NCBI GenBank assembly: GCA_012103325.1
Contig: WLWY01000001.1
Location: 1,153,653-1,217,652, forward strand
Direction of reading: 5' to 3'
Source: Alphaproteobacteria bacterium
Lineage (GTDB): Bacteria; Pseudomonadota; Alphaproteobacteria; UBA8366; GCA-2717185
DNA: 64,000 nucleotides
The notes beneath the pieces are model-generated. The model worked only from the letters and a program-made list of their open reading frames with translations. It did not search any database and was not told where the DNA came from. Below, piece after piece: positions 1 to 64,000 of the stretch. A program made the position numbers and the translations under genes. Numbering within the stretch: the first letter of the stretch is position 1; each line of letters starts with the position of its first letter.

Positions 1-786
1 GTCGAAACCTGGATGCGCGATCCCTATGCGATTTACGCGCGGCATATCCTGCGGCTGCGGCCGCTCGACCCGATCGATGCGGACCCCGGCGCGGCGGATC
101 GGGGGACATTTATTCATGCCGCGTTGGACCGGTTTATTACCGGGTATCCCGAGACACTTCCCCCGGACGCGATGCGGCATTTGCTTGCGTTCGGGGAGGC
201 AGCGTTTGGGGAAGCTCTGGGGCGGCCGACAGTGCGCGCGTTTTGGTGGCCACGATTCGTTAGAATCGCGCATTGGTTTATCAATCTGGAAGCCGAGCGC
301 CGGCAAACGCTGGCGGGATCAGCGTCGGAAGTGTCCGGCACCCTGACCATCGAGGCCCCCGGCGGCCCCTTCGTTCTATCGGCCAAGGCCGACCGGATCG
401 ACAGGCTGCGGGACAGCGGGTACGAGATCATCGACTACAAGACCGGCGCGGTGCCGCAGCGCGGCGACGTCAATCTGGGATTTTCCCCGCAGCTCGCCCT
501 GGAGGCGGCAATTTTGCGGGCGGGCGGGTTCGAGACCCTTCCCGCCGGCACAGTCGACCACCTCGCCTATTGGCGTCTCAGCGGTGGCGAAACGCCCGGC
601 AAGCAACATCCGCTGCCGGGCGACGTGACCGCGCTTTCGGACAGCGCGCTGGATGGCCTGCGCGCACTTGTCGCCGCGTTCGACGATCCGCAGACACCCT
701 ATGCCGCAACGCCCCGACCGGACTACGCGCCGCGCTATAACGACTACACCCACTTGGCCCGGACGCTCGAATGGGGCGGCGGATGA
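1..786 (+). CDS. addB: AddB C-terminal fragment (double-strand break repair, PD-(D/E)XK nuclease region); 5' end lies outside the window
   Basis: The ORF frame is open from base 1 (VETWMRDPYAIYARHIL...). It sits immediately upstream of, and overlaps, the addA start, which is the usual addB-addA arrangement in alphaproteobacteria. Family assignment is by resemblance, not by a run search. Confidence 0.6.
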   Translation, partial: VETWMRDPYAIYARHILRLRPLDPIDADPGAADRGTFIHAALDRFITGYPETLPPDAMRHLLAFGEAAFGEALGRPTVRAFWWPRFVRIAHWFINLEAERRQTLAGSASEVSGTLTIEAPGGPFVLSAKADRIDRLRDSGYEIIDYKTGAVPQRGDVNLGFSPQLALEAAILRAGGFETLPAGTVDHLAYWRLSGGETPGKQHPLPGDVTALSDSALDGLRALVAAFDDPQTPYAATPRPDYAPRYNDYTHLARTLEWGGG

Positions 787-3700
787 GGGACGACGTCACC
801 GCCGAAGCGACCGCGCGGCAGCGCGATGCCTCCGATCCGGCCACAAGCGTCTGGGTGGCCGCTTCAGCGGGCAGCGGCAAAACGACCGTCCTGACCGACC
901 GGGTGCTGGCCCTGCTACTGACCGACACGCGCCCGGAGCGCATTCTCTGCCTCACCTTTACACGGGCGGCGGCCGCCGAGATGGCGCAGCGCATCAACCG
1001 CCGGCTCGCCCTGTGGGCAACCGAACCCGACCGGGACGTGCGCCAGGAAATCGCCGCCCTGCTCGACCGCGTGCCGGACGACGCCTTGCTCGACCGGGCG
1101 CGGCAGCTCTTCGCGCATGTTCTGGATGTTCCGGGCGGCTTGAAAATCCAGACCATCCACAGCTTCTGCCAGTCCTTGCTGGGCCGCTTTCCCCTCGAAG
1201 CTGAAATCGCGCCGCATTTCGAAGCGATCGACGAACGCAGCGCCGCCGAACTTCTCATGACGGCGCGGGATTCCGTCCTGTCGTCGGCCCGGACCGGCGG
1301 ACCGCTCGCCGACGCGCTCGACGTCGTCACGGGCTATATCCAAGAGGACTCATTCGGCGAGATGATGGCGCAGCTGGCGCGCGACCGCGGGCGCATTCGC
1401 CGCCTCATCGATATGTATGGCAGTATCCCGAGCGTTGCCGCGGCACTGGCGAAAAAGCTCGGGATCGCTCCGGGGCGGCGAGCCGAGGACGTCGTCGCCG
1501 ATGCCTGCCGCGATGGGGTCTTCGATACGGACGCTCTCGCCGTGGCCATAGACGCCTTGCTGGCAGGCACCGAAAAAACCGACCAGCCGCGCGGCCAACT
1601 GATCGCCCGTTGGCTAACATCCGATCCATCCGTGCGGGCGGCGTCGTTTGCCGATTACGCAGCAGGTTTCCTCACGCAGGACGGCGAACCGCGCAAGGTG
1701 CTCATTACCCGTAAGGCCGCCGAAGCCGCCCCCGACGCGGCGGAAACGCTCGCCATCGAGGCGGCGCGGCTGGTGCGGATCATGGAACAACGCCGTGCGG
1801 CGATAACCGCCGAAGCGACGGTGGCGTTGCTGCAGCTGGGCGCGGCACTCCTCGACGCCTACGAGAAGGCGAAAGCAGCGCTCGCCCGGCTCGACTATGA
1901 CGATCTGATCCTCAAGACGATCGCCTTGCTGCGCGAGAATGTCGACGCCGCCTGGGTCCTGTTCAAGCTGGACGGCGGACTCGATCACATCCTGATCGAC
2001 GAGGCGCAGGACACCAATCCGGACCAATGGGCCGTCGTCGCGGCGCTTGCCGAAGAATTCTTTTCCGGCGCCGGTGCACGGCCGGAGGTGCGAACGGTCT
2101 TCGCCGTCGGCGATTCGAAACAGTCGATCTTCAGCTTCCAGCGCGCCGACCCCGCCGCCTTCTCGGACATGCGGCGGCATTTCAGGGACCGAATCGAGGC
2201 CGCCGAAGCCGCCTGGCGCGATGTGGAGTTAAACTGGTCGTTCCGGTCGACCGCCCCGGTACTTGCCGCCGTGGATGCTGTCTTCGATCAGGACACGGCG
2301 CGCGACGGCGTCATTCCGGACGGCGTAACGATCGAGCACCGGGCCGTACGAACCGGCCATGCCGGTTCGGTCGAAGTCTGGCCTCTTATCGGTCCGCGCG
2401 ATACATCGCCCCTCGCGCCGTGGACCCCGCCGCTCACCCGGGAGCCGGCGGACAGCCCCTCGACACGGCTGGCAAACGCTCTTGCCCACCGTCTGGAGGG
2501 TTGGATCGGATGCGAAGCTCTGCCATCGAAGGGCCGGCTTGTCCGCGCTGGCGACATTATGGTCCTGGTGCGCCGGCGCAACAGCTTCGTCACGGATCTC
2601 GTCAGCGCGCTCAAGGCGCGGGATATCCCCGTCGCTGGCGTCGACCGGATGGTTTTGAGCGAACAACTGGCCGTTATGGATCTGGTCGCGCTGGGCGATT
2701 TTCTGCTCCTGCCGGAAGACGATTTGACCCTTGCAACGGTCATGAAAGGGCCCTTCATCGGCTTCGACGACGACGATCTGTTCACGCTGGCCTATAACCG
2801 GGGAAGCACAACATTGTGGCACCGGCTGGCCGATATGGCGGCCGATGACGACCGCTTTGCAGCGGCGTACGACTGGCTCGCGCGGCTGCTCGCCATCGTC
2901 GATTTTTCGCCGCCCTACGAGCTTTTCGCCCGGCTGCTCTCCGAACCGACAATTGCCCAAGACACCGGCCGGCAACGCATCGTCGCCCGGCTCGGCATCG
3001 AGGCGGAGGATCCGATCGAGGAGTTCCTCAACCTGGCGCTCGCCCATGAGCGCACCGATGTCCCGTCATTGCAAAACTTCCTGCATTGGCTGAAGGCCGG
3101 GGACGCGACGATAACGCGCGATCTCGAACACAGCGGCCGCGACGAGGTACGGATCATTACGGTGCACGGCGCGAAAGGCTTGCAGGCGCCGATCGTTATC
3201 CTGCCGGATACCACGACCGCACCCCGTTCCAGCCCGGCCGTTCTCTGGACCGACGATCTGCCGCTCTGGCCACCCAACCGTTCGCACGAACCGGCATTGT
3301 GCGTCGCCGCACGCGCGGACGCCAACTGGCGGCGCGACCAGGAATACAGACGATTGCTATATGTCGCGATGACCCGCGCCGAGGACCGTCTTCTCGTCTG
3401 CGGCTGGCACGGCCGGCAGGAACCGTCCGACACAAGCTGGTATGCGCTGATGCGCGACGGCATCGCACCGATCGCCGAAACCTTCGAATTCACAATGGAC
3501 GGCGAAGATGGCTGGAGTGGAGACGGGCTGTGCCTCGCATCGGCGCAAACCGCCGAAATCGAACCGTTCGTAGCATCGGAACTGCCGGAGACGATCGCGG
3601 AGCCGGCATTGTGGATGAACCGGCCGCCGGATCCGGAACCGACGCCACCCCGGCCACTCGCACCGTCACGGCCGTCCGCCGATCCGCCCGTTCTTTCTCC

Positions 3701-4232
3701 GATCCAGGCCGACGGCAGCGACCGTTTCCGGCGCGGTCAGCTCGTCCATCGGCTGCTTCAGACCCTGCCGGATCTGCCAACCAGCCGCCGTCGCGACGCG
3801 GCCACGGCTTTTCTCACCCGCCCCATCCACGGGGTCGATGCCGAAGAACGCGGCGCCATCGCGGATGAAGTGATGCGCATCCTGGAGGACCCCTCCTTTG
3901 CGCCGCTTTTCGCACCCGGAAGCCGGGCCGAAACGCCGATCGTCGGCACCGTAACGGGCCCACTAGGCCCGGAAATCATATCCGGACAGGTCGACCGGCT
4001 GGTGATTCGCGAAAACGAGGTCATGATCGTCGATTACAAGACAAACCGGCCGCCGCCCCTGCGCGAAAACGACGTTCCCGAAGCCTATCTACGGCAGATG
4101 GCCGCATACCGAGCGGTTATGCGGAAAATCTGGCCCAAACGGCCGATTCGATGCGTGCTCTTGTGGACCGACGGTCCGCGCACTATGTCTCTTGATGAAC
4201 AGCGGCTTGACCGCTTCTTTAACGCTTCCTAG
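771..4232 (+). CDS. addA: Double-strand break repair helicase AddA (UvrD-like helicase with C-terminal nuclease)
   Basis: 1153 aa. A Walker A motif (ASAGSGKTTVLTDRV) is followed by UvrD-family helicase motifs and a C-terminal PD-(D/E)XK-like region (IVDYKT). The start may be the ATG at 783, which overlaps the addB stop (ATGA). Confidence 0.85.
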   Translation: MGRRMRDDVTAEATARQRDASDPATSVWVAASAGSGKTTVLTDRVLALLLTDTRPERILCLTFTRAAAAEMAQRINRRLALWATEPDRDVRQEIAALLDRVPDDALLDRARQLFAHVLDVPGGLKIQTIHSFCQSLLGRFPLEAEIAPHFEAIDERSAAELLMTARDSVLSSARTGGPLADALDVVTGYIQEDSFGEMMAQLARDRGRIRRLIDMYGSIPSVAAALAKKLGIAPGRRAEDVVADACRDGVFDTDALAVAIDALLAGTEKTDQPRGQLIARWLTSDPSVRAASFADYAAGFLTQDGEPRKVLITRKAAEAAPDAAETLAIEAARLVRIMEQRRAAITAEATVALLQLGAALLDAYEKAKAALARLDYDDLILKTIALLRENVDAAWVLFKLDGGLDHILIDEAQDTNPDQWAVVAALAEEFFSGAGARPEVRTVFAVGDSKQSIFSFQRADPAAFSDMRRHFRDRIEAAEAAWRDVELNWSFRSTAPVLAAVDAVFDQDTARDGVIPDGVTIEHRAVRTGHAGSVEVWPLIGPRDTSPLAPWTPPLTREPADSPSTRLANALAHRLEGWIGCEALPSKGRLVRAGDIMVLVRRRNSFVTDLVSALKARDIPVAGVDRMVLSEQLAVMDLVALGDFLLLPEDDLTLATVMKGPFIGFDDDDLFTLAYNRGSTTLWHRLADMAADDDRFAAAYDWLARLLAIVDFSPPYELFARLLSEPTIAQDTGRQRIVARLGIEAEDPIEEFLNLALAHERTDVPSLQNFLHWLKAGDATITRDLEHSGRDEVRIITVHGAKGLQAPIVILPDTTTAPRSSPAVLWTDDLPLWPPNRSHEPALCVAARADANWRRDQEYRRLLYVAMTRAEDRLLVCGWHGRQEPSDTSWYALMRDGIAPIAETFEFTMDGEDGWSGDGLCLASAQTAEIEPFVASELPETIAEPALWMNRPPDPEPTPPRPLAPSRPSADPPVLSPIQADGSDRFRRGQLVHRLLQTLPDLPTSRRRDAATAFLTRPIHGVDAEERGAIADEVMRILEDPSFAPLFAPGSRAETPIVGTVTGPLGPEIISGQVDRLVIRENEVMIVDYKTNRPPPLRENDVPEAYLRQMAAYRAVMRKIWPKRPIRCVLLWTDGPRTMSLDEQRLDRFFNAS

Positions 4233-4298
4233 AGTCCCTTGGAAAAGAACGCTCCAGGCAAAGCGTACAAACTAGAAATAAATTCAGGGGTGCCGAAA

Positions 4299-4619
4299 AT
4301 GACAACGGTAAAGGTTTCGGACGACGATTTCGAAAACAGCGTTCTCGGATCAGGACAGCCGGTGCTGGTTGATTTCTGGGCGGAATGGTGCGGACCGTGC
4401 AAAATGATCGCACCGGCGCTTGAAGAAATCGCAACGGATATGGGCGGAAAACTTACGGTTGCCAAACTTAACATCGACGACAACCCACAGACGCCGGCCA
4501 AGTATGGTGTCCGGGGTATCCCGACATTGATGATCTTCAAGGACGGACAGGTTGCCGCGACCAAAGTTGGCGCTCTGGCAAAGTCGCAACTCGAACAATG
4601 GGTCGAATCGGTCGTCTAA
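4299..4619 (+). CDS. trxA: Thioredoxin
   Basis: Carries the WCGPC active site ([20 protein letters not shown]). Starting at [11 protein letters not shown] gives a typical 106-aa protein; the longer ORF begins at 4239. Confidence 0.9.
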
Positions 4620-4645
4620 CTGGCGGCTCCAACCAATTCCTGCAA

Positions 4646-4677
4646 GCCCCGCCCACTGTGGCGGGGTTTTTCTTTGT
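4646..4677 (+). terminator. Rho-independent terminator downstream of trxA
   Basis: GC hairpin CCCCGCCC-ACTGT-GGCGGGG followed by TTTTTCTTT. Confidence 0.7.
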
Positions 4678-4820
4678 GCGAGACCAGATCAAGATTGGTC
4701 GAACCCATGTCATGGGTTCGAACGATTTTGTGAATCTGCTCGTCATGAATAGTTTAAGAGCAAATTCACGCGGTTGTTGGATCGCCAAAGGCGATGCCAA
4801 CCAACCCCGATTTGCTCTAA

Positions 4821-6125
4821 TTAAGCATTTTGCGCCAAAACGACACCAGCCAAATATAGCGAACCGCAAATAAGGATACGCCCGGGTTCATCAGCAGCTG
4901 TAACCAGCCCCTGAACAGCGTCTACGAGGTCCGCCGCGGGTTGCGCTCGAAGGCGCGCGGCGCGGGCGCCTTGCGCGGCCTCTTCGGCCGACAAGCTCGC
5001 CTCTTCACCCGGGATCGAGATACTACGCGATGCCCGTACAGACCGTGCGACCGGCGCAAGTAGTGCCCGCAGATCCTTCGTATTGAGTACACCGAAAACC
5101 AAATCCAGCGGGCGATTAACCCACTCCCGCGCAACTTCCGCCAGAACCTTGCCCGCGGCTGCATTATGGCCACCATCGAGCCACAACTCCCAGCCGGGTG
5201 GCAACAGATCGACCAACGGCCCGGAGAGCAGGCGTTGCAATCGTCCCGGCCAAACCACCTGTGTCAGGCCCTTGGCGATGGCGGCATTGGTGATACCGAA
5301 GCCCTCCAGCTTCTCCGTGCAGGCGATCGCCATGGCGGCGTTGTGATACTGATGTGCGCCCAAAAGCGCGGGCACCGGAAACTGGCGTATCGTCGGGCCC
5401 GACCGATAGCGAATTCCATCAACGCCGCCGGATACGCCCCAATCCGCGCCAAGGCGAAATAGCGGAGCCCCTACCTCCGCCGCCTGCTTTTCGATAACGA
5501 CTGCCGCTTCCGGAGGCTGTTCGCCGATCACCGAAGGCACATTCGGTTTCTGGATCGCCGCTTTCTCGCCGGCAATGTCCGTGAGCGTCGGCCCCAGAAA
5601 CTGGACATGATCGATCGAGATCGGCGTAATCGCCGTCAAAGCCGGCCGGTCGACCACATTGGTTGAATCGAACCGGCCGCCCAAACCGGTTTCAAGCAAC
5701 AAAATGTCCGCCGGTTTCTCCGCAAAGGCGCGAAACGCCGCCGCCGTCGTGATCTCGAAGAAGGTAATCGGGCGACCCTCGTTGAGGATTTCGCAGTAGC
5801 CGAGGAGCTGCGACAAATGTTCCTCCGGTATCAGTTCGCCCGCAAGCCGAATACGTTCGTTGAACCGGACCAGATGAGGTGAGGTGTAAGTGTGAACCCG
5901 CTTGCCTGCTGCCTCCAGAATGGCGCGCAGGAAGGCGATCAGGGAGCCCTTTCCGTTGGTGCCCGCAACATGGACAACCGGTGGCAGCCTGTCCTGCGGC
6001 CGTCCCAGCCGTTCCAGAAGATCCAGGGTCCGCCCCAAACTCAAATCGATCTTCTTCGGATGCAGCGACATCAGCCGCGCCAGAATGGCGTCGCTGCTGC
6101 GCGGGTCCATGCCTTCGGAAACCAA
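4821..6125 (-). CDS. folC: Bifunctional folylpolyglutamate synthase / dihydrofolate synthase
   Basis: Mur-ligase P-loop VHVAGTNGKGS; 434 aa; sits in the conserved folC-accD pairing. Confidence 0.85.
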   Translation of the reverse strand: MVSEGMDPRSSDAILARLMSLHPKKIDLSLGRTLDLLERLGRPQDRLPPVVHVAGTNGKGSLIAFLRAILEAAGKRVHTYTSPHLVRFNERIRLAGELIPEEHLSQLLGYCEILNEGRPITFFEITTAAAFRAFAEKPADILLLETGLGGRFDSTNVVDRPALTAITPISIDHVQFLGPTLTDIAGEKAAIQKPNVPSVIGEQPPEAAVVIEKQAAEVGAPLFRLGADWGVSGGVDGIRYRSGPTIRQFPVPALLGAHQYHNAAMAIACTEKLEGFGITNAAIAKGLTQVVWPGRLQRLLSGPLVDLLPPGWELWLDGGHNAAAGKVLAEVAREWVNRPLDLVFGVLNTKDLRALLAPVARSVRASRSISIPGEEASLSAEEAAQGARAARLRAQPAADLVDAVQGLVTAADEPGRILICGSLYLAGVVLAQNA

Positions 6126-6132
6126 GGTCAGC

Positions 6133-6384
6133 TAGGAGCCTGTCCGAGCAATGCTTATGGTCTGCACCGCGTTTTCAAGGGTTTGGGTTAGGATGGTGTC
6201 GCGTGGCGATGCCGGGGGCATCGCGAGCGGCGCCGGACGACATCCCAAACCCTTGAAAACGCAGCCCTTCGGGTCGACCAGAGAAGCGCGCGCGCTGCGT
6301 CGGGGGCGCTTGACGATGCTTCCGGCATCGCCGGCGCACCCTCTCCTAACACGCACGCTTCTCTGGTCGATGCAGGCCGCAAAC
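6133..6384. repeat. Nested palindromic intergenic element between folC and accD
   Basis: Outer inverted repeat TAGGAGCCTGTCCGAG / CTCCGACAGGCTCCTA. Inner perfect inverted repeat CGTTTTCAAGGGTTTGGG / CCCAAACCCTTGAAAACG around the palindrome CGATGCCGGGGGCATCG. A second inner inverted repeat TCGACCAGAGAAGCG / CGCTTCTCTGGTCGA. Confidence 0.6.
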
Positions 6385-6385
6385 A

Positions 6386-7348
6386 TTACTCCGACAGGCT
6401 CCTACCAGGCGGAGCCGCGTCGTCCGCCGCCTCGGCGTCGCCCGAATACGGGATTTGCAACGTGTCGTCGGGCTCGTCGTCCTGCATCTCCTCTACCGGT
6501 CGGGGCATACGCAGCAGGCCGATAATCCGGCTGAGGGTGTCGCGGAGCTCGCCGCGCGATACGATACAATCCACCATGCCGTGTTCGAACAGGAACTCGG
6601 ACCGCTGAAAATCGTCGGGCAGCGTTTCGCGAACCGTCTGCTCGATGACCCGCCGCCCCGCGAAGCCGATCGTGGCGCCGGGTTCCGCGACATGAATATC
6701 GCCCAGCATCGCGAAACTGGCCGAGACGCCGCCCGTGGTCGGATCCGTCAGCAGGACGATGTATGGCAGGCCGGCTTCCTTGAGTTCCTGCACGGCAATT
6801 ATCGTTCGCGGCATCTGCATCAGGGACAGAATGCCTTCCTGCATGCGCGCGCCGCCCGATGCCGGATTGACGATCAGCGATGCCTGCTGGCTGACCGCCA
6901 GCCGCGCCGCCTTCACGATCCCCTCGCCGGACGCCACCCCCATGGATCCGCCCATGAAATCGAAATTGAACAGGGCAACCACCACCGGCAAATCGTTCAT
7001 ACGGCCGGTCGCGACGACCACCGCATCGCGCTCCTTGGTTTGGGCGCGCGATTCCTTCAGCCGGTCCGTATAGCGTTTTCTGTCGCGAAACTTCAGCGGA
7101 TCATCGGGTATGTCGGCAAGCTCGACCTTTCGATAAACACCATCATCGAAGAGAATTTTGAGCCGCAAATCGGTCGGAATTCGAAGGTGGTAATTGCAAT
7201 ATTGGCAGACATGCAGGTTGTTCGTGAGATCCCGGTGAAAAATCATCTGGTCGCAGCCGGGACATTTGCTCCACAGGTTCTCCGGGACGTCGTTTTTCTT
7301 AACCAGCGCCTGCAGCTTGGGGCGGACGAAGTTGGTCAGCCAGTTCAT
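6386..7348 (-). CDS. accD: Acetyl-CoA carboxylase carboxyltransferase subunit beta
   Basis: N-terminal zinc ribbon [26 protein letters not shown] followed by the carboxyltransferase domain. Confidence 0.9.
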
Positions 7349-8178
7349 GACCGCAACCCGCTGGCGAGCTCGCGGACATATTTATGTACCGTCTCAACCA
7401 GCTTTGCGGACGGCCGTCCGTTCTCATCAACGTCGGCGGCAATCCGGTCGACAATCGCGGATCCGACAACTGCAGCATCAGCCGTTGACGCTATTTCTCG
7501 GACAGTCTCGGCCGTGCGGATACCGAAACCGACCGCTACCGGAAGTGCGGTGTGCCGCTGCAACCGCTCGACTGCATCTCGAATTTCCACTTCGGCCGCC
7601 GATTTCGTCCCGGTAATGCCCAGGACAGAAACGTAATAGACGAACCCGCTGGTGTTCTTGAGCACCGTCGGAAGCCGTTCATCGTCCGTCGTCGGCGTCG
7701 CAAGACGGATAAAATTGAGCCCCGCCTGCAGTGCCGGCACGCACAGTTCCGCATCCTCCTCCGGGGGCAGATCGACGACGATCAAGCCATCCACACCAGC
7801 CTCACGCGCGTCTTTCAGAAACGCGTCCACACCGTAGCTGTAAATCGGATTGTAATAGCCCATCAGAATGATCGGCGTATCGCCGTCATGCGCCCGAAAA
7901 CTTCTCACCAGCTCCAACGTACGGCCCATATTGGCACCCGCTTTGAGCGCACGCAGCGACGATGCCTGAATCGCCGGGCCATCGGCCATCGGGTCGCTAA
8001 ACGGCATCCCGATCTCGATCAAATCCGCGCCGGCATCGGGAAGCCCGAGCAGGATCTTCTCGAACGTCTCGTGATCCGGGTCGCCGGCCGTCAGGAACGT
8101 GACGAATCCGCCTCGGCCCGCCGCTTTCAGCGCCGCAAACCGCTTTTCGATCCGCCCGGAGTCGGTGGCCGCGGTCAT
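7345..8178 (-). CDS. trpA: Tryptophan synthase alpha chain
   Basis: 277 aa. TrpA-like N-terminus ([26 protein letters not shown]). Overlaps the trpB stop. Confidence 0.9.
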
Positions 8179-9386
8179 ATCTCTGTTCCCAGCGCCTCAG
8201 CGACGGTGAAGATATCCTTATCGCCGCGACCGCACATGTTCATGCAAATGATGTGATCCTTCGGCAGATCCGGCGCGATCTTGGACACGTAGGCCAAGGC
8301 ATGCGACGGCTCCAGGGCTGGAATGATCCCCTCCATCCGGCTGCACAATTGAAACGCATCGAGCGCTTCCACATCGGTGGCCGACACGTAATCGACACGG
8401 CCGGATTCATGCAGCCAGGAATGTTCCGGTCCAATACCCGGATAATCCAAACCCGCCGAAATGGAATGCGCATCGAGGATCTGACCGTCATCGTTCTGCA
8501 GCAGGTAAGTCCGGTTGCCGTGCAGCACGCCCGGACGGCCGCCGGTGAGCGAGGCGGCATGCGCGCCGGTTTCGATACCGTGGCCCGCCGCCTCGACGCC
8601 GTACATGCGTACCGACGGATCGTCCAGGAAGGGATGAAATAGACCGATGGCGTTCGATCCGCCGCCGATGCAGGCGACGAGCGAGTCGGGAAGGCGGCCT
8701 TCCGCTTCCATCATCTGCTCGCGCGCTTCGCGGCCGATCACCGACTGGAAATTGCGCACCATGGCCGGATAGGGGTGCGGCCCCGCCGCCGTGCCGATGA
8801 TGTAGAACGTCGATTCCACATTGGCGACCCAATCGCGCAACGCTTCGTTCATCGCGTCCTTCAAGGTGCCGGTGCCGCTCGTAACGGGCACCACCTCGGC
8901 GCCCAGCAGCCTCATCCGGAAAACGTTGGGTTGCTGCCGCTCGATATCGGTCGTGCCCATATAGACAACGCAGGGCAGATCGAACAACGCGCATACCGTC
9001 GCCGTCGCGACTCCGTGCTGGCCGGCACCGGTTTCCGCAATGATGCGGGTCTTCTTCATGCGCCGCGCCAGCAGAATCTGGCCGAGTGTGTTGTTGATCT
9101 TGTGCGAACCGGTATGGTTCAACTCGTCCCGCTTGAAGTAAACCTTCGCACCGCCGAAATGTTCCGTCAGACGGCGCGCAAAGTACAGCGGGCTCGGCCG
9201 GCCGGCGTAATGCTTCAGATAATCGTCAAGCTCCGCCTGGAACGACGGATCGTTTTGCGCCGCGTCATAGGCCTGCTCGACCGCAAGAATAAGCGGCATC
9301 AGCGTTTCGGCAACGAAACGTCCGCCGAACATGCCGAAATGCCCGTTCTCGTTCGGACCTTCGCGAAAGGTATTTACTTGTTTCAT
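8175..9386 (-). CDS. trpB: Tryptophan synthase beta chain
   Basis: PLP-enzyme motifs ([17 protein letters not shown]). The start is placed at [24 protein letters not shown] (ATG at 9386); the ORF track extends 116 codons further upstream, which looks spurious. Confidence 0.85.
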
Positions 9387-9463
9387 CGTCACCCCGCGCC
9401 CCATTGGGCCTCGGTAACTAGTATATGGCGCCCGCCGCCGTGTATCGACTAAATCATCGTGTT

Positions 9464-10111
9464 CTACAAGGCATTTACCGCATTGAGAAATGCACGGATT
9501 TTGTCCGGGTTCTTCCGGCCTGGCGCATCTTCCACACCGGACGAGGTATCGACGACGGAGGCACCCGACAGGCTTACGGCCTGCGCGACATTCTCCGCCG
9601 TCAGCCCACCCGCAAGCATCCACGGCAGAGCCGATGAAAGGCCCCCAAGCAGACGCCACTCGAAACTCAGCGCGTTGCCGCCCGGCAGCGCGCCGGCCAT
9701 GTCCTTTGGCGGCTTCGCATCGAACATCAACCAATCGGCAACATCGAGATAAGCGTCCGCACGCCCGATATCGGTCTCGTCCGCCACGGATATCGCCTTC
9801 ATAACGGCAATGCCGGTGCGCGCTTTAAGGGCCGCGACCCGCGCGGGATCCTCGCTGCCATGCAGTTGCAGCAGATCGAGCGATGTCGCCGCAAGCGCGG
9901 CATCGATTTCCGCATCCGTCGGATCGACGAACAACCCGACGCGCGTGATGCCTTCGGGCACCAGCGCCGCCAGAGCCGCCGCCTCGCTTTGCGTCACATA
10001 GCGCGGACTGGGTGGATAGAACACCAACCCGACATGACGCGCGCCCGCATCGACCGCCGCACACATCGCCGCCGGATCGTTGACCCCACAAATTTTCGCG
10101 GCGACCGCCAT
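9464..10111 (-). CDS. trpF: Phosphoribosylanthranilate isomerase
   Basis: 215 aa with a TrpF-like N-terminus ([39 protein letters not shown]); located in the trpFBA operon. Confidence 0.85.
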
Positions 10112-10120
10112 ACCGTTTGC

Positions 10121-10834
10121 CTAGTTGAGAGCCGCCGCCATGGCCCGGGCAGCAGCAGCCGGGTCGGGCGCGCGGGTAATCGGACGGCCGATGACCAGGA
10201 AATCCGCGCCGGCGTTCACCGCATCGGCGGGACCGGATGTGCGCTTCTGATCACCGGACAGGCCAAGGCTTGGCCGGATGCCCGGAACGACCAGCTTGAA
10301 ATCGGGGCCACAGGCGGCTCGCACGCTCGCGGCCTCCTTCGGTGAGCAAACGACACCGTCAAGCCCGCATTCCTGCGCCAGCCGCGCCAGCCGCAGGACC
10401 TGATCGGCCGGCGGACCGTTCTGGCCGACCGCTTCCAGGTCCGTGGTGTCGAGGCTCGTGAGAACCGTAACGCCCACCACAATGGGGCGCTTTACATTAT
10501 GTTCCGCCGCCGCTTCGCTCGCGGCTTCCGCGGCCGCGCGCATCATGGCAGGGCCGCCGCCGGCGTGGATGGTTAGAATTTTCGGACGCAACGGCACGGC
10601 GGCACGGACCGCACCCGCGACCGTGTTCGGAATATCGTGGAACTTTAAATCCAGAAACAAGGGCAAACCGGCGTTCGCCACGGCCCGTACGCCGCCGGCA
10701 CCATTCGTGGTAAAAAATTCCAGACCCAGTTTCGCGCCGCCGACGGATCCTTTGAGACGCCGGGCAAACGATCGCGCCTCATCGACATCGGTCATGTCGA
10801 GCGCAACGAAGATACGGTCTGTGGCTTTGCTCAT
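10121..10834 (-). CDS. pyrF: Orotidine 5'-phosphate decarboxylase
   Basis: 237 aa; FVALDMTDVDEA...KLGLEFF matches the OMP decarboxylase family. Confidence 0.85.
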   Translation of the reverse strand: MSKATDRIFVALDMTDVDEARSFARRLKGSVGGAKLGLEFFTTNGAGGVRAVANAGLPLFLDLKFHDIPNTVAGAVRAAVPLRPKILTIHAGGGPAMMRAAAEAASEAAAEHNVKRPIVVGVTVLTSLDTTDLEAVGQNGPPADQVLRLARLAQECGLDGVVCSPKEAASVRAACGPDFKLVVPGIRPSLGLSGDQKRTSGPADAVNAGADFLVIGRPITRAPDPAAAARAMAAALN

Positions 10835-10909
10835 GTCTCCTCCGAAGGCTGAACGGTGCGCAGTTCTACACCGCCCAAACTGCGAAGGGTAGAGGCCGCT
10901 TATTCGGGC

Positions 10910-11284
10910 TCAGCGGGCGCTGGCGACTTTCGGCAAGGTATCGGGCGTCTCAGCGGATAGGGCGACGACGGATGTGCTTTGCGCCGCCTCTTTCTCCGCC
11001 TCGTCCAGGCGCTCTCGCAGGGTATTAACCTCCTGCTGTAGACGATCGGCCCGGCGCAGCGCCAATTTCGCCCGGCCGCGTACGGTAATCGCCCTCAACC
11101 ACACGAAAAAACCGCCGCACAGGAACCCGATCGCGAAGGCGCCCAAACCAAAGGCGTACACGGAGACTTCCGCGACATAGGGTAACGGCCAAAACCCGAA
11201 CTCGACGGTCTGGCGGTTGCTCAACGCAAACAGCACGGCAACCACGATCAATGCCGCCGCGAACACCCAGTAGAGTAGTTTCAT
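10910..11284 (-). CDS. lapA: LapA/DUF1049 family inner-membrane protein
   Basis: 124 aa with an N-terminal transmembrane region ([31 protein letters not shown]) and a C-terminal coiled coil. It lies directly downstream of ihfB, as in other alphaproteobacteria. Confidence 0.7.
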
Positions 11285-11562
11285 GAACCGTTTATAAGTT
11301 CGCGCAACTGCTTACCGGTCTTGAAGAACGGGACCGTCTTCGCGTCGACATTGACGGATTCCCCGGTTCTCGGATTACGGCCGACCCGCGAGTCGCGGGA
11401 TTTGACCGAGAACGCTCCGAAGCCCCGGAGTTCGACCCGATCGCCACGCTCAAGCGCCGCAGATATTTCTTCAAAAATCGTTGAGACGATGCGTTCCACA
11501 TCGCGCTGGTAAAGGTGTGGGTTCAATTCGGCGATGCGCGAGATCAGTTCCGACTTGGTCAT
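11281..11562 (-). CDS. ihfB: Integration host factor subunit beta
   Basis: 93 aa. HU/IHF fold: [12 protein letters not shown]...[25 protein letters not shown]. Confidence 0.9.
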
Positions 11563-11745
11563 CGCGACTCATTCCTTTATCGATTTGCCGGCATCTTATC
11601 GATTTGTGCCGGTCTCGGTTTCGTTCCCTGTTCTCGTAAGGCTCTTGCCAATACGATTACGGAGCGTGCCAAAGCTATGCCCGCCCGTCAAGCGACAAGC
11701 CCTGAAATCTAAAGGGTTTTCTATGATTTTTCCGCTATACCGCGA

Positions 11746-13524
11746 TCAGGATTCCGACTTTTCAGCCGCCTCGTCTTCCGCTTCGGACGCGTCGTCCGTT
11801 TCCGGCGTATCGTCCTCATCGGTATCTGTTTCCGACGCTTCTAGCTTAGATTGCAGTGCCGCGCCAAGAATATCGCCAAGCGATGCGCCGGAATCGGAGC
11901 TGCCATAATCCTTCATGGCCTGCTTCTCTTCCTCGATCTCCTTGGCCTTGATCGACAGGTTCAGCTTGCGGCCGGTCTTGTCGACCATCGTGACGCGTGC
12001 ATCGACCTTCTCTCCGACCGCGAAGCGGTCCGGACGCTGTTCGGAACGATCGCGCGACAGGTCCGCCTTGCGGATGAAGCCTGTCATCACGTCGTTCACC
12101 GTCACCTCGATGCCATTGTCGACAATCTTGGTAATGGTGCAGGTCACGATCGCGCCCTTCTTGATCGAGTCGACGCTGCCGGCGAACGGATCGTCCGTCA
12201 GCTGTTTGATGCCGAGGCTGATACGCTCTTTATCGACGTCGACTTCCAGGATCTTCGCCTTGACCATGTCGCCTTTCGTATAGGCCTGGATTGCTTCTTC
12301 ACCCTGCGACTGCCAGTCGATATCGGACATGTGGACCATGCCGTCGATATCGTTCGCCAGCCCGATAAAGATACCGAACTCGGTGATGTTCTTGACCTCG
12401 CCCTCGACAAGCGTGTCGACCGGGAACTTCTCGACGAAATCTTCCCACGGATTGGCCATCGTCTGTTTGAGACCGAGGCTGATCCGCCGCTTGTTCGGGT
12501 CGACGTCGAGGACCATCACGTCCACGGCCTGACTGGTCGACACGATCTTGCCCGGATGGACGTTCTTCTTGGTCCAGCTCATTTCCGAAACGTGCACCAG
12601 ACCTTCGACGCCGGGCTCGAGTTCCACGAACGCGCCGTAATCGGTGATATTCGTGACCCGTCCGGTAAACCGCGTGCCGATCGGATATTTCGCTTCGACG
12701 CCTTCCCATGGATCGGCTTCGAGCTGTTTCATGCCGAGGCTAATACGCTGGGTTTCCGGGTTGAAGCGGATCACCTGGACTTTCAGGGTCTGCCCGATCT
12801 GCAGCGCCTCGGTCGGGTGATTGATGCGCCGCCAAGCGATATCCGTGACGTGCAACAGGCCATCTACACCACCCAAATCGACAAACGCGCCGTAATCGGT
12901 GATATTCTTGACCACGCCCTCGAGCACCTGGCCTTCCTTCAAATTCGCGATCAGTTCGCCGCGCTGCTCCTGCCGGCTTTCCTCCAGGACGGCGCGGCGG
13001 GAAACCACGATATTGCCGCGGCTGCGGTCCATCTTGAGAATCTGGAAGGGCTGCGGCGTGCCGAGCAACGGCGCAATGTCCCGCACCGGGCGAATGTCGA
13101 CCTGGCTGCCCGGCAGAAATGCCACGGCGCCTGAAAGATCGACGGTGAACCCGCCCTTGACGCGGCCAAAAATCGTCCCGTTGACACGCTCATTGGCTTC
13201 GAATGCTTTTTCCAGCAAGCCCCAGGCTTCCTCGCGACGTGCCTTTTCGCGCGATAGCACCGCCTCGCCGTTCCGGTTTTCCATGCGTTCGAGATAGACA
13301 TCGACGATATCGCCAACCCGGATCTCTTCGCTCGCGTCGCCACCGGTGAATTCCCGAAGAGCGACCCGCCCTTCGGATTTCAGACCCGCATCGATGACGG
13401 CGAAATCGTTTTCGATGGCAATGATATTGCCCTTAACCACGGAGCCTTCGAGGCTGTCTTTATTGCCGAACGTTTCATTGAGAAGATCGGCGAAACTTTC
13501 TTTTACTGCGGCATCTGAAGCCAT
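11746..13524 (-). CDS. rpsA: 30S ribosomal protein S1
   Basis: Six S1-domain repeats. The start is placed at MASDAAVKESFADLLNE (ATG at 13524, preceded by AAGGA); the ORF track starts 10 codons upstream. Confidence 0.9.
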   Translation of the reverse strand: MASDAAVKESFADLLNETFGNKDSLEGSVVKGNIIAIENDFAVIDAGLKSEGRVALREFTGGDASEEIRVGDIVDVYLERMENRNGEAVLSREKARREEAWGLLEKAFEANERVNGTIFGRVKGGFTVDLSGAVAFLPGSQVDIRPVRDIAPLLGTPQPFQILKMDRSRGNIVVSRRAVLEESRQEQRGELIANLKEGQVLEGVVKNITDYGAFVDLGGVDGLLHVTDIAWRRINHPTEALQIGQTLKVQVIRFNPETQRISLGMKQLEADPWEGVEAKYPIGTRFTGRVTNITDYGAFVELEPGVEGLVHVSEMSWTKKNVHPGKIVSTSQAVDVMVLDVDPNKRRISLGLKQTMANPWEDFVEKFPVDTLVEGEVKNITEFGIFIGLANDIDGMVHMSDIDWQSQGEEAIQAYTKGDMVKAKILEVDVDKERISLGIKQLTDDPFAGSVDSIKKGAIVTCTITKIVDNGIEVTVNDVMTGFIRKADLSRDRSEQRPDRFAVGEKVDARVTMVDKTGRKLNLSIKAKEIEEEKQAMKDYGSSDSGASLGDILGAALQSKLEASETDTDEDDTPETDDASEAEDEAAEKSES

Positions 13525-13658
13525 AAGTACGTACGTCCTTTCGAATCTTTGCAATTTCCGGCCAACCGGTTGTATCCGGCGGTCTTTACCAATTCAGTGA
13601 AACTTTCACCGCACGCCTTCGGGCGACGCGGCGCCATAAAACTTCTTCAAAGCGTATT

Positions 13659-14294
13659 TCAACCGGTGCGTTGTTGAATGAAATCGAGTGCCGTAGCAAA
13701 CGCCTCATCCGGATCCATCGCAGTCGTGTCGATCACGATGGCGTCCGCCGCCGCTTTCAAAGGCGCCGCCGAACGGCTGCTGTCGCGGGCGTCCCGGTCC
13801 TTCAACGCCTGCAGCACGCGCGGATATATACTCGGCTCACCCTTGTCAAGCAACTCTTTATGGCGCCGCCGGGCCCGTTCTTCCACATCTGCGGTAACGA
13901 AAAGCTTAACGTCAGCATCGGGGCAAACCACCGTTCCGATGTCTCGACCGTCGAGAACAGCGCCTTTAGCACCCTTCGGTGGTGACGCAGCAAATCTTTT
14001 CTGAAAATCCAGCAACGCCGCCCGGACAGGCTCGAGAGCGGCGACCTTGGACGCCGCGACGGCGGCGACGTCCCCCGTCAATTCGGGGCTGTCCAACGTG
14101 GAGGGATCAAGTGCTTGTGCCGCTTGCAACGCTGCATCCACATCTTGGGGGTCTCCGCCGTCCGTGAGAACGCGATACCCGACCGCACGATAGATCTTCC
14201 CGGTATCGAGATAGGCATATTGGAAATGCACCGCAATACGGCGCGCCAAGGTGCCCTTGCCCGACGCGGCGGGGCCGTCGACCGCGATAATCAC
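13659..14294 (-). CDS. cmk: Cytidylate kinase
   Basis: P-loop [21 protein letters not shown]. The likely start is the GTG at 14294, which overlaps the aroA stop (GTGA); the upstream ORF extension has no in-frame ATG before the P-loop. Confidence 0.8.
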
Positions 14295-15628
14295 GGCGCG
14301 GCCTTCCCGGGCCCAATATTGGCGCCCAACCCGTTCATCATATCGACGAAACCCGGAAAACTTGTGTCTATAGGCCCGGCATCGTCGACGGCGACCGGTT
14401 TTCCGCACGCGCCGCCAAACACCAGGAAGCTCATCGCAATACGGTGATCGAGCGCCGTCGCGACGGCACCACCGCCCGGCGCCGGTCCGCCGCAGCCGTG
14501 AACGACGAGACTGTCTTCACTCTCTTCCACAGCCACCCCGCAATCGGCCAGCCCTTTGGCGACCGCGGCCAAACGGTCGCTTTCCTTGACCCGGAGCTCG
14601 CCGATACCGCGCATGACCGTGTCGCCATGGGCAACCGCCGCCGCCACGGCCAACACTGGATATTCGTCGATCATCCTCGGCGCCCGCTCCGCGGGCACGT
14701 CGACGCCGCGCAACGCCCCGGCCCGCACACACAAATCGGCAACGGGCTCGCCGGCTTGCAGGCGCTCGTTCAACCGGGTGATGTCGGCGCCCATTTCCAC
14801 CAAAGTCTCGAACAGACCTGCACGGCGCGGATTCATGCCAACACCTGCGAGCGTGATATCCGATCCGGGCGCAATAATCGCTGCGACGGCGGGAAACGCA
14901 GCGGAGCTGGGATCGCCCGGTACGACGACGGATTGCCCGGTCAGTTCGGGCTGCCCGACGAGCCGGATATGAGCGTCGCCGTCCGCATCCCGGCTGACGT
15001 CTATATCGGCGCCAAAATGCCGCAACATCAATTCCGTATGGTCGCGAGTCGGCTCCGGTTCTATGACCGTCGTATGGCCTGGCGCGTTGAGTCCCGCGAG
15101 CAAGACGGCCGATTTGACCTGCGCCGATGCAACCGGCAACCGATAGCTTATCGCGATCGGGTCCGCAGCACCGATGATCGCGAGCGGCAATCGTCCGCCG
15201 CTGCGCGAAACGATGCGGGCGCCACATTCGGCAAGCGGATTTGCGACACGGTTCATCGGCCTGCTGCACAAGGACTCGTCGCCGGTCATGAAAACCGTAA
15301 TCGGATGTCCCGCCAAAACGCCCAGCAACAAGCGCGCGCCCGTGCCGGAATTGCCATAATCGATGACCGAGTCCGGTTCGCGCAATCCGCCAATGCCCAC
15401 ACCCTGGACACGCCAGGTTCCAGCATCATCGCGTTCTGCCGTGGCACCCAGCTTGCGAATAGCGGCAACCGTGTTGAGAACATCCTCGCCCTCCAGCAGC
15501 CCGTCGATGACCGTCTCGCCAACGGCAAGCGCGCCCAGCAACAGCGCGCGATGGGAGATCGATTTGTCGCCTGGCGGCGTTACGGCACCAACGAGCGGCC
15601 CCGCGCTGGCGGAATACAGGGAAGTCAA
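14291..15628 (-). CDS. aroA: 3-phosphoshikimate 1-carboxyvinyltransferase (EPSP synthase)
   Basis: EPSP synthase motif [18 protein letters not shown]. The start is uncertain: a TTG at 15628 with a GAGG Shine-Dalgarno gives a 446-aa product, while alternative ATGs at 15718 and 15769 give longer N-terminal extensions. Confidence 0.8.
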
Positions 15629-15809
15629 GCGGTTCGCCTCGTCAACAAGGGTTTTTGGTATGATTTCGCCCTCTCTTACACGAAACAGCCGGTCGGTGGT
15701 AGAGGCTGCACAGCGCATAAATCCCGGACAGTGCATTTTGCTTTTGACAGGCGCCAGCGAACGTGGCAATTCGGCGCAAATTTGTCGGAGACTTTAAAGG
15801 AGCGAGCCT

Positions 15810-16142
15810 TTGGCGAAACCCGAATGGGGCAACAAGCGCACCTGCACCAGTTGCGCAGCCAAATATTACGACTTTCAACGCGACCCGATCGTCTGCCCAA
15901 AATGCGGTGAGAAATTTGTCGCGGCGACAACGAGACCAAAACGGAACCGCAGCGCCCGACCGGAACCCGTGGCTGAAAAACCTGCTGTGGCCGCGAAAGA
16001 CGCAGATCCAATCGCTGCGGAAGACGAGGATGTCGATGACGACGATGTCGATGACGATGTGATCCTCGACGACTCGGACGACCTAGACGACGATTTGATC
16101 AGCGTCGACGCCGGCGACGACTCGGACGAGAAGGAAGCCTGA
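15810..16142 (+). CDS. TIGR02300 (FYDLN_acid) family zinc-ribbon protein
   Basis: N-terminus MAKPEWGNKRTCTSCAAKYYDFQRDPIVCPKCGEKF with an extremely acidic C-terminal tail (DDDVDDDVILDDSDDLDDD). Confidence 0.75.
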   Translation: MAKPEWGNKRTCTSCAAKYYDFQRDPIVCPKCGEKFVAATTRPKRNRSARPEPVAEKPAVAAKDADPIAAEDEDVDDDDVDDDVILDDSDDLDDDLISVDAGDDSDEKEA

Positions 16143-16185
16143 CCGGATCGTCGGAGTATCCGCCGCGGATGACAGGAGAAATTTC

Positions 16186-16213
16186 TTGCACCGCCGCGGT
16201 CGGTCTTTATAAG
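16186..16213 (+). promoter_or_regulatory. Sigma70-like promoter upstream of tRNA-Ala
   Basis: TTGCAC, a 16-nt spacer, then TATAAG, about 30 bp before the first base of the tRNA. Confidence 0.5.
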
Positions 16214-16242
16214 AGGCCCGTCCCGGGCGGGACAAATCCCAT

Positions 16243-16318
<76 letters not shown>

Positions 16319-16341
16319 ATAAAAACAAAGACTTAACTAAT

Positions 16342-16365
16342 AGCCCTTCGGGGCTGTTTTTTATT
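16342..16365 (+). terminator. Rho-independent terminator after tRNA-Ala
   Basis: AGCCC-TTCG-GGGCT hairpin followed by GTTTTTTATT. Confidence 0.75.
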
Positions 16366-16888
16366 AAGTCACCACAGAAGGCCGAAAACAGGCCCATTCC
16401 GCATCGATTTTCCTCCAGATCGAAAGGGCCAGCCACCCCCTCGGGGTCGCGGGAGCCTGTACTAATGCTAGTCTAACATCCAGCCCACTTGAAACCTGGA
16501 TACCATTCATACGCGCGTCCGTTACACTACCAAGGATGAACGACGACACCCCACCCGAGGAAGAGCCGCGCGTGCCGGCCAAGCCTGTCGGCATAAAATT
16601 CGTGCTGGCCTGCATAATTCTGGTCGTCTATGTCGGCTATCTTGTCTATGTCGGATTCAGCGACCCGCGCTAACGTAGAACTATCGATCGCTAGCTATCC
16701 TCGTCACGCTCGCCCGTCCCTCCCTGCGCGTGCGCGACGGCGTAACGAAAAGTCCGGTAACAAGCACCAGCCCCTACCAAAATATCCGCCGGCCTGGTTC
16801 ACCGGGCGCTCACCACCGTAATACACGTAGCGCTATTACACCGGGTCCCCTTAATTCCCTTTTATCCGGAATCCCTCCCCTTAATTCT

Positions 16889-16918
16889 CATACGAAAACG
16901 GCCGCGCAATGGCGGCCG
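16889..16918 (-). terminator. Rho-independent terminator of the PEP-CTERM gene
   Basis: On the minus sense strand, CGGCCGC-CATTGC-GCGGCCG is followed by a short U-run (GTTTTCGT); this is the weakest of the terminator calls. Confidence 0.55.
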
Positions 16919-16941
16919 TTCGCGTCGGGTTTAAATGTCGT

Positions 16942-17571
16942 CTAGGCGTCCTTTCGACGGCGGCGTGTCAGGGCTAAGCCACTTAAACCAATTCCGAAGA
17001 GTACAAGCGTGCCGGGTTCTGGAACCGCGCGGCCATTTGAAGCCTCGATAGTCGCCGTGGACTGGTTGGTGTCGATCGTACTAAAAACACTAGACCCTAA
17101 GTCGCCATTCTCGAATTGAACCGAAAACACGGCGCCAGCCTGACCGACAACGCCTCCAGGCGCGGGGTCGCTGATCAGGAAATCCGTATCAGCGGAGAAA
17201 CGCATCGAATCGCCGACGCCGAACGAGCCTGCCGCGAAGTTGAAAGTGAGCACTTGTGGATGATCTGTATCCCCTCCTACGAAGATGCTCGTAATGAAAC
17301 CTATATCGCCCGCAATCAATCCGTTCAGTGCGCCAATTACTGGAGCATTCGGAGAGCCATCAAAATCGAAAAAGGCGTTTGCATCGTTCGTAATATCGAA
17401 AGTAGCCGACTGAATGAAGCCTGTACCGCTTGTGAAAGAAATGCCCCAAAAATCGTTGCCAGCGTCAGCACTGTCGGTTCCGGTAGCATCGGCGATAACC
17501 GTTGCGTTAGCATTATTCGCAAACACAAAGAAGCAGCAAGCTGCCAACGTAAACATAATTCGCTTGTACAT
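16942..17571 (-). CDS. PEP-CTERM sorting-domain protein (predicted exosortase substrate)
   Basis: Signal peptide MYKRIMFTLAACCFFVFANNANA. C-terminal VPEPGTLVLFGIGLSGLALTRRRRKDA gives a PEP motif, a transmembrane helix and an Arg-rich tail. The gene is low-GC. The start is taken at the internal Met; the ORF track extends to 17637. Confidence 0.75.
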   Translation of the reverse strand: MYKRIMFTLAACCFFVFANNANATVIADATGTDSADAGNDFWGISFTSGTGFIQSATFDITNDANAFFDFDGSPNAPVIGALNGLIAGDIGFITSIFVGGDTDHPQVLTFNFAAGSFGVGDSMRFSADTDFLISDPAPGGVVGQAGAVFSVQFENGDLGSSVFSTIDTNQSTATIEASNGRAVPEPGTLVLFGIGLSGLALTRRRRKDA

Positions 17572-18372
17572 ATGCTTCCTCTCCTGTCGGAATGCTTTAC
17601 AATATGTGCCTGAATTGGGCATCTCAGAGGTATTCATGCAAATCCCGGGCCATAGCTATAAATTTAATTAAGTTATTGATTTTCATACAAACATGGGATT
17701 TCCTGTCTCAAAATTCCTGAAGATTGGGGTAAAACCGTCGGAATTCTTTACGTTTTTGAGTTGGCTTGTTACCTGGGATATCGCATATCGTGGTGGAAGT
17801 GGAGTCAGGGATGTTCTGAGGCACTGACCGTTCCTCGCTGAGGCTGTCCCGGCGTTGTTAGTTGACGCCCGCTCTTCCCCCGATTCTGTTGCAGAACTCG
17901 GTAGCTCAGCCAAAAAGGGGCCTAACGCGAAACAATGATTCAAAGTCAACGGCAGTCTTGAATCAAACTTACGTATCATTGTCGTTTGGGGACCGATAAT
18001 TTCGGGCAAGTCCTATGAACAGATTTTTGCAACAGAATCCCCCCAGCATGCGAAATCCCGATATCTACGGGGACAAAGAGGCCGTTACCACTCTTCGGTT
18101 CAGGTGGTCGCGCGCTATTGCCCCACACATATCCAACGATTTTCAAATCCCGGATAGCGAATATCCGCTACACTGTCGAGCATGCGGGATAATCCTGATC
18201 AGATCGCAGATAGCCTAATAGAGCAACACGGTGTTGAAGGCGCCTTGGTGGCGGCGAGAGACGGGATAGCGACGGCGCATGCGAGCGAGGACAATTACAG
18301 ACTAAGTGTCTGGCGTGAAGTGACTCGCGCGTTAAGAGACAAGCGGGACGCTCTTCAGGAACCGTCGGAATC

Positions 18373-18429
18373 CTAGTGTCCTGATCGTGAAATTCAAAGG
18401 ATTGAATTTCGCGTGAATCATCACACTAG
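18373..18429. repeat. CTAGTG-bounded palindromic intergenic element, copy A (type 1)
   Basis: CTAGTGTCCTGATCGTGAAATTCAAAGGATTGAATTTCGCGTGAATCATCACACTAG; the internal hairpin is GAAATTCAA / TTGAATTTC. Related copies occur at 43694, 50575 and 59521. Confidence 0.7.
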
Positions 18430-18567
18430 TCACGTCCGCCTTATGCGAGATTAAGTCTGCTTTTTCTTGATCCCGGGAATGGTGGCCAATTTGCGAATTG
18501 GTGGCAGTTTCCGCGACTGCTAAAAGAAATCAAAGAACACGAATAATCCCAGGCACGGAGATTTTCG

Positions 18568-20214
18568 ATGACCGCACCAACGACCATATATTCGGCACGG
18601 CGGATTCTGACCATGAATCCGTCCAATCCCGAAGCCACCCATGTAGCCGTGCGGAGGGATCGCATCCTCGGCGCAGGCTCGCTGGAAGAGCTCGTCGGAT
18701 GGGGCGATTATACGTTGGATGACCGGTTTACGGACAAGGTGCTGATGCCCGGCCTCGTGGAAGGTCACAGCCATGCGACGGAAGGCTCGTTCTGGCGTTA
18801 TGTGTATTGCGGTTATTTCGACCGAACCGATCCCAGCGGCAAGACCTGGCCCGGCCTGCGCTCCGTCGACGCGGTTGTGGAACGCTTGCAGGAGAAGAAT
18901 GCCGAACTCGGAGAGGGGGAAGACCCGATTAGCGCATGGGGGCTCGATCCGATCTATTTCGGCGATGTCCTCGTCTCACGCGCTGATCTCGACCGCGTTT
19001 CGACAACCAAGCCGATAGGGATTCGCCAAGCGAGCGGCCATATCATGAGTGTCAATACCAAGGCCCTGGAACTGAGCGGCCTGTTGCGCACCGGTATCGA
19101 CCATCCGGGCGTACCGCTCGACACGGAAGGATTGCCAACCGGTGAAATGAAGGGGCCCGATGCGATGGAATTGGTTGCGGCCCATGTCGGCCTCGACCGC
19201 AAGGTTATGTCGGCGGATGAATGGGGATTCAGGCAATTTGGCCGACTTTGTGTCCGCCAAGGTGTCACGACGGCGGCCGACCTGGCCAATCCGCTGCCGA
19301 CGGACGCCGTCGAAATGATGCTGCGCGTCACCGGCGAAGCGGATTTCCCCGTGCGGATCATACCGTTGCGCAGATTTCAGGGCGTTACGCCGCGTGAACT
19401 TATCGAGCGATCGCGGGAACTCCGGGAGATGAGTACGGATATGCTGCGCTTAGGGCGTGTGAAGATTCACGCCGACGGGTCGATCCAAGGCTTTACGGCC
19501 CGCATCCGGTGGCCCGGCTATTACAATGGCGCGCCGAACGGACTTTGGTATGCAACGCCGGAACAGTTGCAGGAGATCTACGAGCTCGCATTGGAGCACG
19601 ATCTTCTGGTCCATACCCATACCAATGGCGACGAAGCCACGGAACTGATGCTCGATATGTTTGAGCGCGCTCTGCATAAGGTGCCGCGACCCGATCATCG
19701 CTTCACGCTCCAGCATTGCCAACTGGCGGATACGGCGCAGTTCCGTCGGATGAAGAAGCTCGGCGTTTGCGTCAATCTATTCTCCAACCACACCTATTAT
19801 TGGGGCGAGCAGCATTATGCGAAGACGGTTGGACCGGAACGGGCGCAACGCATGAATGCCTGCGCCACCGCGCTTCGGGAAGGGGTGCCCTTGGCGATTC
19901 ATTCCGATGCGCCGGTGACACCTTTGGGGCCGTTCTTCACCGCCTGGTGCGCGGTCAACAGGCTCACACCAAGTGGCCGCGTCCTCGGAGATGAGGAAAA
20001 GATCAGCGTTGCCGATGCGCTCCGCACGATCACCATTGGCGCGGCTTATACGATGAAGCTGGACCATGAGATCGGATCCATCGAGACCGGCAAACGCGCC
20101 GATTTCGCGGTGCTGGAAGACGACCCCACTGCGATCGAAGAGGCAGAACTAAAAGATGTCCGCATTTGGGGCGTTGTCCAGGGCGGCCGGGTCTTCTCGG
20201 CTGCTGATATTTAA
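18568..20214 (+). CDS. Amidohydrolase-3 family metal-dependent hydrolase
   Basis: 548 aa. HxH metal motif (PGLVEGHSHATEG), a distal HTHTNGD motif and a C-terminal Asp, all consistent with a TIM-barrel amidohydrolase. Confidence 0.8.
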   Translation: MTAPTTIYSARRILTMNPSNPEATHVAVRRDRILGAGSLEELVGWGDYTLDDRFTDKVLMPGLVEGHSHATEGSFWRYVYCGYFDRTDPSGKTWPGLRSVDAVVERLQEKNAELGEGEDPISAWGLDPIYFGDVLVSRADLDRVSTTKPIGIRQASGHIMSVNTKALELSGLLRTGIDHPGVPLDTEGLPTGEMKGPDAMELVAAHVGLDRKVMSADEWGFRQFGRLCVRQGVTTAADLANPLPTDAVEMMLRVTGEADFPVRIIPLRRFQGVTPRELIERSRELREMSTDMLRLGRVKIHADGSIQGFTARIRWPGYYNGAPNGLWYATPEQLQEIYELALEHDLLVHTHTNGDEATELMLDMFERALHKVPRPDHRFTLQHCQLADTAQFRRMKKLGVCVNLFSNHTYYWGEQHYAKTVGPERAQRMNACATALREGVPLAIHSDAPVTPLGPFFTAWCAVNRLTPSGRVLGDEEKISVADALRTITIGAAYTMKLDHEIGSIETGKRADFAVLEDDPTAIEEAELKDVRIWGVVQGGRVFSAADI

Positions 20215-20216
20215 GT

Positions 20217-21137
20217 ATGACAGCACAAACACTGCCAGTTACCGTGATCGGCGGCTATCTGGGGGCCGGCAAAACAACCTTGATCAACCATTTGCTGCGG
20301 CATGCCGACGGGCTGCGATTGGCGGTACTGGTAAACGATTTCGGTGAATTGCCGATTGATGCAGATTTAATCGAGAGCCGGAATGACAATGTCATCAGCA
20401 TCACCGGCGGCTGTATGTGCTGCGCTTATGGTAGCGATCTGATGGCAGCGCTCGCTGATCTCGACAGACTTGAGATGCCGCCGGACCATCTGTTGATCGA
20501 AGCCAGCGGTGTTGGACTGCCAGATGCCATCGCGCAGTCGGTGCGGCTAATCCCGCGCTACGCGATTGACGGGATTGCCGTATTGGCCGATGCGGAAACT
20601 GTCCATAAGCTGGGCAAGGACCAATATCTTCAGGACACGATTGAGCGTCAGCTCGATGCAGCCGACGTCATCATCCTGAACAAGGTCGACCTCGCAAGCG
20701 ATGAAGGGCTCGAAAAGACCCGACGATGGCTTTCCGGCAGAGCGCCCGATAGCCGTATCATTGAAGCGGTAAGCGCAAATATTCCGCTTTCCGTATTGCT
20801 GGGAAGCGGCATGGAACATGTGTTCGATGAGGGCCAAGGCGAAGGTCATAATCATGATCACGCCACCCATGAAGCCGCCGTTTTTACGCTGGACCGGCCG
20901 GTTGAACCTGAAATGTTGGCGAAACGATTGGCGGCAAGAGAGGTGGGTTTGGTTCGAACGAAAGGCTTCGTTCAGGCGCCGGATGGTGGTTTTTATACGC
21001 TGCAAACCGTCGGTCGGCGCTGGTCTGTGTCAGAGGCGCCATCTTCGAGTGCGCTCCAAGGCCGCATCGTTTGCATAACCCACAGGCCGCCAATAGATGC
21101 TGAGAAAATTACCCTGATCATCAACTCGGAATGCTAA
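20217..21137 (+). CDS. COG0523 (CobW/ZigA-like) GTPase metallochaperone
   Basis: P-loop GGYLGAGKTTLINHLL and a GCMCC metal-binding motif (ITGGCMCCAYG). The start is 2 nt after the amidohydrolase stop. Confidence 0.8.
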   Translation: MTAQTLPVTVIGGYLGAGKTTLINHLLRHADGLRLAVLVNDFGELPIDADLIESRNDNVISITGGCMCCAYGSDLMAALADLDRLEMPPDHLLIEASGVGLPDAIAQSVRLIPRYAIDGIAVLADAETVHKLGKDQYLQDTIERQLDAADVIILNKVDLASDEGLEKTRRWLSGRAPDSRIIEAVSANIPLSVLLGSGMEHVFDEGQGEGHNHDHATHEAAVFTLDRPVEPEMLAKRLAAREVGLVRTKGFVQAPDGGFYTLQTVGRRWSVSEAPSSSALQGRIVCITHRPPIDAEKITLIINSEC

Positions 21138-21154
21138 AGCCGAGTCGTACCGTC

Positions 21155-21922
21155 CTAGTGCTCGCCAAGAAACACATCGTTGCGGCCGCACCGGTCCACA
21201 CCGCGGACGAGATGCAACTGGCGCTGCGAAATATCGACGACACCTAACTCAGCCACCTGCCGCGCGCCCAATTCCCGGTCGAAATACGATGTCGACGGCA
21301 TGTAGCGGAAGGTCAGCCCGCCGCGGCGGCGGCCGGAATTGTTCGCCTCCGCGCCGTGCACCAGATAGGCATCGTGGACGGAGAACATGCCGGGTTGCAG
21401 GATGACGTCCCGCGGCGCGGCGCCGAGCGACTCCGCGTTCGGCAAGACCTGATTCAGGATCAGTGCGTCGCTGTTGTCCACCGCATGCGGAAAGGTCTTG
21501 CGCTCCCGATGCGAGCCCGGGATCACCCGCAGACATCCGTTTTCCGGTGTCGACGGGTCGAACGCGATCCACACTGTACACGTCTCTAGCGGGCGGATTG
21601 GCCAGTACTGACCGTCCTGATGCCACGGTGTCGCCCTGCCGCCCGTGCCGCTTTTGCAGAACAGCGCCGAGCCCCAAAGAATAATGTCGTCGCCGAGCAC
21701 TTGCGCGACGACGTCGAGGATCTCGGGCAAGGTCGCGAATTCCAGCCAGCTGGCATCCTGCTCGATCAAATTGGGAATGTAGTCCGGCGAAACGCCGGGA
21801 CAGGCTGCCAGGAACGATTCCACCCTATCACTAAGCCGTGCGAGCGTGGCTTCGGACAGCTGGCCGCCATAGGTAATCTGGCCATCGCGGGTGTATTCCT
21901 GAACTTCCTGTGCGCTCAACAT
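21155..21922 (-). CDS. Phytanoyl-CoA dioxygenase (PhyH) family Fe(II)/2-oxoglutarate oxygenase
   Basis: 255 aa. PhyH motif region GGRATPWHQDGQYWPIRP plus a distal His (VHDAYLVHGAEAN). Confidence 0.75.
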   Translation of the reverse strand: MLSAQEVQEYTRDGQITYGGQLSEATLARLSDRVESFLAACPGVSPDYIPNLIEQDASWLEFATLPEILDVVAQVLGDDIILWGSALFCKSGTGGRATPWHQDGQYWPIRPLETCTVWIAFDPSTPENGCLRVIPGSHRERKTFPHAVDNSDALILNQVLPNAESLGAAPRDVILQPGMFSVHDAYLVHGAEANNSGRRRGGLTFRYMPSTSYFDRELGARQVAELGVVDISQRQLHLVRGVDRCGRNDVFLGEH

Positions 21923-23218
21923 CTAAGAGACCTTCCCGTACACAAGGTCGGGCAGGAACGTCACAATCTCCGGAAACAGCGAGATCAGCACGATCACCAC
22001 CACATAGGTGAGCAGGAACGGGATGACCGCGACCGATATTCGGTCGATGCCGAGATTCGTCAATCGCGCGGCAACGAACAAATTGGCGCCGACAGGCGGG
22101 GTCAAAAAACCGATCTCGCACGCGATGATCATCAGAATGCCGAACACGATCGGATCGATGCCGACGGACACCGCGATCGGCAGCATCAACGGCGTCAGCA
22201 AGATAATTTGCGCGATGGATTCCAGGAACATGCCCGTAATGATCAGAACAACCGAAATAACCATCAGAAGGATGAAGCTGTTGTCCGTGAAGCCGATCAG
22301 AAATTGGCCGACAAGCTCGGGCACATCCATCAGGCTCATCAACTCGCCGAACGCTTTGGCCGGCCCCACGATAATGAGCACCGCGCCGGAGATCATGGCG
22401 GTGGTCTTCAGGCAGGTCCGAATATCATCCATGGTGAGTTCGCGATAGATGAATTTGCCGACGATGAACGCGTACACCACCGCAACCGATGCGGCTTCGG
22501 TCGGGGTGAAGATGCCGGAATAGATGCCGCCGAGGATGACAAACGGTGCGCCGATCGCCCACTTGCCATCCCACGCCGCGTCCCAAAGTCTGCCGAACGA
22601 GAATGCAATGCCGGTATCGCCGCCATAGCCCCGTTTACGGGCGATCAACCAGGTGCAAAGCAACAGCAGGCTGCTCGCAAGGATGCCAGGAATAACGCCG
22701 GCCAGGAACAGGCGCGGGATCGAATTATCCGACACAATGCCGAAGATGATCATCAGATTGCTCGGCGGGATGAGGCTGCCAAGCGCCCCGCCCGACGCCG
22801 CGATGGCACCGCCGAACGCCGGATCGTAACGCTCGCGGATCATCGCGGGGATCATGACGGAGCCGATGGCCGCCGTGGTCGCCGGACCCGACCCGGACAG
22901 TGCTGCGAAGAAGGTACAGCCGAGAACCGCGACGAGACCGAGGCTACCCTTATAATTGCCGATCATCGATTGGGCGATGGCGACAATCCGTGTCGCCAAT
23001 CCGCCGCGTTCCATTAGCGACCCCGCAAAGACGAACAGGGGAACGGTCAGCAGCGGAAACGGTTCGACGCCGGTATACATCGCCTGCGCGATGGCGACGA
23101 AGGGAATATCGATCAGAAAGTAGCCGACCACGGTCGCGATGGCGACGGCGATGGGAATGGGAACGCCGATGGCGATGGCCAGCAGCAGCGCCCCGAACAT
23201 GAACCATACTTCATTCAT
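21923..23218 (-). CDS. dctM: TRAP transporter large permease subunit
   Basis: 431 aa, polytopic, DctM-like throughout; overlaps dctQ. Confidence 0.85.
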   Translation of the reverse strand: MNEVWFMFGALLLAIAIGVPIPIAVAIATVVGYFLIDIPFVAIAQAMYTGVEPFPLLTVPLFVFAGSLMERGGLATRIVAIAQSMIGNYKGSLGLVAVLGCTFFAALSGSGPATTAAIGSVMIPAMIRERYDPAFGGAIAASGGALGSLIPPSNLMIIFGIVSDNSIPRLFLAGVIPGILASSLLLLCTWLIARKRGYGGDTGIAFSFGRLWDAAWDGKWAIGAPFVILGGIYSGIFTPTEAASVAVVYAFIVGKFIYRELTMDDIRTCLKTTAMISGAVLIIVGPAKAFGELMSLMDVPELVGQFLIGFTDNSFILLMVISVVLIITGMFLESIAQIILLTPLMLPIAVSVGIDPIVFGILMIIACEIGFLTPPVGANLFVAARLTNLGIDRISVAVIPFLLTYVVVIVLISLFPEIVTFLPDLVYGKVS

Positions 23219-23738
23219 GGATCGAGACCTCGCCGTCGCGCGGTTCCATTAGCGGTTCGTCGAAGCGGATCCAGCGGTAATAGACTTGAATCAGCCGCAG
23301 GGTCATCAGACCAAAGCCGAACACCAGGCAGAGATAAGGCCATTTCTGCGCGATGCCGAGCACCGGCGACTCGAACGGCAGCGTCCACATGGAAAGATGA
23401 AGAAGCAGACTTTGATAGGTCAGGAAAATGGCGAAGATGAACCAGATCAGATCGCTGAACATCGTCATGGCGGTCGACATCTTGCCGGGAAACATCTGGA
23501 CCAGGTTCATCACCCGGATATGCGCACGCTCGCGCACCGCCCAGGACGTCGACAGATAGACCGACCAAAGCATCGCGTAGACGGCAATTTCGTCGGACCA
23601 GGACATCGGCGCGCTGAACACATAGCGCATGACGACCTGGAGAAAGACCAGAACGGTCATCACGACGACGCAGATACCGGCGATCACTTCTTCCGCACGG
23701 CTTTCAAGGAATGTCCAGATTCGGGCCGGTAAAGACAT
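23211..23738 (-). CDS. dctQ: TRAP transporter small permease subunit
   Basis: 175 aa with four transmembrane helices; positioned between dctP and dctM. Confidence 0.8.
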   Translation of the reverse strand: MSLPARIWTFLESRAEEVIAGICVVVMTVLVFLQVVMRYVFSAPMSWSDEIAVYAMLWSVYLSTSWAVRERAHIRVMNLVQMFPGKMSTAMTMFSDLIWFIFAIFLTYQSLLLHLSMWTLPFESPVLGIAQKWPYLCLVFGFGLMTLRLIQVYYRWIRFDEPLMEPRDGEVSIHE

Positions 23739-23845
23739 GCTTCTACCTTCGCGCGACGATCCGCCAAGAATGCATTAAAGAGCCGGCGCGGCGCCCCTGC
23801 AACCTGGGACACCGCGCCGGAACGCGTTGGTCTTGAAATTAGACC

Positions 23846-24838
23846 CTAGTTCGCTGCGTCGTTGATCGCCTTGATCAACTCCACATAGGCCGCACCCCGT
23901 TTCGCGGCAAAGGCGTCATGCACTTTCGCCGCAGCCGAGATAAACGGCTTCTTGTCCGGCTCGGTGAATTTGACACCAGATGCGATGAGCTTTTTCTTGA
24001 CGCCCGCAAGACCGGCCAGCGTGTGCTCGCGCGCCGCGGCAGCCGCGATATCGGCGGCCATTTGCATGGTTTCTTTTTGTGCCGGCGTCAGCTTCTGCAT
24101 GAACCTGTCGCTGACGAAGAACGGCGGTGCGAGCGCGAAATGCCCGGTCATCGCGACATGTTTCGCAACTTCATGGAATTTCTGCGCATAGATCACGTCG
24201 ATCGGAAGATCGCCGCCATCGACTGTGCCCGTCTGAACGGCCGTCAAGGTTTCCGACCAGGCCATCGGAACCGGATCGGAACCAAACGCCTTGTAGGTGT
24301 CGACCATGACGACATTCTTCGGCACGCGATATTTCAGCGGCGCGAAATCGGCAATGTTGTTGATCGCCTTTTTGGTGTTGTAGACGTGGCGGAACGAAAC
24401 CAAAGAAATCTTCACCAAGTGAACGCCGGCTTCCTTCGGCATATCGCCCCAGATCTTCTGGCCAACCGGGCCGTCTACGACCTTGATCGCATGCTCGTAG
24501 CTTTGCAGCATGTACGGCAGGACCAGCAGATCGATCTTCGGATAGAACGGACCGGCATTGTTTTGCGCGATCAGCGTGCCGTCCAGGGTACCGAGCTGAA
24601 GCTTTTTGAACATGTCCTGCTCGCCGCCCATCTTGAAGCAGCAATGCACCTTAACCTTGATTTCGCCGCCGGTGAGGTTCGTAAACCGCTCGGCGAACGT
24701 ATTCATGAAGGTCCCGTAGGGGTGCGCGTCACTTGTCGCATAGCCGATATTCATCAGCTTCTTCGCCGAGGCTGGCGCCAAGGCGATCATCAAGGACGCC
24801 GCCGCGATGGCGGCCCCCATTCCAAGTCTTCTTATCAT
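23846..24838 (-). CDS. dctP: TRAP transporter substrate-binding protein
   Basis: Signal peptide MIRRLGMGAAIAAASLMIALAPASA with a DctP-family body. The ORF track extends to 24877. Confidence 0.85.
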   Translation of the reverse strand: MIRRLGMGAAIAAASLMIALAPASAKKLMNIGYATSDAHPYGTFMNTFAERFTNLTGGEIKVKVHCCFKMGGEQDMFKKLQLGTLDGTLIAQNNAGPFYPKIDLLVLPYMLQSYEHAIKVVDGPVGQKIWGDMPKEAGVHLVKISLVSFRHVYNTKKAINNIADFAPLKYRVPKNVVMVDTYKAFGSDPVPMAWSETLTAVQTGTVDGGDLPIDVIYAQKFHEVAKHVAMTGHFALAPPFFVSDRFMQKLTPAQKETMQMAADIAAAAAREHTLAGLAGVKKKLIASGVKFTEPDKKPFISAAAKVHDAFAAKRGAAYVELIKAINDAAN

Positions 24839-24912
24839 AGATAGTCCTCCCTTCGATGGTTGATTAATGCCGGCCAATTATCGCTGGCCGCTAACAACGT
24901 TTACGTTCCTCC

Positions 24913-25983
24913 TCAAACACCACGGCTTGCGCCTTTCGGCGGCGCCGTCGTCTCTCTCACAATCAGTCCAACTTCGAGCTCCGTCATATCCGGTACGGCC
25001 TTGCCTTCGAACCGGGCAAGTAAATATTCCGCCGCCTTGCGGCCCATCAATTCCGACGGCACGGCCATCGTCGTCAGGGGCGGCGACAAATGTGCGGCCA
25101 GCGGCAAATCGTCGAATCCGACGATCGAGACGTCGCCGGGCACGCTCAGTCCCAGCGCCTGACACTCGAACAGTGCACCCATCGCCAGTACGTCATTACC
25201 GCAAACGACAGCCGTCGGCCGCGAATCGGAACCCATCAGGAGCCGCAGCGCCTCCCGCCCTTCGGCCACTTCGTAGCCGCGTTCGATCAACCGGTGCGAA
25301 GGCAGTTCAATATCCCAGTCCGCCAACGCGTCGCGCACGCCGACGATGCGGTCTCGCGCCCGATCGTTATGGGTGCTGATCCCGGCGATCATCGCAATAT
25401 CGCGGTGCCCAATCTCCAGCAGATAACGGGTCAGCCGATACGCGGCGAGCCGATTGTCGAACCCAACGGACGGATGCGGCCCGTCCAGGTGATACGTCCA
25501 GGTGGTAACGTAGGGCAGATCCTTCGCGCGTATCAGCTCGAACACTTCATCGCGATGGCTTTGACCAATCAACATCAAACCATCAACGCCGCGGCTCAAT
25601 AAACTGCGGGCGTGGCGCAGCGCATGATCCGGATCGTATTCGGAAATCGCAATCAAGAGCGTGTAACCGGACTCGTCGAGCCGTTGCTCGAACGCCTGTA
25701 AGCCGGTGGCGAAAATGGCGTTCGACAATGTCGAAATGATCGCGCCAACCGTGCTCGAACGCTGTGATGCCAACGTTCTGGCCGCACCATGCGGCACATA
25801 GCCCACCGCCTCGATCTCCGCCAGAACCCGTTCCCGCAAAGCCGGACTGACATCGCCCGGCCGGTTCAGAACTCGTGACACTGTTGCGGTTGAAACACCT
25901 GTCAGCCGTGCGACATCGCTCAAGGTCGGCTGCCTTCCGGGCCGAACTTGTAAGCGATTACACTGGTCCTTGTCGGGTTTCAT
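24913..25983 (-). CDS. LacI family transcriptional regulator
   Basis: N-terminal helix-turn-helix PTLSDVARLTGVSTATVSRVLN with a periplasmic-binding-protein-like effector domain. Transcribed divergently from the hisD-like/hyu operon. Confidence 0.85.
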   Translation of the reverse strand: MKPDKDQCNRLQVRPGRQPTLSDVARLTGVSTATVSRVLNRPGDVSPALRERVLAEIEAVGYVPHGAARTLASQRSSTVGAIISTLSNAIFATGLQAFEQRLDESGYTLLIAISEYDPDHALRHARSLLSRGVDGLMLIGQSHRDEVFELIRAKDLPYVTTWTYHLDGPHPSVGFDNRLAAYRLTRYLLEIGHRDIAMIAGISTHNDRARDRIVGVRDALADWDIELPSHRLIERGYEVAEGREALRLLMGSDSRPTAVVCGNDVLAMGALFECQALGLSVPGDVSIVGFDDLPLAAHLSPPLTTMAVPSELMGRKAAEYLLARFEGKAVPDMTELEVGLIVRETTAPPKGASRGV

Positions 25984-26108
25984 ATAGACTATCCACAAAG
26001 GACTATTCGTATCGTACTGTTTCTCATTAAAAAATTTTAATTCCTACCTGTCCAGACAAATTTTTCTTGACTTGCACAGGTTCCGCATGGCTCCAATGAG
26101 GTACGATA

Positions 26109-26122
26109 TGTAAGCGCTTACT
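26109..26122. promoter_or_regulatory. Candidate LacI-family operator
   Basis: TGTAAGCGCTTACT matches the LacI/GalR consensus TGNAANCGNTTNCA. It sits in the divergent promoter region between the LacI gene and the hisD-like gene. Confidence 0.55.
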
Positions 26123-26155
26123 TTCATTGCAGTATACGGGGAGTAGCGATACGCT

Positions 26156-27460
26156 ATGGCGATCCAATATTTAAAACGAGCGGCAAAAACATCCGCGACC
26201 GGTGAGGACGAAACCCGCCAAATCGTTGCCGATATGCTGGCGGAGATCGAACGCGACGGCGAAAGCGCAGCGCGCGCCTACGGCGTAAAACTCGATGATT
26301 GGGACGGCGATATCGAGGTCGGCTCGGATGCGATTGAAGCCGCTGCGCGCCAGGTTCCGGACCAGCTCAAGGACGATCTCAAGTTCGCCCATGACCGGGT
26401 GCGCGGCTTCGCCGAGCGGCAACGGGCCAGTATTGGCGAATTCGAGGCCGAACTGTCGCCGGGCCTGTGGGCCGGTCAACGCCTGATCCCCGTGCAAACG
26501 GCGGGCTGCTACGTTCCCGGCGGCCGCTACGCCCATGTCGCCTCCGCAATCATGAGCATTACGACCGCCAAGGTCGCCGGCGTCGAAAACGTCATCGCCT
26601 GTTCCGCGCCGAGCCAGGCGCACGGCGGCATTCATCCCGCCATCCTGTACACGATGGATATGTGCGGCGCCGACCACATCCTGGCTCTGGGCGGCGTGCA
26701 GGGTATCGCCGCCATGGCGTTCGGGCTGTTCACGGGCCGCAAGGCGAACATTCTGGTGGGGCCGGGCAACCGCTTCGTCGCGGAGGCCAAGCGGTTGCTG
26801 TTCGGCCGCGTCGGCATCGACCTCTTCGCCGGCCCGACGGAAATCCTGATCATCGCGGACGGGTCGGCGGACCCCGCTATTGTCGCCAACGATCTGGTCG
26901 GCCAGGCCGAGCATGGCCCCGACTCGCCAGCCTGGCTGGTCACGACCGATCACGGTTTGGCGGAAAAGGTCATGGCGCGGATGCCCGGCCTGATCGCGGC
27001 GCTGCCGGAAGTACAGCGTAACGCCGCCGAGGCCGCCTGGCGGGATTACGGCGAGGTCGTACTCTGCGATTCAGCCGAGGAAGCCGCCGCGGCCAGCGAC
27101 GAATACGCCCCGGAACACCTCGAACTGCAAACCACCACCGATTCGTGGTACGTCGAACGGCTGACGAATTACGGCTCGCTGTTCGTCGGCGAGGAAACCA
27201 CCGTGGCGTTCGGCGACAAATGTTCCGGCACCAACCACATCCTACCGACCAAGGGCGCCGGCCACTACACCGGCGGCCTGTCGGTGCATAAATTCATCAA
27301 AATCGTCACCACTCAGCGTATGACCAAAGAAGCCAACGAAGAAGTTGCCGCCGTCACCGCCCGCATCTCGCGGCTCGAAGGCATGGAAGGCCATGCGCGC
27401 ACCGGCGACGTTCGTCTGGCGAAGTATTTCCCGGGAAAGAACTTCGACCTTTCGCCGTAG
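26156..27460 (+). CDS. Histidinol dehydrogenase (HisD) family NAD-dependent dehydrogenase; likely a catabolic paralogue
   Basis: 434 aa, similar to HisD throughout. Its context (TRAP transporter, LacI regulator, hydantoinase genes) argues against a role in histidine biosynthesis. Confidence 0.75.
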   Translation: MAIQYLKRAAKTSATGEDETRQIVADMLAEIERDGESAARAYGVKLDDWDGDIEVGSDAIEAAARQVPDQLKDDLKFAHDRVRGFAERQRASIGEFEAELSPGLWAGQRLIPVQTAGCYVPGGRYAHVASAIMSITTAKVAGVENVIACSAPSQAHGGIHPAILYTMDMCGADHILALGGVQGIAAMAFGLFTGRKANILVGPGNRFVAEAKRLLFGRVGIDLFAGPTEILIIADGSADPAIVANDLVGQAEHGPDSPAWLVTTDHGLAEKVMARMPGLIAALPEVQRNAAEAAWRDYGEVVLCDSAEEAAAASDEYAPEHLELQTTTDSWYVERLTNYGSLFVGEETTVAFGDKCSGTNHILPTKGAGHYTGGLSVHKFIKIVTTQRMTKEANEEVAAVTARISRLEGMEGHARTGDVRLAKYFPGKNFDLSP

Positions 27461-27505
27461 CAGAACCGTATGCCATGCTGACCGCTCGCTTAAGCGGGAA
27501 ACATC

Positions 27506-30500
27506 ATGGCAACGGAAACGCAGCGCTATCGTCTCGGCTTCGATATCGGCGGCACCTTCACCGACTTCGTGTTGGTGGACGCCACGGAAAGCCGCATCCA
27601 TCTGCATAAATGCCTGACGACGCCGGCCGACCCCTCGGTCGGCGCCCTGGACGGCATGACCGAACTGCTGGCAACAGCCGGCATTCCCCTCGCCGCCGTC
27701 GACCACATCGTCCACGGCACGACCCTGGTGACGAACGCGATCATTGAACGCCGCGGCTGCCAGATCGGTTTCCTGACGACCAAGGGCTTTCGCGATACGC
27801 TCGAAATGGGGACCGAGCAGCGCTACGACATCCATGATCTGTTTCTCAAGTTTCCGGCACCGCTGGTCGCGCGGCGGCATATCCGTGAGATCGACGAGCG
27901 TATCGCCTTCGACGGCACGGTCCACACGGCGATGGACAACGATCAGGCGCGCCATGCGATCCACGACCTTGTCGACAACGGCGCCGAGGCCATCGCGGTG
28001 TGCTTTCTGCACGCCTATCAAAACCCGGCGCATGAACGCCGGATACGGGATCTCATCCGGGCCGAATTTCCGGATCTCTCGGTTTCCATTTCAAGCGACG
28101 TGGACCCGGCGCTGAAGGAATTCGAACGGTCGTCGACCACCGTCGCCAACGCCTATGTCCAGCCGTTGATGACGCGCTACGTCGAGAAGCTCCAGACCAC
28201 CTTACGCGAAACCGGTTTCGAGGGACGGTTCCATCTGATGCAGTCGTCCGGCGGGCTGACCGCGCCGGAGACGGCGACCGCGTTCCCGGTCCGCTTCCTC
28301 GAGTCCGGCCCCGCCGGCGGCGCGCAGGCCACCGCCTTCATCGGCGAGGCTATCGGCCACAAGGACATTCTGTCCTTCGACATGGGCGGTACCACGGCAA
28401 AGGCTTGCCTGATCCAGAACGGCAAGCCGGATATCGCGGCGATGCTCGAGGCCGGACGGATACACCGTTTCAAGAAGGGCAGCGGATTGCCGATCCGCGC
28501 GCCCGTCATCGACATGATCGAGATCGGCGCCGGTGGCGGGTCGATTGCGAGAGCCGACTCGTTGGGGCTGCTCAAGGTCGGTCCGGACAGTGCCGGGGCC
28601 GATCCGGGGCCGGCCTGCTACGGCCAGGGCGGCGATGCACCGACCGTCACCGACGCGAACCTGCTGCTGGGCTATCTCGACCCGGACTATTTCCTCGGCG
28701 GCCGGATGACCCTTGACCGCGCCGCAGCAGAAAGCACCGTCGCGCAAATCGCAGCCCCTTTGAAGCTCTCGGCACTGGAAGCCGCCTGGGGCATATACGA
28801 TCTTGTGGCCGAGAACATGGCCGGCGCTGCCCGGGTTCACATCGTCGAGAAGGGCGGCGACCCGCGCCGCTTCGCCATGGTCGCGATGGGTGGTGCCGGT
28901 CCCCTGCATGCTGCCCGTGTCGCGCGTAAGCTTGGCGTTTCGAACGTCATCGTGCCGCCGGCCTCGGGCGCCGCCTCCGCACTCGGCTTCCTGGCCGCAC
29001 CGGTCGGTTACGAAATTTCCCGCTCACTGCCCATGGCGCTCGACCGTGCCGACTTTGCGGCAGCGAATGCCGCTCTGGCGGAAATGGAAACGGCCTGCCG
29101 CGCACGGTTGCTGGAAGCCGGCGGCGGCGAGGACAGCATCACGGTGGAACGCTTCGCCGAGATGCGCCTGCAAGGACAGATGCACGAAATTACCGTGCCG
29201 CTCCCCGAAGCGCCGCTAGATGGCCAATCCGTCGCAACGCTGTCCGCAACGTTCGAAGAAGAATACACAAGGCTTTTCACCCATCTCTATGACGGCGCTC
29301 GCATCGAAATCATCAATTGGCGGCTGCGCTGCACCAGCCCGGCCCCAATACTGTCGACGCGGATGGAGAGCGAAACGACCGTAGACGCAAAAAAGGGAAC
29401 GCGCCAAATCTATTCCCCGGAGGCACGCCGCATGACCGAAGCGTCGGTCTATGACCGTTATGCCTTGCAGCCGGGCGACACGGTTCCCGGCCCCGCCGTA
29501 ATCGAAGAGCGCGAAGCCACGACCATCGTGCCCACCGATGGTACGGTGACCGTCGACGCCGCGCTCAATTTGCAGCTTCACCTGGACCCGGCGCAGGACG
29601 CCGAGATCGTTATCGCGTCCGACACCGCGCTCGACAAAGCCATTGCGCGGATCGAGGCCGATCCGATCGGGTTCGAGATCATGTGGAGCCGGCTCATCAA
29701 CATCACCGAAGAATGCTGGCATACGGTGATCCGCACGGCCTTCTCACTGATCATCGGAGAGGCACAGGATTTCGCCTGTGAAATTCTAGACGCCAAAGGC
29801 AATCAGATCGCCCATTCCCCGCGGGCGATGCCGGTGTTCAACCTCACCCTGCCGGTCGCGGTGAACGCGATGATCGAACGCCACCCGCCGCAGACGCTGG
29901 TCGAGGGGGACGTGCTGATCACCAATGACCCCTGGCTTTGCGCCGGTCACCTGTTCGATATTGCTATCGCCGTGCCGGTGTTTCGCGAGCGACGGATCGT
30001 CGCTTTCGTTGGCATCGTCGGGCATGTCGCCGATATCGGCGGCACGACGGACAAGCTGAACGCGCGGGAAATCTACGACGAGGGCATCCAGATTCCGCCG
30101 ATGAAGCTGTTCAAGGCAGGCGAACCCAACGAGGACCTGTTCCAGCTTCTCGGCGAAAACATCCGCCGGCCGGATCAGGTGCTGGGCGATGTCCATGCCC
30201 TGGTTGCCGCCGGCGTCACCGGCGCGAAGCGCATCAACGAGTTCATGGAAGAATACGGGATGCACGACCTGGAGGCACTGGCAACGGTCGTTCAGACCCG
30301 CGCCGAGACGGCGATGCGCAAGGCGATCAGCGCACTGCCGGACGGCGTCTACGAGCATGTCGTGCAGGGCGACGGGATCGACGAGGTGATGACCTACCCG
30401 ATCAGCGTCTCGGTTCAGGGCGACGAAATCGCCGTCGATTTCGAGGGCGCACCGCCGCAGACCGAGCGCGGCGGCAGCAATTGCACGCTCAGCTACACGA

Positions 30501-31384
30501 TGGCGCACGCGACCTATCCGCTGAAATGCATCCTCACCCCGGACGTGCCCGGCAACGCCGGATGTTATCGGCCGATGTCGGTCACCGCACCACGCGCCAG
30601 TATCTTCAATTGCGAAAAACCCAAGGCCGTCGATACGCGCGTGCGCACCGGCTGGTACATCGCGCCCAATGTCTTCGGCGCGCTTGCCGATGCTGCCCCC
30701 GATAGGGTCCAGGGCTTCACCGGCATCCCGTCGAGCGCCCTGTTTCATGGCGTCGGGGCGGCTGGCGTGTACTACAGCGATCATCTGTTTCAGGGCGGCG
30801 GTCAGGGCGCGTCGGATCAGGGCGACGGCAAATCGGCGCTGCTCTACCCCACCAGCGCCGCCAACACCTCGGTCGAACTGTTCGAAACCCGGGTGCCCGT
30901 GCTGGTGATCGAGAAAGCCTTCCTGTCCGACAGCGGCGGCCCCGGCCGCAAGCGCGGCGGGCTGGCGCAAATCGTCGCCACGCGAAAACTGAACGACGAT
31001 GGCGAGGCGTGTCAGGTCGGCCTCTATCCCAATGGCGTGAAAGCCCCGATGGCGGGCCTGTTCAGCGGCAAACCGGGCCGCGCGGGCCAGGCGTTGGTAA
31101 CGGAAAGCGACGGTACGAAAACCGACCTCGGCGTTGGCGCCTTGACCCGGCTGATCCAGACGGACCAAAGAGCGGACCTCTTCCTCGCCGGCGGTTCCGG
31201 TTTCGGCGATCCCTGGACCCGGACGTATGACGAGGTTCAGCGCGACCTCGATGAAGGATACATTTCAGCGGATGGCGCGCGTCACGACTATGGCTGTGTC
31301 GTCGAAGCGGACGGCCGGATCGACCAAGAGGCAAGCGATAGCTTGCGCATGAAAAACGTGAAGGTTCGCGAGCCGGCGGAATAG
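27506..31384 (+). CDS. Fused hydantoinase A / hydantoinase B (oxoprolinase-type, HyuA-HyuB fusion)
   Basis: 1292 aa. N-terminal HyuA signature RLGFDIGGTFTDFVLVD. The C-terminal half matches HyuB (FEIMWSRLINITEECWHTVIRTAFSLIIGEAQDFACEILD). Confidence 0.85.
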   Translation: MATETQRYRLGFDIGGTFTDFVLVDATESRIHLHKCLTTPADPSVGALDGMTELLATAGIPLAAVDHIVHGTTLVTNAIIERRGCQIGFLTTKGFRDTLEMGTEQRYDIHDLFLKFPAPLVARRHIREIDERIAFDGTVHTAMDNDQARHAIHDLVDNGAEAIAVCFLHAYQNPAHERRIRDLIRAEFPDLSVSISSDVDPALKEFERSSTTVANAYVQPLMTRYVEKLQTTLRETGFEGRFHLMQSSGGLTAPETATAFPVRFLESGPAGGAQATAFIGEAIGHKDILSFDMGGTTAKACLIQNGKPDIAAMLEAGRIHRFKKGSGLPIRAPVIDMIEIGAGGGSIARADSLGLLKVGPDSAGADPGPACYGQGGDAPTVTDANLLLGYLDPDYFLGGRMTLDRAAAESTVAQIAAPLKLSALEAAWGIYDLVAENMAGAARVHIVEKGGDPRRFAMVAMGGAGPLHAARVARKLGVSNVIVPPASGAASALGFLAAPVGYEISRSLPMALDRADFAAANAALAEMETACRARLLEAGGGEDSITVERFAEMRLQGQMHEITVPLPEAPLDGQSVATLSATFEEEYTRLFTHLYDGARIEIINWRLRCTSPAPILSTRMESETTVDAKKGTRQIYSPEARRMTEASVYDRYALQPGDTVPGPAVIEEREATTIVPTDGTVTVDAALNLQLHLDPAQDAEIVIASDTALDKAIARIEADPIGFEIMWSRLINITEECWHTVIRTAFSLIIGEAQDFACEILDAKGNQIAHSPRAMPVFNLTLPVAVNAMIERHPPQTLVEGDVLITNDPWLCAGHLFDIAIAVPVFRERRIVAFVGIVGHVADIGGTTDKLNAREIYDEGIQIPPMKLFKAGEPNEDLFQLLGENIRRPDQVLGDVHALVAAGVTGAKRINEFMEEYGMHDLEALATVVQTRAETAMRKAISALPDGVYEHVVQGDGIDEVMTYPISVSVQGDEIAVDFEGAPPQTERGGSNCTLSYTMAHATYPLKCILTPDVPGNAGCYRPMSVTAPRASIFNCEKPKAVDTRVRTGWYIAPNVFGALADAAPDRVQGFTGIPSSALFHGVGAAGVYYSDHLFQGGGQGASDQGDGKSALLYPTSAANTSVELFETRVPVLVIEKAFLSDSGGPGRKRGGLAQIVATRKLNDDGEACQVGLYPNGVKAPMAGLFSGKPGRAGQALVTESDGTKTDLGVGALTRLIQTDQRADLFLAGGSGFGDPWTRTYDEVQRDLDEGYISADGARHDYGCVVEADGRIDQEASDSLRMKNVKVREPAE

Positions 31385-31430
31385 GAAAAGGCTGGGCCTC
31401 TCACACACACGGTGAGACGCCCAGCCTTCC

Positions 31431-32570
31431 TTACACCTCCTTTCCGTTGCGCGGCCGAATGCGCACGAGATCTTCGAGAACGCCGTCCATGCCGTTACCG
31501 ACAATGACGTTGCCGACCTTCTCGGACACCTTCTCAAGCGCCTCCAACTCCTTCAGCCGCAAGAGGGTCGGGTTGTCCTCCATCAGCTTCGCGGTGTTGA
31601 GCAGAGAGCGCGTTGCCGCGGTCTCTTCCCGACGCTTGATCACGTTGGCCTGCGCGGTCTTCTCGGCCTCGATCACCCGGTTCATCAACTCCCGCACGTC
31701 GCCGGGAAGGATGATGTCCTTCACGCCGACGGAGGGCACGTCGAGACCGGTATCCACGAGATTGCCGGCAAGTTGCCCGGCAATCGCCGCGTTGATCCCC
31801 TGCTTGTCGCCCAGCACCTCTTCGAGGGTCCGGGTGCCGACCACCTGACGCAGCGCGAATTGCAGCGCCTTGTACAGGTAGTCCTGCAGGTTCGCCGTGA
31901 CGGAGACGGCTGCCTCCGGATCGACAATCCGGTAGACCGCCGTCACGTTCGCCCGCAACCCGATCCGGTCCTTGGTCAGCACCTCCTGGCCGGTCACTTC
32001 CAGCGCCTGGAGCCGCAGATCGAGGATCACCGAATCGACCCGGTGCACCGCCCGCAGGAACGCGTACCGACCCGGTGCGAGTTGCCGCGTGAACACGCCG
32101 TCGACATACAGCAAGCCGACATGGTCGGAAGGCACTTCGACCGGTAGGACGAAGTTGGTCGCCTTCAACCGCATAAGCGGCGCGATCAGCGTTTCCGGCA
32201 CCACGATGTCCTGATCGGCATCGAGGACTCGGACTGCGATATCCCGCAGACCCTTGGCGTAGAACGCCCGTTCCCCCGGCCCGACCAGACCGACAAGCTT
32301 GCCGTCCGCGGAGACCAGACCGAGCTCGTTATCGGCCATGTCCGCCACGACGAAACGCTCGCCGACGATATCCGGATGCGTCAGGTAGAGCGCATCCAGC
32401 AACGGATCGCGCACGGGCAGCCGCGTCATGTCCAACTTCTGGACGAATGTGCGGACCGTCATGTCGCGCACCCGTCGGTACACACCGGGTCCCAGAACCT
32501 TCTGGAAGACCCGGTCGCGGTACTGGAGCCCGAGCTCCGTATCCGCAATCCTTTCAGTCTTGAAAACCAT
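31431..32570 (-). CDS. SPFH/band-7 (slipin-like) domain protein
   Basis: 379 aa. The C-terminal region resembles a band-7 domain with a coiled coil (…VIEAEKTAQANVIKRREETAATRSLLNTAKLMEDNPTLLRLKELEALEKV). Confidence 0.6.
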   Translation of the reverse strand: MVFKTERIADTELGLQYRDRVFQKVLGPGVYRRVRDMTVRTFVQKLDMTRLPVRDPLLDALYLTHPDIVGERFVVADMADNELGLVSADGKLVGLVGPGERAFYAKGLRDIAVRVLDADQDIVVPETLIAPLMRLKATNFVLPVEVPSDHVGLLYVDGVFTRQLAPGRYAFLRAVHRVDSVILDLRLQALEVTGQEVLTKDRIGLRANVTAVYRIVDPEAAVSVTANLQDYLYKALQFALRQVVGTRTLEEVLGDKQGINAAIAGQLAGNLVDTGLDVPSVGVKDIILPGDVRELMNRVIEAEKTAQANVIKRREETAATRSLLNTAKLMEDNPTLLRLKELEALEKVSEKVGNVIVGNGMDGVLEDLVRIRPRNGKEV

Positions 32571-32913
32571 AGGTCTTCTCCTTTTCTACGCTTCACTTCA
32601 ACGGAACCAAAAAGTTCCAAACGAATTGCTTTAAACGGGGAAACCGGAAGGAAACCGACACGAACGGTGCGGGTCGTGACGTCCATGCGTCCCACTCTCA
32701 TGAGAAGGGTTGAGGGTTCCGAACCGAATTGACCCGGCGTGCCCAACCTTTCATCGATGGAAGCGGAAAGCATGGAGATGTACTGGCGCTGAGCGCCGCC
32801 ATGCCTGATCTGGTCTGCCATGCAGCCGAAGCTGCAAAACAAACGCAAATCTGGTTTCCTTCCGGCGCCCCAATATTGTGACTGTCTAAAAGTCAGGAGC
32901 GATTTTCAGTCGC

Positions 32914-32983
32914 ATTGATGGAGGGAATCGAACCCTCGACAGCTGAAGCCTAAGTTCAGTGCTCTTCCTCTGAGCTACATCCG
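32914..32983 (-). tRNA. tRNA-like element (class I, anticodon UAG) with imperfect acceptor stem; possible pseudogene
   Basis: D-arm, anticodon arm (CTGAA-CTTAGGC-TTCAG) and T-arm (GAGGG-TTCGATT-CCCTC) are canonical. Acceptor pairs 2:71 and 3:70 are mismatched, there is no CCA, and the variable loop is short despite a Leu-type anticodon. It abuts the CCA of the neighbouring tRNA. Confidence 0.45.
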
Positions 32984-33059
32984 TGGGGGCCATGGCAGGA
33001 GTCGAACCCGCGACATCCGGATTCGAAATCCGGTGCTCTTCCAGCTGAGCTACATGGCC
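32984..33059 (-). tRNA. tRNA with anticodon UCG (Arg by the genetic code), CCA encoded
   Basis: Acceptor GGCCATG/CATGGCC, D-arm GCTC-AGCTGGAA-GAGC, anticodon arm CCGGA-TTTCGAA-TCCGG, T-arm GCGGG-TTCGACT-CCTGC, discriminator C, CCA. The UCG anticodon is uncommon in bacteria. Confidence 0.75.
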
Positions 33060-33534
33060 AGGTTCCACCTTGGGAGTCCGCTTCCTCGATACACGCAAGA
33101 CGCATTACGAGCGTCAAGCGCGCCGGCCGGGCATTCGGAACCCGAACCATGGCGAAGCGAACGGTCCGAAAAAGGACCAAACGAACGAAGCCCGGTCACC
33201 CCATAATCGGTGCCGGCGTTTCGGCTATGTGTGTAAATGTTCTTTCATCTGTCTCGCTCCTTTTCCTGCAAATCGGAAGGGCGAGACGCGCGGGTATTCG
33301 AGCGTCAGCCCTTAGTTCGGCCGGGCAAACCTTGCCCGTATTGTTTCGCTATATGACGCATCGTTTCTCTTTTCCGCGTTGATGTTGGCCGCCCGGTTCG
33401 CGAGCGGACGGCGCTTGTAGGACAGGTTGGTGTCGCCGATCAACAGCCAAGTTGTCGGCGCTCGAAGAAAGACCGATTACATCGGATCGTTCTGGGATCG
33501 GGAAATTTTCGATCCGTGACATTGCCGGGAGCGG

Positions 33535-35034
33535 CTATTTCTTGCGCCGCTTGTTGTACTCGATGCCGAGGAAAATCGCCGGAATGATGCCCAGCAGGTA
33601 GGAGAAGAACAGGACCCAGAACCCGTCCTGGAAGCTAAGCGCCGTGGCCTGTGCTTCGATCATCTGGCCGAGGTAGTGCAGCCCGCCAGATGTATGCACG
33701 TTCTCCGGCACCCCCGCCTCGCGGAAAATTTGCGCGACGCCACGCAGCAGGCTCGCGCTGGCCGAACTTTGATCGGATTGCATCGCGGAAAGCTGCTCGC
33801 TGTGAAATTCGATACGCCAATCGACGAAGACGACCCAGATATTGGTGCCGATCGACCCGGCGAGATGGCGGCAGAAGTTTACCGTGCCCCCTCCGGAATT
33901 CAGTTTCTCCGGCGGCAACGTCTTCAGCGCCGTGTTCATGATGAAGGGCTGTACGAACGCCGTCGCCCATCTTCCCACCAATCCGTATGCGACGATCTTG
34001 AGAAACGACGTGTTGGCATCGGCGAAGGCAAAGGGCAGCGCGCCGAACGCCAGAAACGTCAGGCCGAAGATCAGCGCCTTGTGCGGCGCGATCCTGTCGG
34101 ACAGGCGGCCGCTGATCGGCATGATGATGACGGCGACCATCATCGCCGGCATCAAAGCGAGGCCGGCGTCCAGCGGCGTCATGTTCTGCACAAGCTGGGC
34201 CGCGACCGGGATCGCGTAGACGGTCGCGAAATTACCGACTGCGGACAAGGCCGTGACAAGAACCGCCAGGGTGAACATCTTGTTTTTGAACAGGCTGAGG
34301 TCCAACAAGGACGCCGCCTCACGCCGCTGCGACAGCAGAAATCCCACACCGGCCAGCAAAGCGACAACGAACAACCCCACGATATAGTCCGACACCCAGC
34401 CGTCGCGGTGCCCGTTCGAGATCGCCGTGACCAGGCAATACATCGACAGCACGATCAGCGTATAACCGAGCCAATCGAACGCAACCGCCTCTTCGTTGCG
34501 CTCGGCCGGCATGAACATCAGCCCCAACGGCACGCAGACCGCCACCAGCACCAACGGCATGAAGAAGATCGCGCGCCAATCGAACGCTTCGATCGCGATG
34601 CCGCCGAAGACCGGGCCGACCGACGCCGCGAAGACCAGCCCCATCGCGTAGAGGCCCAAGGCCTGCCCGCGCTTACCCTCCGGAAACACCCGGAACAAAG
34701 TCACCATGATCAGGGGCTGGATGATCCCGGCGGCGGCGCCCTGCAAGACGCGGCCGATCACGATCATGTCAAACGTCTCCGCCGCACCGGCAACGACGCT
34801 GCCAATCGTGAAGAGGACCAGCGTCGCGGTGTATCCGTAGCGCTGCCCAAAAACCGAAACGGCCCAGGCGTTCAAGAGCTGGCCGGTCGTCATCGCGATA
34901 TTGAACGCGGTCGCCATCAGTTGCACTTCGCTCTGGCTGACACCGAACGCGCCAATCACATCGGGGACCGCGACATTCACAATCGTGCTCGCGATGACCA
35001 TGGTGAACGCGGCCAACATGCCGGTGGCCGTCAC
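33535..35034 (-). CDS. MFS transporter, DHA2 (EmrB/QacA-like, 14-TMS) family
   Basis: 499 aa; N-terminus MLAAFTMVIASTIVNVAVPDVIGAFGVSQSEVQLMATAF is typical of DHA2 efflux pumps. Confidence 0.8.
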   Translation of the reverse strand: MTATGMLAAFTMVIASTIVNVAVPDVIGAFGVSQSEVQLMATAFNIAMTTGQLLNAWAVSVFGQRYGYTATLVLFTIGSVVAGAAETFDMIVIGRVLQGAAAGIIQPLIMVTLFRVFPEGKRGQALGLYAMGLVFAASVGPVFGGIAIEAFDWRAIFFMPLVLVAVCVPLGLMFMPAERNEEAVAFDWLGYTLIVLSMYCLVTAISNGHRDGWVSDYIVGLFVVALLAGVGFLLSQRREAASLLDLSLFKNKMFTLAVLVTALSAVGNFATVYAIPVAAQLVQNMTPLDAGLALMPAMMVAVIIMPISGRLSDRIAPHKALIFGLTFLAFGALPFAFADANTSFLKIVAYGLVGRWATAFVQPFIMNTALKTLPPEKLNSGGGTVNFCRHLAGSIGTNIWVVFVDWRIEFHSEQLSAMQSDQSSASASLLRGVAQIFREAGVPENVHTSGGLHYLGQMIEAQATALSFQDGFWVLFFSYLLGIIPAIFLGIEYNKRRKK

Positions 35035-35259
35035 ATAGGTGCGGTACCGTGGGCCATAGATTTTAAAGAGCTCGTCGATAGTCGCCGTCCACCCTTCGGA
35101 TCAGACCTGCTCAACCTTAGTATGGCGATATTAGTCCGGACATTGAAAGCACGACTCTGTTAGGCCCGAAACGGATTCGTCGTTGAACCGGGACCTGCTC
35201 TCGGTTAGTGCTCTAAGTCGCAGCTTCAACCGCGCGACGGAACCGATCGAGAGACAGCC

Positions 35260-36222
35260 ATGAATCTGAATGACATCACCATCCACTTCGCCCATCCCGC
35301 CTATCAACTCGCCGCGGCGCTCGACCGCCGCAACACCGGGATCAAGAGCTTTCAAACCTGGACACGCGAGGAAATGCGCGACCGGGTCGGCGACGGCGAT
35401 GTCATGGTGCTGTCCGGCTATTGGGACAACGCGCTGCTGCCCAACGCTGACAAGCTAAAATTCATCCAGGTCTGCGGCGCGGGCTACGACGCCTTCGATG
35501 TCGATGCGATCCGCGCGAAGGGTGTCCGTCTGGCCAATGCCAGCGGCTGCAATGTCAACGCGGTCAGCGACCACGCCATGGCGCTACTGCTCGCCCTCAC
35601 CCGCCAAATTCATACCGGCCGGGACAATCAGCACAAGGCGCATTGGCGCGGCATGATCTCCGACCTGACGAAGCGCGAAGATGAGCTGCCCGGCAAGACA
35701 ATGCTGATTTTCGGGCTCGGCAAGATCGGCGGCCGCCTCGCAAAGCTGGCGAAGGCGTTCGATATGACCGTGATCGGACTCAAACGGGATACGTCGTCGC
35801 CGGTCGAGCATGTCGACGAACTGCACCCTTCTGCCGCCTTCATGGAACATCTGCCCCGCGCGGACGTCGCCGTCCTGACCTGCCCGCTAACAGAAGAAAC
35901 CCGCAATATCGTCGACGGCACAGCGCTCGCCGCGATGAAGCCCTCGTCCTACCTGGTCAATGTCGCCCGCGGCGGCTGCGTTGACGAGCCGGCCCTTATC
36001 GAAGCGCTGCAAGGGAACGCCATCTCTGGCGCCGGCATCGACGTCACGGTGGAGGAACCGCTCGCCGAAACCTCGCCGCTCTGGTCGATGGAAAACGTCG
36101 TCCTAACCCCGCACACCGGCGGAGAGACCCGGATGTACGAAGAAAACGTCATCGATTACCTGCTCGAAAACCTCAACCGCCTGTCCCGCGGTGAGGCCGA
36201 ACTCTTCAATCAGGTGATCTAG
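35260..36222 (+). CDS. D-isomer-specific 2-hydroxyacid dehydrogenase family protein
   Basis: 320 aa. NAD-binding region GLGKIGGRLAKLA and a catalytic RGG...E...H pattern (VARGGCVDE...PHTGGET). Confidence 0.8.
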   Translation: MNLNDITIHFAHPAYQLAAALDRRNTGIKSFQTWTREEMRDRVGDGDVMVLSGYWDNALLPNADKLKFIQVCGAGYDAFDVDAIRAKGVRLANASGCNVNAVSDHAMALLLALTRQIHTGRDNQHKAHWRGMISDLTKREDELPGKTMLIFGLGKIGGRLAKLAKAFDMTVIGLKRDTSSPVEHVDELHPSAAFMEHLPRADVAVLTCPLTEETRNIVDGTALAAMKPSSYLVNVARGGCVDEPALIEALQGNAISGAGIDVTVEEPLAETSPLWSMENVVLTPHTGGETRMYEENVIDYLLENLNRLSRGEAELFNQVI

Positions 36223-36225
36223 CGC

Positions 36226-36807
36226 TTACGCCCCCAGGAACGCATCGCGGAATCGCACCCGGCATTCTGCGGGGTCGAAGTTACGCTTGTAGACGGACGG
36301 CGCAGTCGGAAGCACGCGGGCCAACAGAAAGCGGGGGCCAGACGCTGTTTTCAGAAACGCAGCGCCGTCCTTCATCTGGTCCGGGTTGGAAATCGTCATC
36401 GTCGACGGCAGACCGGAGCCCTTCGCGATGGCTTCGAGATCCGTGGCGCGGGACGTATGACCGGTTTGCCCCCCGGTTTCGCCATGCTGCAGATTGTCGA
36501 TACAGACGATGCTGAGATTGGCGGGCGCCATCGACGCAACCGTGATCAGCGACCCGATACCCATCAGCAACTCACCATCGCCGGTCACGACCACCACGTC
36601 GCGGTCCGGCGCGTTCAACGCCACGCCGAGCCCCATGGGCACGGCTGCGCCCATCGTGCCCGCCATCGTAAACAGGTTCGCACCGTCATCGGTAAACGCA
36701 GCCGTATCCTTTGCCGCGCCGGCCAGGCCGCTGATAAAGAGCGCCTCGTCCGGACTGTCGAAAAGGGCCGGCAGCAGCTCGCGGCGTTCGATTGTCGGTT
36801 CTGTCAT
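36226..36807 (-). CDS. comE: Sulfopyruvate/phosphonopyruvate decarboxylase beta subunit (TPP-binding C-terminal half, ComE-like)
   Basis: 193 aa. TPP-binding GDG...N motif (VVVVTGDGELLMGIGSLITVASMAPANLSIVCIDN). Confidence 0.7.
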   Translation of the reverse strand: MTEPTIERRELLPALFDSPDEALFISGLAGAAKDTAAFTDDGANLFTMAGTMGAAVPMGLGVALNAPDRDVVVVTGDGELLMGIGSLITVASMAPANLSIVCIDNLQHGETGGQTGHTSRATDLEAIAKGSGLPSTMTISNPDQMKDGAAFLKTASGPRFLLARVLPTAPSVYKRNFDPAECRVRFRDAFLGA

Positions 36808-36821
36808 GTTATTCCCTCCGC

Positions 36822-37346
36822 CTAAAACGCTTTCGCGCCCAAAAATTTCTGCGACAGGACCAACGCTGCCGACTGGCTGCCCTTCATTGCGGCTGAAATC
36901 GCCGCCGCCGCCGTCTTTTCCAGGTCTTCCGGCTCGTCCACCTTGAAGGTTAGCACGCCCATGGTTTCGAAGATCGGTTCGACGGCCTGGCCCATCGGAT
37001 ACTGCCAGGGGTTCTGCTCGCCGAAGTCACCCCGCATCGAGACGACCATTAGCAGCGGGAAGCGTCCGCCATTAACTAGCGACAGATAATTGACGCAATT
37101 GCCGACGCCGCTCGACTGCATGCACAGCACCGCGCGCTTGCCGACCAGATCGGCGCCGGCGCAAACCGCGATACCTTCTTCTTCGGTGGTCAGCAGAACG
37201 GAACGGGTCTCGTTGCTGGCATCGACATGTTCGATAAGGCGCTTGTTGCCGGCATCCGGCACATAGGCGAACAGATCCACGCCCGCGTCCAGCATCTGGC
37301 GAAAGAGCGTCGCGGACCAATCGTCGTCCACGGATTGTTGAGTCAT
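36822..37346 (-). CDS. comD: Sulfopyruvate/phosphonopyruvate decarboxylase alpha subunit (ComD-like)
   Basis: Matches the N-terminal pyrimidine-binding half of a TPP enzyme (FAYVPDAGNKRLIEHV...CMQSSGVGNCVNYL). The start is placed at MTQQSVDDDW with a GAGGGA Shine-Dalgarno; it lies immediately upstream of comE. Confidence 0.7.
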   Translation of the reverse strand: MTQQSVDDDWSATLFRQMLDAGVDLFAYVPDAGNKRLIEHVDASNETRSVLLTTEEEGIAVCAGADLVGKRAVLCMQSSGVGNCVNYLSLVNGGRFPLLMVVSMRGDFGEQNPWQYPMGQAVEPIFETMGVLTFKVDEPEDLEKTAAAAISAAMKGSQSAALVLSQKFLGAKAF

Positions 37347-37492
37347 TGGGTTATCCCTCAGGAAATAGGAAGGCCGCGTTATATCAGACGAAGCGGCGCG
37401 ACGAAACCGCGACCGGGTCGATTGCTTTGACGTCACTGGACCGCGCTTATAAGCTTATCGCTTCCTGTCCTTTTCCCGCCACCGGTGAATCC

Positions 37493-39136
37493 ATGACCGA
37501 CGCGTTCGATCCCGTAACCCTGGAGATATACTGGAGCCGCCTGATCTCCATCGCGGACGAGTCCGCGGCGGCGCTCCTGCGCACGTCCTTTTCGACCATC
37601 GTCCGCGAGTCGAACGATTTCGGTACCGTCCTGATGGACGCCAACGGCGACTCGCTTTCGGAGAATACGGGCGGCATTCCGTCCTTCTCGGGCATCCTGC
37701 CGCGCACGCTGAAACACTTCCTGGCACGCTTTCCCAAGGAAACCTGGAAGCCCGGCGACTGCGTCATCACCAATGACCCGTGGCTGGCGACGGGGCACCT
37801 GCCCGACATCACTATGGCAATGCCGATCTTTCATAACGGCACATTGGTCGGGTTTTCGGGATCGATCGCCCATTCGCCGGATATCGGCGGATCGCTGTGG
37901 TCCGCGGACTGCCGCGAGCTGTTCGAAGAAGGGCTGCGCATCCCGCCGACGAAATTCCTGATCGAAGGCGAACCGAACGAGTTGCTGCAGGAAATCATCC
38001 TCAGCAACGTGCGGCTTCCGGATCAGGTCTTGGGCGACCTCAACGCGCAGGTCACGGCGAACCAAGTCTGCGGCCGGCGGCTGCACGAATTTTTGGACGA
38101 TTCCGATCTGGCAGATTTGTCGAGCCTGTCGAGCACCCTGCAACAGCGTGCGGAGAGCGCGATGCGCCGCGCCATCGAGGAGGTACCGGACGGCGTCTAC
38201 CACGCGACACTCGATGCCGACGGCTTCGACGAGGACGAAACCCATATCGAATGCACGATCACGGTCAAGGGCTCGGACCTGAACATCGACTATGCCGGCA
38301 CGTCGCCGCAGATCAATCGCGGCCTCAACACCGTGATGAACTACACCTATGCCTACTCCGCCTACCCGATCAAATGCGCGCTCGACCCGAGCACGCCGCG
38401 CAACGAAGGATCCTACCGTCCCGTCACCGTGGACGCGCCCGAAGGCTGCATCCTCAACCCGCGCTACCCGGCGCCCTGTAACGCGCGCCAGCTGACCGGA
38501 CACCTGCTTGCCGGCGTCATCTACCGCGCGCTGGCGGAAGCGATTCCGGACCGCATACTGGCCGACAGCGGCAGCGCGCCCTCGATGCGCGCCGTCTTCA
38601 ACGGGCTCGACCCGCATGGCAACCGCTTCTCGCAGATTCTGTTCGCCAGCGGCGGCATGGGCGCCAGCGCGCATAAGGACGGGCTGCCAACGACGGCGTT
38701 CCCGACCAATTCCGGCGCCGGCAGCATCGAAGCGTTCGAGAGCGTGTCGCCGCTGATCGTCTGGAAGAAGGAGTTCCGCGTCGATTCCGGCGGCGCCGGT
38801 CAGTTCCGCGGCGGCTTGGGGCAGGAATGCGAGATCGAGGTCCGTTCCGCCGAACCCTTGCAGCTGTCGCTGCTGTCGGACCGCTGGCGGCACCCCGCGA
38901 CGGGTGTGCTGGGCGGCGAACACGGGGCGACCAGCAGGATCAGTTTCAGCGACGGCACCATACCGCACCAGAAATCGCGCACGACCATCGGGCCCGGCAT
39001 GCGGCTGCACATGGAATATGCCGGTGGCGGCGGGTATGGCGACCCGAAAACCCGCGATCCTGAGCTGGTCCTCGACGACATCAAGAACGGCTATATCACC
39101 GCGGACGCCGCAAAACGCGACTACGACGTCTCCTAA
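37493..39136 (+). CDS. hyuB: Hydantoinase B / oxoprolinase family protein
   Basis: Starts MTDAFDPVTLEIYWSRLISIADESAAALLRTSFSTIVRESNDFGTVLMDANGD. About 548 aa. Confidence 0.85.
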   Translation: MTDAFDPVTLEIYWSRLISIADESAAALLRTSFSTIVRESNDFGTVLMDANGDSLSENTGGIPSFSGILPRTLKHFLARFPKETWKPGDCVITNDPWLATGHLPDITMAMPIFHNGTLVGFSGSIAHSPDIGGSLWSADCRELFEEGLRIPPTKFLIEGEPNELLQEIILSNVRLPDQVLGDLNAQVTANQVCGRRLHEFLDDSDLADLSSLSSTLQQRAESAMRRAIEEVPDGVYHATLDADGFDEDETHIECTITVKGSDLNIDYAGTSPQINRGLNTVMNYTYAYSAYPIKCALDPSTPRNEGSYRPVTVDAPEGCILNPRYPAPCNARQLTGHLLAGVIYRALAEAIPDRILADSGSAPSMRAVFNGLDPHGNRFSQILFASGGMGASAHKDGLPTTAFPTNSGAGSIEAFESVSPLIVWKKEFRVDSGGAGQFRGGLGQECEIEVRSAEPLQLSLLSDRWRHPATGVLGGEHGATSRISFSDGTIPHQKSRTTIGPGMRLHMEYAGGGGYGDPKTRDPELVLDDIKNGYITADAAKRDYDVS

Positions 39137-39154
39137 AGACAGGTGGATGAAAGA

Positions 39155-41239
39155 ATGAACAAACGTATCCGCATCGGGGTCGATGTCGGCGGGACCTTCA
39201 CGGATTTCGTGCTGGTCGATGAAGAACGGGACCTGATCTATACGGGCAAGCGTTTGACGACACCGGACGACCCGAGCGCCGCAATCCTCGACGGCACGGC
39301 ACGGCTGCTTACCGAAGCGGGCACGGAACCGGCGCAAGTCCACAGCATCGTCCACGGCACGACCCTGGTCACCAACACGATCATCGAACGCAACGGCGCG
39401 AAGATCGGGCTGATCACCACCAAGGGCGTGCGCGACACCTTGGAGATGGGCAAAGAGATCCGCTACGACCTCTACGATCTGTTCCTCGAAGCGCCGCCCA
39501 CCCTCGTCCCGCGCCACCTGCGCCGGGAAGTCGCGGAGCGTGTCGCGCCGGACGGTGAGATCCTGCTCGATTTCGATGCGGATGCGTTCCGCGCCACAGC
39601 CCTCGACCTCATCGAAACCGAGAAGGTGGAAGCGATTGCCGTCTGCTTCATGCACGCCTACCGCAACCCGGATCATGAGCGCCAAGCCAAGGCGATTCTG
39701 ATGGAGGAGTTCGACGCGACGCCGTTCACCATCTCCTCCGATGTCGCACCGGAAATCCGCGAGTTCGAACGCACCAGCACCGCCTGCGCCAACGCCTATG
39801 TGCAACCGCGCATGCAGAGCTATCTGCAGCGGCTCGAAACCGAACTGCAGGCGCAAGGCCATTCGGGCGCGCTGTACGTCATGTTGTCCGGCGGCGGCAT
39901 CACCACTGTCCAGTCGGCCCGCGAATTTCCCATCCGTCTCATCGAGTCGGGTCCAGCGGCAGGTGCCATGGCCGCGTCGTACTACAGCACCCTGACCGAC
40001 ACCGAGAACCTGATCTCCTTCGACATGGGCGGCACCACGGCGAAGATGTGCCTGATCGATGGCGGCCAGCCCGACCGCAAGCATGATTTCGAAGCCGGCC
40101 GGGTGCGCCGCTTCCAGAAGGGCTCCGGCCTGCCGCTCAAAGTCTCCGTCGTCGACATGATCGAGATCGGCGCCGGCGGCGGCAGCCTTGCCAATGTCGA
40201 CAATATGGGTCTGCTGAAGGTCGGGCCGCGCAGCGCCGGCTCCGCGCCGGGGCCGGTCTGCTACGGGCTCGGCGGCACCGACCCGGCCGTGACCGACGCC
40301 GACCTCTATCTCGGCTACCTCAACCCCGACTACTTCCTCGGTGGGGAGATGAGGCTCGACATGGCGACGGTGGAACAGGCGATCGAGGAGAAGATCGCCA
40401 AACCGCTCGGCCTCTCGACCCTGGACGCCGCCATCGGCATCCACAACATCGTCAACGAGAACATGGCCGCCGCGACGCGCATGCATCTGGCCGAGAAGGG
40501 CCGCGACCCACGGCGCTATCAGATGATCGCCTTCGGCGGTGCCGGGCCGGTGCATGCTTACGGCCTCGCGCAAATCCTGAAGCTCAAGCGGCTGATCGTG
40601 CCGCTCGGTGCCGGCGTGACCTCGGCGCTGGGATTCCTCGTTGCGGCACCGGCCATCGATTATGTACGCAGCTACGTCTCGCGGCTGGAGCAGCTCGACT
40701 GGGGGCATCTCAACACGCTGTTCAAGGAGATGGAGGAAGAGGCCAAGGGACTGCTCGTCGATGCCGGCGCCCAGCCCGAGGAAATTACCCTGACGCGGAC
40801 GGCGGACATGCGGCATATCGGGCAGGGATTCGAGATTGCGGTGCCGGTTCCGGAGGGCGAATTAACACCCGGTCTTCTACCGGGTATTCGGGAGGCGTTT
40901 TTCCAGTCCTATCACCGGCTGTTCGAGCGTACGGTTCGGGATGTTTCCATTGAATCAATGAGTTGGCGTCTTGCCGCGAGTGCACCAGTGCCCAACATCA
41001 AACTTGCGTTCGGCGGACAGTCGTCGGAAACGGGGGAAGCGCTGAAAGGCACCCGCCAGGTCTACTTCCCAGAGACTGGATTCGCCGCCTGCGACGTCTA
41101 CGACCGCTACGCGCTGCACCCGGGCGACAGCTTCACCGGCCCGGCGGTCGTCGAGGAGCGCGAATCGACCACGGTGATCGGCCCCGGCGGTTCGGTCACC
41201 GTCGACCCATACCGCAATTTGATCTGTGCACTGCCCTAA
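39155..41239 (+). CDS. hyuA: Hydantoinase A / oxoprolinase family protein
   Basis: MNKRIRIGVDVGGTFTDFVLVDEE with an ASKHA-fold body. An alternative start lies at 39143. Confidence 0.85.
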   Translation: MNKRIRIGVDVGGTFTDFVLVDEERDLIYTGKRLTTPDDPSAAILDGTARLLTEAGTEPAQVHSIVHGTTLVTNTIIERNGAKIGLITTKGVRDTLEMGKEIRYDLYDLFLEAPPTLVPRHLRREVAERVAPDGEILLDFDADAFRATALDLIETEKVEAIAVCFMHAYRNPDHERQAKAILMEEFDATPFTISSDVAPEIREFERTSTACANAYVQPRMQSYLQRLETELQAQGHSGALYVMLSGGGITTVQSAREFPIRLIESGPAAGAMAASYYSTLTDTENLISFDMGGTTAKMCLIDGGQPDRKHDFEAGRVRRFQKGSGLPLKVSVVDMIEIGAGGGSLANVDNMGLLKVGPRSAGSAPGPVCYGLGGTDPAVTDADLYLGYLNPDYFLGGEMRLDMATVEQAIEEKIAKPLGLSTLDAAIGIHNIVNENMAAATRMHLAEKGRDPRRYQMIAFGGAGPVHAYGLAQILKLKRLIVPLGAGVTSALGFLVAAPAIDYVRSYVSRLEQLDWGHLNTLFKEMEEEAKGLLVDAGAQPEEITLTRTADMRHIGQGFEIAVPVPEGELTPGLLPGIREAFFQSYHRLFERTVRDVSIESMSWRLAASAPVPNIKLAFGGQSSETGEALKGTRQVYFPETGFAACDVYDRYALHPGDSFTGPAVVEERESTTVIGPGGSVTVDPYRNLICALP

Positions 41240-42033
41240 TCGCTGTTGCGTAAGTAAACGACCCAGTAAACCAGCGCCACTAGCACGCTGCCGCCGACGA
41301 TATTGCCGAGCGTCACCGGCACGAGGTTGGCAAGGAAGGACGTCATCGTCACCCCCTCCGCCCCGGCGAACCAACCGACCGGGATCAGATACATGTTCGC
41401 CACCGAATGCTCGAAGCCGAGGGCGACGAAGGCGGTGATCGGGAACAGGATGGCGAGGATCTTGCCGCTGACCGAATGCGCCGCCATGCACAGCCACACC
41501 GCGAGGCAGACCAGCGTGTTGCACAGCATGCCGCGCACGAACGCCTCGGCGAAGGGCAAGGCCACCTTGGCGCTCGCAATATTGCGCGCCGTTGTTGCGA
41601 CCGCGCCGTCGCCCAACTCCAGGGTGCCCGACCATGATACGAACACCGCCGTCGCCACCGCCCCGATGAAATTCCCGACATAGACCAGCAGCCAGTTGCG
41701 CAACAACCGCGCGGTCGTGATGTGACGGCTCGCCCAGGCCATGACGATCAGGTTGTTGCCGGTGAACAGCTCCGCCCCTGCAACGACAACCAACACCAGG
41801 CCGAGCGAAAACGCCGCCCCGCCGAGCAGACGCGCCGGCCCGAACCCCAGCCCGGACTCTGTGATCGCGACGGTGAAGAACATGCCGCCGAACGCGATGA
41901 ACGCCCCCGCCAGCACGCCCAGCACCAGCGTCTTCTGCACGGAAAGCGCGGCCTTGGTGACGCCGGCCTTCTCCACCCGCGCCGCGACTTCAGCGGGAGC
42001 ATAGGCATCGATTTGGTTGGGAGACAATTGCAT
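41236..42033 (-). CDS. Formate/nitrite transporter (FNT) family channel
   Basis: 265 aa, similar to FocA/NirC throughout (…LGVLAGAFIAFGGMFFTVA…FTGNNL…). Convergent with, and overlapping, the end of hyuA. Confidence 0.8.
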   Translation of the reverse strand: MQLSPNQIDAYAPAEVAARVEKAGVTKAALSVQKTLVLGVLAGAFIAFGGMFFTVAITESGLGFGPARLLGGAAFSLGLVLVVVAGAELFTGNNLIVMAWASRHITTARLLRNWLLVYVGNFIGAVATAVFVSWSGTLELGDGAVATTARNIASAKVALPFAEAFVRGMLCNTLVCLAVWLCMAAHSVSGKILAILFPITAFVALGFEHSVANMYLIPVGWFAGAEGVTMTSFLANLVPVTLGNIVGGSVLVALVYWVVYLRNSD

Positions 42034-42085
42034 ATAAGGCTTCGAGGCTTCCTTTATTTAATCAGGGTCGCTGCGTGGCGCGTTT

Positions 42086-42291
42086 CCTCTCCCTGTGGGG
42101 AGATTTCTGCGAAATTGCGAATGGAGCCGTTTCACCCCCCATCCTAACCTTCCCCCACAAGGGGGGAAGGGATAATTTAGATAGATCAATAGGTTATTCT
42201 CCTCCCCCTTGAGGGGGGAGGATTAAGGTGGGGGTGAAACGGCTCCATTCGCAATTTCGCAGAAATCTCCCCTCAGGAGAGGGTATATCGA
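42086..42291. repeat. ~200-bp GC-rich nested palindromic intergenic element, copy 1
   Basis: 53-bp arms (CCTCTCCCTGTGGGGAGATTTCTGCGAAATTGCGAATGGAGCCGTTTCACCCCC and its reverse complement) flank two inner hairpins, CTTCCCCC-ACAA-GGGGGGAAG and TCCTCCCCC-TTGA-GGGGGGAGGA. A related copy lies at 45252-45570. Confidence 0.75.
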
Positions 42292-42455
42292 CAACGCAAT
42301 CTGCGTCGCTTCGAAAATTCTACATGCGATCGCCCTGGCGTGAACAGGGGTGTCGATTCCTGCATGGCGACGCCGCACTCTCCAAGTGTCCGAATGGCTA
42401 TCGACAGCCTGCGCGCGATACTATGCTATCGCGCGAAAGAGCGAGAGGAGAATCC

Positions 42456-43697
42456 ATGTTCGAGCGCGTAAAACCGGAAAGCGTCGGCCTGTCGGGAGTC
42501 CGCCTGCAGCGGATCGCGCCCTGGATGGACGATTATGTCCATAGCGGCAGGTTTCCGGGCTGCCTGACCGCCATCCTGCGCCGCGGCGAACTCGCCTATC
42601 TCGACTGCCGCGGCATGGCCGACCCGGACAGCGGCCGCGCGGTCGCCGAGGATACGGTGTTCCGCATCTACTCCATGACCAAGCCTATCGTGACGGCGGC
42701 GGCGATGACGTTCTTCGAGGAAGGCCGCTTCCAACTCGACGACCCGGTCGCGCGCTTCCTGCCGGAATTCGCCGACACCCCCGTCTGGGTCGAGGGCGAA
42801 GGCAGCGCGATGCGCACCGAGCCGGCCGCGGACAGCATGAAGATCTGGCACTTGATGAGCCACACGGCGGGGCTGGTCTACGGCGCCCGCAACGACAGCC
42901 CGGTCGGCGCGATGTGCCGCGAGAACGGCATCGACTTTTCGCGCCGCAACGGCGGTTCGCTCGCCGACACGGTGCGCAACCTGGCGAAGATTCCCCTGCG
43001 CTGGCAACCGGGCACGCGCTGGGAATACAGCGTGGCCACCGACGTGCTGGGCCGCCTCGTCGAAGTCCTGGCGGAACAATCTTTGGATCAGGCACTCAAG
43101 CACCGCATCTTCGACCCGTTCGGCATGCACGAGACCGGCTTCCAGCTGCAGCCCGGCCAGTTGCCGCGCTTCGCCGCCCTGTTCAATGCCAAGGACGGCG
43201 GCCTGGAACTGAACGAACGGCCTGACGAAAACGCCAGCCACGCGCGCGACGTCACCTTGTGCTCCGGCGGCGGCGGGCTGGTTTCCACCGTGGGCGACTA
43301 TCTGCGCTTCGCTGAGGCGATCCGATGCAAGGGCGCGCTCGGTGATGCGCGCGTCGGTGATGCCCGCATCCTGGGCCGCCGCACTGTCGAGTTGATGACC
43401 ATGAACCACATGCCGGGCAATGCCGATCTGGCGGCGATGGGTACGCCGGTGCATAGCGAGACGAGTTACGAAGGCATCGGCTTCGGGCTCGGCTTCTCCG
43501 TCGTGCTCGACCCGGCAACCGCCAAGGCGGCCTGTTCCACGGGCGAGCATGCCTGGGGCGGGGCGGCTTCCACGGCTTTCTGGATTGACCCGGTCGAGGA
43601 CATTGTTGTCGTATTCATGACGCAAGTCATGCCGTCCTCAAGCTACCCGATCCGCCGCGAGTTGCGGTCGCTCGTCTATCAAGCAGTCATAGACTAG
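42456..43697 (+). CDS. Serine hydrolase, beta-lactamase/transpeptidase-like (class C/EstB-type esterase family)
   Basis: SxxK motif FRIYSMTKPIV. The start is placed at MFERVKPESVG, preceded by GAGAGGAG; the ORF track extends upstream through the palindromic repeat. Confidence 0.8.
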   Translation: MFERVKPESVGLSGVRLQRIAPWMDDYVHSGRFPGCLTAILRRGELAYLDCRGMADPDSGRAVAEDTVFRIYSMTKPIVTAAAMTFFEEGRFQLDDPVARFLPEFADTPVWVEGEGSAMRTEPAADSMKIWHLMSHTAGLVYGARNDSPVGAMCRENGIDFSRRNGGSLADTVRNLAKIPLRWQPGTRWEYSVATDVLGRLVEVLAEQSLDQALKHRIFDPFGMHETGFQLQPGQLPRFAALFNAKDGGLELNERPDENASHARDVTLCSGGGGLVSTVGDYLRFAEAIRCKGALGDARVGDARILGRRTVELMTMNHMPGNADLAAMGTPVHSETSYEGIGFGLGFSVVLDPATAKAACSTGEHAWGGAASTAFWIDPVEDIVVVFMTQVMPSSSYPIRRELRSLVYQAVID

Positions 43698-43744
43698 TGT
43701 CCTGATCGCAAAATTCGAGGGATTTTGCGTGAATCAGCACACCA
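43694..43744. repeat. CTAGTG-bounded palindromic element, copy B (type 1 variant)
   Basis: CTAGTGTCCTGATCGCAAAATTCGAGGGATTTTGCGTGAATCAGCACAC. Relative to copy A, both sides of the central stem have changed (CGCAAAAT / ATTTTGCG) while pairing is preserved. The element overlaps the TAG stop of the upstream gene. Confidence 0.7.
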
Positions 43745-43796
43745 AGAAAATGGTCATTTGAAATCAAGCAAACCACAACACAAGAGGAGAAACGAC

Positions 43797-44099
43797 ATGG
43801 CGAAAAAGACCCCTTACGAAATGGTCCCGCAACTGGGCAAGCTGCGCGACGAAGTGCTGTTCGGCGATGTTTGGGAACAGCCGGAGCTGACCAAGCGCGA
43901 CCGCAGTCTGGTCACGATTTCCGTGCTGACCGCGCTGTACCGTACCGACGAGCTGAAAGGCCACATGAAGCGCGCGCTCGACAACGGCGTCACCCAGGAC
44001 GAAATCCGCGGCATGATCACCCATCTGGCGTTCTATGCGGGTTGGCCGACGGCGGTAAATGCGGGGCGAATTGCCGTGGAGGTGTTCGAGGACGACTAG
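43797..44099 (+). CDS. Carboxymuconolactone decarboxylase (AhpD-like) family protein
   Basis: About 100 aa with a CMD signature (…SVLTALYRTDELKGHMKRALDNGVTQDEIRGMITHLAFYAGWP). AGGAG Shine-Dalgarno upstream. Confidence 0.75.
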   Translation: MAKKTPYEMVPQLGKLRDEVLFGDVWEQPELTKRDRSLVTISVLTALYRTDELKGHMKRALDNGVTQDEIRGMITHLAFYAGWPTAVNAGRIAVEVFEDD

Positions 44100-44293
44100 G
44101 GCGCGCGGGCGGTATTCACCCGACATCCGACCGACGTCATCCCAGACGCGGCTTTCCTCCAAATCTCTGATTTGGCAAGGAAAGGCAGCGATCAGGGATC
44201 CAGACTCTTCGTGTGTGAGCGGCGTTTCCTGGATCCCGGATCAAGTCCGGGATGACGATGAATGGGAAGTATAGGAACACAGGGAGTGACATC

Positions 44294-45058
44294 ATGGCAC
44301 GCGTACAGGACAAGGTAGCAATCGTCACCGGCGCGGCGATGGGGCTCGGCGCCGCAATCGCGCTGCGGCTGGCGGAAGAAGGCGCCAAGCTCATGCTGGG
44401 CGACATCGACGCGGACGCGCTCGAGACCTCCGCCGCGAATGCAAAAGCCGCCGGGGCCGAGGTGGAAACCCTGGTCGGCGACGTGACAGAGGAAGGCCCC
44501 GCTGCGGCTTTGATCCAAGGCGCGCTCGACCGGTTCGGGCAGCTCGACATCCTGGTCAACAATGTCGGCGGCAGCCGCAATTCGAAGATCTGGGAGATGC
44601 CGGTCGAAGACTGGGACCACACGGTGAAGCTCAATCTGCGCGGCACCTTCCTGTGCACCCGTGCCGCGGTGCCGCATATGATGGAACGCAAAGCGGGCAA
44701 GATCATCTGCCTGTCCTCCGGTGCGCGCGAGGGCACGCCCTGGACCGCGTACTATCAGGGCGGCTCGGCCTACTCCGCCTGCAAGGCGGGCGTGCACGGC
44801 TTCATCCGCGACGTGGCGCTCGAACTGGCCGAATACAACATCAACGTCAACGCCGTCGGCCCCGGCCCGATCGACACCGAACGCGCCGGCGCGACGCTGC
44901 GCCAGATGAACGAAACCGTGGAATACAGCCCCAACCACATGACCCCGCTCGGCCGCCTCGGCCAACCAAAAGAGGTCGCCGACGCGGTCCTGTTCCTGGC
45001 CTCCGACGAAGCGTCGTACATCTCGGGACACACCCTGGCGGTGGCCGGCGGACGGTAA
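44294..45058 (+). CDS. SDR family oxidoreductase
   Basis: Cofactor motif TGAAMGLGAAIA, NNVG, and the catalytic region SSGAREGTPWTAYYQGGSAYSACKAG. Confidence 0.85.
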   Translation: MARVQDKVAIVTGAAMGLGAAIALRLAEEGAKLMLGDIDADALETSAANAKAAGAEVETLVGDVTEEGPAAALIQGALDRFGQLDILVNNVGGSRNSKIWEMPVEDWDHTVKLNLRGTFLCTRAAVPHMMERKAGKIICLSSGAREGTPWTAYYQGGSAYSACKAGVHGFIRDVALELAEYNINVNAVGPGPIDTERAGATLRQMNETVEYSPNHMTPLGRLGQPKEVADAVLFLASDEASYISGHTLAVAGGR

Positions 45059-45070
45059 CCGCGCGCCCGA

Positions 45071-45102
45071 CCCTGCAAATCTCGCAAGCAGGGTTGTTGT
45101 TT
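45071..45102 (+). terminator. Rho-independent terminator after the SDR gene (first of two)
   Basis: CCCTGC-...-GCAGGG followed by TTGTTGTTT. Confidence 0.55.
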
Positions 45103-45145
45103 AATCCCCCCTGATTTTGTATAAAAAGCCTATCAGCAAGATCTG

Positions 45146-45179
45146 CGCCCGCCCGGAAAACTCCGCGGCGGGCTTTTTC
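45146..45179 (+). terminator. Rho-independent terminator (second)
   Basis: GCCCGCCCGG-AAAACTC-CGCGGCGGGC followed by TTTTT. Confidence 0.7.
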
Positions 45180-45251
45180 GTGGCTCGCTCAAATTACGGT
45201 GGCGAACAGCGCACATCGTGATCCTAGCCGCGATCCATTCCTCACGTCCGT

Positions 45252-45570
45252 TGTTCTCCCCTCACCCCGCCCTGAATGCCTTTGTGGGCATCCAGCCCCA
45301 AGGAGAGGGAGAATCAGCGCGCCGATCTAGACCCTCTCCCCACGAAGACCTCTGCGAAATAGTGCCAATGACATCGTTTCACCCCCCATCCTATCCTTCC
45401 CCCACAAAGGGGGAAGGGATAACTCACAGAGATCAACAGGTTGTTCTCCTCCCCCTTGAGGGGGGAGGACTAAGGTGGGGGTGGACGGCGGCTCCCCCTG
45501 CTGTTTCGCAGAGGTCTCCCACGGGAGAGGGAGGGCCCCGCGGAGCGGGAGGGTGAGGGGAAAACATGTC
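45252..45570. repeat. GC-rich nested palindromic element, copy 2 (with additional outer inverted repeat)
   Basis: Core GTTTCACCCCCCATCCTATCCTTCCCCCACAAAGGGGGAAGGGATAA…TCTCCTCCCCCTTGAGGGGGGAGGACTAAGGTGGGGGTG is about 90% identical to copy 1. Outer inverted repeat TTCTCCCCTCACCCCGCC / GCGGGAGGGTGAGGGGAAAA. Confidence 0.7.
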
Positions 45571-45606
45571 TCCAAAACCTATCGACCTCATTAGAAGGAG
45601 CCCCCC

Positions 45607-47793
45607 ATGCCCCGATTGCCCGGCGTGCGAGATGTCACGCGTGTATCGACCGACGGCCTGCGCCTGCCCGCCCTGAACGCGCCCGCGCCCGATCCGACCG
45701 GGGCGGCGCTGCAGGAGGTCGGGCGGTCGCTGGGCGACTTCGGCGAGGCGCTCGACGATTTCGCCCGCAAGCGCAAACGGCTCAAGGAGGCGGACGAAAG
45801 ACTCAAGGCGCAGAAATTCGATGCCGACTTGGCCAAGGGACGCGCCGTTTCGCCGCCGGACGGTTTCTTCTTCGAAGACGCGGACGAGGATGGCGAGGGT
45901 GAGGCGCGCATCGGTGGCGCGGCCACCCCAAGCGCGGACAATCCGCCCCTGCTCTCCTTCGAGGAAGCGGGCGACGCTCACATAAAGCGAATTCAAAACC
46001 CCGAGCAGCAGGCGCGTCACCAAAAGATCTTCGATGGCCACAAGAAGTTCCGCCTTATCGACCGCGGCGTCGAAGACCAGAACATCGGCGCCGCCAATCT
46101 CGTGTTCCGCGTCGACGGCATCCTCGACCGGCACCGCGAAACCGTGTCCGCCAAACCGGACATGATCAAACTGTCGCTGGAGAAAGGACGCGGCGTCCTG
46201 CGCCAGAACAAAGACGATCTGGGCTGGTCCGACGAGACCCTGCGCGAGAAGGAGGCGGCCTTCGAGCGCAGCCTCGACGTGGCGCTGTTGCGCGGCCGCA
46301 TCGCCCGCGGCGAGACCGTACCGGTGCTGGACTTTCTCAAAGGCCCCGACGCCCGGACCCTGCTGGACGGAGACAGCATCGCCGGCCTGACCCGGGAGGC
46401 GGAAGCGCGCGAGGCCAGCGAGGTGACGGCGATCCTGAGCGATATGGATATCCATGGCGCGGCGACCGAGCGGGCCGGGACCGGCCTCGAAGGCCTGCCG
46501 GAGCGCGCGGCCGAGACCCTGCCGCCGGAACAGTTCGATGATTTCGAAGTGGCCCAGCGCCGGGCGCGGACCCTGTTCGACTTTGGACAGCAGCATGGCG
46601 CGTCCTCGCAATCGGAAATCGAGGCGGCGGCGAAAGCACTGCGTCCCGCCGAAGGCACGGGTGCGGCGGATCAGAAGACGTTCGAGGCGGTCACGGACAA
46701 GGCGCAGCGCATCATCGCCGAGCGTCACGCCGAGCGGGCGGTCACGCGGAGCCTGGCGGTACAGGAAAAGCGAGAGGTGCCAGAAGAGCTGCGCAAGGTG
46801 CTGCCGAAGGAAGAAGCGCGCACCATGGCGGCCGACCTGGACGCCCTGCCGGCACTGGCCCGCGCGCCAGAAATTCTGAAACTGAAGGAGAAGTACGGCA
46901 AGCATTTCGACGCGGTGTTGCCGCAGATGCGGACGGAGGGGCTCGACCCGGAAACCGCCGCCATTGCCGCCGTCGCCGACAATCCCAAGGCGCTTCAGAC
47001 CGTGCTGCAGGCCATGGGCGTGCCCTATGCGCAACTGACCGAAGGCAAGACGCCGGACGAGGTCGCCGATCTGCGCGCGGCCCTCGCGGTGGAGCGGGAC
47101 GTCCTGGAGCAGCAGGGCCGCCTCGACCCCGCCATCGAGGGCTTCGTCTATGAGAAGATCGCCCTGCGCGGTCTCGAGCAAAGCGGCAACACGCAGCTCG
47201 CTGTGAAACGCGCCATGAAAACCTTCGCGGGACCGGACGACGCGGTCGCTAGCGACGATTCGGTTTTTGGGGAAGTGGGTAATGACCTTCTAATCGAAGG
47301 AAATAGTAACGATGCGCAGACTGGCAGCTCAATCAGCCTCACATCGGCGCAGCCCTCTAATCAATTAGGTGCAGAGAATACACTTTCTCTGGACGCCGAT
47401 GAAGATGAACTTCTAGACCTTGCAGAACTAGACCCAGCTACCATTCGTGCGCTCAGCAATCTTCGCGCACTCCTCAGGCAGAATAGAAGCAAAGGCGTTT
47501 CCAGCCAGAAATCGGGTTTAAAGTTCGTTGAGAAAAATTGGGATCCCGTAAATATAATCCCATGGCCGAAGGCTTTTATGCATCATTACAAGAAGCATGC
47601 ACCGCCGGGAATGTCACCTGTCGAGTATACTCAAAGAGCAATAAAATCATGGAAAACACGGCTTGAACCGGGATCAAACATCACAAAATCAACAGACGCG
47701 CTCGGGCGACGAGCGATCATGGTAGAAACATCAACAGGTGTAGGTCTTTATACGCCAAGCGGGAGAGCAATATGGTTCAGACCAAAAAAATGA
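45607..47793 (+). CDS. Large Ala/Glu-rich hypothetical protein with an AT-rich C-terminal module (candidate polymorphic toxin)
   Basis: 728 aa with no domain I recognise. The first ~1.67 kb is high-GC; from about 47280 the coding sequence becomes strongly AT-rich. The C-terminal ~170 aa reads FVEKNWDPVNIIPWPKAFMHHYKKHAPPGMSPVEYTQRAIKSW…GRAIWFRPKK. Confidence 0.6.
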   Translation: MPRLPGVRDVTRVSTDGLRLPALNAPAPDPTGAALQEVGRSLGDFGEALDDFARKRKRLKEADERLKAQKFDADLAKGRAVSPPDGFFFEDADEDGEGEARIGGAATPSADNPPLLSFEEAGDAHIKRIQNPEQQARHQKIFDGHKKFRLIDRGVEDQNIGAANLVFRVDGILDRHRETVSAKPDMIKLSLEKGRGVLRQNKDDLGWSDETLREKEAAFERSLDVALLRGRIARGETVPVLDFLKGPDARTLLDGDSIAGLTREAEAREASEVTAILSDMDIHGAATERAGTGLEGLPERAAETLPPEQFDDFEVAQRRARTLFDFGQQHGASSQSEIEAAAKALRPAEGTGAADQKTFEAVTDKAQRIIAERHAERAVTRSLAVQEKREVPEELRKVLPKEEARTMAADLDALPALARAPEILKLKEKYGKHFDAVLPQMRTEGLDPETAAIAAVADNPKALQTVLQAMGVPYAQLTEGKTPDEVADLRAALAVERDVLEQQGRLDPAIEGFVYEKIALRGLEQSGNTQLAVKRAMKTFAGPDDAVASDDSVFGEVGNDLLIEGNSNDAQTGSSISLTSAQPSNQLGAENTLSLDADEDELLDLAELDPATIRALSNLRALLRQNRSKGVSSQKSGLKFVEKNWDPVNIIPWPKAFMHHYKKHAPPGMSPVEYTQRAIKSWKTRLEPGSNITKSTDALGRRAIMVETSTGVGLYTPSGRAIWFRPKK

Positions 47794-48134
47794 AGCTATT
47801 GGAAAACAGGTTAGAAATCATCCGTAACCAAACGTTACCCATTTTTGATTACGAAAATGATAGAGATATATTCGATGCTATCTGCCAAATCTTTACGGAT
47901 GAGAGTGGCTTTGCTGGGATAGCGTACAGGCTGGTTGACAACCCATCTGCAACAATTTCGGATGAAGAAAGAAAAGCAGTTATAGATCCGGTATTCTCAA
48001 CGCCCGGAAAGTTACTTGGTAGAAGTGGCGAGGAAATTGATCTGAGAAGTGCGCCGGAGGTAGTAAAATATGCTGAAAATATGGACGAACTCAGAAAAGC
48101 AATTATAGAAGTAAGCAAAGATAAGGAGACATAA
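47790..48134 (+). CDS. Small low-GC ORF overlapping the end of the upstream gene (candidate immunity protein)
   Basis: Its ATG overlaps the upstream stop (ATGA); the ORF track starts at 47772. 115 aa, acidic, low-GC like the upstream C-terminal module. No recognisable family. Confidence 0.45.
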   Translation: MKLLENRLEIIRNQTLPIFDYENDRDIFDAICQIFTDESGFAGIAYRLVDNPSATISDEERKAVIDPVFSTPGKLLGRSGEEIDLRSAPEVVKYAENMDELRKAIIEVSKDKET

Positions 48135-48189
48135 TGAGCTAACCCGGGTTTGATGGACAGTTTAATTGAGCACGATTGCTCCGTTCTTC

Positions 48190-48345
48190 GTATGCGGCCG
48201 GACTTATGCATTGGGAAATACCGGGAAATACGGTGACGGAAATACGGTGACAGTGCACTTTACTAAAGCAAGGTGCGTGAGCTGACAGAAATCACGTATG
48301 CCCCCTCTCGCCGAACAGATTAAGTGCACTGTCACCGTAAATTAA
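48190..48345. repeat. Iteron-like direct repeats and inverted repeat in a non-coding spacer
   Basis: GGGAAATACCGGGAAATACGGTGACGGAAATACGGTGAC (three GAAATAC units). Inverted repeat CGGTGACAGTGCAC … GTGCACTGTCACCG. TTAAGTGCAC occurs twice. Confidence 0.55.
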
Positions 48346-48478
48346 GTGCACGGAGCTTTAAGGGTCAGGTCTTGCAATCCTACATTAGTTTACGAGCAGG
48401 TCCCTTTATTCACTCTCGGTAAGTACAGTGTCGCAGTAAGTTGAGCGACGCATATCGACGAAAAGACACCACCGCCCC

Positions 48479-50194
48479 CTACCCCACCGCCCTTGCCCCA
48501 CGCACCAGCCGCCCTGGTAGCCCTCCCGTCTCCACCCCGCCGATCTGCACCGGCGTGCCCGAGACGATCGTCGCGTCGTAGCCGTCGACCTTCTGGACCA
48601 GCCGGCGGCCGCCGCTCGGCAGGTCGTGGACCACGTGCGGGGCGTGCAGGCGCAGGCGGTCGTAATCGATCACGTTGATGTCGGCCTTGTAGCCGGGGCG
48701 CAGCAGGCCGCGGTCGTTGAGGCCGATGGCGGCGGCGTTGTCGTGGCTCAGCCGCCGGATCGCCCAGGGCAGCGGCGCTTTCGGCCCGCGCGTGCGGTCG
48801 CGCGTCCAGTGGGTCAGCATGTAGGTCATCGCGCTGGCGTCAGAGAGGATGCTGACATGCGCGCCGCCGTCGCCCAGCCCGACCAACGAATTCGGATGGC
48901 TGAGCATGTCCCTGACCGTGCCGAGGTCGCCATAGCTGTAGTTGCTCAAGGGGCGGTACAGGATCGTCTTGCCACCATTTTCCAGCAGCATGTCGTAGGC
49001 GAGACCGGCGGGATCGATGCCGGCGCGCGCGGCCATCGCGGCGATGCTCTGTTCCGGTGCCGGTTCGTAGTCCGGCGGGTCGCCGAGGGGGAAAATCCGC
49101 GCCCAGTTCGACACGCGGTTGGCCAGCCGCTCGTCGGGGTTGCTCTCCGCCATCAACTGCCGGCGGAAGTCGGGCTGGCGCAGCGCCGCGAGCTTTTCGG
49201 CGAACGGCAGGCCGGCGATCTTCTCCCAGCTCGGCCGGTTGACGAACGGGTTTTGGGAGATTTCGAAACCGAGATTGATGCCCGTCGCGCGGGTCAGCAC
49301 CTGACCGAAGATGCGCAGCCCCTCGGCATTGGCGCCGGCGATGCGCGCCATCAGATCGCGCCACGCTTCGGGCCTCGTGTCGCGCTGCAGGATGGTGATC
49401 GTCATCGGCCGGCCCGACGCCTGCACGATGCGGCGCAGCATATCGAACTCGGCTTCCTGATCGTCGAAGTCGGAAATCACCTGCATCCAGCCGGACCCCG
49501 TCTCACCCACCGCCGCCCCGATTTCGATCAGCTCGTCGGCTTCGGCCTTCAGGGTTGGCGTGTGTTCGCCCGCCAGCGTCTTGTGGTTGATCGTGCGCGA
49601 GGTGGAAAAGCCGAGCGCGCCGCTGCGGATGCCGGCCGCCGCGATCCGCGCCATCGCCGCGCGGTCTTCTGCATTCGCCGGCTCGTGCGCCAGGGCGCGT
49701 TCGCCCATCACATAGGTGCGGACGGCGGCATGCGGCACTTGCGTCACGATATCGAGGTCGTAGCGGCGGGCGCCGAGCGCGCCCAGAAAGTCGTCGAAGC
49801 TCTCCCAGTTCCACGGCAGGCCTTCGGTCAGCACGACTTCGGGAATGTCTTCCACGCCTTCCATCAGCTTCACCAACATATCGCGCTGTTCCGGCCGGCA
49901 GGGCGCGAAGCCGACGCCGCAATTGCCGACCATGACCGTGGTCACCCCGTTCCAGGACGAGGGCGTGATGCGGTTCGACCAGGTCGCCTGCGCGTCGTAA
50001 TGTGTGTGCACGTCGACGAAGCCCGGCGTCACCAGCTTGCCGCGCGCGTCGATCTCCTGCGCGCCCTTCGGCAGATTGGCGCCGACCGCAGCGATCCGAC
50101 CATCCGCCACCGCAACATCGGCCTCTACCGGGTCGCCGCCCGATCCGTCCAGGACGGTCCCGCCGCGAATGACCAGCGATGCGTCTTGCGTCAT
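48479..50194 (-). CDS. N-acyl-D-amino-acid deacylase (D-aminoacylase) family amidohydrolase
   Basis: [19 protein letters not shown]…[12 protein letters not shown] (HxH metal motif). The ORF track extends to 50293. Confidence 0.8.
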
Positions 50195-50273
50195 GCCAAA
50201 CTCTCCCGCTCCGTAACCCCTTAAACAATAGCCTCCCGCATTCCGGCGGACCAAATCCTGTGTTAGAATTGCA

Positions 50274-50579
50274 TTGGAAACGGAGGACCGCATGGATCTT
50301 CAAACCTTCAAGGCCTCGATACACGGCGAGGCGCCGCCGGACGGACACAGCCTCGCGCTACAAGCCTTGTGGCAGGACGCGAAAGGCGAGTGGGACGAAG
50401 CGCACAAGCTGGCGCAGGCGCAGGATGATGCCACCGGGGCTTGGGTGCATGCCTATCTGCACCGGGTCGAGGGCGATCTGCGCAATGCCGGCACCTGGTA
50501 CAAGCGCGCCGACAAGCCCGAATGCACCGCACCGCTCGCCGAAGAGTGGGACGAGATTGCCGCGGCGCTGCTGCGCTAG
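50274..50579 (+). CDS. Hypothetical small protein (~95-101 aa)
   Basis: High-GC ORF divergent from the D-aminoacylase gene. No recognisable motif. It ends exactly at the TAG embedded in the CTAGTG repeat. Confidence 0.4.
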   Translation: METEDRMDLQTFKASIHGEAPPDGHSLALQALWQDAKGEWDEAHKLAQAQDDATGAWVHAYLHRVEGDLRNAGTWYKRADKPECTAPLAEEWDEIAAALLR

Positions 50580-50706
50580 TGTGATGATTCTGAAGTTCGC
50601 CGCATTAAATGCGGCTAATTTTAGGATCTGAATCACACGAGACTCTAATAGTGAATGTGCTGATTCACGCGAAATTCAATCCTTTGAATTTCACGATCAG
50701 GACACT
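50575..50706. repeat. Composite CTAGTG palindromic element, copy C (type 2 + type 1, inverted relative to copy D)
   Basis: The type-2 unit contains the hairpin GCCGCATT-AA-ATGCGGC, followed by the reverse complement of the type-1 unit. It runs from a CTAGTG terminus to a CACTAG terminus. Confidence 0.7.
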
Positions 50707-50709
50707 AGG

Positions 50710-51933
50710 TCAAATCACGCCGCCACCGCGCAGCGCTTCGATCTCATCGGCCGACATGCCAAGCAGGCCGCCCAGCACTTCATCTGTATGGGCGCCGAGC
50801 GGCGGCCCGGGCCAGCGGATCTTGCCTGGGTCTTCCGGCACGCCGGGCACGATGCCGGCCTGCAGGACTTTGCCGAACAGCGGGTCGTCAACGTCCCGGA
50901 CCATTTCGCGGTGGCGGTATTGTGGGTCGTTGGCGACGTCGGCGGCGGTGTAGACCAGCGAACTTGGGATATCCGCGTCGGCCAGGACGTCGAGCAGGGC
51001 GTCGGCGGTGAACTTGGCGGTCCATTGGCCGATGATCTCGTCCAGGACCTCGACATTCTCGACCCGCGCCTGATTGCCAATGAAGCGTGCATCTCGTTCC
51101 AATTCCGGCTGGCCCATCGCCTTGGAGAGCCGGCCGAACAGCGGTTCGGAGTTCGCCGCGATCAGCACCCATTTGCCGTCCGATGCCAGATAGGCGCTGG
51201 TCGGGGCGGCGGTCGCGATGCGCGAGCCCGTGGGCTCCTTCACCATGTCGAGCACGCCATATTCCGGCAACATGCCCTCCATCATGCTGAGCACGGATTC
51301 GGTGAGCGCCACATCGAGGCTGCGCGGGCGCGCATCGCCACCGACCCGGTCACGCTGCCACAGCGCCGCCATCACACCGAACGCCGCGTACAGGCCGGCA
51401 ATCGAATCGCCGATGCTGACCCCAACGCGGACCGACGGCAGGTCGGAGGCGCCGGGCGCGTGGTCGGTCAGGTAGCGCAGCCCGCCGAGCGACTCACCAA
51501 TGACGCCGAACGCCGCTTTGTCGCGGTACGGCCCGTCCTGGCCGTAGCCGCTTACATGCGCAATGACGAGATCCTCCCGCGCGCTGCGCAGCACGTTGGG
51601 CCCGAGCCCCATGCGCGCCAGCTGCCCCGGGCGAAAATTCTCCACCACCGCGTCGCTTACCTTGGCGAGACCGAGCACGATGTCCTTCGCCTTCGGGTCC
51701 TTCAGGTTGAGCGTCATGCAGCGCTTGTTGCGCGCGTGCTGCGACCACCAGGGCGAATTGCCGTCGACATGGGTCCCCCACTGCCGGATCGGATCGCCCG
51801 CGGGCGGTTCGATCTTGATCACGTCCGCGCCGAGATCGGCGAGCAGCCGCGTACCAAACGGGGCGGCGATAAAGTGCCCGATCTCCAATACCCGCAGTCC
51901 AGTGAGCGGTCCCGCCCGCGTGCCGTCGTTCAT
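50710..51933 (-). CDS. CoA-transferase family III (CaiB/BaiF) protein
   Basis: N-terminus PLTGLRVLEIGHFIAAPFGTRLLADLGADVIKIEPPAGDP. Confidence 0.85.
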   Translation of the reverse strand: MNDGTRAGPLTGLRVLEIGHFIAAPFGTRLLADLGADVIKIEPPAGDPIRQWGTHVDGNSPWWSQHARNKRCMTLNLKDPKAKDIVLGLAKVSDAVVENFRPGQLARMGLGPNVLRSAREDLVIAHVSGYGQDGPYRDKAAFGVIGESLGGLRYLTDHAPGASDLPSVRVGVSIGDSIAGLYAAFGVMAALWQRDRVGGDARPRSLDVALTESVLSMMEGMLPEYGVLDMVKEPTGSRIATAAPTSAYLASDGKWVLIAANSEPLFGRLSKAMGQPELERDARFIGNQARVENVEVLDEIIGQWTAKFTADALLDVLADADIPSSLVYTAADVANDPQYRHREMVRDVDDPLFGKVLQAGIVPGVPEDPGKIRWPGPPLGAHTDEVLGGLLGMSADEIEALRGGGVI

Positions 51934-51967
51934 CTTCTCGTATCCTTTGCGAATTCGGCGCGGCGGG

Positions 51968-52459
51968 CTATTTCTGCTTCCGCCCGCGCATATCTTCCCC
52001 GTAGAAATCCTTCGTGGCGCGCCGCCGGTCCGGTCCGAAATAGCTTGCCACCTGGACGAACTCGCGGGGGTTCGTGACGGTCGCGGTGATGCGTTTCTTG
52101 AAGTCGTTCGCGGAGAAAGGCTTGATCAGGAATTCCGTCACACCGGCATCGCGCGCTTCGGTAACATCGCTCATGCTCGGCATGGCCGTCGTCATCAGAA
52201 TGGGAACGAGCGGGTTCGGGCTGTCCGCCGCGGTGCGAATCATGCGCGTCAGATCGATACCGTCCAGCGTCTCCATGTACCGCTCGGTGATGACGATATC
52301 GAAGCGCCGGTTGCGCAATTCGGCATAAGCGCGGCTGCCATCGTCCACCGTGTAGACCTGCGCTATGCCCATCGCATTCAGCATATCGCGGCACAGCACG
52401 CGCATGCTCCGGTCGCTATCGACGATCAAGATACTGAGATTCTTCAAGTCTTCCGACAT
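51968..52459 (-). CDS. Single-domain response regulator (CheY-like receiver)
   Basis: ILIVDSD…DIVITERYM…TT…K pattern. The start is placed at MSEDLKN; the ORF track extends further upstream. Confidence 0.75.
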   Translation of the reverse strand: MSEDLKNLSILIVDSDRSMRVLCRDMLNAMGIAQVYTVDDGSRAYAELRNRRFDIVITERYMETLDGIDLTRMIRTAADSPNPLVPILMTTAMPSMSDVTEARDAGVTEFLIKPFSANDFKKRITATVTNPREFVQVASYFGPDRRRATKDFYGEDMRGRKQK

Positions 52460-52657
52460 GCAAGCACGCTTTGCTTTCCCACAGGGCGCGCAATTATATC
52501 GTGACGGCGCATTCTTGGGTTGAGAAATTTTCGCCGAAGGGTCGTTTCCAACCTCTGATCGCATTGATTGACTTCCACAGCGACCGGCAGCACTATTAAT
52601 GAGTACGCATCCCCTATCTTCGATATCGCCTATCAGAGTCAAAGAAGGATCGTAACA

Positions 52658-53473
52658 ATGCCCCGGTTCATTCGGTATACCCTATTCGCCGCACTGCTTG
52701 GCATTTTCGGCGCGCCGTTCGGCGTCGGCCATGCGGCGACCCAGTCCCTTGCCCTGCTCGAAACGGACGCGCCCCTGCCGCTGGTCTGCGAGAACGGCGT
52801 ATGCAAGGCGGAGTTCTCGACATTCTGCCTGCAAAAGGAACGCGATCTGCCGCGCGCCGGCGACCCCTACACCGTTGCCGATGGCGGCGCGGTCGGGCTG
52901 GTCCTGACCGGCCCGGACGGCTCGGTTAAGCGGGTGCCAGCCGCCAGCCACGTCCGCATCAGCGCGGCGCGCAGCGGCCACACCGCCGTCACCATCGAAC
53001 TGAACCGGAGCGTTCTGGACAGGCTCGGCGCACACCATGCCGCGATCGAAGTCGGCGAGCGGGTCGCGTTGATGCCGGTTCCAATCGTCGGCGACGACAA
53101 CCCGCAGACCGAACAGGACAAGCTGTTGGCGGCCGGCCCGCTGCGCCAGCTCGGCCAGGCCATCGTCGATCAGGGTCCGCATGACATCAACCGCGTCCGG
53201 GTTCTGAACCGGCTGATCAACGCCCTGCCAGATTCGATCGACATGCACGCCGACGCGCGGCAAACCCTATGGCGCCGTGCGGTGGATACCGGCTTCCAGG
53301 CGGCACCGCCCGCGCGCGTCGCGAAAGCGGCCCAAGAGTACGATGCCTGCTGGCAGGACCGCGTCGTCGCCCTGTTCGGCTATTCGGTCCGCCACTGCCT
53401 GCAACGCCAGCATGACGGGCTGATGTGGGGCCACGTCAAACGCTACTGGAACGCGGCCGGCGCGGGTAGTTAG
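52658..53473 (+). CDS. Hypothetical secreted protein
   Basis: Signal peptide MPRFIRYTLFAALLGIFGAPFGVGHAATQ; AAGGA Shine-Dalgarno; no family recognised. Confidence 0.55.
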   Translation: MPRFIRYTLFAALLGIFGAPFGVGHAATQSLALLETDAPLPLVCENGVCKAEFSTFCLQKERDLPRAGDPYTVADGGAVGLVLTGPDGSVKRVPAASHVRISAARSGHTAVTIELNRSVLDRLGAHHAAIEVGERVALMPVPIVGDDNPQTEQDKLLAAGPLRQLGQAIVDQGPHDINRVRVLNRLINALPDSIDMHADARQTLWRRAVDTGFQAAPPARVAKAAQEYDACWQDRVVALFGYSVRHCLQRQHDGLMWGHVKRYWNAAGAGS

Positions 53474-55833
53474 GCCGCCCGGTCCTTCAGGGCGCTCCAG
53501 AGTCGCTGCGAGGTCGCCGGCATGTCGAAATGGGTAATGCCGGCCTCGCGCGCCAGCACATCGACGATTGCATTCATGATGGCCGGCAAAGCGCCCGTGC
53601 AGCCGGCCTCGCCACACCCTTTGGCGCCGAGCGGATTGGTTTTGGCCGGCACCGGATGTGAGGCGAACACGAAATCGGGCAGGTCGTCCGCCCGCGGCAT
53701 CACGTAATCCATGTAGGAGCCAGAGATAAGCTGGCCGTCTTCGCTGTAGGACGTCGTCTCCATCAGCGCCTGGCCAAGCCCCTGGATCACGCCGCCATGG
53801 ACCTGACCTTCGACCAACATCGGATTGATCAGCGTTCCGAAATCGTCGACGATGACATAACGGTCGACCCGGACGACGCCGGTGTCCGGCGCGATTTCCA
53901 CTTCCGCGATATGGCAGCCGTTCGGAAAGGCGGACGGCGGCGTTTCTTCCGCCAGCTCCGCATCGAGTGATTCCGGCACATCGTCCGGCAAGGCGGTTCC
54001 GCCGCGCAGGCTGTCGGCGAGTTCCATGATCGAGATCGCCCGGTCGGTACCGGCGACGCGGAACGTACCCCTCTCGAACTCGATATCCTCGACCGCGGCT
54101 TCGAGCACGTAGCTGGAAATCTGCCGGCCGTTCTCTATCACCGCGTCGGCGGCGTGCAGCAGGAGGGTGCCCGCGGAAATCACGGTGCGCGACCCGCCCG
54201 TCCCCGCACCCGCGATCAACTCGTCGCTGTCACCCTGCAACAGCCGGAACCGGTCGAACGGAATGCCAAGCTTGGTCGTCAGGATCTGCGCGAAGGTGGC
54301 GGCGTGACCCTGCCCGTAATTCAGCGAACCGGAGACCATCGTCACCGTACCGTCTTCCTCGAAACGGATGCCGCCCATCTCCGTCGCCGGCGGTCCGGTC
54401 ACTTCCAGATAGCAGCCGATCCCAAGCCCGCGCAGCATTCCCTTTGCGGCGGACGTTTCGCGCCGCGCGTCGAACCCGTCCCAGTCTGCCGCCGCGAGTG
54501 CCTTGTCGAGCACGGCGGGAAAGTCGCCGCTGTCATAGGTCAGTTCCGAAACCGCGTCATAGGGCATTTCATCCGCCGCGATGATGTTGCGCCGGCGCAG
54601 TTCGATGCGGTCGATGCCCATCTCGCGCGCCGCGGTATCCATCAGCCGTTCCATGTAATAGACGCCTTCCGGACGTCCGGCGCCGCGATAGGCACCGATC
54701 GGCGTCGTGTTGGTGAACACCGCGTGCGAGCGGGCATTGAACACCGGCAGGCGATAGACGCCGGGAAAATTCCGCGGGATGTTGCGCGTGCTCATCGATG
54801 GCCCGACGGCACTCAGATAGCCGCCGAGATTGGCGTAGCTGACGACGCGACCGGCGAGGATGCGGCCCCCTGCATCGAAAGCGAGCGACGCCTCGGCCCA
54901 GCTGTCGCGGCCGTGCTGATCGGACATAAAACTGTCGCTACGATAGTCGCACCATTTCACCGGGCGGCCCAGCAGCCGGGCGGCAATCAACACCGGTGCA
55001 TATTCCGGATAGGGCGCCGACTTCATGCCGAAGGAGCCACCGACTTCGTAGGTTCTCACCCGAAGCTGCTCGCGCGGGATGCACAGGATCTGGGTCGCAA
55101 GCACACCGGTGAACCCGAAGACGCCTTGTGTCGGTACATGCATGGTGTACCGGCCGCTATCGGCATCGTACTCGCCCACCGCCGCCCGCGGCTCCATCGC
55201 CGCAACGACGACCCGGTTGTTGCGCAGGGTCAGGCTGCTAACATGATGCGCGGACTCAAATATCCGGTCGACCTCCGCACCGTCGCCGAATTCCCAATCC
55301 AGCGCCTGGTTGCCCTTCGCCGCGTCATGCAATTGCGGGGCATCGGTGCGCATCGCCTCCCTTGCATCGGTCACCGCCGGCAGAACATCGACGTCGAATT
55401 GGATCAGCTCCGCCGCATCCCTGGCGAGCGCCAGACTTTCCGCAACGACGAAGGCGACGGCCTCGCCGCAATAGCGGACCCGGTCGGTGGCCAGCGACGG
55501 CCGTTCCGGTTTCACCAACGGCGACCCGTCGCGGCTCTTCACCGCCAGCCGGCAGGGAAGCGGTGCGACCCCTTCGGCTTCCAGATCCGCCGCGGTCAGA
55601 ACCGCAAGCACGCCCCGCGCGGTTTTCGCCGCCGACACATCGAGCGTCGTGATGACGCCATGCGCGTAGGGCGACCGGAACACATACCCGTAGGCCTGGC
55701 CCGGAAGACTGAAATCGTCCGTGAAACACCCGTCGCCCCGAAGCAAGCGCGGATCCTCCGTGCGCGAAACCGATTGGCCGACAGCGAATTTTTCAAACGA
55801 TGAGTCTGACAACGCTCGTGCACCCCTGCTCAT
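53470..55833 (-). CDS. Molybdopterin-binding subunit of a xanthine dehydrogenase / aerobic CO dehydrogenase-like (CoxL-family) enzyme
   Basis: 787 aa. N-terminus SVSRTEDPRLLRGDGCFTDDF, with aldehyde-oxidase/xanthine-dehydrogenase a/b hammerhead and molybdopterin-binding regions. Confidence 0.8.
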   Translation of the reverse strand: MSRGARALSDSSFEKFAVGQSVSRTEDPRLLRGDGCFTDDFSLPGQAYGYVFRSPYAHGVITTLDVSAAKTARGVLAVLTAADLEAEGVAPLPCRLAVKSRDGSPLVKPERPSLATDRVRYCGEAVAFVVAESLALARDAAELIQFDVDVLPAVTDAREAMRTDAPQLHDAAKGNQALDWEFGDGAEVDRIFESAHHVSSLTLRNNRVVVAAMEPRAAVGEYDADSGRYTMHVPTQGVFGFTGVLATQILCIPREQLRVRTYEVGGSFGMKSAPYPEYAPVLIAARLLGRPVKWCDYRSDSFMSDQHGRDSWAEASLAFDAGGRILAGRVVSYANLGGYLSAVGPSMSTRNIPRNFPGVYRLPVFNARSHAVFTNTTPIGAYRGAGRPEGVYYMERLMDTAAREMGIDRIELRRRNIIAADEMPYDAVSELTYDSGDFPAVLDKALAAADWDGFDARRETSAAKGMLRGLGIGCYLEVTGPPATEMGGIRFEEDGTVTMVSGSLNYGQGHAATFAQILTTKLGIPFDRFRLLQGDSDELIAGAGTGGSRTVISAGTLLLHAADAVIENGRQISSYVLEAAVEDIEFERGTFRVAGTDRAISIMELADSLRGGTALPDDVPESLDAELAEETPPSAFPNGCHIAEVEIAPDTGVVRVDRYVIVDDFGTLINPMLVEGQVHGGVIQGLGQALMETTSYSEDGQLISGSYMDYVMPRADDLPDFVFASHPVPAKTNPLGAKGCGEAGCTGALPAIMNAIVDVLAREAGITHFDMPATSQRLWSALKDRAA

Positions 55834-55915
55834 GGAAAGATGTCAACCGGCGTCCGAGCGCCGCGGATGCAATTGAACGAAATTCGACCGGCGACCGCAA
55901 CAGGGACACCGTCAA

Positions 55916-58165
55916 TTATGCCCGGTTGGGGAACCGTACCGTTACTGTCGTGCCTTCGCTGGGACGGCTGTCGATGTCGAGGGTGCCATCGTGCAGATCG
56001 ACGAGCGACTGGGTGATCGCGAGCCCGAGACCGATGCCGTCCTTGTGTTCGTATTTATCGACCTGGCCGCGCTCGAACGGTTTGGTGATATGCGGTAGGT
56101 CGTCATTGGCGATACCGACGCCCGTGTCGGTCACGCGTATTTCGCTCCACTTGTCGGCATGCCGCATCGATACGGTGACCGCACCGCCATCCGGCGTGAA
56201 CTTCACCGCGTTGGACATCAGATTGATGACGATCTGCTTGAAGGCCCGGCGGTCCGCAAAGACCCTCCGTGCGTCATCCGGCAACATGGCTTGCAGTTGC
56301 ACGGTGGACGCTTCGGCCATGTTGCGAACCAGCGCCACACACTCGTCGATGATCGCCGCCGCCGCGAGATCCTCTTTCATGACCGGGTACTCGCCGACCT
56401 CAATCCGGGAGATATCAAGAATATCGTTGATCAGTTCGAGCAGGTGGCGGCCGCTCGTATAAATGTCGTCGGTGTAGTCGACATAGCGCTCCGACCCCAG
56501 CGGCCCGAAGATTTCGCCGCGCATCGTATCGGCGAACCCCAATATGGCATTGAGCGGCGTGCGGATTTCGTGGCTCATATTCGCCAGGAATCGGGATTTG
56601 GCGAGGTTCGCGTCTTCTGCACTGATGATGGCGCGGTAGAGTTGTGATTCCGCCCGCTTTCTTTCCGTAACATCGATCATGACGCCGCCGAGATCCGTCA
56701 TCCGATCGCCGTCCGCTATCGGAAACTTGGTCAAGCTGAAAGTCCGCGTTTCACCGGTCGGAAGCGGTATGTCGATCTCGTCGGTCGTAACCGTATTCGA
56801 TCGTACCGTTTCCCGGTCGCCCGCATCGTACCGGTCGGCCCGTTCCTTTGGGTAAAGATCGTGGACGGTCTTTCCGACGATCTCATCCGGCTCGAGGCCG
56901 AACCAGTTCGCATAGGTCCGGTTGACCAGCTTGTAAGGACCATGCTGTTCTTTTAAAAACAGCGCAGCGGGCACATTGTCGAATATCGCGCGGAACCTCC
57001 GTTGGCTGGTGTGGAGTTCCCGTTCCGCGTTCTTCTGCTCGGTGATGTCCACCATGAAGCCGCGCAGGCGCGCAGGCCGGCCATTTTCGATAACCACCGT
57101 CACGATATCGCGAAGCCACACGGCCCGGCCGTCCGCGGCGATCATCCGGTACTCGAACTCGTGGTTCTCGCCGCGCTCGGTGGATGCGGTGCAATACGCC
57201 ACCGCGAAATCCCGATCCTCAGGATAGATGTGATCGGCCCAGAAGTTCTCCGTCTGCCACTCTTCAACAGGATAGCCGAGAAGATCGACTACCTGAGGCG
57301 ATACATAGGTAAATCGCCAGCTATCGAGATCCAGTTCCCAGGCGACCGCCTTCGTCGATTCGACGAGCTGGCGGAATCGCGCCTCGCTTTCCCGCAACGC
57401 GTCTTCCGTCTTCTTCCGCTCCGAAATATTTTTTACGGCGCCGCGAAACCCGAGGAACGTACCGGCAGCGTCGAACTTGGGAATACCGCTCACCGAGACC
57501 CAAACCGTCGTTCCGTCGGATTGCGGCCGAGGCAGCAAAAATTCGCGAAACGGCCGGTGTGCGGCCAAATTCTCCAGATGCATATCCCAGATTTCCGGCG
57601 GCACGCCAGGATTCCCCGATTCCTCACGAGTCTTTCCAAGCAACGCACCTTGCGAAAGCCCCGTTCCCGATGAAAACTTCTCCGACAGGTAGGAAAACCG
57701 CAGCTCGGCATCCATTTCCCAAAACCAGTCCGTCGCCGACTCGGCGAAGTCGCGGAATCGCTCCTCGCTTTTCTGAAGCGACTCCTTCATTTCGTTGTGA
57801 TCGGCAACCAGCTCGCTCTGCCGGCGATGGGCGACCCTAAGGGCGCGATTGTTCAAGGAGAAGCCCATACCAACGCCGACCAAACCGCCGATAACGACTA
57901 ACCAACTATATTCCAGATAGTGCCCGTTCGCCGCTGCACTGGCGCCGGCCGTCGGCGCGAACAGCGGCAGGCCATGCATGATGATGAGATCCGCCGCCCA
58001 AACCGTGATCAGAACGGTGCCGGCGATAAGCGGCACACGGCCTCGGCTCAGTGCCGCCTGAGCCGGCATTGGCCGTTCGGAAAAAAACGACCAGCCCGCG
58101 AAGGCTCCAAAGCCGACGACGATGAGCCCCACCGCCATCATTAATGGAACAGAGGACCAAATCAA
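55916..58165 (-). CDS. Membrane-bound PAS-domain sensor histidine kinase
   Basis: N-terminal transmembrane helices, at least three PAS/PAC-like repeats, HisKA (MSHEIRTPLNAILGF) and HATPase_c (DTGVGI…GLGLAI). Confidence 0.85.
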   Translation of the reverse strand: MIWSSVPLMMAVGLIVVGFGAFAGWSFFSERPMPAQAALSRGRVPLIAGTVLITVWAADLIIMHGLPLFAPTAGASAAANGHYLEYSWLVVIGGLVGVGMGFSLNNRALRVAHRRQSELVADHNEMKESLQKSEERFRDFAESATDWFWEMDAELRFSYLSEKFSSGTGLSQGALLGKTREESGNPGVPPEIWDMHLENLAAHRPFREFLLPRPQSDGTTVWVSVSGIPKFDAAGTFLGFRGAVKNISERKKTEDALRESEARFRQLVESTKAVAWELDLDSWRFTYVSPQVVDLLGYPVEEWQTENFWADHIYPEDRDFAVAYCTASTERGENHEFEYRMIAADGRAVWLRDIVTVVIENGRPARLRGFMVDITEQKNAERELHTSQRRFRAIFDNVPAALFLKEQHGPYKLVNRTYANWFGLEPDEIVGKTVHDLYPKERADRYDAGDRETVRSNTVTTDEIDIPLPTGETRTFSLTKFPIADGDRMTDLGGVMIDVTERKRAESQLYRAIISAEDANLAKSRFLANMSHEIRTPLNAILGFADTMRGEIFGPLGSERYVDYTDDIYTSGRHLLELINDILDISRIEVGEYPVMKEDLAAAAIIDECVALVRNMAEASTVQLQAMLPDDARRVFADRRAFKQIVINLMSNAVKFTPDGGAVTVSMRHADKWSEIRVTDTGVGIANDDLPHITKPFERGQVDKYEHKDGIGLGLAITQSLVDLHDGTLDIDSRPSEGTTVTVRFPNRA

Positions 58166-58405
58166 TAATTCACACCCTTAACAAGCAACGTTTCAGCTTG
58201 AGATCGAGCCGCATACGTTTTTGCGAAGCAGTCACAGCCCACTCCCTGCGCCAGATCGGTCTAACAATTTTAACTATTAATAAAATTTATGATGAATAAA
58301 TCGTTAATATCTATATTTCATTGGTTTTATTACAGCGTATGAAATTCTACTTCGTTCTCTTCTTGATAAAGGTTGTGACCACTAGAACCACAAAAGAGAG
58401 TCCGT

Positions 58406-58675
58406 TAATACCAAGAAGCGTTGATAGTGACCCCTAGAGATCGCGCATGCGGTCCGTCGGGTAGGAGGGGCGGCGCCGGCGATGTGGTGCATCGTCAAGC
58501 CGTTCCGACGCCCTCCGACGGACCGCATACGCGACCCGAAGGGCGGGTTATCCAGGCTTTCGGACAGCGTCGCGCCCGGCTTCCGATGCACCGCATCGCC
58601 GCACCGTGCGCTTCTTGCCGAAAACCTGGGTAACCTGTCTCTATGAGTCACTATCAACGCTTCTTGGTATAATGT
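58406..58675. repeat. ~270-bp long imperfect palindrome with perfect 23-bp terminal inverted repeats (MITE-like)
   Basis: Terminal inverted repeat TACCAAGAAGCGTTGATAGTGAC / GTCACTATCAACGCTTCTTGGTA. The arms are about 70% self-complementary with nested inverted repeats (GCATGCGGTCCGTCGG / CCGACGGACCGCATACGC). It generates two mirror-image ORFs, 58382-58657 on the - strand and 58421-58633 on the + strand. Confidence 0.65.
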
Positions 58676-58708
58676 CCTCGCCTATCGGAATCGCGGGAGA
58701 CAATTGGA

Positions 58709-59497
58709 ATGGCGGGACGGCTAGACGGCAAGGTGGCAATCGTTACGGGTGCGGCGTCGCGCGGCGAAGGGATTGGCAACGGCAAAGCCACTGCCTTGCT
58801 GTTCGCGCGCGAAGGCGCGCGCGTCATGCTGATAAACCGGTCGAAAGAACGCGCCGAGACGCTGCGCGAGGAGATTGCCGGCGAGGGCGGCGAGGCCGCA
58901 ATTTTCGCCGGCGACATGACCAACGCCGACGACGCGTCGGCCGCCATCGACGCGGCCGAGGAACGCTACGGCCGGCTCGATATTCTGTGCAACAATATCG
59001 GCATCGGCAGCCCCGGAAAGGTCGAGGACGTGACCGAGGCGCAATGGGACAAGATTATCGAAACCAATCTGAAATCGGCCATGCTCTGCGCGCGGGCGAG
59101 CATTCCCGCGATGCGGCGGGCCGGGGGCGGGTCGATTATCAATATTTCCTCCGTCGTCGGCGCCGGCGGCCTGGCCAGCGACGCCGGTGCGGTCGCCTAC
59201 GCAACCTCGAAAGCGGGCATGCATGGGTTCACCCAGTCCGTTGCGGCCGATTACGCCGCGGAGGGAATCCGATCGAACTGCATTGTCGTCGGCACCGTTC
59301 ACACGCCCATGGTGGCGGCGCGCGGGCCGGAATACCGCGAACGCCGGCGCCGCTCGGTGCCGTTGGAAACCGAGGGTACCGGATGGGACATCGGATGGGG
59401 CGCCGTCTATCTGGCCAGCGACGAGTCGCGATGGATCACCGGCCTGCTGCTGCCCATCGATGGCGGCCTGATGGCGATCCGGCCCTGGCCGCGTTAG
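58709..59497 (+). CDS. SDR family oxidoreductase
   Basis: Cofactor motif VAIVTGAASRGEGIG, NNIG, and the catalytic region YATSKAG. Confidence 0.85.
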   Translation: MAGRLDGKVAIVTGAASRGEGIGNGKATALLFAREGARVMLINRSKERAETLREEIAGEGGEAAIFAGDMTNADDASAAIDAAEERYGRLDILCNNIGIGSPGKVEDVTEAQWDKIIETNLKSAMLCARASIPAMRRAGGGSIINISSVVGAGGLASDAGAVAYATSKAGMHGFTQSVAADYAAEGIRSNCIVVGTVHTPMVAARGPEYRERRRRSVPLETEGTGWDIGWGAVYLASDESRWITGLLLPIDGGLMAIRPWPR

Positions 59498-59520
59498 GTC
59501 ATGGACTCATAAACTGCGCT

Positions 59521-59652
59521 GGTCTTGATCGTGAAATTCAAAGGATTGAATTTCGCGTGAATCAGCACACTAACTATTGGAGTCTAGTGTGATTCAGATC
59601 CTAAAATCCGCCGCATTCAATGCGGCGAACTTCAGAACCATCACACTAGTGT
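59521..59652. repeat. Composite CTAGTG palindromic element, copy D (type 1 + type 2)
   Basis: Type-1 unit TCTTGATCGTGAAATTCAAAGGATTGAATTTCGCGTGAATCAGCACACT, a spacer, then type-2 unit CTAGTGTGATTCAGATCCTAAAATCCGCCGCATTCAATGCGGCGAACTTCAGAACCATCACACTAG. It fills the SDR-GNAT intergenic region. Confidence 0.7.
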
Positions 59653-59659
59653 CGAAGAC

Positions 59660-60193
59660 ATGACAAACGGCACCCTCACCAGCCGGCCTGTCGAAGACGC
59701 CGATATTCCAATCCTCTGCGGGTTCCCGGCAAGCTTGGACGAACTCTCCTTCATGTTCCCGAATGCCGCCTTCCCGCTCACCGCCGAGGTGCTGCGCAAC
59801 GCCATCACAGAGCGCGAAGACTCCACTGTCGTCTGTATCGATGACGCAGTTGCGGGGTTTGCGAATTTCTATGGCTGTGCTACCGGGGAAAGCTGCTCCA
59901 TCGGGAACGTCATCGTCGATCCCGCACAGCGCGGCAAAGGTGTTGCCCGTTTCCTGATCGGCACCATGATCAATATTGCGGCCGAAAAACATCGAGCGAA
60001 ACGGGTCAAGCTCGTCTGCTTCAATAGCAATGTCGGCGGACTCTTGCTGTACACGAAACTGGGCTTCAAGCCTTACGCGATCGAGGGACGAGTAGATCCG
60101 CAAGGCGCGCGTGTCGCAATAATCCGCATGGCGCTGTCGATCGACGGCAAAACCGCGGACCCAGGCTTTGCGGAGGGAAAGAGCGGCAATTGA
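59660..60193 (+). CDS. GNAT family N-acetyltransferase
   Basis: Acetyl-CoA-binding motif NVIVDPAQRGKGVARFLI. Confidence 0.8.
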   Translation: MTNGTLTSRPVEDADIPILCGFPASLDELSFMFPNAAFPLTAEVLRNAITEREDSTVVCIDDAVAGFANFYGCATGESCSIGNVIVDPAQRGKGVARFLIGTMINIAAEKHRAKRVKLVCFNSNVGGLLLYTKLGFKPYAIEGRVDPQGARVAIIRMALSIDGKTADPGFAEGKSGN

Positions 60194-60229
60194 TGCTATT
60201 CTTGCCGCGAATTGTAGGAGGGCCCGGAT

Positions 60230-60664
60230 ATGAAGGTACAATCACTCGGCCATGTCGTGCTGAAAGTCAGCGATCAAAAACGCGCGGAAGAATTCTATAA
60301 CGGTCTTCTCGGCCTGCCGCTCGTCGCGCGGTTCGACTCCCGCAAGATGTCGTTCTTCAGCCTCGGCGACCATCACGACTTCGCGGTTGCCGCCGTTGGG
60401 GAAGATGCCGCCGGTCCGGACGACAACGGCATTGGCCTGCAGCATGTCGCCTTCAAGATCGGCGATACGGCCGATGTCCTGAAAGAAGCGAAAATGGAAT
60501 TGGAGGCGGCTGGCGTCGCCGTCACGCCTGTCGACCACGGGGTGACCCAATCGCTCTACTTCCTGGATCCGGACGGAAACCGCCTGGAAGTATATGTCGA
60601 CGTTTCCGATGCGTGGCGGCGCGATCCCGGCCTTGTCGCACAGGCGGAGCCGCTGAGCTTGTAA
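60230..60664 (+). CDS. VOC (glyoxalase/bleomycin-resistance/extradiol dioxygenase) family protein
   Basis: LGHVVLKVSDQKRAEEFYNGLLGL…LQHVAFKI…LYFLDPDGNRLEVY shows the βαβββ module pattern of the family. Confidence 0.8.
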   Translation: MKVQSLGHVVLKVSDQKRAEEFYNGLLGLPLVARFDSRKMSFFSLGDHHDFAVAAVGEDAAGPDDNGIGLQHVAFKIGDTADVLKEAKMELEAAGVAVTPVDHGVTQSLYFLDPDGNRLEVYVDVSDAWRRDPGLVAQAEPLSL

Positions 60665-60673
60665 CCACGCCAG

Positions 60674-61030
60674 CTATTCGGTGCGGTCGACGATCCGTTC
60701 CGGCGAGGCATGCACGCCATAGGTTTTCATCGGTGTGGCGCCGGTGACGCGAAAACCGTGTTTCACATTCGGCGGCAGGACAAGCGTCGTGCCGGGCCCT
60801 ATCGCGACGGTGCCTTCCTGCCCGTCCATCCAGGCCTCGCCCTCCCCTTCGATAACGCTCACGATTTCCATATAGGGGTGCGAATGGGTGCCTGTCGAAT
60901 AGCCCGGCGGCGAAACTTGAACGCCGATCCGGACCGGCGTCGAGCCGGCCTCATCGCCAACGATCGTCTGATAGGTCGCTCCGCTGGGAAACGGCTGCTT
61001 GGGTACATTGTCCAGTTCAACGATCGGCAT
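60674..61030 (-). CDS. Cupin domain protein
   Basis: Cupin motifs GTHSHPYMEIVSVIEGEG and PPNVKHGF. Confidence 0.75.
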   Translation of the reverse strand: MPIVELDNVPKQPFPSGATYQTIVGDEAGSTPVRIGVQVSPPGYSTGTHSHPYMEIVSVIEGEGEAWMDGQEGTVAIGPGTTLVLPPNVKHGFRVTGATPMKTYGVHASPERIVDRTE

Positions 61031-61163
61031 CGCTGCTATTCCCGCTACAATCAATATCCTTGACGATTATACCGGGTAGGCGGAGCCAGCGCCATGGCGG
61101 CACATCAGCCAGCAGTGAGAAGATCGGTTGCCGTTTCAACTCAAAAGTATGTCGTAGAGACCG

Positions 61164-61454
61164 TTAGTCTTTTTCGTTCTTTACGGCGACGAAGCCAGAA
61201 GCACCTTTACCACGTGCGCGTCGCACGGTGTAGCCTTGATTGCCCAACCGAAAACCCTCATCCTTTTCCAAAGACGCAAGCGCTTTGACAAGTTTTTCAG
61301 CAACGGGATCGGCTTCTTCGATTTTTTTTGCGGACTGTTGACGCCTCAACCATTTCACGAACACATCTTCAGCAAGATCGTCACCTACAGACTTTCGCAG
61401 CGCATTCAGTTTTGCAATCTGCCCCTTTTTTAGTTCGCTTTCATCTATCGGCAT
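61164..61454 (-). CDS. Hypothetical small basic protein (96 aa), low GC
   Basis: ORF in a low-GC stretch adjacent to the left end of IS66. No family recognised. Confidence 0.4.
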   Translation of the reverse strand: MPIDESELKKGQIAKLNALRKSVGDDLAEDVFVKWLRRQQSAKKIEEADPVAEKLVKALASLEKDEGFRLGNQGYTVRRARGKGASGFVAVKNEKD

Positions 61455-61625
61455 CGGAGTTTACTCCACACTGTTTTGTAGGAACTGTTGATCACCGAGC
61501 GTTTTAGAGCATTGAGTACAGTCAAGGAACCCTCCTTTCGAATATTTTATGTTTCCGGTGCTAACGAAACTCGAGTGAGCGTCCGGTAAAGCAGCCCTGC
61601 CTATGATGACGTTGGACTGTTACGC

Positions 61626-63137
61626 TCAGGTTTGAGCGTAACGCCAGGGGAGCAGTTCGTCGATCCGATTGATTTTATGGTCGGCGATACAGGCTAGCGT
61701 GTCGGTTAGCCAGGCCTGCGGATCGACGCCATTGAGTTTTGCTGTCTCGATCAGCGTATAGGCGATGGCGGCTGATTTGCCGCCGGCCTCGGACCCCATG
61801 AAGAGATAATTCTTCCGCCCCAGGGCGATGGGCCGCATGGATCGCTCTGCGGTATTGTTGTCGAGTTCAAGAAAGCCGTGATCTAGATATGGTCGCAGCT
61901 TCTTCATGCGGGTCAGGGCGTAGCGAATAGCACCGGCTAAGGGTGATTTGCCGGATATCCGGGTCAATTGGGCATGCAGCCATGATTCCAGGTCGTCGAA
62001 GATTGGTTTTGATTGGCGCTGCCTGATCTTCACCCGTTGATCCGGCGATTGGCCCCGAACCTCCTTCTCGACGCCATAGAGTGTGGCGATACGTTTTATG
62101 GCTTCCTCGGCAATCGCCGATCCCTGAGCTTTGTGGATATCGACGAACTTGCGTCGGATATGGGCCATGCAGGCCACTTCCGTCACCTTGCCCGTGCGGT
62201 ACAGGTCATTGAACCCCGCATAGCCATCGGCATGCATGAAGCCCGTGAAGTCCGCTAGATGTTCGCGCGGGCGAACGCCCTTCCTGTCGGACGAGAACTG
62301 ATACCATGCGGCAGGATGCGCCTCTCCGGCCCAGGGTCGTTCATCGCGGACATAGGCCCAAAGCCGCGCGGTCCTGGTTTTACCGGAGCCTGGGGTCAGC
62401 ATTTTTACCGGCGTATCATCGGCGAAGAGGGCCTGTCCCTTTAAAACATGGCGCGCGACGGCGTCCGCCAAAGGTTCCAACAGAGCCGTGGATTTGCCAA
62501 CCCAATCGGCCAGGGTGGAGCGGTCCAGATCGATCCCCTCGCGCTGGAATATCTGACTTTGCCGGTACAAAGGCGAATGATCGGCGTACTTGTTGACCAG
62601 CACATGGGCCAGTAGGCCAGGACCGGGCCGCCCGTGCTCAATCGGCCGCGACGGCAGGGCTGCCTGATGGAACGTCTCACAGCAGGTGCAGGCCATGCGC
62701 GGGCGAACAATCCGGTTCACGACAAAACGTCCGGGGACATATTCCAGTTCCTCGGTGACATCGTCGCCAAGCGTTTTGAGCGCACCGCCGCATTCCCCAC
62801 AGGCATCGCCCGGCGACAGTGTTGTCTCGTTGCGTGGGAGATGACCGGGCAGCGGTTTACGTTTGGGCTTGTCTTTTGGCGCTGCAGATTGATCTGCATT
62901 TGCATCGTCTGACGCGGGCTCCTGCGCGGACGCCGCAATCTCTTCGTCTTCCAGCGTCAACGCCAGTTGATCCAGAGCCTCCGAGCGCGACCCGAAGCGA
63001 TGCTGGCGCATCCCGGCCAATTGGTGTTGGAGCTTCTCGATCAACACCGCCTGTGACTTCACTTCCGACGCCAGCGATGCCACCAGACCTTTTAATGCGG
63101 CAGGTTCATTCGGGAGGTTCTCAGCGTCGTCGAGCAT
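61626..63137 (-). CDS. tnpC: IS66 family transposase (TnpC)
   Basis: 503 aa with a leucine zipper, a CxxC…C-x-C zinc motif (CGECGG…CTCCETF) and a DDE region. Confidence 0.9.
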
Positions 63138-63209
63138 GCCGGCAATCTATCAGCCGCCACCCCGCATGGGAATCCCCGGAAATTGACAACCCTTTGCTGT
63201 GAAACGACT

Positions 63210-63557
63210 TTACCCAGCCGTCAGGGGACGCCACGTTCGTTGTGGTATGCGCCAATCAATCCCTTCCAGCAGCATCGCCAATTGAGCCGGGGTCAGCGCA
63301 ACCTTGCCCGCTTTCGCAGACGGCCAGACAAACCGTCCCTTCTCCAGACGCTTCGAGAACAGACATGCCCCTTGCCCGTCCCACCAGATCACCTTGATCA
63401 GATCGCCACGGCGACCCCGGAAGACGAACAGATGACCGCAATACGGCGCCGCCTTTAGAACCTTCTCTGTTTGCGCTGACAGCCCATTGAACCCCTTACG
63501 CATGTCCGTCACGCCGGCCGCAAGCCAAACCTTCGTGTTCGTGGGAACCGGGATCAT
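63210..63557 (-). CDS. tnpB: IS66 family accessory protein TnpB (Orf2)
   Basis: [29 protein letters not shown] is the conserved IS66 Orf2 N-terminus. Confidence 0.9.
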
Positions 63558-63931
63558 CCCGACAAGCACCGGAGCAGACGTACGAGCGCTTCGGGATCGT
63601 AAGGGCCGCTAATGCTCAAGCGATGACCTCCGGCAAGCGTGACCTCGATCTTGCCTTCGTCACCAACAGGGCGCTCGGCTTCGTGCTCGACGTGACGCGC
63701 AATCTCAACCGGCAGGAAACAGGCGGCGTCATCGACCGTGTCACTTCCCGCAAACCGGGGATCTTTCAGCCAGTTGAAAACCTGATTGGCGTTCACATTG
63801 TAGCGCCGTGCAACCTGTGAAACCGAAACGCCCGCAAACCGCGTCTGTGCGCAAATCATCCGCTTCTCGTCTGCACTCCAGCGCCGACGCTTGCCCCGCT
63901 TCGCCACATCCTGATCCCCGTTAGTGTCCAC
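63554..63931 (-). CDS. tnpA: IS66 family TnpA (Orf1), helix-turn-helix protein
   Basis: [41 protein letters not shown] is an IS3/IS66-type helix-turn-helix. Confidence 0.85.
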
Positions 63932-64000
63932 CTAAACAAGTGGACACTAAACCTCACTTCTTCTGCACGGCAGAGCGGTCAGGCCGGACGCTTACAAACT

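Follow-up and report, generated by a model that had tools for sequence, protein, structure and literature searches.

What are the short palindromic repeats that lie at four intergenic loci of this 64-kb stretch of alphaproteobacterial DNA (the whole stretch analysed, called the window in the following), and why do they so often sit on a stop codon? An earlier note, made from the sequence alone, had described two kinds of unit (type-1 and type-2) and had considered transcription terminators, mRNA stabilisers and mobile MITE-like insertions. All four repeat loci were recovered, at the same coordinates or within a few nucleotides of them:

Copy A, 18373-18429, + strand: solo type-1 unit of 57 nt, with CTAG on either side
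Copy B, 43694-43744, + strand: type-1 unit of 51 nt, diverged and shortened, with a degenerate 3' end (CACACCAAG)
Copy C, 50576-50708, - strand: full element of 133 nt (type-2 at ~50576-50641, spacer at ~50642-50651, type-1 at ~50652-50708)
Copy D, 59517-59649, + strand: full element of 133 nt (type-1 at 59517-59573, spacer at 59574-59583, type-2 at 59584-59649)

The 38-nt core of the type-1 unit occurs three times in exact form within the window (18383-18420, +; 50661-50698, -; 59527-59564, +) and not once in 100 shuffles, so that its recurrence is not due to chance. The type-2 core (GCCGCATTnAATGCGGC) is found in the window only at 50596-50618 and 59607-59629, and a search of the window by nhmmer with profiles of both units retrieved no extra copies. 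Copies C (50576-50703) and D (59522-59649) are each other's reverse complement, as had been claimed (93% over 128 nt), but there is nothing special about their composite arrangement: it is the standard form, inserted both ways. A and B are shortened type-1 derivatives, and C and D are one element in opposite orientations. The 3' end of copy A (GAATCATCACACTAG) is of the terminal and not of the internal type, as read from the copy alignment, and this copy probably arose from the 133-nt element by a deletion between two direct GAATCAnCACACTA repeats. Copy B is 87% identical to the type-1 unit across its first 31 nt and has lost ~5 nt of its 3' arm, and copy D has a degenerate left end (CGCTGGTCTTGATCG where CTAGTGTCCTGATCG is expected); the copies in the window's own lineage thus look old (D end degenerate, B truncated). 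Copy A lies 139 nt upstream of an amidohydrolase gene (18568-20214), the next gene downstream of copy B starts at 43798, and copy D is located between an SDR gene (58709-59497) and an acetyltransferase gene (59660-60193).

Further copies were found outside the window, in marine alphaproteobacterial MAGs. When 185,579 species genomes were scanned by pattern, the 44-nt form turned up in 7 species only, all of them marine alphaproteobacterial MAGs, and one MAG contributed 38 contig stretches; the family as a whole extends to at least 7 further MAG species of uncultured marine alphaproteobacteria, one MAG having 41 copies or more. Across 627 kb of sequence drawn from 8 organisms, nhmmer identified 69 type-1 and 53 type-2 units, and the order type-1, 10-nt spacer, inverted type-2 was kept in all 51 composites. 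An alignment of 48 copies has a mean column identity of 90% and sharp boundaries, directly outside of which (beyond the CTAG) the flanks are unrelated and without consensus. The full element of 133 nt reads C-TA-[GTGTCCTGATCG ... GAATCATCACAC]-TA-G, and its terminal inverted repeats (TIRs), CTAGTGTCCTGAT and ATCATCACACTAG, match at 11 of 13 positions. It has no coding capacity, the consensus having stops in all three frames when read inward from each end.

The origin of the element is indicated by a larger one. The sequence CTAGTGTCCTGATCG followed by ATAAGTTTCTAAG... forms the end of three contigs in the MAG that is richest in copies, and a metagenome scan yielded a locus (L083) that carries an entire IS of ~1.19 kb. 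Its ORF fits the NF033545 model 'IS630 family transposase' with 271 bits, against a cut-off of 100, and covers positions 1-296 of the 299 in the profile; the encoded transposase (375 aa) contains the DDE domain PF13358 (DDE_3) and an HTH region (PF13565/13518/13384/13551). The left ends of three variants of the IS (L083, L092 and L093) align with the repeat over 31 nt, and the right ends over 24 nt (CGAACTTC(A/G)GAATC...ACACTAG), the right TIR differing between IS and repeat at 2 of 13 positions (GA for CC). In essence, the type-1 unit is a fusion of the leftmost 31 nt of the IS with ~27 nt from its right end. Judged by these shared ends, the IS630-family IS is the probable parent of the repeat. 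A tblastn search of the 64-kb window revealed no transposase gene.

The full element thus consists of two hairpin units, each framed by copies of the TIR of the IS, and is a mosaic of one ~15-nt motif in four copies of alternating orientation. Mosaic palindromic intergenic repeats are well known from (alpha)proteobacteria, namely RIME (Rhizobium-specific intergenic mosaic elements) and the BIME/REP of enterobacteria. The modular make-up, the intergenic position and the hairpins of the present repeats could all be accounted for if they were palindromes of the REP/BIME or REPIN kind that a RAYT (an IS200/IS605-like tyrosine transposase) or recombination had spread, yet the 15-nt motif is identical with the TIR of the IS630-family element recovered from the same lineage, and the ends are exact, at TA/CTAG. 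A distant-mode search of the PLSDB plasmids, rhizobial plasmids included, gave no match to the repeat, which is weak evidence against identity with RIME. We consider such an origin extremely improbable: unlike REP/BIME, as these are commonly defined, the present units are derivatives of IS630 TIRs with exact ends. Very probably, the repeats are a MITE that derives from an IS of the IS630 family (Tc1/mariner-type), has no coding capacity and targets TA within CTAG. The family is a previously unnamed one, of an ordinary and well-known kind.

The target was deduced from the element ends. CTAG is present at both ends in 25 of 49 copies, and the outermost base is C at the left end in 40/49 and G at the right end in 45/49. 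A CTAG on both sides is also what an IS5-type MITE would give if the tetranucleotide were a target-site duplication of 4 bp and the element itself began with TGTCC; IS5-related MITEs of this sort exist, such as MITEPsy1 of Pseudomonas syringae, which duplicates CTAG or YTAA (PMC3189936). However, ends with a deviant outer base do not match as a 4-bp repeat (GTAG...CTAG, TTAG...CTAG, ATAG...CTAG), as would be expected if the duplication comprised no more than TA, with ordinary flanking sequence beyond it. At site C the base beside the TA is the third position of the last codon of the adjoining gene (CGC in the window, CGA in L088) and hence flank as well. Moreover, the IS whose two ends recur in the MITE belongs to the IS630 family by the model match given above, and no IS5 model was recovered at E ≤ 0.001; there is hardly any probability left for the IS5 reading. 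The suggestion of a TA or CTAG duplication in the earlier note was a good one: a TA duplication fits an empty site (L095, see below), whereas a 4-bp CTAG duplication is disfavoured by the unmatched outer bases. Insertion at TA with duplication of this dinucleotide is a feature of the IS630 family, as was established for ISY100 in vitro (PMC2170065), and the target preference of IS630 is TA within CTAG, to go by the title of Tenzen & Ohtsubo 1991 as cited in PMC2170065. The IS itself behaves alike: its junctions in L083 read GATC-TA-[IS]-TA-GGCAG, all 6 left junctions that were recovered have C-TA, a CTAG context was also present at the single right junction that was read, and in L037 a MITE copy is interrupted by the IS at its internal CTAG. 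The transposase ORF extends to the last base of the IS, its stop being formed by the duplicated TA and the next base.

At orthologous loci of relatives, sites are filled in one genome and empty in another. Site C is empty in two relatives (L088 and L095) with a flanking protein that is 91% identical, and filled in a near-identical strain (L094). The empty site of L095 reads CGC-TAA-GTC against CGC-TA[131 nt]TA-GGTC in the window, which fits a duplication of TA, with only 3-4 flanking nucleotides alignable between these ~10% diverged relatives; L088 differs here by a 12-nt indel. L089, L090 and L091 have no element at site D; L040 carries an independent insertion there, at the stop codon and in the opposite orientation. 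Of the options raised earlier, the mobile MITE-like insertion is thus strongly supported: the repeat has both ends in common with an IS of the IS630 family, relatives have empty sites at orthologous positions, insertions occurred independently, and the target is CTAG/TA.

In copies B and C the TAG stop is indeed supplied by the CTAG terminus, as had been proposed:

489-aa gene, 42228-43697, + strand: TAG stop within the CTAG terminus of copy B
Conserved 95-aa gene, 50292-50579, + strand: TAG stop (50577-50579) consisting of the target TA and the first G of copy C

The product of the 95-aa gene ends in AALLR*, an ending that is retained in relatives without the element. Copy C occupies the entire gap between two convergent genes, the stop of a CoA-transferase gene (50710-50712) lying 1 nt beyond its far end. 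The statement that three of the four copies start at or directly after a stop is correct for B and C; copy D begins 19 nt past the stop of the SDR gene. A 64-aa ORF that ends in the CTAG of copy A was called neither by the gene caller of the source nor by a GC3-based finder, and is not a credible gene. Over the whole collection, at least one end provides the TAG stop of a neighbouring gene in 27 of 50 elements, and both ends do so in 4/50, against 21 of 105 for the non-genic CTAGs elsewhere in the same loci (Fisher p = 3e-5, a statistic that depends on a crude GC3-based gene finder). The copies that adjoin a stop codon make up 54%, and the four with both ends on stops span the gap between convergent genes. 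CTAG is depleted ~5-fold in these genomes (1524 expected, 313 observed), and the elements themselves account for 37% of all CTAGs. The copies are often on stop codons because the target is CTAG.

The hairpins raise the question whether the repeats were selected by the host as structural elements of 3' UTRs and intercistronic regions, acting as terminators or mRNA stabilisers in the manner proposed for REP or ERIC. Relative to shuffles, the DNA folds of the window copies have z-scores of -7.4 (A), -4.7 (B), -6.2 (C) and -5.0 (D), and the consensus folds as RNA with -55.6 kcal/mol (z = -8.65). In copy B the stem arms CGCAAAAT/ATTTTGCG replace CGTGAAAT/ATTTCGCG, which amounts to one true double change (G:C to A:T) and a T.G to C:G change; the earlier note regarded this as direct evidence of selection for secondary structure. 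Compensated pairs do exceed chance in the family (17 of 50; shuffles gave 4.7±1.6 and slid controls 3-7), but that wording was too strong, as pair-breaking changes outnumber compensated ones by 162 to 26 (~6:1), which is expected under neutral decay of inserted copies. The type-1 stem is made largely of IS terminal repeats, which explains both pairing and co-variation; a variant arm in L009 (GATCGCTAAATT), for example, equals the left end of the IS variant L092. A symmetric constraint from transposase binding on these inverted repeats would produce co-variation in the absence of any folding requirement, and selection on RNA structure is therefore not required. That over half of the copies lie directly at a gene stop codon would suit terminators, but this nearness is accounted for by the CTAG target, relatives lack the element at orthologous sites, and the copies show no preferred orientation with respect to the gene they adjoin (type-1 ends lie at stop codons in 16 cases, type-2 ends in 15). 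One weak terminator-like match was found in copy C (GCCGCATTAAATGCGGC then TAATTTTAGG, where shuffles expect 0.6) and none in copy D, and by reading the consensus tail is without a T-run. Rfam 15 assigned no family to the repeat at gathering score and retrieved only 3 tRNAs from the whole window; a permissive Rfam scan of copy D gave only generic miRNA-hairpin matches of at most 28 bits, against thresholds of 60-100 (<30% of the gathering scores). Promoter-like sites were not in evidence in copies C and D. The terminator and stabiliser options of the earlier note thus found no backing in orientation, terminator matches (one weak match in one copy) or Rfam, and we regard host selection of the repeats as very unlikely.

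For the MITE reading, what is known of the IS630 family suggests the following course of events. The transposase of the parent IS (375 aa, HTH and DDE) would bind the MITE ends in trans, and the element would be excised and reinserted at a TA in a cut-and-paste manner, with a strong preference for the TA in 5'-CTAG-3' and duplication of the TA upon insertion. Since CTAG is scarce and a '...C TAG' stop codon is one location where it is tolerated, many insertions would come to lie exactly on stops; as the element begins with G, the TA and this G would together restore the TAG and leave the gene unharmed. Each insertion would also create two new CTAG sites and so favour nested and adjacent insertions. 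These steps start from what was observed: family membership, sharp ends, ends shared with the IS and its co-occurrence in one MAG, empty sites, independent insertions and the enrichment at stops.

Several known systems are comparable. The parent IS in L083 fits the IS630 model end to end and, like IS630 (Shigella sonnei) and ISY100 (Synechocystis), combines HTH and DDE domains and is flanked by TA, with the CTAG preference that, by title, was reported for IS630; the elements of the window, unlike these, are without transposase. Correia elements (NEMIS) of Neisseria have TA at their ends and contain IHF sites and promoter elements, and no autonomous partner is known for them. A review (PMC2229807) describes them as 100-155-bp hairpin MITEs with TIRs that are abundant near genes and co-transcribed. 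Unlike for these, a parent IS was identified for the present family, and neither promoter-like sites nor an RNA-level function are in evidence. A close parallel is RUP (repeat unit of pneumococcus) of Streptococcus pneumoniae, a MITE of 107 bp for which mobilisation by IS630-Spn1 has been proposed (Oggioni & Claverys 1999, cited after the review PMC2229807). By the same account RUP is, like the present element, small, non-coding and intergenic, occurs in ~100 or more copies, has TIRs close to those of a resident IS630-family IS, inserts at TA and has stop codons in all frames. RUP also inserts into other mobile elements (same source); in the present family, the IS lies inside a MITE copy (L037). 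The two have no detectable sequence relationship and hosts of different phyla, and the present element, unlike RUP, is a double unit with four TIR-like motifs in which type-1 is an IRL fused to an IRR. A strong preference for CTAG and the location of half of the copies on stops are not mentioned for RUP in that review.

It is conceivable, albeit unlikely, that a CTAG-specific transposase, a CTAG-purged genome and an element that starts with G together constitute a strategy in which stop codons serve as a safe harbour, and that the hairpins were co-opted to protect or terminate transcripts. If both were true, the family would represent a transposon-built, lineage-wide layer of 3'-UTR regulation in an abundant clade of uncultured marine alphaproteobacteria.

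The window holds four copies of a palindromic repeat, and all were found as described in the earlier note:

18373-18429, forward strand: copy A, a solo type-1 unit
43694-43744, forward strand: copy B, a diverged family member
50576-50708, reverse strand: copy C, a composite of type-1 and type-2 units
59517-59649, forward strand: copy D, the same composite in the other orientation

Within the window, the 38-nt type-1 core is present exactly three times (against 0 in 100 shuffles), the core of the type-2 unit (GCCGCATTnAATGCGGC) is confined to copies C and D, and nhmmer profiles made from the four copies retrieved no further copy. The membership of copy B was derived from repeat comparison within the window; an extension to a full element with an internal deletion reaching ~43782 was rejected because the alignment past 43744 was unconvincing. 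Folded as single-stranded DNA, every copy was far better than its shuffled controls (z -4.7 to -7.4).

The host is an uncultured marine alphaproteobacterium: two metagenome assemblies (GCA_012271395.1, GCA_011087655.1) and a 1.8-Mb contig with the label 'MAG: Alphaproteobacteria bacterium' carry genes identical to those of the window. A degenerate type-1 pattern (TGATCG-N14-34-GCGTGAATCANCACA) scanned against one genome per species (185,579 species) returned 78 stretches, 38 of them in the related MAG CAYLTU01 alone; the 44-nt form occurred only in seven MAG species, labelled Rhodospirillaceae or Alphaproteobacteria. Matches in unrelated taxa (e.g. loci L006, L038, L043, L049 and L076) were discarded as chance. 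For the number of copies per genome, which the earlier note put at hundreds, the best lower bound comes from CAYLTU01, with at least 41 copies.

In 627 kb, nhmmer recovered 69 type-1 and 53 type-2 units, and wherever both were present (51/51) the order was the same: type-1, a conserved spacer of ~10 nt (AACTATTTGAAT) and an inverted type-2. The 'composite' is therefore the canonical element, 133 nt long (CTAGTGTCCTGATCG...GAATCATCACACTAG), with a mean column identity of 90% over 48 copies and no conservation in the flanks beyond the terminal CTAGs. That copy C is the reverse complement of copy D holds at 93% over 128 nt; the special composite arrangement read into it, however, is simply this element in two orientations. 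Solo type-1 units were considered as independently mobile and rejected: most of those outside the window retain the spacer and the first type-2 bases (L030, L055, L077, L046, L069) and are therefore truncated composites. Copy A alone has clean boundaries. At its 3' end stands the variant ATC, as at the outer end of the composite, and not the AGC that the inner repeat has in 46/48 copies, from which we infer that it is a deletion derivative, putatively formed between two direct GAATCAnCACACTA repeats.

The probable origin of the family was found through its ends. When the terminal motif was searched outside known copies, CTAGTGTCCTGATCG followed by ATAAGTTTCTAAGATTAATAAAC... appeared at the extreme ends of three CAYLTU01 contigs, a position that is the signature of a longer repeat breaking assemblies, and in locus L037 such an IS end lies within a MITE copy, at its internal CTAG. 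(The internal CTAG of a MITE copy in L071 likewise holds 15 nt of the IS left end, CTAGTGTCCTGATCG, at 4905-4919, beyond which the DNA is unrelated; this stub is probably the remnant of a nested insertion and subsequent deletion.) A metagenome scan with the IS-specific part yielded five contigs, one of which (L083) contains the complete IS of ~1.19 kb, from CTAGTGTCCTGATCG to CGGAATCAGGACACTAG. Its single ORF of 375 aa matches the whole NCBIfam model NF033545 'IS630 family transposase' (271 bits, cut-off 100) and has Pfam HTH and DDE_3 domains; the clade of this protein is very abundant, homologues at ≥76% identity numbering in the thousands, mostly on stand-alone contigs of ~1.2-2 kb. Two more variants were fetched (L092 and L093). 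At the left end, the three IS variants and the MITE have CTAGTGT..TGATC..AA.TT.....GATT in common over 31 nt, and at the right end IS and MITE share CGAACTTC(A/G)GAATC...ACACTAG over 24 nt. The 3' half of the type-1 unit (the right end of copy A) aligns with the IS right end, and the type-1 unit is therefore essentially the left inverted repeat fused to the right one; its 'central hairpin' is for the most part made of the inner stretches of the IS's two long inverted repeats. The transposase ORF (L083 806-1933, minus strand; also in L092 and L093) extends to the last base of the element, its stop TAG consisting of the putatively duplicated target TA and the next flanking base; where the protein ends is thus set by the insertion site (a following G gives TAG, a following A gives TAA). 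The window itself lacks the gene; tblastn against the window and all loci matched only L083, L092 and L093. The family copies in the window's lineage look old.

Relatives for the comparison of insertion sites were fetched via the CoA-transferase adjoining copy C. No element is present at site C in L088 and L095 (91% protein identity), whose 95-aa gene ends in AALLR* as it does in the window; the near-identical strain L094 has the element. On the gene strand, L095 reads CGC-TAA-GTC... and the window CGC-TA[GTGTG...GACAC]TA-GGTC..., a difference that would be predicted if the element had entered the stop codon at its TA and duplicated this dinucleotide. At site D the element lies 19 nt past the stop codon; the spacer between the SDR and acetyltransferase genes is short and empty in L089, L090 and L091, and L040 has an independent, older copy precisely at the stop codon in the opposite orientation. 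In L040, a MITE copy at 2854-2986 lies between the acetyltransferase and cupin genes, at the place taken in the window (60194-60683) by a glyoxalase gene (60230-60664). Within this small neighbourhood, gene content differs in each relative examined (L088, L089, L090, L091). In L090 and L091 (83% CoA-transferase identity) the orthologous neighbourhood is full of other ISs (IS1595 twice, IS66, IS3 and IS630 fragments) and holds no MITE copy. Four further candidate pairs, drawn from the loci selected by the type-1 pattern (L081/L060, L007/window, L067/L042 and L056/L031; 65-77% identity), were rejected because synteny or alignability was lost at the intergenic region.

CTAG is present at both ends in 25/49 copies, the outermost base being C in 40/49 left ends and G in 45/49 right ends, and where these bases deviate the two ends do not form a 4-bp direct repeat. 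The outer base at site C belongs to the last codon of the gene, as its third position, and hence to the flank; the unit duplicated would therefore be TA, with CTAG as a target preference. IS630 reportedly prefers the TA within 5'-CTAG-3' (Tenzen & Ohtsubo 1991, cited in PMC2170065). ISY100 inserts in vitro almost exclusively at TA, which is duplicated (PMC2170065), and both the putative duplication and the preference seen here agree with what is established for the IS630 family.

The same target gives a mechanical explanation for the TAG stops of copies B and C, which are indeed supplied by the element terminus. With gene calls from a simple, crude GC3-based finder, which reproduced most source calls in the window with few misses, at least one element end was the TAG stop of a flanking gene in 27/50 elements (both ends in 4), against 21/105 of the other non-genic CTAGs in these loci (Fisher p = 3e-5). 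Over the 58 family loci (427 kb, window included) CTAG is under-represented ~5-fold, with 313 occurrences observed where base composition predicts 1524; the elements hold 37% of all occurrences. A '...C TAG' stop codon is among the few tolerated CTAG targets, and, as the first base of the element is G, TA+G rebuilds the TAG stop on insertion. By the same crude finder, TAG is the commonest stop codon in these loci (144/360), which is unusual for a proteobacterium of 60% G+C; at most 31 of the 144 are element ends.

For the function of the repeats, the earlier note had proposed transcription terminators, mRNA stabilisers or mobile MITE-like insertions. The last is borne out by the parent IS with both ends in common, the empty orthologous sites, the independent insertion and the TA/CTAG target. 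Against the first two speak the random orientation with respect to the abutting gene (16 type-1 and 15 type-2 ends at stop codons), a terminator scan with a single weak match in copy C, the lack of any meaningful Rfam family at gathering threshold or at E ≤ 10, and relatives without the element at the same sites; the scans gave no terminator in copy D and no promoter-like sites in C or D. Incidental effects on co-transcribed mRNAs may occur.

Selection for secondary structure had also been claimed, from compensatory stem mutations. The consensus forms two long hairpins (-55.6 kcal/mol, z = -8.65), with an RNAalifold covariation term of almost nil (-0.26 kcal/mol). Both-sided changes affect 17/50 pairs of the full two-hairpin structure, against 4.7 ± 1.6 in shuffles and 3-7 in slid controls, and this excess is real. 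The inference to folding selection, however, is not established by it. Departures from the consensus pair comprise 162 broken cells, 36 one-sided yet paired and 26 compensated, and on the strand analysed there are more A·C mismatches (80) than G·T pairs (32); the decay of individual copies therefore proceeds uncompensated. The compensated variants look as if they reflected differing source elements, the L009 arm GATCGCTAAATT, for example, matching exactly the left end of IS variant L092. Each unit has putative transposase-binding repeats as its two arms, and a symmetric constraint on such repeats can produce the same signal as selection on folding.

Other repeats were recovered from the window as well:

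42085-42285 and 45332-45535: a different palindromic intergenic element of ~200 nt, its two copies 81% alike
58406-58672: ~265-nt element between histidine-kinase and SDR genes, with 33-nt terminal inverted repeats (TIRs; ATACCAAGAAGCGTTGATAGTGACCCCTAGAGA, 94% complementary)
6133-6404: ~272-nt intergenic element with 37-nt TIRs (TAGGAGCCTGTCCGAGCAATGC..., 81% complementary)

The ~200-nt element, whose arms contain CCTCTCCC...GGGAGA, TTTCTGCGAAAT and GTTTCACCCCCCATCCTAACCTTCCCCCACAAGGGGGGAAGGGATAA (74-nt arms, 86% complementary), is probably another MITE-like family; the ~265-nt and ~272-nt elements look like a third and a fourth. Hydantoinase/oxoprolinase paralogues at 27506-31384 and 37346-41239 (DNA identity 71-77%), one a fused 1292-aa gene and the other split in two genes, account for direct repeats D1, D2, D4, D6 and D11 at a spacing of ~11.64 kb.

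The closest described analogue of the present family is RUP of S. pneumoniae, an IS630-derived MITE of a kind known since 1999, whose TIRs match IS630-Spn1 and which inserts at TA (PMC2229807). A relationship to the RIME, Bru-RS or REP-like elements of Rhizobiales was considered and dropped: distant blastn with copy C against 72,556 plasmids gave no match, and megablast with 20 kb of the window gave weak gene-level matches only. Literature searches retrieved no published description of the family. In the comparisons made, the family behaves as MITEs do, with a target-site duplication supported through diverged relatives and a putative mobilisation in trans.

Annotators of uncultured marine alphaproteobacteria thus gain a defined repeat family, with a 133-nt consensus, a parent IS and a target, which accounts for contig breaks and odd 'palindromic intergenic' signals in those MAGs. 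Without overturning current understanding, it also provides two illustrations drawn from sequence only: the apparent compensatory mutations of a hairpin may arise without folding selection when both arms are sites for one transposase, and a CTAG/TA-specific transposon in a CTAG-depleted genome would concentrate on TAG stop codons and regenerate them.

Follow-up and report, generated by a model that had tools for sequence, protein, structure and literature searches.

The question raised by the stretch between positions 21923 and 42033 of the window (the whole 64 kb of DNA analysed, from an uncultured MAG of marine Alphaproteobacteria) is whether its genes belong to one catabolic locus, as the initial annotation had proposed. 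All gene families named there (TRAP, HisD-family, hydantoinases, ComDE-like, 2-hydroxyacid dehydrogenase (2HADH) and FNT) were found in the interval using Pfam and NCBIfam. Rather than a single locus they form some eight transcription units, which alternate between the strands and are interrupted by an SPFH gene, a pair of tRNA genes and an EmrB-type pump that had gone unmentioned. The hpsR-TRAP-hpsN divergon is the firm part; the remaining genes, the FNT channel included, are lineage-specific neighbours rather than demonstrated members of one pathway. We consider it likely, at roughly two in three, that the core at 21.1-31.4 kb is an HpsR-type-controlled module taking up and oxidising a marine C3 sulfonate, and that the rest are neighbours or passengers. 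Three of its elements are established at the level of sequence: the dehydrogenase is an HpsN, the regulator is HpsR-like and has its operators, and the TRAP subtype is associated with sulfonates.

The HisD-family protein (26156-27460, + strand; PF00815, residues 13-421) had been suspected to be HpsN rather than HisD, and this proved correct. Over its full length it is 59% identical to the characterised HpsN of Cupriavidus pinatubonensis (CpHpsN); identity to HpsN from the canonical Leisingera locus is 60%. It scored 562 and 521 bits against the HpsN structures 8v35 and 8wwe, compared with at most 246 bits against HisD structures. The motif G-R-Y-A/S-H, where HisD reads G-S-A-P-L, is diagnostic for HpsN, and His126 of CpHpsN within this motif binds the sulfonate (PMC11382572). 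Alignment to CpHpsN placed GRYAH at residues 123-127 of the window protein. The CpHpsN zinc ligands (Gln248, His251, Asp352, His411), Lys353 and the catalytic Glu318 and His319 are matched by Q250, H253, D354, H413, K355, E320 and H321, and Ser226 is changed to Thr. By these comparisons the protein is an HpsN-type enzyme, a predicted NAD+/Zn-dependent 3-dehydrogenase of (R)-2,3-dihydroxypropanesulfonate (DHPS) or L-cysteinolate. Its exact substrate is not fixed, because L-cysteinolate can be the preferred substrate of HpsN enzymes whose binding residues are identical (PMC12814064). The nearest HpsN homologues outside the clade of close relatives (79-81% identical) sit in hpsN-hpsO-hpsP(-suyAB) clusters, and neighbouring hpsO and hpsP served as a selection criterion for HpsN in PMC11382572. 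HpsO or HpsP is encoded in 50 of the 80 other HpsN loci, and neither the window nor any clade locus has a homologue of either.

Divergent from hpsN lies a LacI-family gene (24913-25983 or 24913-25998, − strand; Pfam LacI and Peripla_BP), whose product shares 45% identity with HpsR of C. pinatubonensis and 48% with that of Leisingera. The near-consensus operator reported at 26109-26122 is real: this site, TGTAAGCGCTTACT, is located ~35 bp upstream of hpsN, has one mismatch to the palindrome and matches those of canonical hps loci. A pattern search with the predicted operator motif TGTAAGCGCTTAC(A/T), allowing up to 2 mismatches, gave exactly two sites in 64 kb, both beside hpsN/hpsR. The second, TGTAAGCGATTACA at 25949-25962, overlaps the 5′ end of hpsR and had been overlooked. 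Two sites ~160 bp apart are also present in the related loci L013, L144 and L142, and Cupriavidus, Leisingera, L010-L012 and L028 carry the same motif, in hpsR intergenic regions or ahead of hpsN or hpsK; the sister loci that have no LacI gene lack it. No HpsR operator was detected near 2HADH, comDE or hyuB2 at up to 3 mismatches, a search that a divergent site near comDE would escape. Judged from its sequence, the LacI protein is an HpsR-type repressor of the hpsR/hpsN divergon, with predicted operators.

Downstream of hpsR on the same strand (−) are dctP for the TRAP solute-binding protein (23846-24877, start probably 24838; PF03480), dctQ for the small permease (23211-23738; PF04290) and dctM for the large permease (21923-23218; PF06808, E 2e-111). 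A terminator-like scan found a GC-rich 15-bp hairpin in the gap that separates dctQ from dctP (23783-23820, − strand). The last gene of this hpsR-dctPQM-phyH unit encodes a PhyH-family Fe(II)/2OG dioxygenase (21155-21922, − strand; PF05721, E 6e-27). Lying just outside the interval originally delimited, phyH had been missed; it abuts dctM on the same strand, is kept after dctM in L013, and is probably co-transcribed with the TRAP genes. In the PhyH protein the HxD...H iron triad is intact (HxD as WHQD, plus the distal His), and neither NCBIfam nor further comparison found a close characterised relative.

Assignment of the transporter to the HpsKLM type was rejected. The window DctP shares just 26% identity with Leisingera HpsK and falls outside the sequence cluster of RpHpsK, BwHpsK and SAR11_0864; among the PDB matches listed for it, RpHpsK (24gc) ranks last, the best being 4pdd, 4pdh, 4nq8 and 4p9k (E 1e-41 to 1e-45). 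The suggestion that TRAP uptake is tied to sulfonates did hold, since orthologues adjoin TauE or HpsN. EamA-TauE is directly upstream of dctP in 16 of the ~26 metagenome loci whose sequence extends far enough in that direction, L131 has the order dctPQM-hpsN(74%)-SDR, and L099 combines a TRAP orthologue with a divergent HpsR-like LacI (47%) and an operator-like site. These contexts indicate a sulfonate-linked TRAP subtype distinct from characterised HpsK, for which DHPS binding is predicted. TauE in the dctP-neighbour loci is a sulfite exporter.

Both of the two hydantoinase systems annotated initially are present, but the first is not a pair. It is a single fused HyuA-HyuB ORF of 1292 aa (27506-31384, + strand; four Pfam domains) starting 45 bp downstream of hpsN. 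From this gap and from the lack of a predicted terminator between the two genes in the terminator-like scan, we infer that hpsN and hyuAB are co-transcribed. The two genes lie on one strand, 45-92 bp apart, in every clade member (the fused hyuAB adjoins hpsN in L008, L009, L013, L093, L142 and L144). As only one clade shows the pairing (3 of 80 HpsN loci), it may reflect function or accident. The second system, hyuB2 (37493-39136, + strand; PF02538, E 2e-150; start codon read) with hyuA2 for the ATPase subunit (39143-41239, + strand; Pfam), is divergent from comD and is a separate unit from the hpsR/hpsN divergon. Only the fused enzyme is in the predicted HpsR regulon, which argues against placing both hydantoinases in one pathway.

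Both Hyu systems contain the Hydant_A_N, Hydantoinase_A, Hydant_A_C and Hydantoinase_B domains, and by sequence both are assigned as ATP-dependent lactam or hydantoin hydrolases. No gene for a small acetone-carboxylase-type gamma subunit is adjacent to either. This is the domain set of the ATP-dependent lactamases CapAB (6yra), the fused N-methylhydantoinase (7hk5), Pseudomonas HyuAB and the valerolactamase OplBA, whereas the window scores are far under the equivalog cut-offs. In NCBIfam, no enzyme whose substrate is known (caprolactamase, acetophenone carboxylase, N-methylhydantoinase) was matched at equivalog level: the CapA model scored 560 and 520 bits and the CapB model 207 and 246 for the two systems, each against a cut-off of 1000, the 520 bits to caprolactamase alpha being the closest NCBIfam model of HyuA2. 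The best PDB match of the fused enzyme is 7hk5, with 584 bits over 1265 residues. The B-then-A gene order of the second pair presumably matches that of oplBA. Orthologues of the fused HyuAB (67-74% identical) are widespread and free-standing, without HpsN, beside peptide-type or NMT1-type ABC transporters, M20 peptidase or Rieske oxygenases, which suggests a conserved function independent of sulfonates. HyuB2 is 57% identical to a Variovorax HyuB from a HyuB-HyuA-dehydrogenase cluster, and in L093 and L148 hyuBA is followed by a beta-lactamase-family hydrolase, CMD and SDR. A literature search found no paper tying hydantoinases to sulfonate catabolism.

Between the two hydantoinase systems is the D-isomer-specific 2HADH gene (35260-36222, + strand; PF02826, PF00389). 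It had no equivalog match in NCBIfam, a Thioclava homologue (52% identical) is found in an amino-acid context, and by position only the enzyme is a candidate (R)-sulfolactate dehydrogenase. It is followed by a ComE-like TPP-binding beta subunit of 193 aa (36226-36807, − strand; TPP_enzyme_C) and a ComD-like alpha subunit of 174 aa from the ATG at 37346 (36822-37346, − strand; TPP_enzyme_N), split subunits encoded in tandem 14 bp apart. Sulfopyruvate decarboxylase models were the best NCBIfam matches of both subunits, ahead of phosphonopyruvate decarboxylase, but both scores are below the cut-offs (ComD, 125.9 bits versus 147.95 for TIGR03845; ComE, 126.9 versus 221.5 for TIGR03846). Identity to the Leisingera proteins is 29% for ComD and 33% for ComE. 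Elsewhere, orthologues 65-72% identical to the window pair have a DLH hydrolase as neighbour or stand alone, with no sulfonate genes nearby, and more distant homologues have PrpD, CoA-transferase, PxpA and ALDH neighbours. Orthology to the catabolic ComDE beside hpsN/slcD was rejected; the pair belongs to a separate subfamily (40-69% identity) with other contexts. With these values, these contexts and no operator nearby, the sulfopyruvate decarboxylase function originally favoured appears doubtful. The phosphonopyruvate alternative is disfavoured as well, since HpsN has the sulfonate-specific His and no pepM is present in the window.

The FNT gene (41236-42033, − strand, convergent with hyuA2; PF01226 and TIGR00790, above cut-off) had been put forward as a sulfite exporter, which the comparison did not bear out. 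Like E. coli FocA (3kcu, 189 bits), its product has a full-length FNT fold and an FEHS motif in which the equivalent of FocA His209 is kept; unlike FocA it scores under the FocA equivalog cut-off (223 versus 290) and has no pfl or fdh neighbour. The gene was not found after hyuA2 in any of the three sister genomes where this position is visible (L093, L144, L148), and among the relatives compared it occurs in the window only. The SPFH/Band-7 gene (31431-32570, − strand; PF01145) is absent in L008, L093 and L144. It is present only in the window and L013, as are the tandem tRNA-Arg(TCG) and 73-nt tRNA-like Leu(TAG) between the SPFH and MFS genes (32912-33059, − strand). The FNT gene, the SPFH gene and the tRNA pair are passengers. 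The DHA2/EmrB-type MFS efflux pump (33535-35034, − strand; TIGR00711, 308 bits, above the cut-off of 230) is encoded in most relatives, is missing from L009 and probably has no part in the pathway.

The variable region is bounded on the left by a tRNA-Ala(GGC) gene (16243-16318, + strand; ARAGORN, Rfam), which precedes differing cargo in L008, L013 and L093; in L093 transposase genes lie between it and the cluster. The synteny HpsN-HyuAB-(MFS)-2HADH-ComED-HyuBA is kept only within one clade of close relatives. The whole block is located in this tRNA-Ala-linked variable region, and its joint inheritance is found only in one clade, of uncultured marine Alphaproteobacteria.

The Roseobacter-type DHPS locus hpsR-hpsKLM-hpsN-hpsO-hpsP-comDE-slcD on Leisingera caerulea plasmid NZ_CP081081 has the same functional categories as the window. 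Alike are the HpsR and HpsN proteins at the identities given above, the palindromic operator, TRAP uptake, and a split TPP decarboxylase with a 2-hydroxyacid oxidoreductase nearby. In contrast, the window has no HpsO or HpsP, its DctP and ComDE-like proteins are remote from their Leisingera counterparts, its comDE genes do not share the orientation of hpsN, an enzyme of the D-2-hydroxyacid dehydrogenase family takes the place of the FMN-dependent SlcD, and PhyH dioxygenase and fused HyuAB are added to the regulon. The C. pinatubonensis locus hpsRNOUPsuyAB, whose HpsN has been characterised biochemically and structurally (PMC11382572), shares the divergent orientation of hpsR and hpsN, an operator ~30-40 bp ahead of hpsN and an HpsN with all active-site residues in common; it differs in uptake by the MFS protein HpsU instead of TRAP and in having HpsO, HpsP and SuyAB. 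The cysteinolate pathway HpsN-CuyC-CuyA-CuyB of Bilophila and Desulfovibrio litoralis shows that members of the HpsN family are able to oxidise L-cysteinolate to L-cysteate (PMC12814064). The HpsN-family enzyme there has the same binding residues, but CuyA, CuyB and CuyC are not in the window, and the setting here is that of aerobic Alphaproteobacteria. The module would be a variant of the known DHPS system, with PhyH and fused HyuAB in the predicted regulon where HpsO, HpsP and SuyAB are absent.

In the proposed module, the HpsR-type repressor would bind the two TGTAAGCGCTTACA-like operators and control the divergon at ~21.1-31.4 kb. A C3 sulfonate would enter through the TRAP transporter of non-HpsK subtype; the ligand is most likely DHPS, with L-cysteinolate as an alternative. 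HpsN would oxidise the primary alcohol in two NAD+-dependent steps to (R)-sulfolactate (or L-cysteate). There is no HpsO/HpsP epimerisation pair and no known desulfonating lyase at the locus (homologues of Xsc, SuyAB, CuyA and PepM were searched for and none was found in the 64 kb, in agreement with the initial annotation for Xsc, SuyAB and PepM), and therefore C-S cleavage would proceed in one of three ways. Xsc, SuyAB or CuyA may be encoded elsewhere in the genome. Cleavage after conversion by the neighbouring 2HADH and ComDE-like decarboxylase is possible, but we rate it as less likely than not. It may also be oxygenolytic, by the PhyH-family dioxygenase, in whose place sister genomes carry TauD-like and SsuD-like oxygenases.

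The proposed module has to be weighed against a reading in which the block is a mosaic accreted beside tRNA-Ala, adjacency outside hpsR-TRAP-hpsN is meaningless, and the Hyu, 2HADH and ComDE-like enzymes serve unrelated lactam or 2-oxoacid catabolism. Its chances are somewhat short of even. Variable cargo starts at tRNA-Ala in all relatives, the transposase genes of L093 and the patchy occurrence of the SPFH, tRNA, FNT and MFS genes fit accretion, and outside the clade each component occurs in contexts of its own. However, hpsN and hyuAB are closely spaced throughout the clade, the order 2HADH-ComED-HyuBA is preserved through several rearrangements, and in its functional categories the block resembles the canonical hpsN-comDE-slcD locus. 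That resemblance also speaks for a single pathway, in which HpsN would yield sulfolactate, 2HADH sulfopyruvate and ComDE sulfoacetaldehyde, Xsc encoded elsewhere would free sulfite for export by FNT (an "Xsc pathway" is described in PMC11382572), and the hydantoinases would feed a cyclic precursor. The Leisingera locus unites HpsR, TRAP, HpsN, ComDE and a sulfolactate oxidoreductase, sulfopyruvate decarboxylase models top the NCBIfam matches of both subunits, and 2HADH-ComED stays near hpsN, despite local rearrangements, in five clade members with sequence reaching there (L008/L148, L093, L144, L149). Such a pathway is nevertheless unlikely, given the low ComD and ComE identities and sub-threshold scores, the ComDE relatives without sulfonate genes, the lack of HpsR operators near 2HADH, comDE and hyuB2, the FocA-like FNT that is missing in L093, L144 and L148, and a literature without a hydantoinase-sulfonate paper.

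Alternatively, the fused HyuAB and an Fe/2OG dioxygenase (PhyH, or TauD-/SsuD-like proteins in the sisters) may be new C3-sulfonate enzymes that stand in for HpsOP and SuyAB; DHPS or sulfolactate could, for instance, be desulfonated oxygenolytically in combination with an ATP-dependent step. This is improbable: HyuAB orthologues stand free without HpsN, the HpsN-HyuAB pairing is confined to a single clade, and no chemistry is known that joins an ATP-dependent lactamase to DHPS or sulfolactate. In its favour, PhyH and HyuAB are both in the predicted HpsR regulon, the iron triad of PhyH is kept, and HpsO, HpsP and SuyAB are absent in all clade loci. The sister genomes also have operons of the form TauD-(SsuD-like)-TauD-HpsN-HyuAB with short gaps; TauD-like genes lie directly upstream of hpsN-hyuAB in L008, L009, L093 and L148, accompanied by an SsuD-like gene in L008/L148.

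An HpsR-controlled module, predicted from sequence to take up and oxidise a sulfonate of the 2,3-dihydroxypropanesulfonate (DHPS) type, was the solid result of the analysis and represents a variant of known hps systems. The HisD-like protein at 26156-27460 (+) was assigned to HpsN, the DHPS 3-dehydrogenase, as the initial annotation had considered. Across its full length it shared 59% identity with HpsN from C. pinatubonensis, which has been characterised biochemically and structurally, and it was 60% identical to HpsN of the canonical Leisingera locus. The G-R-Y-A-H motif distinguishing HpsN from HisD (PMC11382572) was present, and the Zn ligands, the Asp-Lys pair and the catalytic Glu-His were retained. 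In the PDB comparison, HpsN structures scored 562 and 521 bits and HisD structures at most 246 bits; together with the motif, these scores led us to reject a true histidinol dehydrogenase. Among 80 reference-genome HpsN loci, the closest relatives outside the clade of the window (79-81% identical) were located in hpsN-hpsO-hpsP(-suyAB) clusters. A phosphonate pathway was rejected, and the phosphonopyruvate decarboxylase earlier named as an alternative for the ComDE-like pair was not favoured, on the sulfonate-specific His of HpsN and the lack of pepM in the window. Bilophila HpsN with identical binding residues favours L-cysteinolate (PMC12814064), and the substrate of the window HpsN may be (R)-DHPS or L-cysteinolate.

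The LacI protein encoded at 24913-25983 (-) shared 45% identity with HpsR of Cupriavidus and 48% with that of Leisingera. The operator reported at 26109-26122 (TGTAAGCGCTTACT) was borne out, and the same palindrome aligns upstream of hpsN in Cupriavidus and in the comparison loci L013 and L010. At up to two mismatches the motif occurred at two sites only in the 64-kb window, 26109-26122 and 25949-25962, the latter falling on the 5' end of hpsR; allowing three mismatches added two further matches, both at unrelated places. The motif marked the hpsR intergenic regions of Leisingera, Cupriavidus and loci L010-L012 and L028, was paired at a spacing of ~160 bp in L013, L144 and L142, and was not found in sister loci without a LacI gene. 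The window search detected no site near the genes for the D-2-hydroxyacid dehydrogenase (2HADH), the ComDE-like pair, HyuB2A2 or the FNT channel. As operator sites lie only beside hpsN and hpsR, the predicted HpsR regulon consists of hpsN with a fused hyuAB gene, and of hpsR with dctPQM (21923-24877, -) and phyH. The motif provides a transferable means of predicting HpsR regulons.

Compared with known hps systems, the module has a different TRAP subtype, contains neither HpsO or HpsP nor a known desulfonating lyase, and adds a PhyH dioxygenase and fused HyuAB to the predicted regulon. Published HpsN surveys took hpsO and hpsP as their criterion for choosing loci, and would therefore have missed this architecture of HpsN and HpsR operator with another TRAP type and no epimerase pair or known lyase. 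In the exchange of carbon and sulfur between marine bacteria and phytoplankton or animal hosts, DHPS and related C3 sulfonates are a major currency.

All gene families named in the initial annotation were confirmed by an ORF listing together with scans against Pfam and NCBIfam. The first of its two hydantoinase pairs kept the family assignment and turned out to be a single fused ORF of 1292 aa (27506-31384, +), not a pair. The single catabolic locus proposed for 21923-42033 was resolved into some eight transcription units that alternate in strand. This interval additionally contains an SPFH gene (31431-32570, -), a DHA2/EmrB-type efflux pump gene (33535-35034, -) and, at 32912-33059 (-), tRNA-Arg(TCG) with a 73-nt tRNA-like Leu(TAG). 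Just beyond it, dctM is directly adjoined by the co-oriented gene for the PhyH-family Fe/2OG dioxygenase (21155-21922). Housekeeping genes (addAB, trxA, folC, accD, trpABF, pyrF, rpsA, cmk and aroA) fill the first 16 kb. The reported absence of Xsc, SuyAB and PepM held: xsc, suyAB, cuyA, tauE and pepM were not found in the 64-kb window. Across the window, Rfam detected three tRNA genes only and no riboswitch or regulatory RNA, and the promoter/terminator scan gave fewer sites than shuffled controls and no operon boundary except a hairpin between dctP and dctQ. This GC-rich 15-bp hairpin (23783-23820, -) may be an intra-operon attenuator lifting expression of the binding protein above that of the permeases. 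A complete IS66-family transposase gene is located at 61626-63137.

The window DctP was not HpsK-like, with 26% identity to HpsK, the DHPS binding protein, of Leisingera, and the RpHpsK structure was its weakest match among the PDB matches listed. Several unrelated binding-protein clusters have already been tied to hps genes (PMC13335735). A metagenome scan yielded 45 loci with DctP 56-92% identical to that of the window. EamA and TauE/SafE sulfite exporter genes lay directly upstream of dctP in 16 of the ~26 metagenome loci with enough upstream sequence; one locus (L131) had the order dctPQM-hpsN(74%)-SDR, and another (L099) a divergent LacI gene (47% identical) with an operator-like site. 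These TauE/SafE, hpsN and LacI neighbours indicate that the TRAP subtype is repeatedly linked to sulfonate catabolism. Against plasmids, tblastn gave best matches of 39% for DctP and 37% for PhyH, in uninformative contexts. A second sulfonate-linked TRAP subfamily, TauE- and HpsN-associated, is offered for characterisation even if the dioxygenase and HyuAB are not sulfonate enzymes. In L119 (5460-12864) and 15 like metagenome loci (L106-L130), an SDR gene, a 3-hydroxyisobutyrate-dehydrogenase-like gene, Sel1, EamA and TauE precede dctPQM. These loci come from an abundant estuarine/marine lineage, encode TRAP proteins with ~70% identity to the window proteins, and represent a sulfonate locus type that lacks HpsN and is as yet uncharacterised.

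Fused HyuAB adjoins hpsN only in the closest relatives, namely three of the 80 HpsN loci plus L093, L142, L144 and L149. The order hpsN-hyuAB-(MFS)-2HADH-comED-hyuB2A2 was kept in all clade members with sequence reaching that far, and the MFS pump was missing from L009. LacI and TRAP genes precede hpsN in the window, L013, L144 and L142; in two of these, the window and L013, dctM is followed by phyH. TauD-like genes lie directly upstream of hpsN in L008, L009, L093 and L148, with an extra SsuD-like gene in L008 and L148. The TauD-like dioxygenase genes (L008 7021-9976, L009 8120-9974, L093 6716-8591) share the strand of hpsN-hyuAB; the SsuD-like protein of L008 is of the flavin monooxygenase type. 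Neither LacI gene nor operator was present at L008, L009 and L093. When the 21-kb region was compared with plasmids by megablast, only short matches of 71-80% were returned; these led to the hpsN context in Cupriavidus and the hyuBA context in Variovorax.

Two readings of the Hyu enzymes were weighed. Orthologues of fused HyuAB, 67-74% identical, stand free beside unrelated genes in many taxa; among solved structures a fused N-methylhydantoinase came closest (584 bits), and no NCBIfam equivalog cut-off was reached. HyuB2 (37493-39136, +), which precedes HyuA2 (39143-41239, +), was 57% identical to HyuB of a Variovorax hyuB-hyuA-dehydrogenase-atuA cluster. Acetone-carboxylase-type enzymes were rejected, as a gamma subunit is missing and similarity to lactamases is closer. 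In the literature we found no link between hydantoinase/oxoprolinase and HpsN, DHPS or sulfolactate. Most likely, the Hyu enzymes hydrolyse a lactam or hydantoin in an ATP-dependent manner, unrelated to sulfonates. The other reading is that fused HyuAB and Fe(II)/2OG or flavin oxygenases replace HpsOP and SuyAB in the HpsR regulon of the clade, which consists of uncultured marine Alphaproteobacteria, giving a new O2-dependent desulfonation route for DHPS, sulfolactate or cysteinolate, with uptake by a previously uncharacterised TRAP binding-protein cluster; we consider it unlikely, with a probability of about 0.15. The oxygenase would be PhyH in the window and a TauD-like or SsuD-like protein in sister genomes. 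If the co-regulated dioxygenase and fused HyuAB do act on a sulfonate, a new desulfonation route would be added, and an oxygenolytic one would give fused HyuAB its first role in sulfonate metabolism.

Split ComD (36822-37346, -) and ComE (36226-36807, -) had been read as a sulfopyruvate decarboxylase. Orthology is opposed by identities of 29% and 33% to Leisingera ComDE (a neighbour of hpsNOP and slcD), by scores under both TIGR cut-offs, and by other genomic contexts. Orthologues 65-72% identical occur alone or with a dienelactone-hydrolase-type gene. Homologues 40-50% identical, split TPP decarboxylases on Bradyrhizobium (L091, 9387-10582) and Deinococcus (L092, 7453-8594) plasmids, neighbour PrpD/MmgE, CaiB-type CoA-transferase, aldehyde dehydrogenase and PxpA or urea-amidolyase-like (lactam-opening) genes; these clusters possibly encode a pathway, as yet uncharacterised, from a lactam through a 2-oxoacid to an aldehyde. 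The contexts of 2HADH (35260-36222, +) were ambiguous and were left out as evidence: a 52% homologue in Thioclava lies beside amino-acid ABC and aminotransferase genes, and a 36% homologue in Haloprofundus adjoins a ComDE-like pair, Fe-ADH and TAXI-TRAP. On the latter, haloarchaeal plasmid (Haloprofundus salinisoli, L151, 2806-8954), the Fe-alcohol dehydrogenase and D-2-hydroxyacid dehydrogenase genes are divergent from the TAXI-TRAP, HpcH aldolase, cupin and ComDE-like genes, so the ComDE-like/2HADH pairing occurs in a distant lineage too. Judged by position, 2HADH and the ComDE-like pair might turn sulfolactate into sulfoacetaldehyde as in the Leisingera locus, a tentative assignment that we hold rather doubtful. 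The FNT channel (41236-42033, -), earlier suggested to export sulfite, resembled FocA, scoring 189 bits against the E. coli protein and keeping the equivalent of its His209. The channel gene was absent in L093, L144 and L148, and a role in sulfite export is not supported. Family names such as ComDE-like or FNT alone do not make a sulfopyruvate decarboxylase or a sulfite exporter. In the divergent comD-hyuB2 intergenic region, a ~25-nt block (GGAAGGCCGCGTTATATCAGA, 37360-37384) is nearly invariant across four relatives amid diverging flanks, and may serve the comD-hyuB2 unit as a promoter or regulator site.

In every relative compared, the variable stretch begins at tRNA-Ala(GGC) downstream of aroA (window 16243-16318, L008 6806-6881, L013 1685-1760, L093 697-772), from which gene content diverges; the region looks like a tRNA-linked plasticity zone. 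Behind it, the window carries genes for a PEP-CTERM protein, an amidohydrolase and CobW; L008 carries TauD-like genes, and L093 transposase genes. In L093, L144 and L148, what comes after hyuA2 is either a beta-lactamase-family gene with CMD and an SDR, or a PAS histidine kinase. The kinase directly follows hyuA2 in L144 (3628-7604); in the window ~14 kb separates them (41236 to ~55900), carrying FNT, a beta-lactamase-family gene, CMD, SDR, an unknown ORF, an amidohydrolase, a CoA-transferase, a response regulator and a molybdenum hydroxylase. Within this segment, which varies among relatives, a 728-aa ORF at 45607-47793, opposed by a 582-aa ORF on the other strand, had no Pfam match. The SPFH gene and the tandem tRNAs were found only in the window and L013, the tRNA pair (L013 13669-13817) occurring only where the SPFH gene occurs. 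The 73-nt 'tRNA-Leu(TAG)' (Rfam 55.8 bits) does not have the long variable arm expected of a bacterial tRNA-Leu, and two pairs of its acceptor stem are mismatched. Both tRNAs are covered by a YrlA (Y RNA-like) match that, at 29.9 bits, stays below the threshold.

What the first reader, a model, noticed from the sequence alone, without database searches (positions are those of the whole stretch)
32914..33059. Tandem tRNA pair: a tRNA with rare UCG anticodon directly abutting a class-I tRNA-like element with Leu-type UAG anticodon and defective acceptor stem
The right-hand gene (32984-33059, - strand) folds into a perfect cloverleaf with anticodon UCG and an encoded CCA. UCG is not among the usual bacterial Arg isoacceptors (ACG/CCG/UCU/CCU). 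Its CCA end touches the 5' end of a second tRNA-shaped sequence with intact D-, anticodon- and T-arms (TTCGATT loop) but mismatches at acceptor pairs 2:71 and 3:70. That second sequence has no CCA and a short variable loop, although anticodon UAG would specify Leu, which is always class II in bacteria. This may be a decaying duplicated tRNA, an integration-site remnant (tRNA genes are island insertion hotspots and this pair sits inside accessory DNA), or a non-canonical tRNA.
Basis: seen in the sequence. Interest (0 to 1): 0.5.

Follow-up and report, generated by a model that had tools for sequence, protein, structure and literature searches.

The report
tRNA mimic pair before slipin gene
The two abutting tRNA-shaped sequences are real, and they are the conserved RNA partner of the neighbouring stomatin-like (slipin/Band-7) gene, a module predicted in 2016 in RNA-repair loci as "band-7-associated tRNA" but never tested; they are not a decaying gene copy or an insertion scar.

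Summary
ARAGORN and Rfam both find a complete cloverleaf with anticodon UCG and an encoded CCA (32984-33059, minus strand). It abuts a second tRNA shape with anticodon UAG, a short variable loop, no CCA, and mismatches at acceptor pairs 2:71 and 3:70 (32912-32984).

The same arrangement lies about 400 nt upstream of nearly every homologue of the next gene, a cytosolic SPFH/Band-7 "slipin" protein (31431-32570). It was present in 61 of 66 metagenomic loci.

Across 72 distinct gene-proximal elements:
- The D, anticodon and T stems and acceptor pairs 4-7 are 97-100% paired, with abundant compensatory changes.
- Acceptor pairs 1, 2 and 3 form in only 29%, 65% and 83%.
- CCA is almost always absent.
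- The anticodon loop takes 46 different forms.

In relatives the slipin gene sits beside RtcB, RlaP, RtcR, HNH endonuclease genes and long tRNA arrays. This matches the predicted "b7a-tRNA" of Burroughs & Aravind (2016).

This window holds an orphan version with no RtcB. It also has a covariation-supported structured domain of about 230 nt, unknown to Rfam, between the mimic and the gene. Function is inferred by analogy with Ro60/Y RNA.

The parts
33084..33148 (-). Conserved block upstream of unit 1. It holds a T-arm-like hairpin CGGG-TTCCGAATG-CCCG (33144-33128) and the hairpin GACGC-TCGTAAT-GCGTC (33115-33099). It is probably the transcribed 5' part of the RNA. No promoter was identified.
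   Evidence: The block is conserved by eye in all close relatives and recognisable in distant ones. The second hairpin's stem covaries: GGCGC/GCGCC in L108, GGCTC/GAGCC in L106, GGCGT/ACGCC in L107. The scan found no sigma-70-like site.
32984..33059 (-). Unit 1: a complete tRNA-shaped unit with a 7/7 acceptor stem, A20, anticodon loop UUUCGAA (UCG, 'Arg'), discriminator C and an encoded CCA.
   Evidence: ARAGORN; Rfam 69.5 bits. The orthologous units in relatives share the body but carry other or malformed anticodon loops.
32912..32984 (-). Unit 2: a tRNA mimic of the b7a-tRNA type. The D, anticodon and T arms are intact, the loop is CUUAGGC ('UAG'), only the lower acceptor pairs are conserved (GATG/CATC), pairs 2:71 and 3:70 are mismatched, and there is no CCA.
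   Evidence: Model R1 scores it 86.8 bits.
32879..32913 (-). Two short hairpins directly after unit 2: GCGA-CTGAAAA-TCGC (32913-32899) and TGACT-TTTAGAC-AGTCA (32895-32879).
   Evidence: Read from the sequence. Equivalent hairpins with different stem sequences occur in L013, L019, L021, L022 and L023.
32641..32868 (-). Structured leader domain of about 230 nt, closed by a long-range helix (32866-32853 pairing with 32656-32643; CCGGAAGGAAACC / GGTTTCCTTCCGG).
   Evidence: RNAalifold on 11 relatives gives 43 pairs, 21 of them with compensatory changes. The pair count is 90.3% paired against 34-50% when partners are slid, the covariation score is 0.392 against at most 0.119, and 0 of 500 shuffles reach it. 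No Rfam family matches.
32578..32618 (-). Conserved hairpin GGAAC-TTTTTG-GTTCC (32618-32603), followed by the ribosome-binding site AAGGAG (32583-32578) of the slipin gene.
   Evidence: Sequence. The motif TTTGGAAC..GTTCC is conserved in L013, L019, L021, L106, L107 and L108.
31431..32570 (-). Slipin family (SPFH/Band-7, stomatin-like) protein of 379 aa, with no hydrophobic membrane segment seen by eye.
   Evidence: Pfam Band_7, E 3.6e-28. Sources name the homologues 'slipin family protein'. Residues 178-357 match solved stomatin structures.

Best explanation
The pair is the RNA component of a Band-7/SPFH ('slipin')-centred module of the RNA-repair type. [quoted passage not shown]

Shown here:
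- Two abutting tRNA-shaped units, two hairpins, a ~230-nt structured domain and the slipin ORF lie on one strand with no terminator-like site between them.
- This arrangement is conserved across many bacteria while the other neighbouring genes change.
- The gene-proximal unit is under strong selection for the tRNA fold, but not for an anticodon, a full acceptor stem or a CCA end.
- In relatives the slipin gene is flanked by RtcB ligase, RlaP nucleotidyltransferase, RtcR, HNH endonuclease genes and tRNA arrays.

Inferred:
- The units are co-transcribed with slipin.
- Cleavage at the junction, most simply by RNase P at the 5' edge of unit 2, would release unit 1 with a CCA or near-CCA end.
- Unit 2, alone or still attached to the leader, would serve as the tRNA-shaped ligand of the cytosolic stomatin-like oligomer. 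This parallels the tRNA-like Y RNA YrlA, which partners Ro60/Rsr in the parallel RtcB operons.
- In that role it would present a tRNA surface to tRNA-handling or repair enzymes, or act as a decoy or sensor for anticodon-loop nucleases.

Unit 1 could in addition be charged as tRNA-Arg(UCG) in this genome, but decoding is not its conserved role.
For: - Anatomy.
- Linkage to slipin: the identical locus occurs in three assemblies. Every fetched homologue in the close clade has the pair in a 0.9-1.3 kb gene-free gap despite different neighbours. Of 66 metagenomic slipin loci with enough upstream sequence, 61 have a same-strand tRNA(-like) element ending 250-750 nt before the start codon, median -406. 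Only 5 of 180 tRNAs in those loci are on the other strand.
- Reciprocal test: a search for the tRNA pattern alone returned slipin-linked loci in Bosea, Parvibaculum, an alphaproteobacterial MAG and a Thermodesulfobacteriota MAG.
- Fold selection without decoder selection: in 72 distinct proximal elements all stem pairs except acceptor pairs 1-3 are 97-100% formed, with up to 6 pair types per position in the anticodon stem and lower acceptor stem. Pairs 1, 2 and 3 form in 29%, 65% and 83%. There are 46 different anticodon loops of 4-8 nt, including anticodons such as AAA, AAU and AAC. An NCCA tail occurs in about 4 of 72. Array tRNAs in the same loci have pair 1 formed in 88% and NCCA in 54 of 75.
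- RNA-repair context: rtcR lies divergent from slipin-RlaP in Citrobacter. RtcB is adjacent in about two dozen of the 80 metagenome loci, the HNH endonuclease in 17, and RlaP and RtcA also occur.
- Literature: the b7a-tRNA concept is quoted in bioRxiv 10.1101/312249. A P. aeruginosa SPFH gene lies inside the rtc locus (PMC13086221). Anabaena slipin alr0740 is de-repressed together with rtcB and the tRNA array (PMC10272220).
- Co-transcription: no terminator-like site lies between unit 2 and the ORF.
Against: - No RtcB, RtcA, RlaP, Ro60, RtcR or HNH homologue lies anywhere in this 64-kb window. The repair context is borrowed from relatives.
- No expression, processing or binding data exist. As of 2018 the b7a-tRNA itself had 'not been validated experimentally'.
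- The original 2016 paper could not be read here, so its exact definition is taken from a secondary source and from my memory.
- One close relative (L108, slipin 66% identical) keeps the upstream block and the leader domain but has no tRNA-shaped unit (best 8.7 bits). L106 has only one unit. The units are therefore dispensable in some lineages.
- The promoter was not found.
- A purely cis-acting role cannot be separated from a trans-acting ribonucleoprotein role by sequence alone.
Confidence: 0.6

Rival explanations
1. Cis-acting leader only. The tRNA shapes would be processing and stability signals for the slipin mRNA. RNase P would cut at unit 2, and the tRNA fold plus the structured domain would protect or regulate the mRNA 5' end and its translation. 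There would be no trans-acting RNA-protein particle.
For: The elements are always on the same strand at a constant distance upstream of the ORF. A structured domain and a conserved hairpin lie next to the ribosome-binding site. No terminator separates RNA and ORF. A CCA sits at the 5' edge of the mimic in 57 of 71 loci even without an upstream tRNA, which fits a conserved cleavage junction.
Against: A mere RNase P signal would not need a conserved anticodon stem or an invariant D stem. The homologous Ro60 operons use a tRNA-like RNA as a protein partner. L108 keeps the leader but has lost the tRNA shapes.
Confidence: 0.25
2. Both units are working tRNAs: an accessory tRNA-Arg(UCG), and an unusual class-I tRNA that reads CUN codons after 5'-end repair and CCA addition and is perhaps charged with a non-Leu amino acid.
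For: Unit 1 has A20, C35, G36, a perfect cloverleaf and CCA. Unit 2's loop CUUAGGC has U33 and G37, as CUN readers do. ARAGORN and Rfam call both units tRNAs.
Against: Orthologous units keep the body but change the anticodon freely: UCG, CUU, GUC, AUG and CGG in unit 1, and 46 loop variants in unit 2. Some loops have 4-8 nt, and some anticodons start with an unmodifiable A34. Near-identical relatives differ by one loop base, for example CTGATAA against CTGAAAA. Unit 2 has no long variable arm, has G73 rather than A73, has no CCA, and its family loses acceptor pairs 1-3.
Confidence: 0.06
3. Unit 2 is a decaying tandem duplicate (pseudogene) of unit 1.
For: The two units share the D arm and much of the T arm, about 70% identity. 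The acceptor top is mismatched.
Against: Decay would hit all stems. Here 18 of 21 pairs are 97-100% kept across 72 sequences, through compensatory changes, and the 'defect' is confined to the same three pairs everywhere. The element is 100% identical in three assemblies and recognisable in different orders of bacteria.
Confidence: 0.03
4. The pair is the remnant of a mobile-element integration at a tRNA gene, marking an island boundary.
For: tRNA genes are common integration sites. GC is slightly lower here, 0.58-0.59 against about 0.62.
Against: There is no second copy of either 3' end within 64 kb at up to 3 mismatches. No integrase was seen among the ten flanking ORFs scanned, which are metabolic or transport genes. 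A full second cloverleaf is not what integration duplicates. Synteny is conserved in relatives.
Confidence: 0.02

Closest known systems
b7a-tRNA (band-7-associated tRNA) with SPFH/Band-7 protein in RtcB RNA-repair systems (Burroughs & Aravind 2016, NAR 44:8525; quoted in bioRxiv 10.1101/312249)
   Same: A predicted ncRNA that strongly resembles a tRNA, encoded next to a Band-7 domain protein. Homologous loci contain RtcB, RlaP, RtcA and RtcR.
   Different: This locus has no RtcB or other repair gene within 64 kb. It has two abutting units, the first with a full acceptor stem and CCA. A ~230-nt covarying domain lies between the mimic and the ORF. Many relatives are embedded in tRNA arrays. I could not check whether the 2016 paper reports these last three points, because the paper is not held.
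YrlA / bacterial Y RNA with Ro60 (Rsr) in rsr-yrlBA-rtcBA operons (Rfam RF02553)
   Same: A tRNA-mimicking RNA encoded beside a putative scaffold protein in RtcR/RtcB contexts. One pattern hit (L009, Sphingopyxis) is exactly such an operon: rtcR, Ro60, tRNA-like RNA, RtcB, RlaP, RtcA.
   Different: The Rfam YrlA score is only 29.9 bits against a gathering score of 69. The units here keep a complete anticodon arm instead of a Ro-binding stem. The partner protein is SPFH, not TROVE.
[quoted passage not shown] 2021, PMC8421152; Tran et al. 2016, PMC4758250)
   Same: In 13 of 66 relatives' loci the slipin gene sits inside or beside runs of 4-15 same-strand, CCA-encoding tRNA genes, often with an HNH endonuclease gene. 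In Anabaena the array, rtcB and a slipin gene share the TrcR regulon.
   Different: The window has only two units and no array. Unit 1's body resembles the 'unit 1' of relatives, not array tRNA-Arg(UCG) genes. The array papers read do not mention SPFH proteins.
Canonical bacterial tRNA-Leu (class II) and tRNA-Arg
   Same: Cloverleaf shape. Unit 1 has the Arg identity set A20/C35/G36. Unit 2 has G37 after a UAG anticodon.
   Different: Unit 2 lacks the long variable arm, A73, the top of the acceptor stem and CCA. Neither anticodon is conserved among orthologues.

Membership tests
b7a-tRNA / Band-7 RNA-repair module | ncRNA that folds like an authentic tRNA (D, anticodon and T arms) | tested here: met
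   ARAGORN and Rfam tRNA hits. Family covariation is, and the R1 score is 86.8 bits.
b7a-tRNA / Band-7 RNA-repair module | Encoded adjacent to a Band-7/SPFH domain protein gene | tested here: met
   The slipin gene lies 342 nt downstream on the same strand. The linkage holds in 61 of 66 homologous loci and in the reciprocal RNA-first search.
b7a-tRNA / Band-7 RNA-repair module | Locus also encodes RtcB or other RNA-repair enzymes (RlaP, RtcA) or the regulator RtcR | tested here: not met
   tblastn with RtcB, RtcA, RlaP, Ro60, RtcR and HNH queries finds nothing in the window. The feature is met in many homologous loci. The window is therefore an orphan version.
b7a-tRNA / Band-7 RNA-repair module | The RNA exists as a stable species and associates with the Band-7 protein | not testable with these tools
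   No expression data are available. The literature states it was not validated as of 2018.
Canonical elongator tRNA (unit 2 as tRNA-Leu) | 7-bp acceptor stem, discriminator and 3' CCA | tested here: not met
   Pairs 2:71 (C.A) and 3:70 (G.A) are mismatched and the tail is GCGA. In the family, pairs 1, 2 and 3 form in 29%, 65% and 83%, and NCCA occurs in about 4 of 72.
Canonical elongator tRNA (unit 2 as tRNA-Leu) | Bacterial Leu identity: long variable arm and A73 | tested here: not met
   The variable loop has 5 nt and position 73 is G.
Canonical elongator tRNA (either unit) | Anticodon conserved among orthologues | tested here: not met
   Unit 2 has 46 loop variants. Unit 1 carries UCG, CUU, GUC, UUU in an oversized loop, AUG, CGG, or no 7-nt loop.
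tRNA-Arg (unit 1) | ArgRS identity elements A20, C35, G36/U36 and an intact CCA end | tested here: met
   Read from the sequence and the Rfam alignment. Charging itself was not tested.
YrlA Y RNA (RF02553) | Score at or above the Rfam gathering threshold, and adjacency to Ro60/Rsr | tested here: not met
   The score is 29.9 bits against 69. There is no TROVE/Ro60 homologue in the window.
tRNA array (L-array) | Dense run of many tRNA genes (about 20 or more, at least 2 per kb) | tested here: not met
   There are only two units here and three tRNA-like genes in 64 kb. Arrays are present at relatives' slipin loci.
Integration-site remnant at a tRNA gene | Direct repeat of the tRNA 3' end, plus an integrase or mobile genes | tested here: not met
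   Each 3' end occurs once at up to 3 mismatches. The neighbours scanned are metabolic or transport genes.

The most novel reading that the evidence does not exclude
The whole ~580-nt stretch from the conserved 5' block to the ribosome-binding site could be one composite, ornate RNA. It would comprise the 5' block, a CCA-ended tRNA unit, an acceptor-less tRNA mimic, hairpins and a 230-nt closed domain. It would assemble with the membrane-free stomatin-like oligomer into a cytosolic ribonucleoprotein, a bacterial counterpart of Ro/Y-RNA or vault particles. Ancestrally this RNA would be the terminal element of horizontally spreading tRNA arrays. That would physically link arrays, RtcB repair and the translational-stress response. 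The hypervariable anticodon loops would then reflect an arms race with anticodon nucleases, with the mimic acting as decoy or sensor.
Probability: 0.25. Interest if true: 0.75.

Novelty: new member of a known kind. Interest (0 to 1): 0.5.

Why it matters
Annotation pipelines call these elements tRNA-Leu, tRNA-Ile and so on. Here they show up as apparent "class-I tRNA-Leu" genes or genes with odd anticodons, which can mislead tRNA inventories and genetic-code screens. Recognising them as slipin-linked mimics removes false non-canonical tRNAs.

Biologically, b7a-tRNA is a predicted but untested RNA class that is absent from Rfam. The comparative data here give a concrete, testable model system:
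- 72 covarying sequences;
- a precise signature of an invariant D stem, a lost acceptor top, no CCA and a free anticodon loop;
- a new structured leader domain;
- frequent embedding in tRNA arrays next to RtcB, RlaP and HNH genes.

Cultured Pelagibius and Denitrobaculum strains, and Citrobacter and E. coli strains with rtcR-slipin-rlaP, carry versions of the module. They could be used to ask what SPFH proteins do in RNA repair and what tRNA arrays are for.

Tried and rejected
1. Plasmid origin. Megablast of the region against PLSDB found nothing, and the distant search hit only generic tRNA similarity.
2. Phage origin. The tRNA pattern and the slipin protein have no relatives in IMG/VR.
3. An exact 36-mer of unit 2 is absent from the GTDB species representatives. 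The degenerate pattern was needed.
4. PADLOC defence models give no hit for the slipin proteins.
5. Sigma-54 promoter. The GG-N10-GC register fits in the window (33124-33111) and Citrobacter has a good CTGGCACGCTTCTGGCA site. However, the -12 GC is not conserved in L021 and L022, and many distant loci have a 1-nt-short spacing, so I do not claim it.
6. A sigma-70-like promoter was not found.
7. The idea that mismatches at pairs 1-3 mark a substrate for Thg1-like 5'-end repair, as in mitochondrial tRNA editing, was considered. It was dropped because the anticodon loop and CCA are also unconstrained.
8. G3.A70 as a cryptic alanine identity was considered and dropped for the same reason.
9. The weak YrlA hit arises from T-arm and D-arm similarity across the junction of the two units, not from a Y RNA.
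10. The 129-aa ORF at 32459-32848 has no Pfam hit and overlaps the covarying RNA domain. It is treated as spurious.
11. The Burroughs & Aravind paper could not be retrieved by DOI or PMC id.
12. My first acceptor-register script was unreliable. It was replaced by a T-arm-anchored one.

Full report
OBSERVATION. On the minus strand ARAGORN finds tRNA-Arg(tcg) at 32984-33059 and 'tRNA-Leu(tag)' at 32912-32984, overlapping by the A of the first unit's CCA. The Rfam tRNA model scores them 69.5 and 55.8 bits against a gathering score of 29. The alignment shows unit 1 fully paired, followed by C-CCA. Unit 2 has perfect D, anticodon and T arms, a 5-nt variable loop and the loop CUUAGGC, but non-standard pairs at 2:71 (C.A) and 3:70 (G.A) and no CCA.

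CONTEXT IN THE WINDOW. The neighbouring genes are metabolic or transport genes: histidinol dehydrogenase, a fused hydantoinase/oxoprolinase, an MFS transporter, a 2-hydroxyacid dehydrogenase and TPP-enzyme halves. The gene directly downstream on the same strand is a 379-aa SPFH/Band-7 protein at 31431-32570. GC content is unremarkable. No terminator-like site lies between unit 2 and that gene. The region has no plasmid or phage relatives. Each tRNA 3' end occurs only once in the 64 kb.

THE PAIR IS NOT A ONE-OFF. The identical locus occurs in three assemblies. A degenerate pattern for a class-I tRNA with this D arm and a UAG loop found only 15 places among about 185,000 species genomes. The convincing hits were alphaproteobacterial:
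- An alphaproteobacterial MAG (L013) has the same Arg(tcg)+X(tag) tandem in the same synteny.
- A Bosea MAG (L011) has a 'His'-like unit followed by X(tag).
- A Parvibaculum MAG (L015) has X(tag).

In each of these, an SPFH gene follows on the same strand. The protein's homologues are named 'slipin family protein' and place the window near Kiloniellales/Pelagibius. I then fetched loci through the protein instead of the RNA. Every close homologue sits behind a 0.9-1.3 kb gene-free gap that holds two abutting tRNA shapes, although the other neighbours differ. The anticodons were Lys(ctt)+CUU-loop, 4-nt loop+Ile(gat), Lys(ttt)+Ile(tat), Asp(gtc)+UCA-loop, His(atg)+GAU-loop, and Pro(cgg)+Gly(tcc).

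A metagenome scan with a slipin alignment gave 80 loci at 41-80% identity. Of the 66 with at least 700 nt upstream, 61 have a same-strand tRNA(-like) element ending 250-750 nt before the start codon (median -406). Only 5 of 180 tRNAs in these loci lie on the other strand.

WHAT KIND OF RNA UNIT 2 IS. I used a register anchored on the T arm and a covariance model built from eight alphaproteobacterial elements. The gene-proximal elements score 62-92 bits, mostly above the ordinary array tRNAs of the same loci. In 72 distinct proximal elements:
- The D stem is invariant (GCTC/GAGC).
- The T stem is 100% paired.
- The anticodon stem is 97-100% paired, with 3-6 pair types per position.
- Acceptor pairs 4-7 are 97-100% paired and covary.
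- Acceptor pairs 3, 2 and 1 form in only 83%, 65% and 29%.
- An NCCA tail occurs in about 4 of 72.
- There are 46 different anticodon loops of 4-8 nt, including anticodons that begin with A. Near-identical relatives differ by a single loop base.

The other tRNAs in the same loci have pair 1 formed in 88% and NCCA in 54 of 75. The 'defective acceptor stem', the absent CCA and the arbitrary anticodon are therefore conserved properties of a tRNA mimic, not decay. One caveat applies: the alignment was fitted to the model. The independent T-arm-anchored count gives the same picture.

UNIT 1. In this genome unit 1 has everything an Arg tRNA needs: A20, C35, G36, a perfect stem and CCA. Its body, however, resembles the 'unit 1' of relatives that carry CUU, GUC or UUU, or a stem-extended loop. 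It does not resemble tRNA-Arg(UCG) genes from arrays. CCA is present in 6 of 9 close-clade units, read. Decoding is thus not the conserved role, although charging in this species is not excluded.

IDENTITY OF THE MODULE. A tblastn search of plasmid records found slipin homologues in Burkholderia, E. coli, Citrobacter and Photobacterium. The locus contents are as follows:
- In Citrobacter freundii the gene lies divergent from rtcR, 'RNA repair transcriptional activator RtcR'. It sits behind a sigma-54-type site and a T-arm-containing leader, and is followed by an RlaP nucleotidyltransferase, 'RNA repair pathway DNA polymerase beta family'.
- Among the metagenome loci RtcB is adjacent to slipin in about two dozen, the HNH endonuclease in 17, and RlaP in several.
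- L036 reads slipin-RtcB-RlaP.
- L009 (Sphingopyxis), found through the RNA pattern, reads rtcR, Ro60, tRNA-like RNA, RtcB, RlaP, RtcA.

[quoted passage not shown] The 2016 paper itself is not held. From memory, its abstract proposes SPFH/Band-7 and Ro/TROVE as scaffolding cofactors with cognate RNAs. Independent support comes from a P. aeruginosa SPFH gene embedded in the rtc locus. In Anabaena, slipin alr0740 is de-repressed 42-fold together with rtcB and the 26-gene tRNA array in a trcR mutant.

WHAT IS PARTICULAR HERE.
(a) None of RtcB, RtcA, RlaP, Ro60, RtcR or HNH is present in the 64-kb window. This is an orphan slipin + RNA unit.
(b) Between unit 2 and the ORF lie two hairpins and a ~230-nt domain (32868-32641) closed by a 14-bp long-range helix. 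On 11 relatives RNAalifold predicts 43 pairs, 21 of them with compensatory changes. 90.3% of cells are paired against 34-50% when partners are slid, and 0 of 500 shuffles reach the covariation score. Rfam has no match. Distant clades show an analogous closing helix by eye.
(c) A conserved block upstream of unit 1 (33148-33084) contains a covarying hairpin, so the transcript probably starts further upstream.
(d) In 13 of 66 metagenome loci the slipin gene lies within or beside runs of 4-15 CCA-encoding tRNA genes. The array papers I read do not mention this link.
(e) A CCA lies at the 5' edge of the mimic in 57 of 71 loci, even where no upstream tRNA unit exists. This is unexplained.
(f) The units can be lost. 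L108 keeps the block and the leader but has no tRNA shape.

MECHANISM. Shown: conserved, co-oriented architecture; selection on the fold but not on decoding features; an RNA-repair neighbourhood in relatives. The slipin protein has no hydrophobic segment, and its residues 178-357 match stomatins that form 16-mer and larger rings. Inferred: co-transcription; cleavage at the unit 1/unit 2 junction that releases a CCA-ended unit 1; and unit 2, with or without the leader, acting as the tRNA-shaped partner of a cytosolic slipin oligomer, as YrlA partners Ro60. A purely cis-acting role in processing, stability or translation control is the main rival, and sequence alone cannot exclude it.

VERDICT. 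The element is a new, orphan, tandem member of the predicted b7a-tRNA/Band-7 class. It is known in concept, untested experimentally and absent from Rfam. Interest is moderate.

Noticed in passing
window 32641-32868 (-): A structured RNA domain of about 230 nt lies between the tRNA mimic and the slipin start codon. It is closed by a 14-bp long-range helix and has strong covariation in 11 relatives, with no Rfam match.
   Followed up: yes
L037, L044, L047, L049, L068, L087, L103 (whole loci): Slipin homologues sit inside or next to long same-strand arrays of 4-15 CCA-encoding tRNA genes, often with an HNH endonuclease and RtcB or RlaP. The tRNA-array papers I read do not mention an SPFH gene.
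   Followed up: partly
junction at window 32984-32987, and 71 loci: A CCA lies within the 9-nt junction at the 5' edge of the gene-proximal mimic in 57 of 71 loci, including loci with no upstream tRNA unit. The reason is unknown.
   Followed up: partly
window 33084-33148 (-): A conserved block upstream of unit 1 holds a T-arm-like hairpin (33144-33128) and a hairpin whose stem covaries among relatives (33115-33099). This suggests the RNA starts further upstream. No promoter was identified.
   Followed up: partly
L108 1-1500; L106 1095-1180: One close relative (L108) keeps the upstream block, the leader domain and slipin but has lost both tRNA-shaped units. Another (L106) has a single unit with a long variable arm.
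   Followed up: partly
L009 1120-8000: A Sphingopyxis MAG carries the operon rtcR, Ro60 (TROVE/vWA), tRNA-like RNA (5271-5336, -), RtcB, an unknown 210-aa ORF, RlaP and RtcA. It was found only because its tRNA-like RNA matched my pattern for unit 2.
   Followed up: partly
L105 5534-5983 (Citrobacter freundii NZ_CP151862): The gap between rtcR and slipin holds a good sigma-54-type site (CTGGCACGCTTCTGGCA) and a leader with a T-arm-like GGGTTCGATTCCC element, but no full tRNA shape by ARAGORN or Rfam. E. coli H240 (L104) carries a homologous slipin-RlaP pair.
   Followed up: partly
L036, L043, L033, L069, L015 (50-120 nt after the proximal mimic): In several clades a mini-element of one GNRA-type hairpin plus a T arm (for example GGCGAAAGCC-GTGGTTCAAATCCAC) follows the mimic. 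It looks like the variable arm plus T arm of a class-II tRNA.
   Followed up: no
L109 and L026, about 60-230 nt before the slipin start: A long GC-rich palindromic insert (GGGAGAGGGAGGGG ... CCCCTCCCTCTCCC) lies between the leader domain and the slipin start codon in two relatives.
   Followed up: no
window 16243-16318 (+) and 17001-18000: A tRNA-Ala(GGC) gene is followed within about 1 kb by the lowest-GC kilobase of the window (0.49 against about 0.62). This may be an inserted element. It was not examined.
   Followed up: no
window 37433-40816 (-): A 1127-aa ORF without any Pfam hit lies antisense to plus-strand ORFs that are called as hydantoinase genes in the identical MAG contig (L001). 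It is probably a spurious GC-rich antisense ORF.
   Followed up: no
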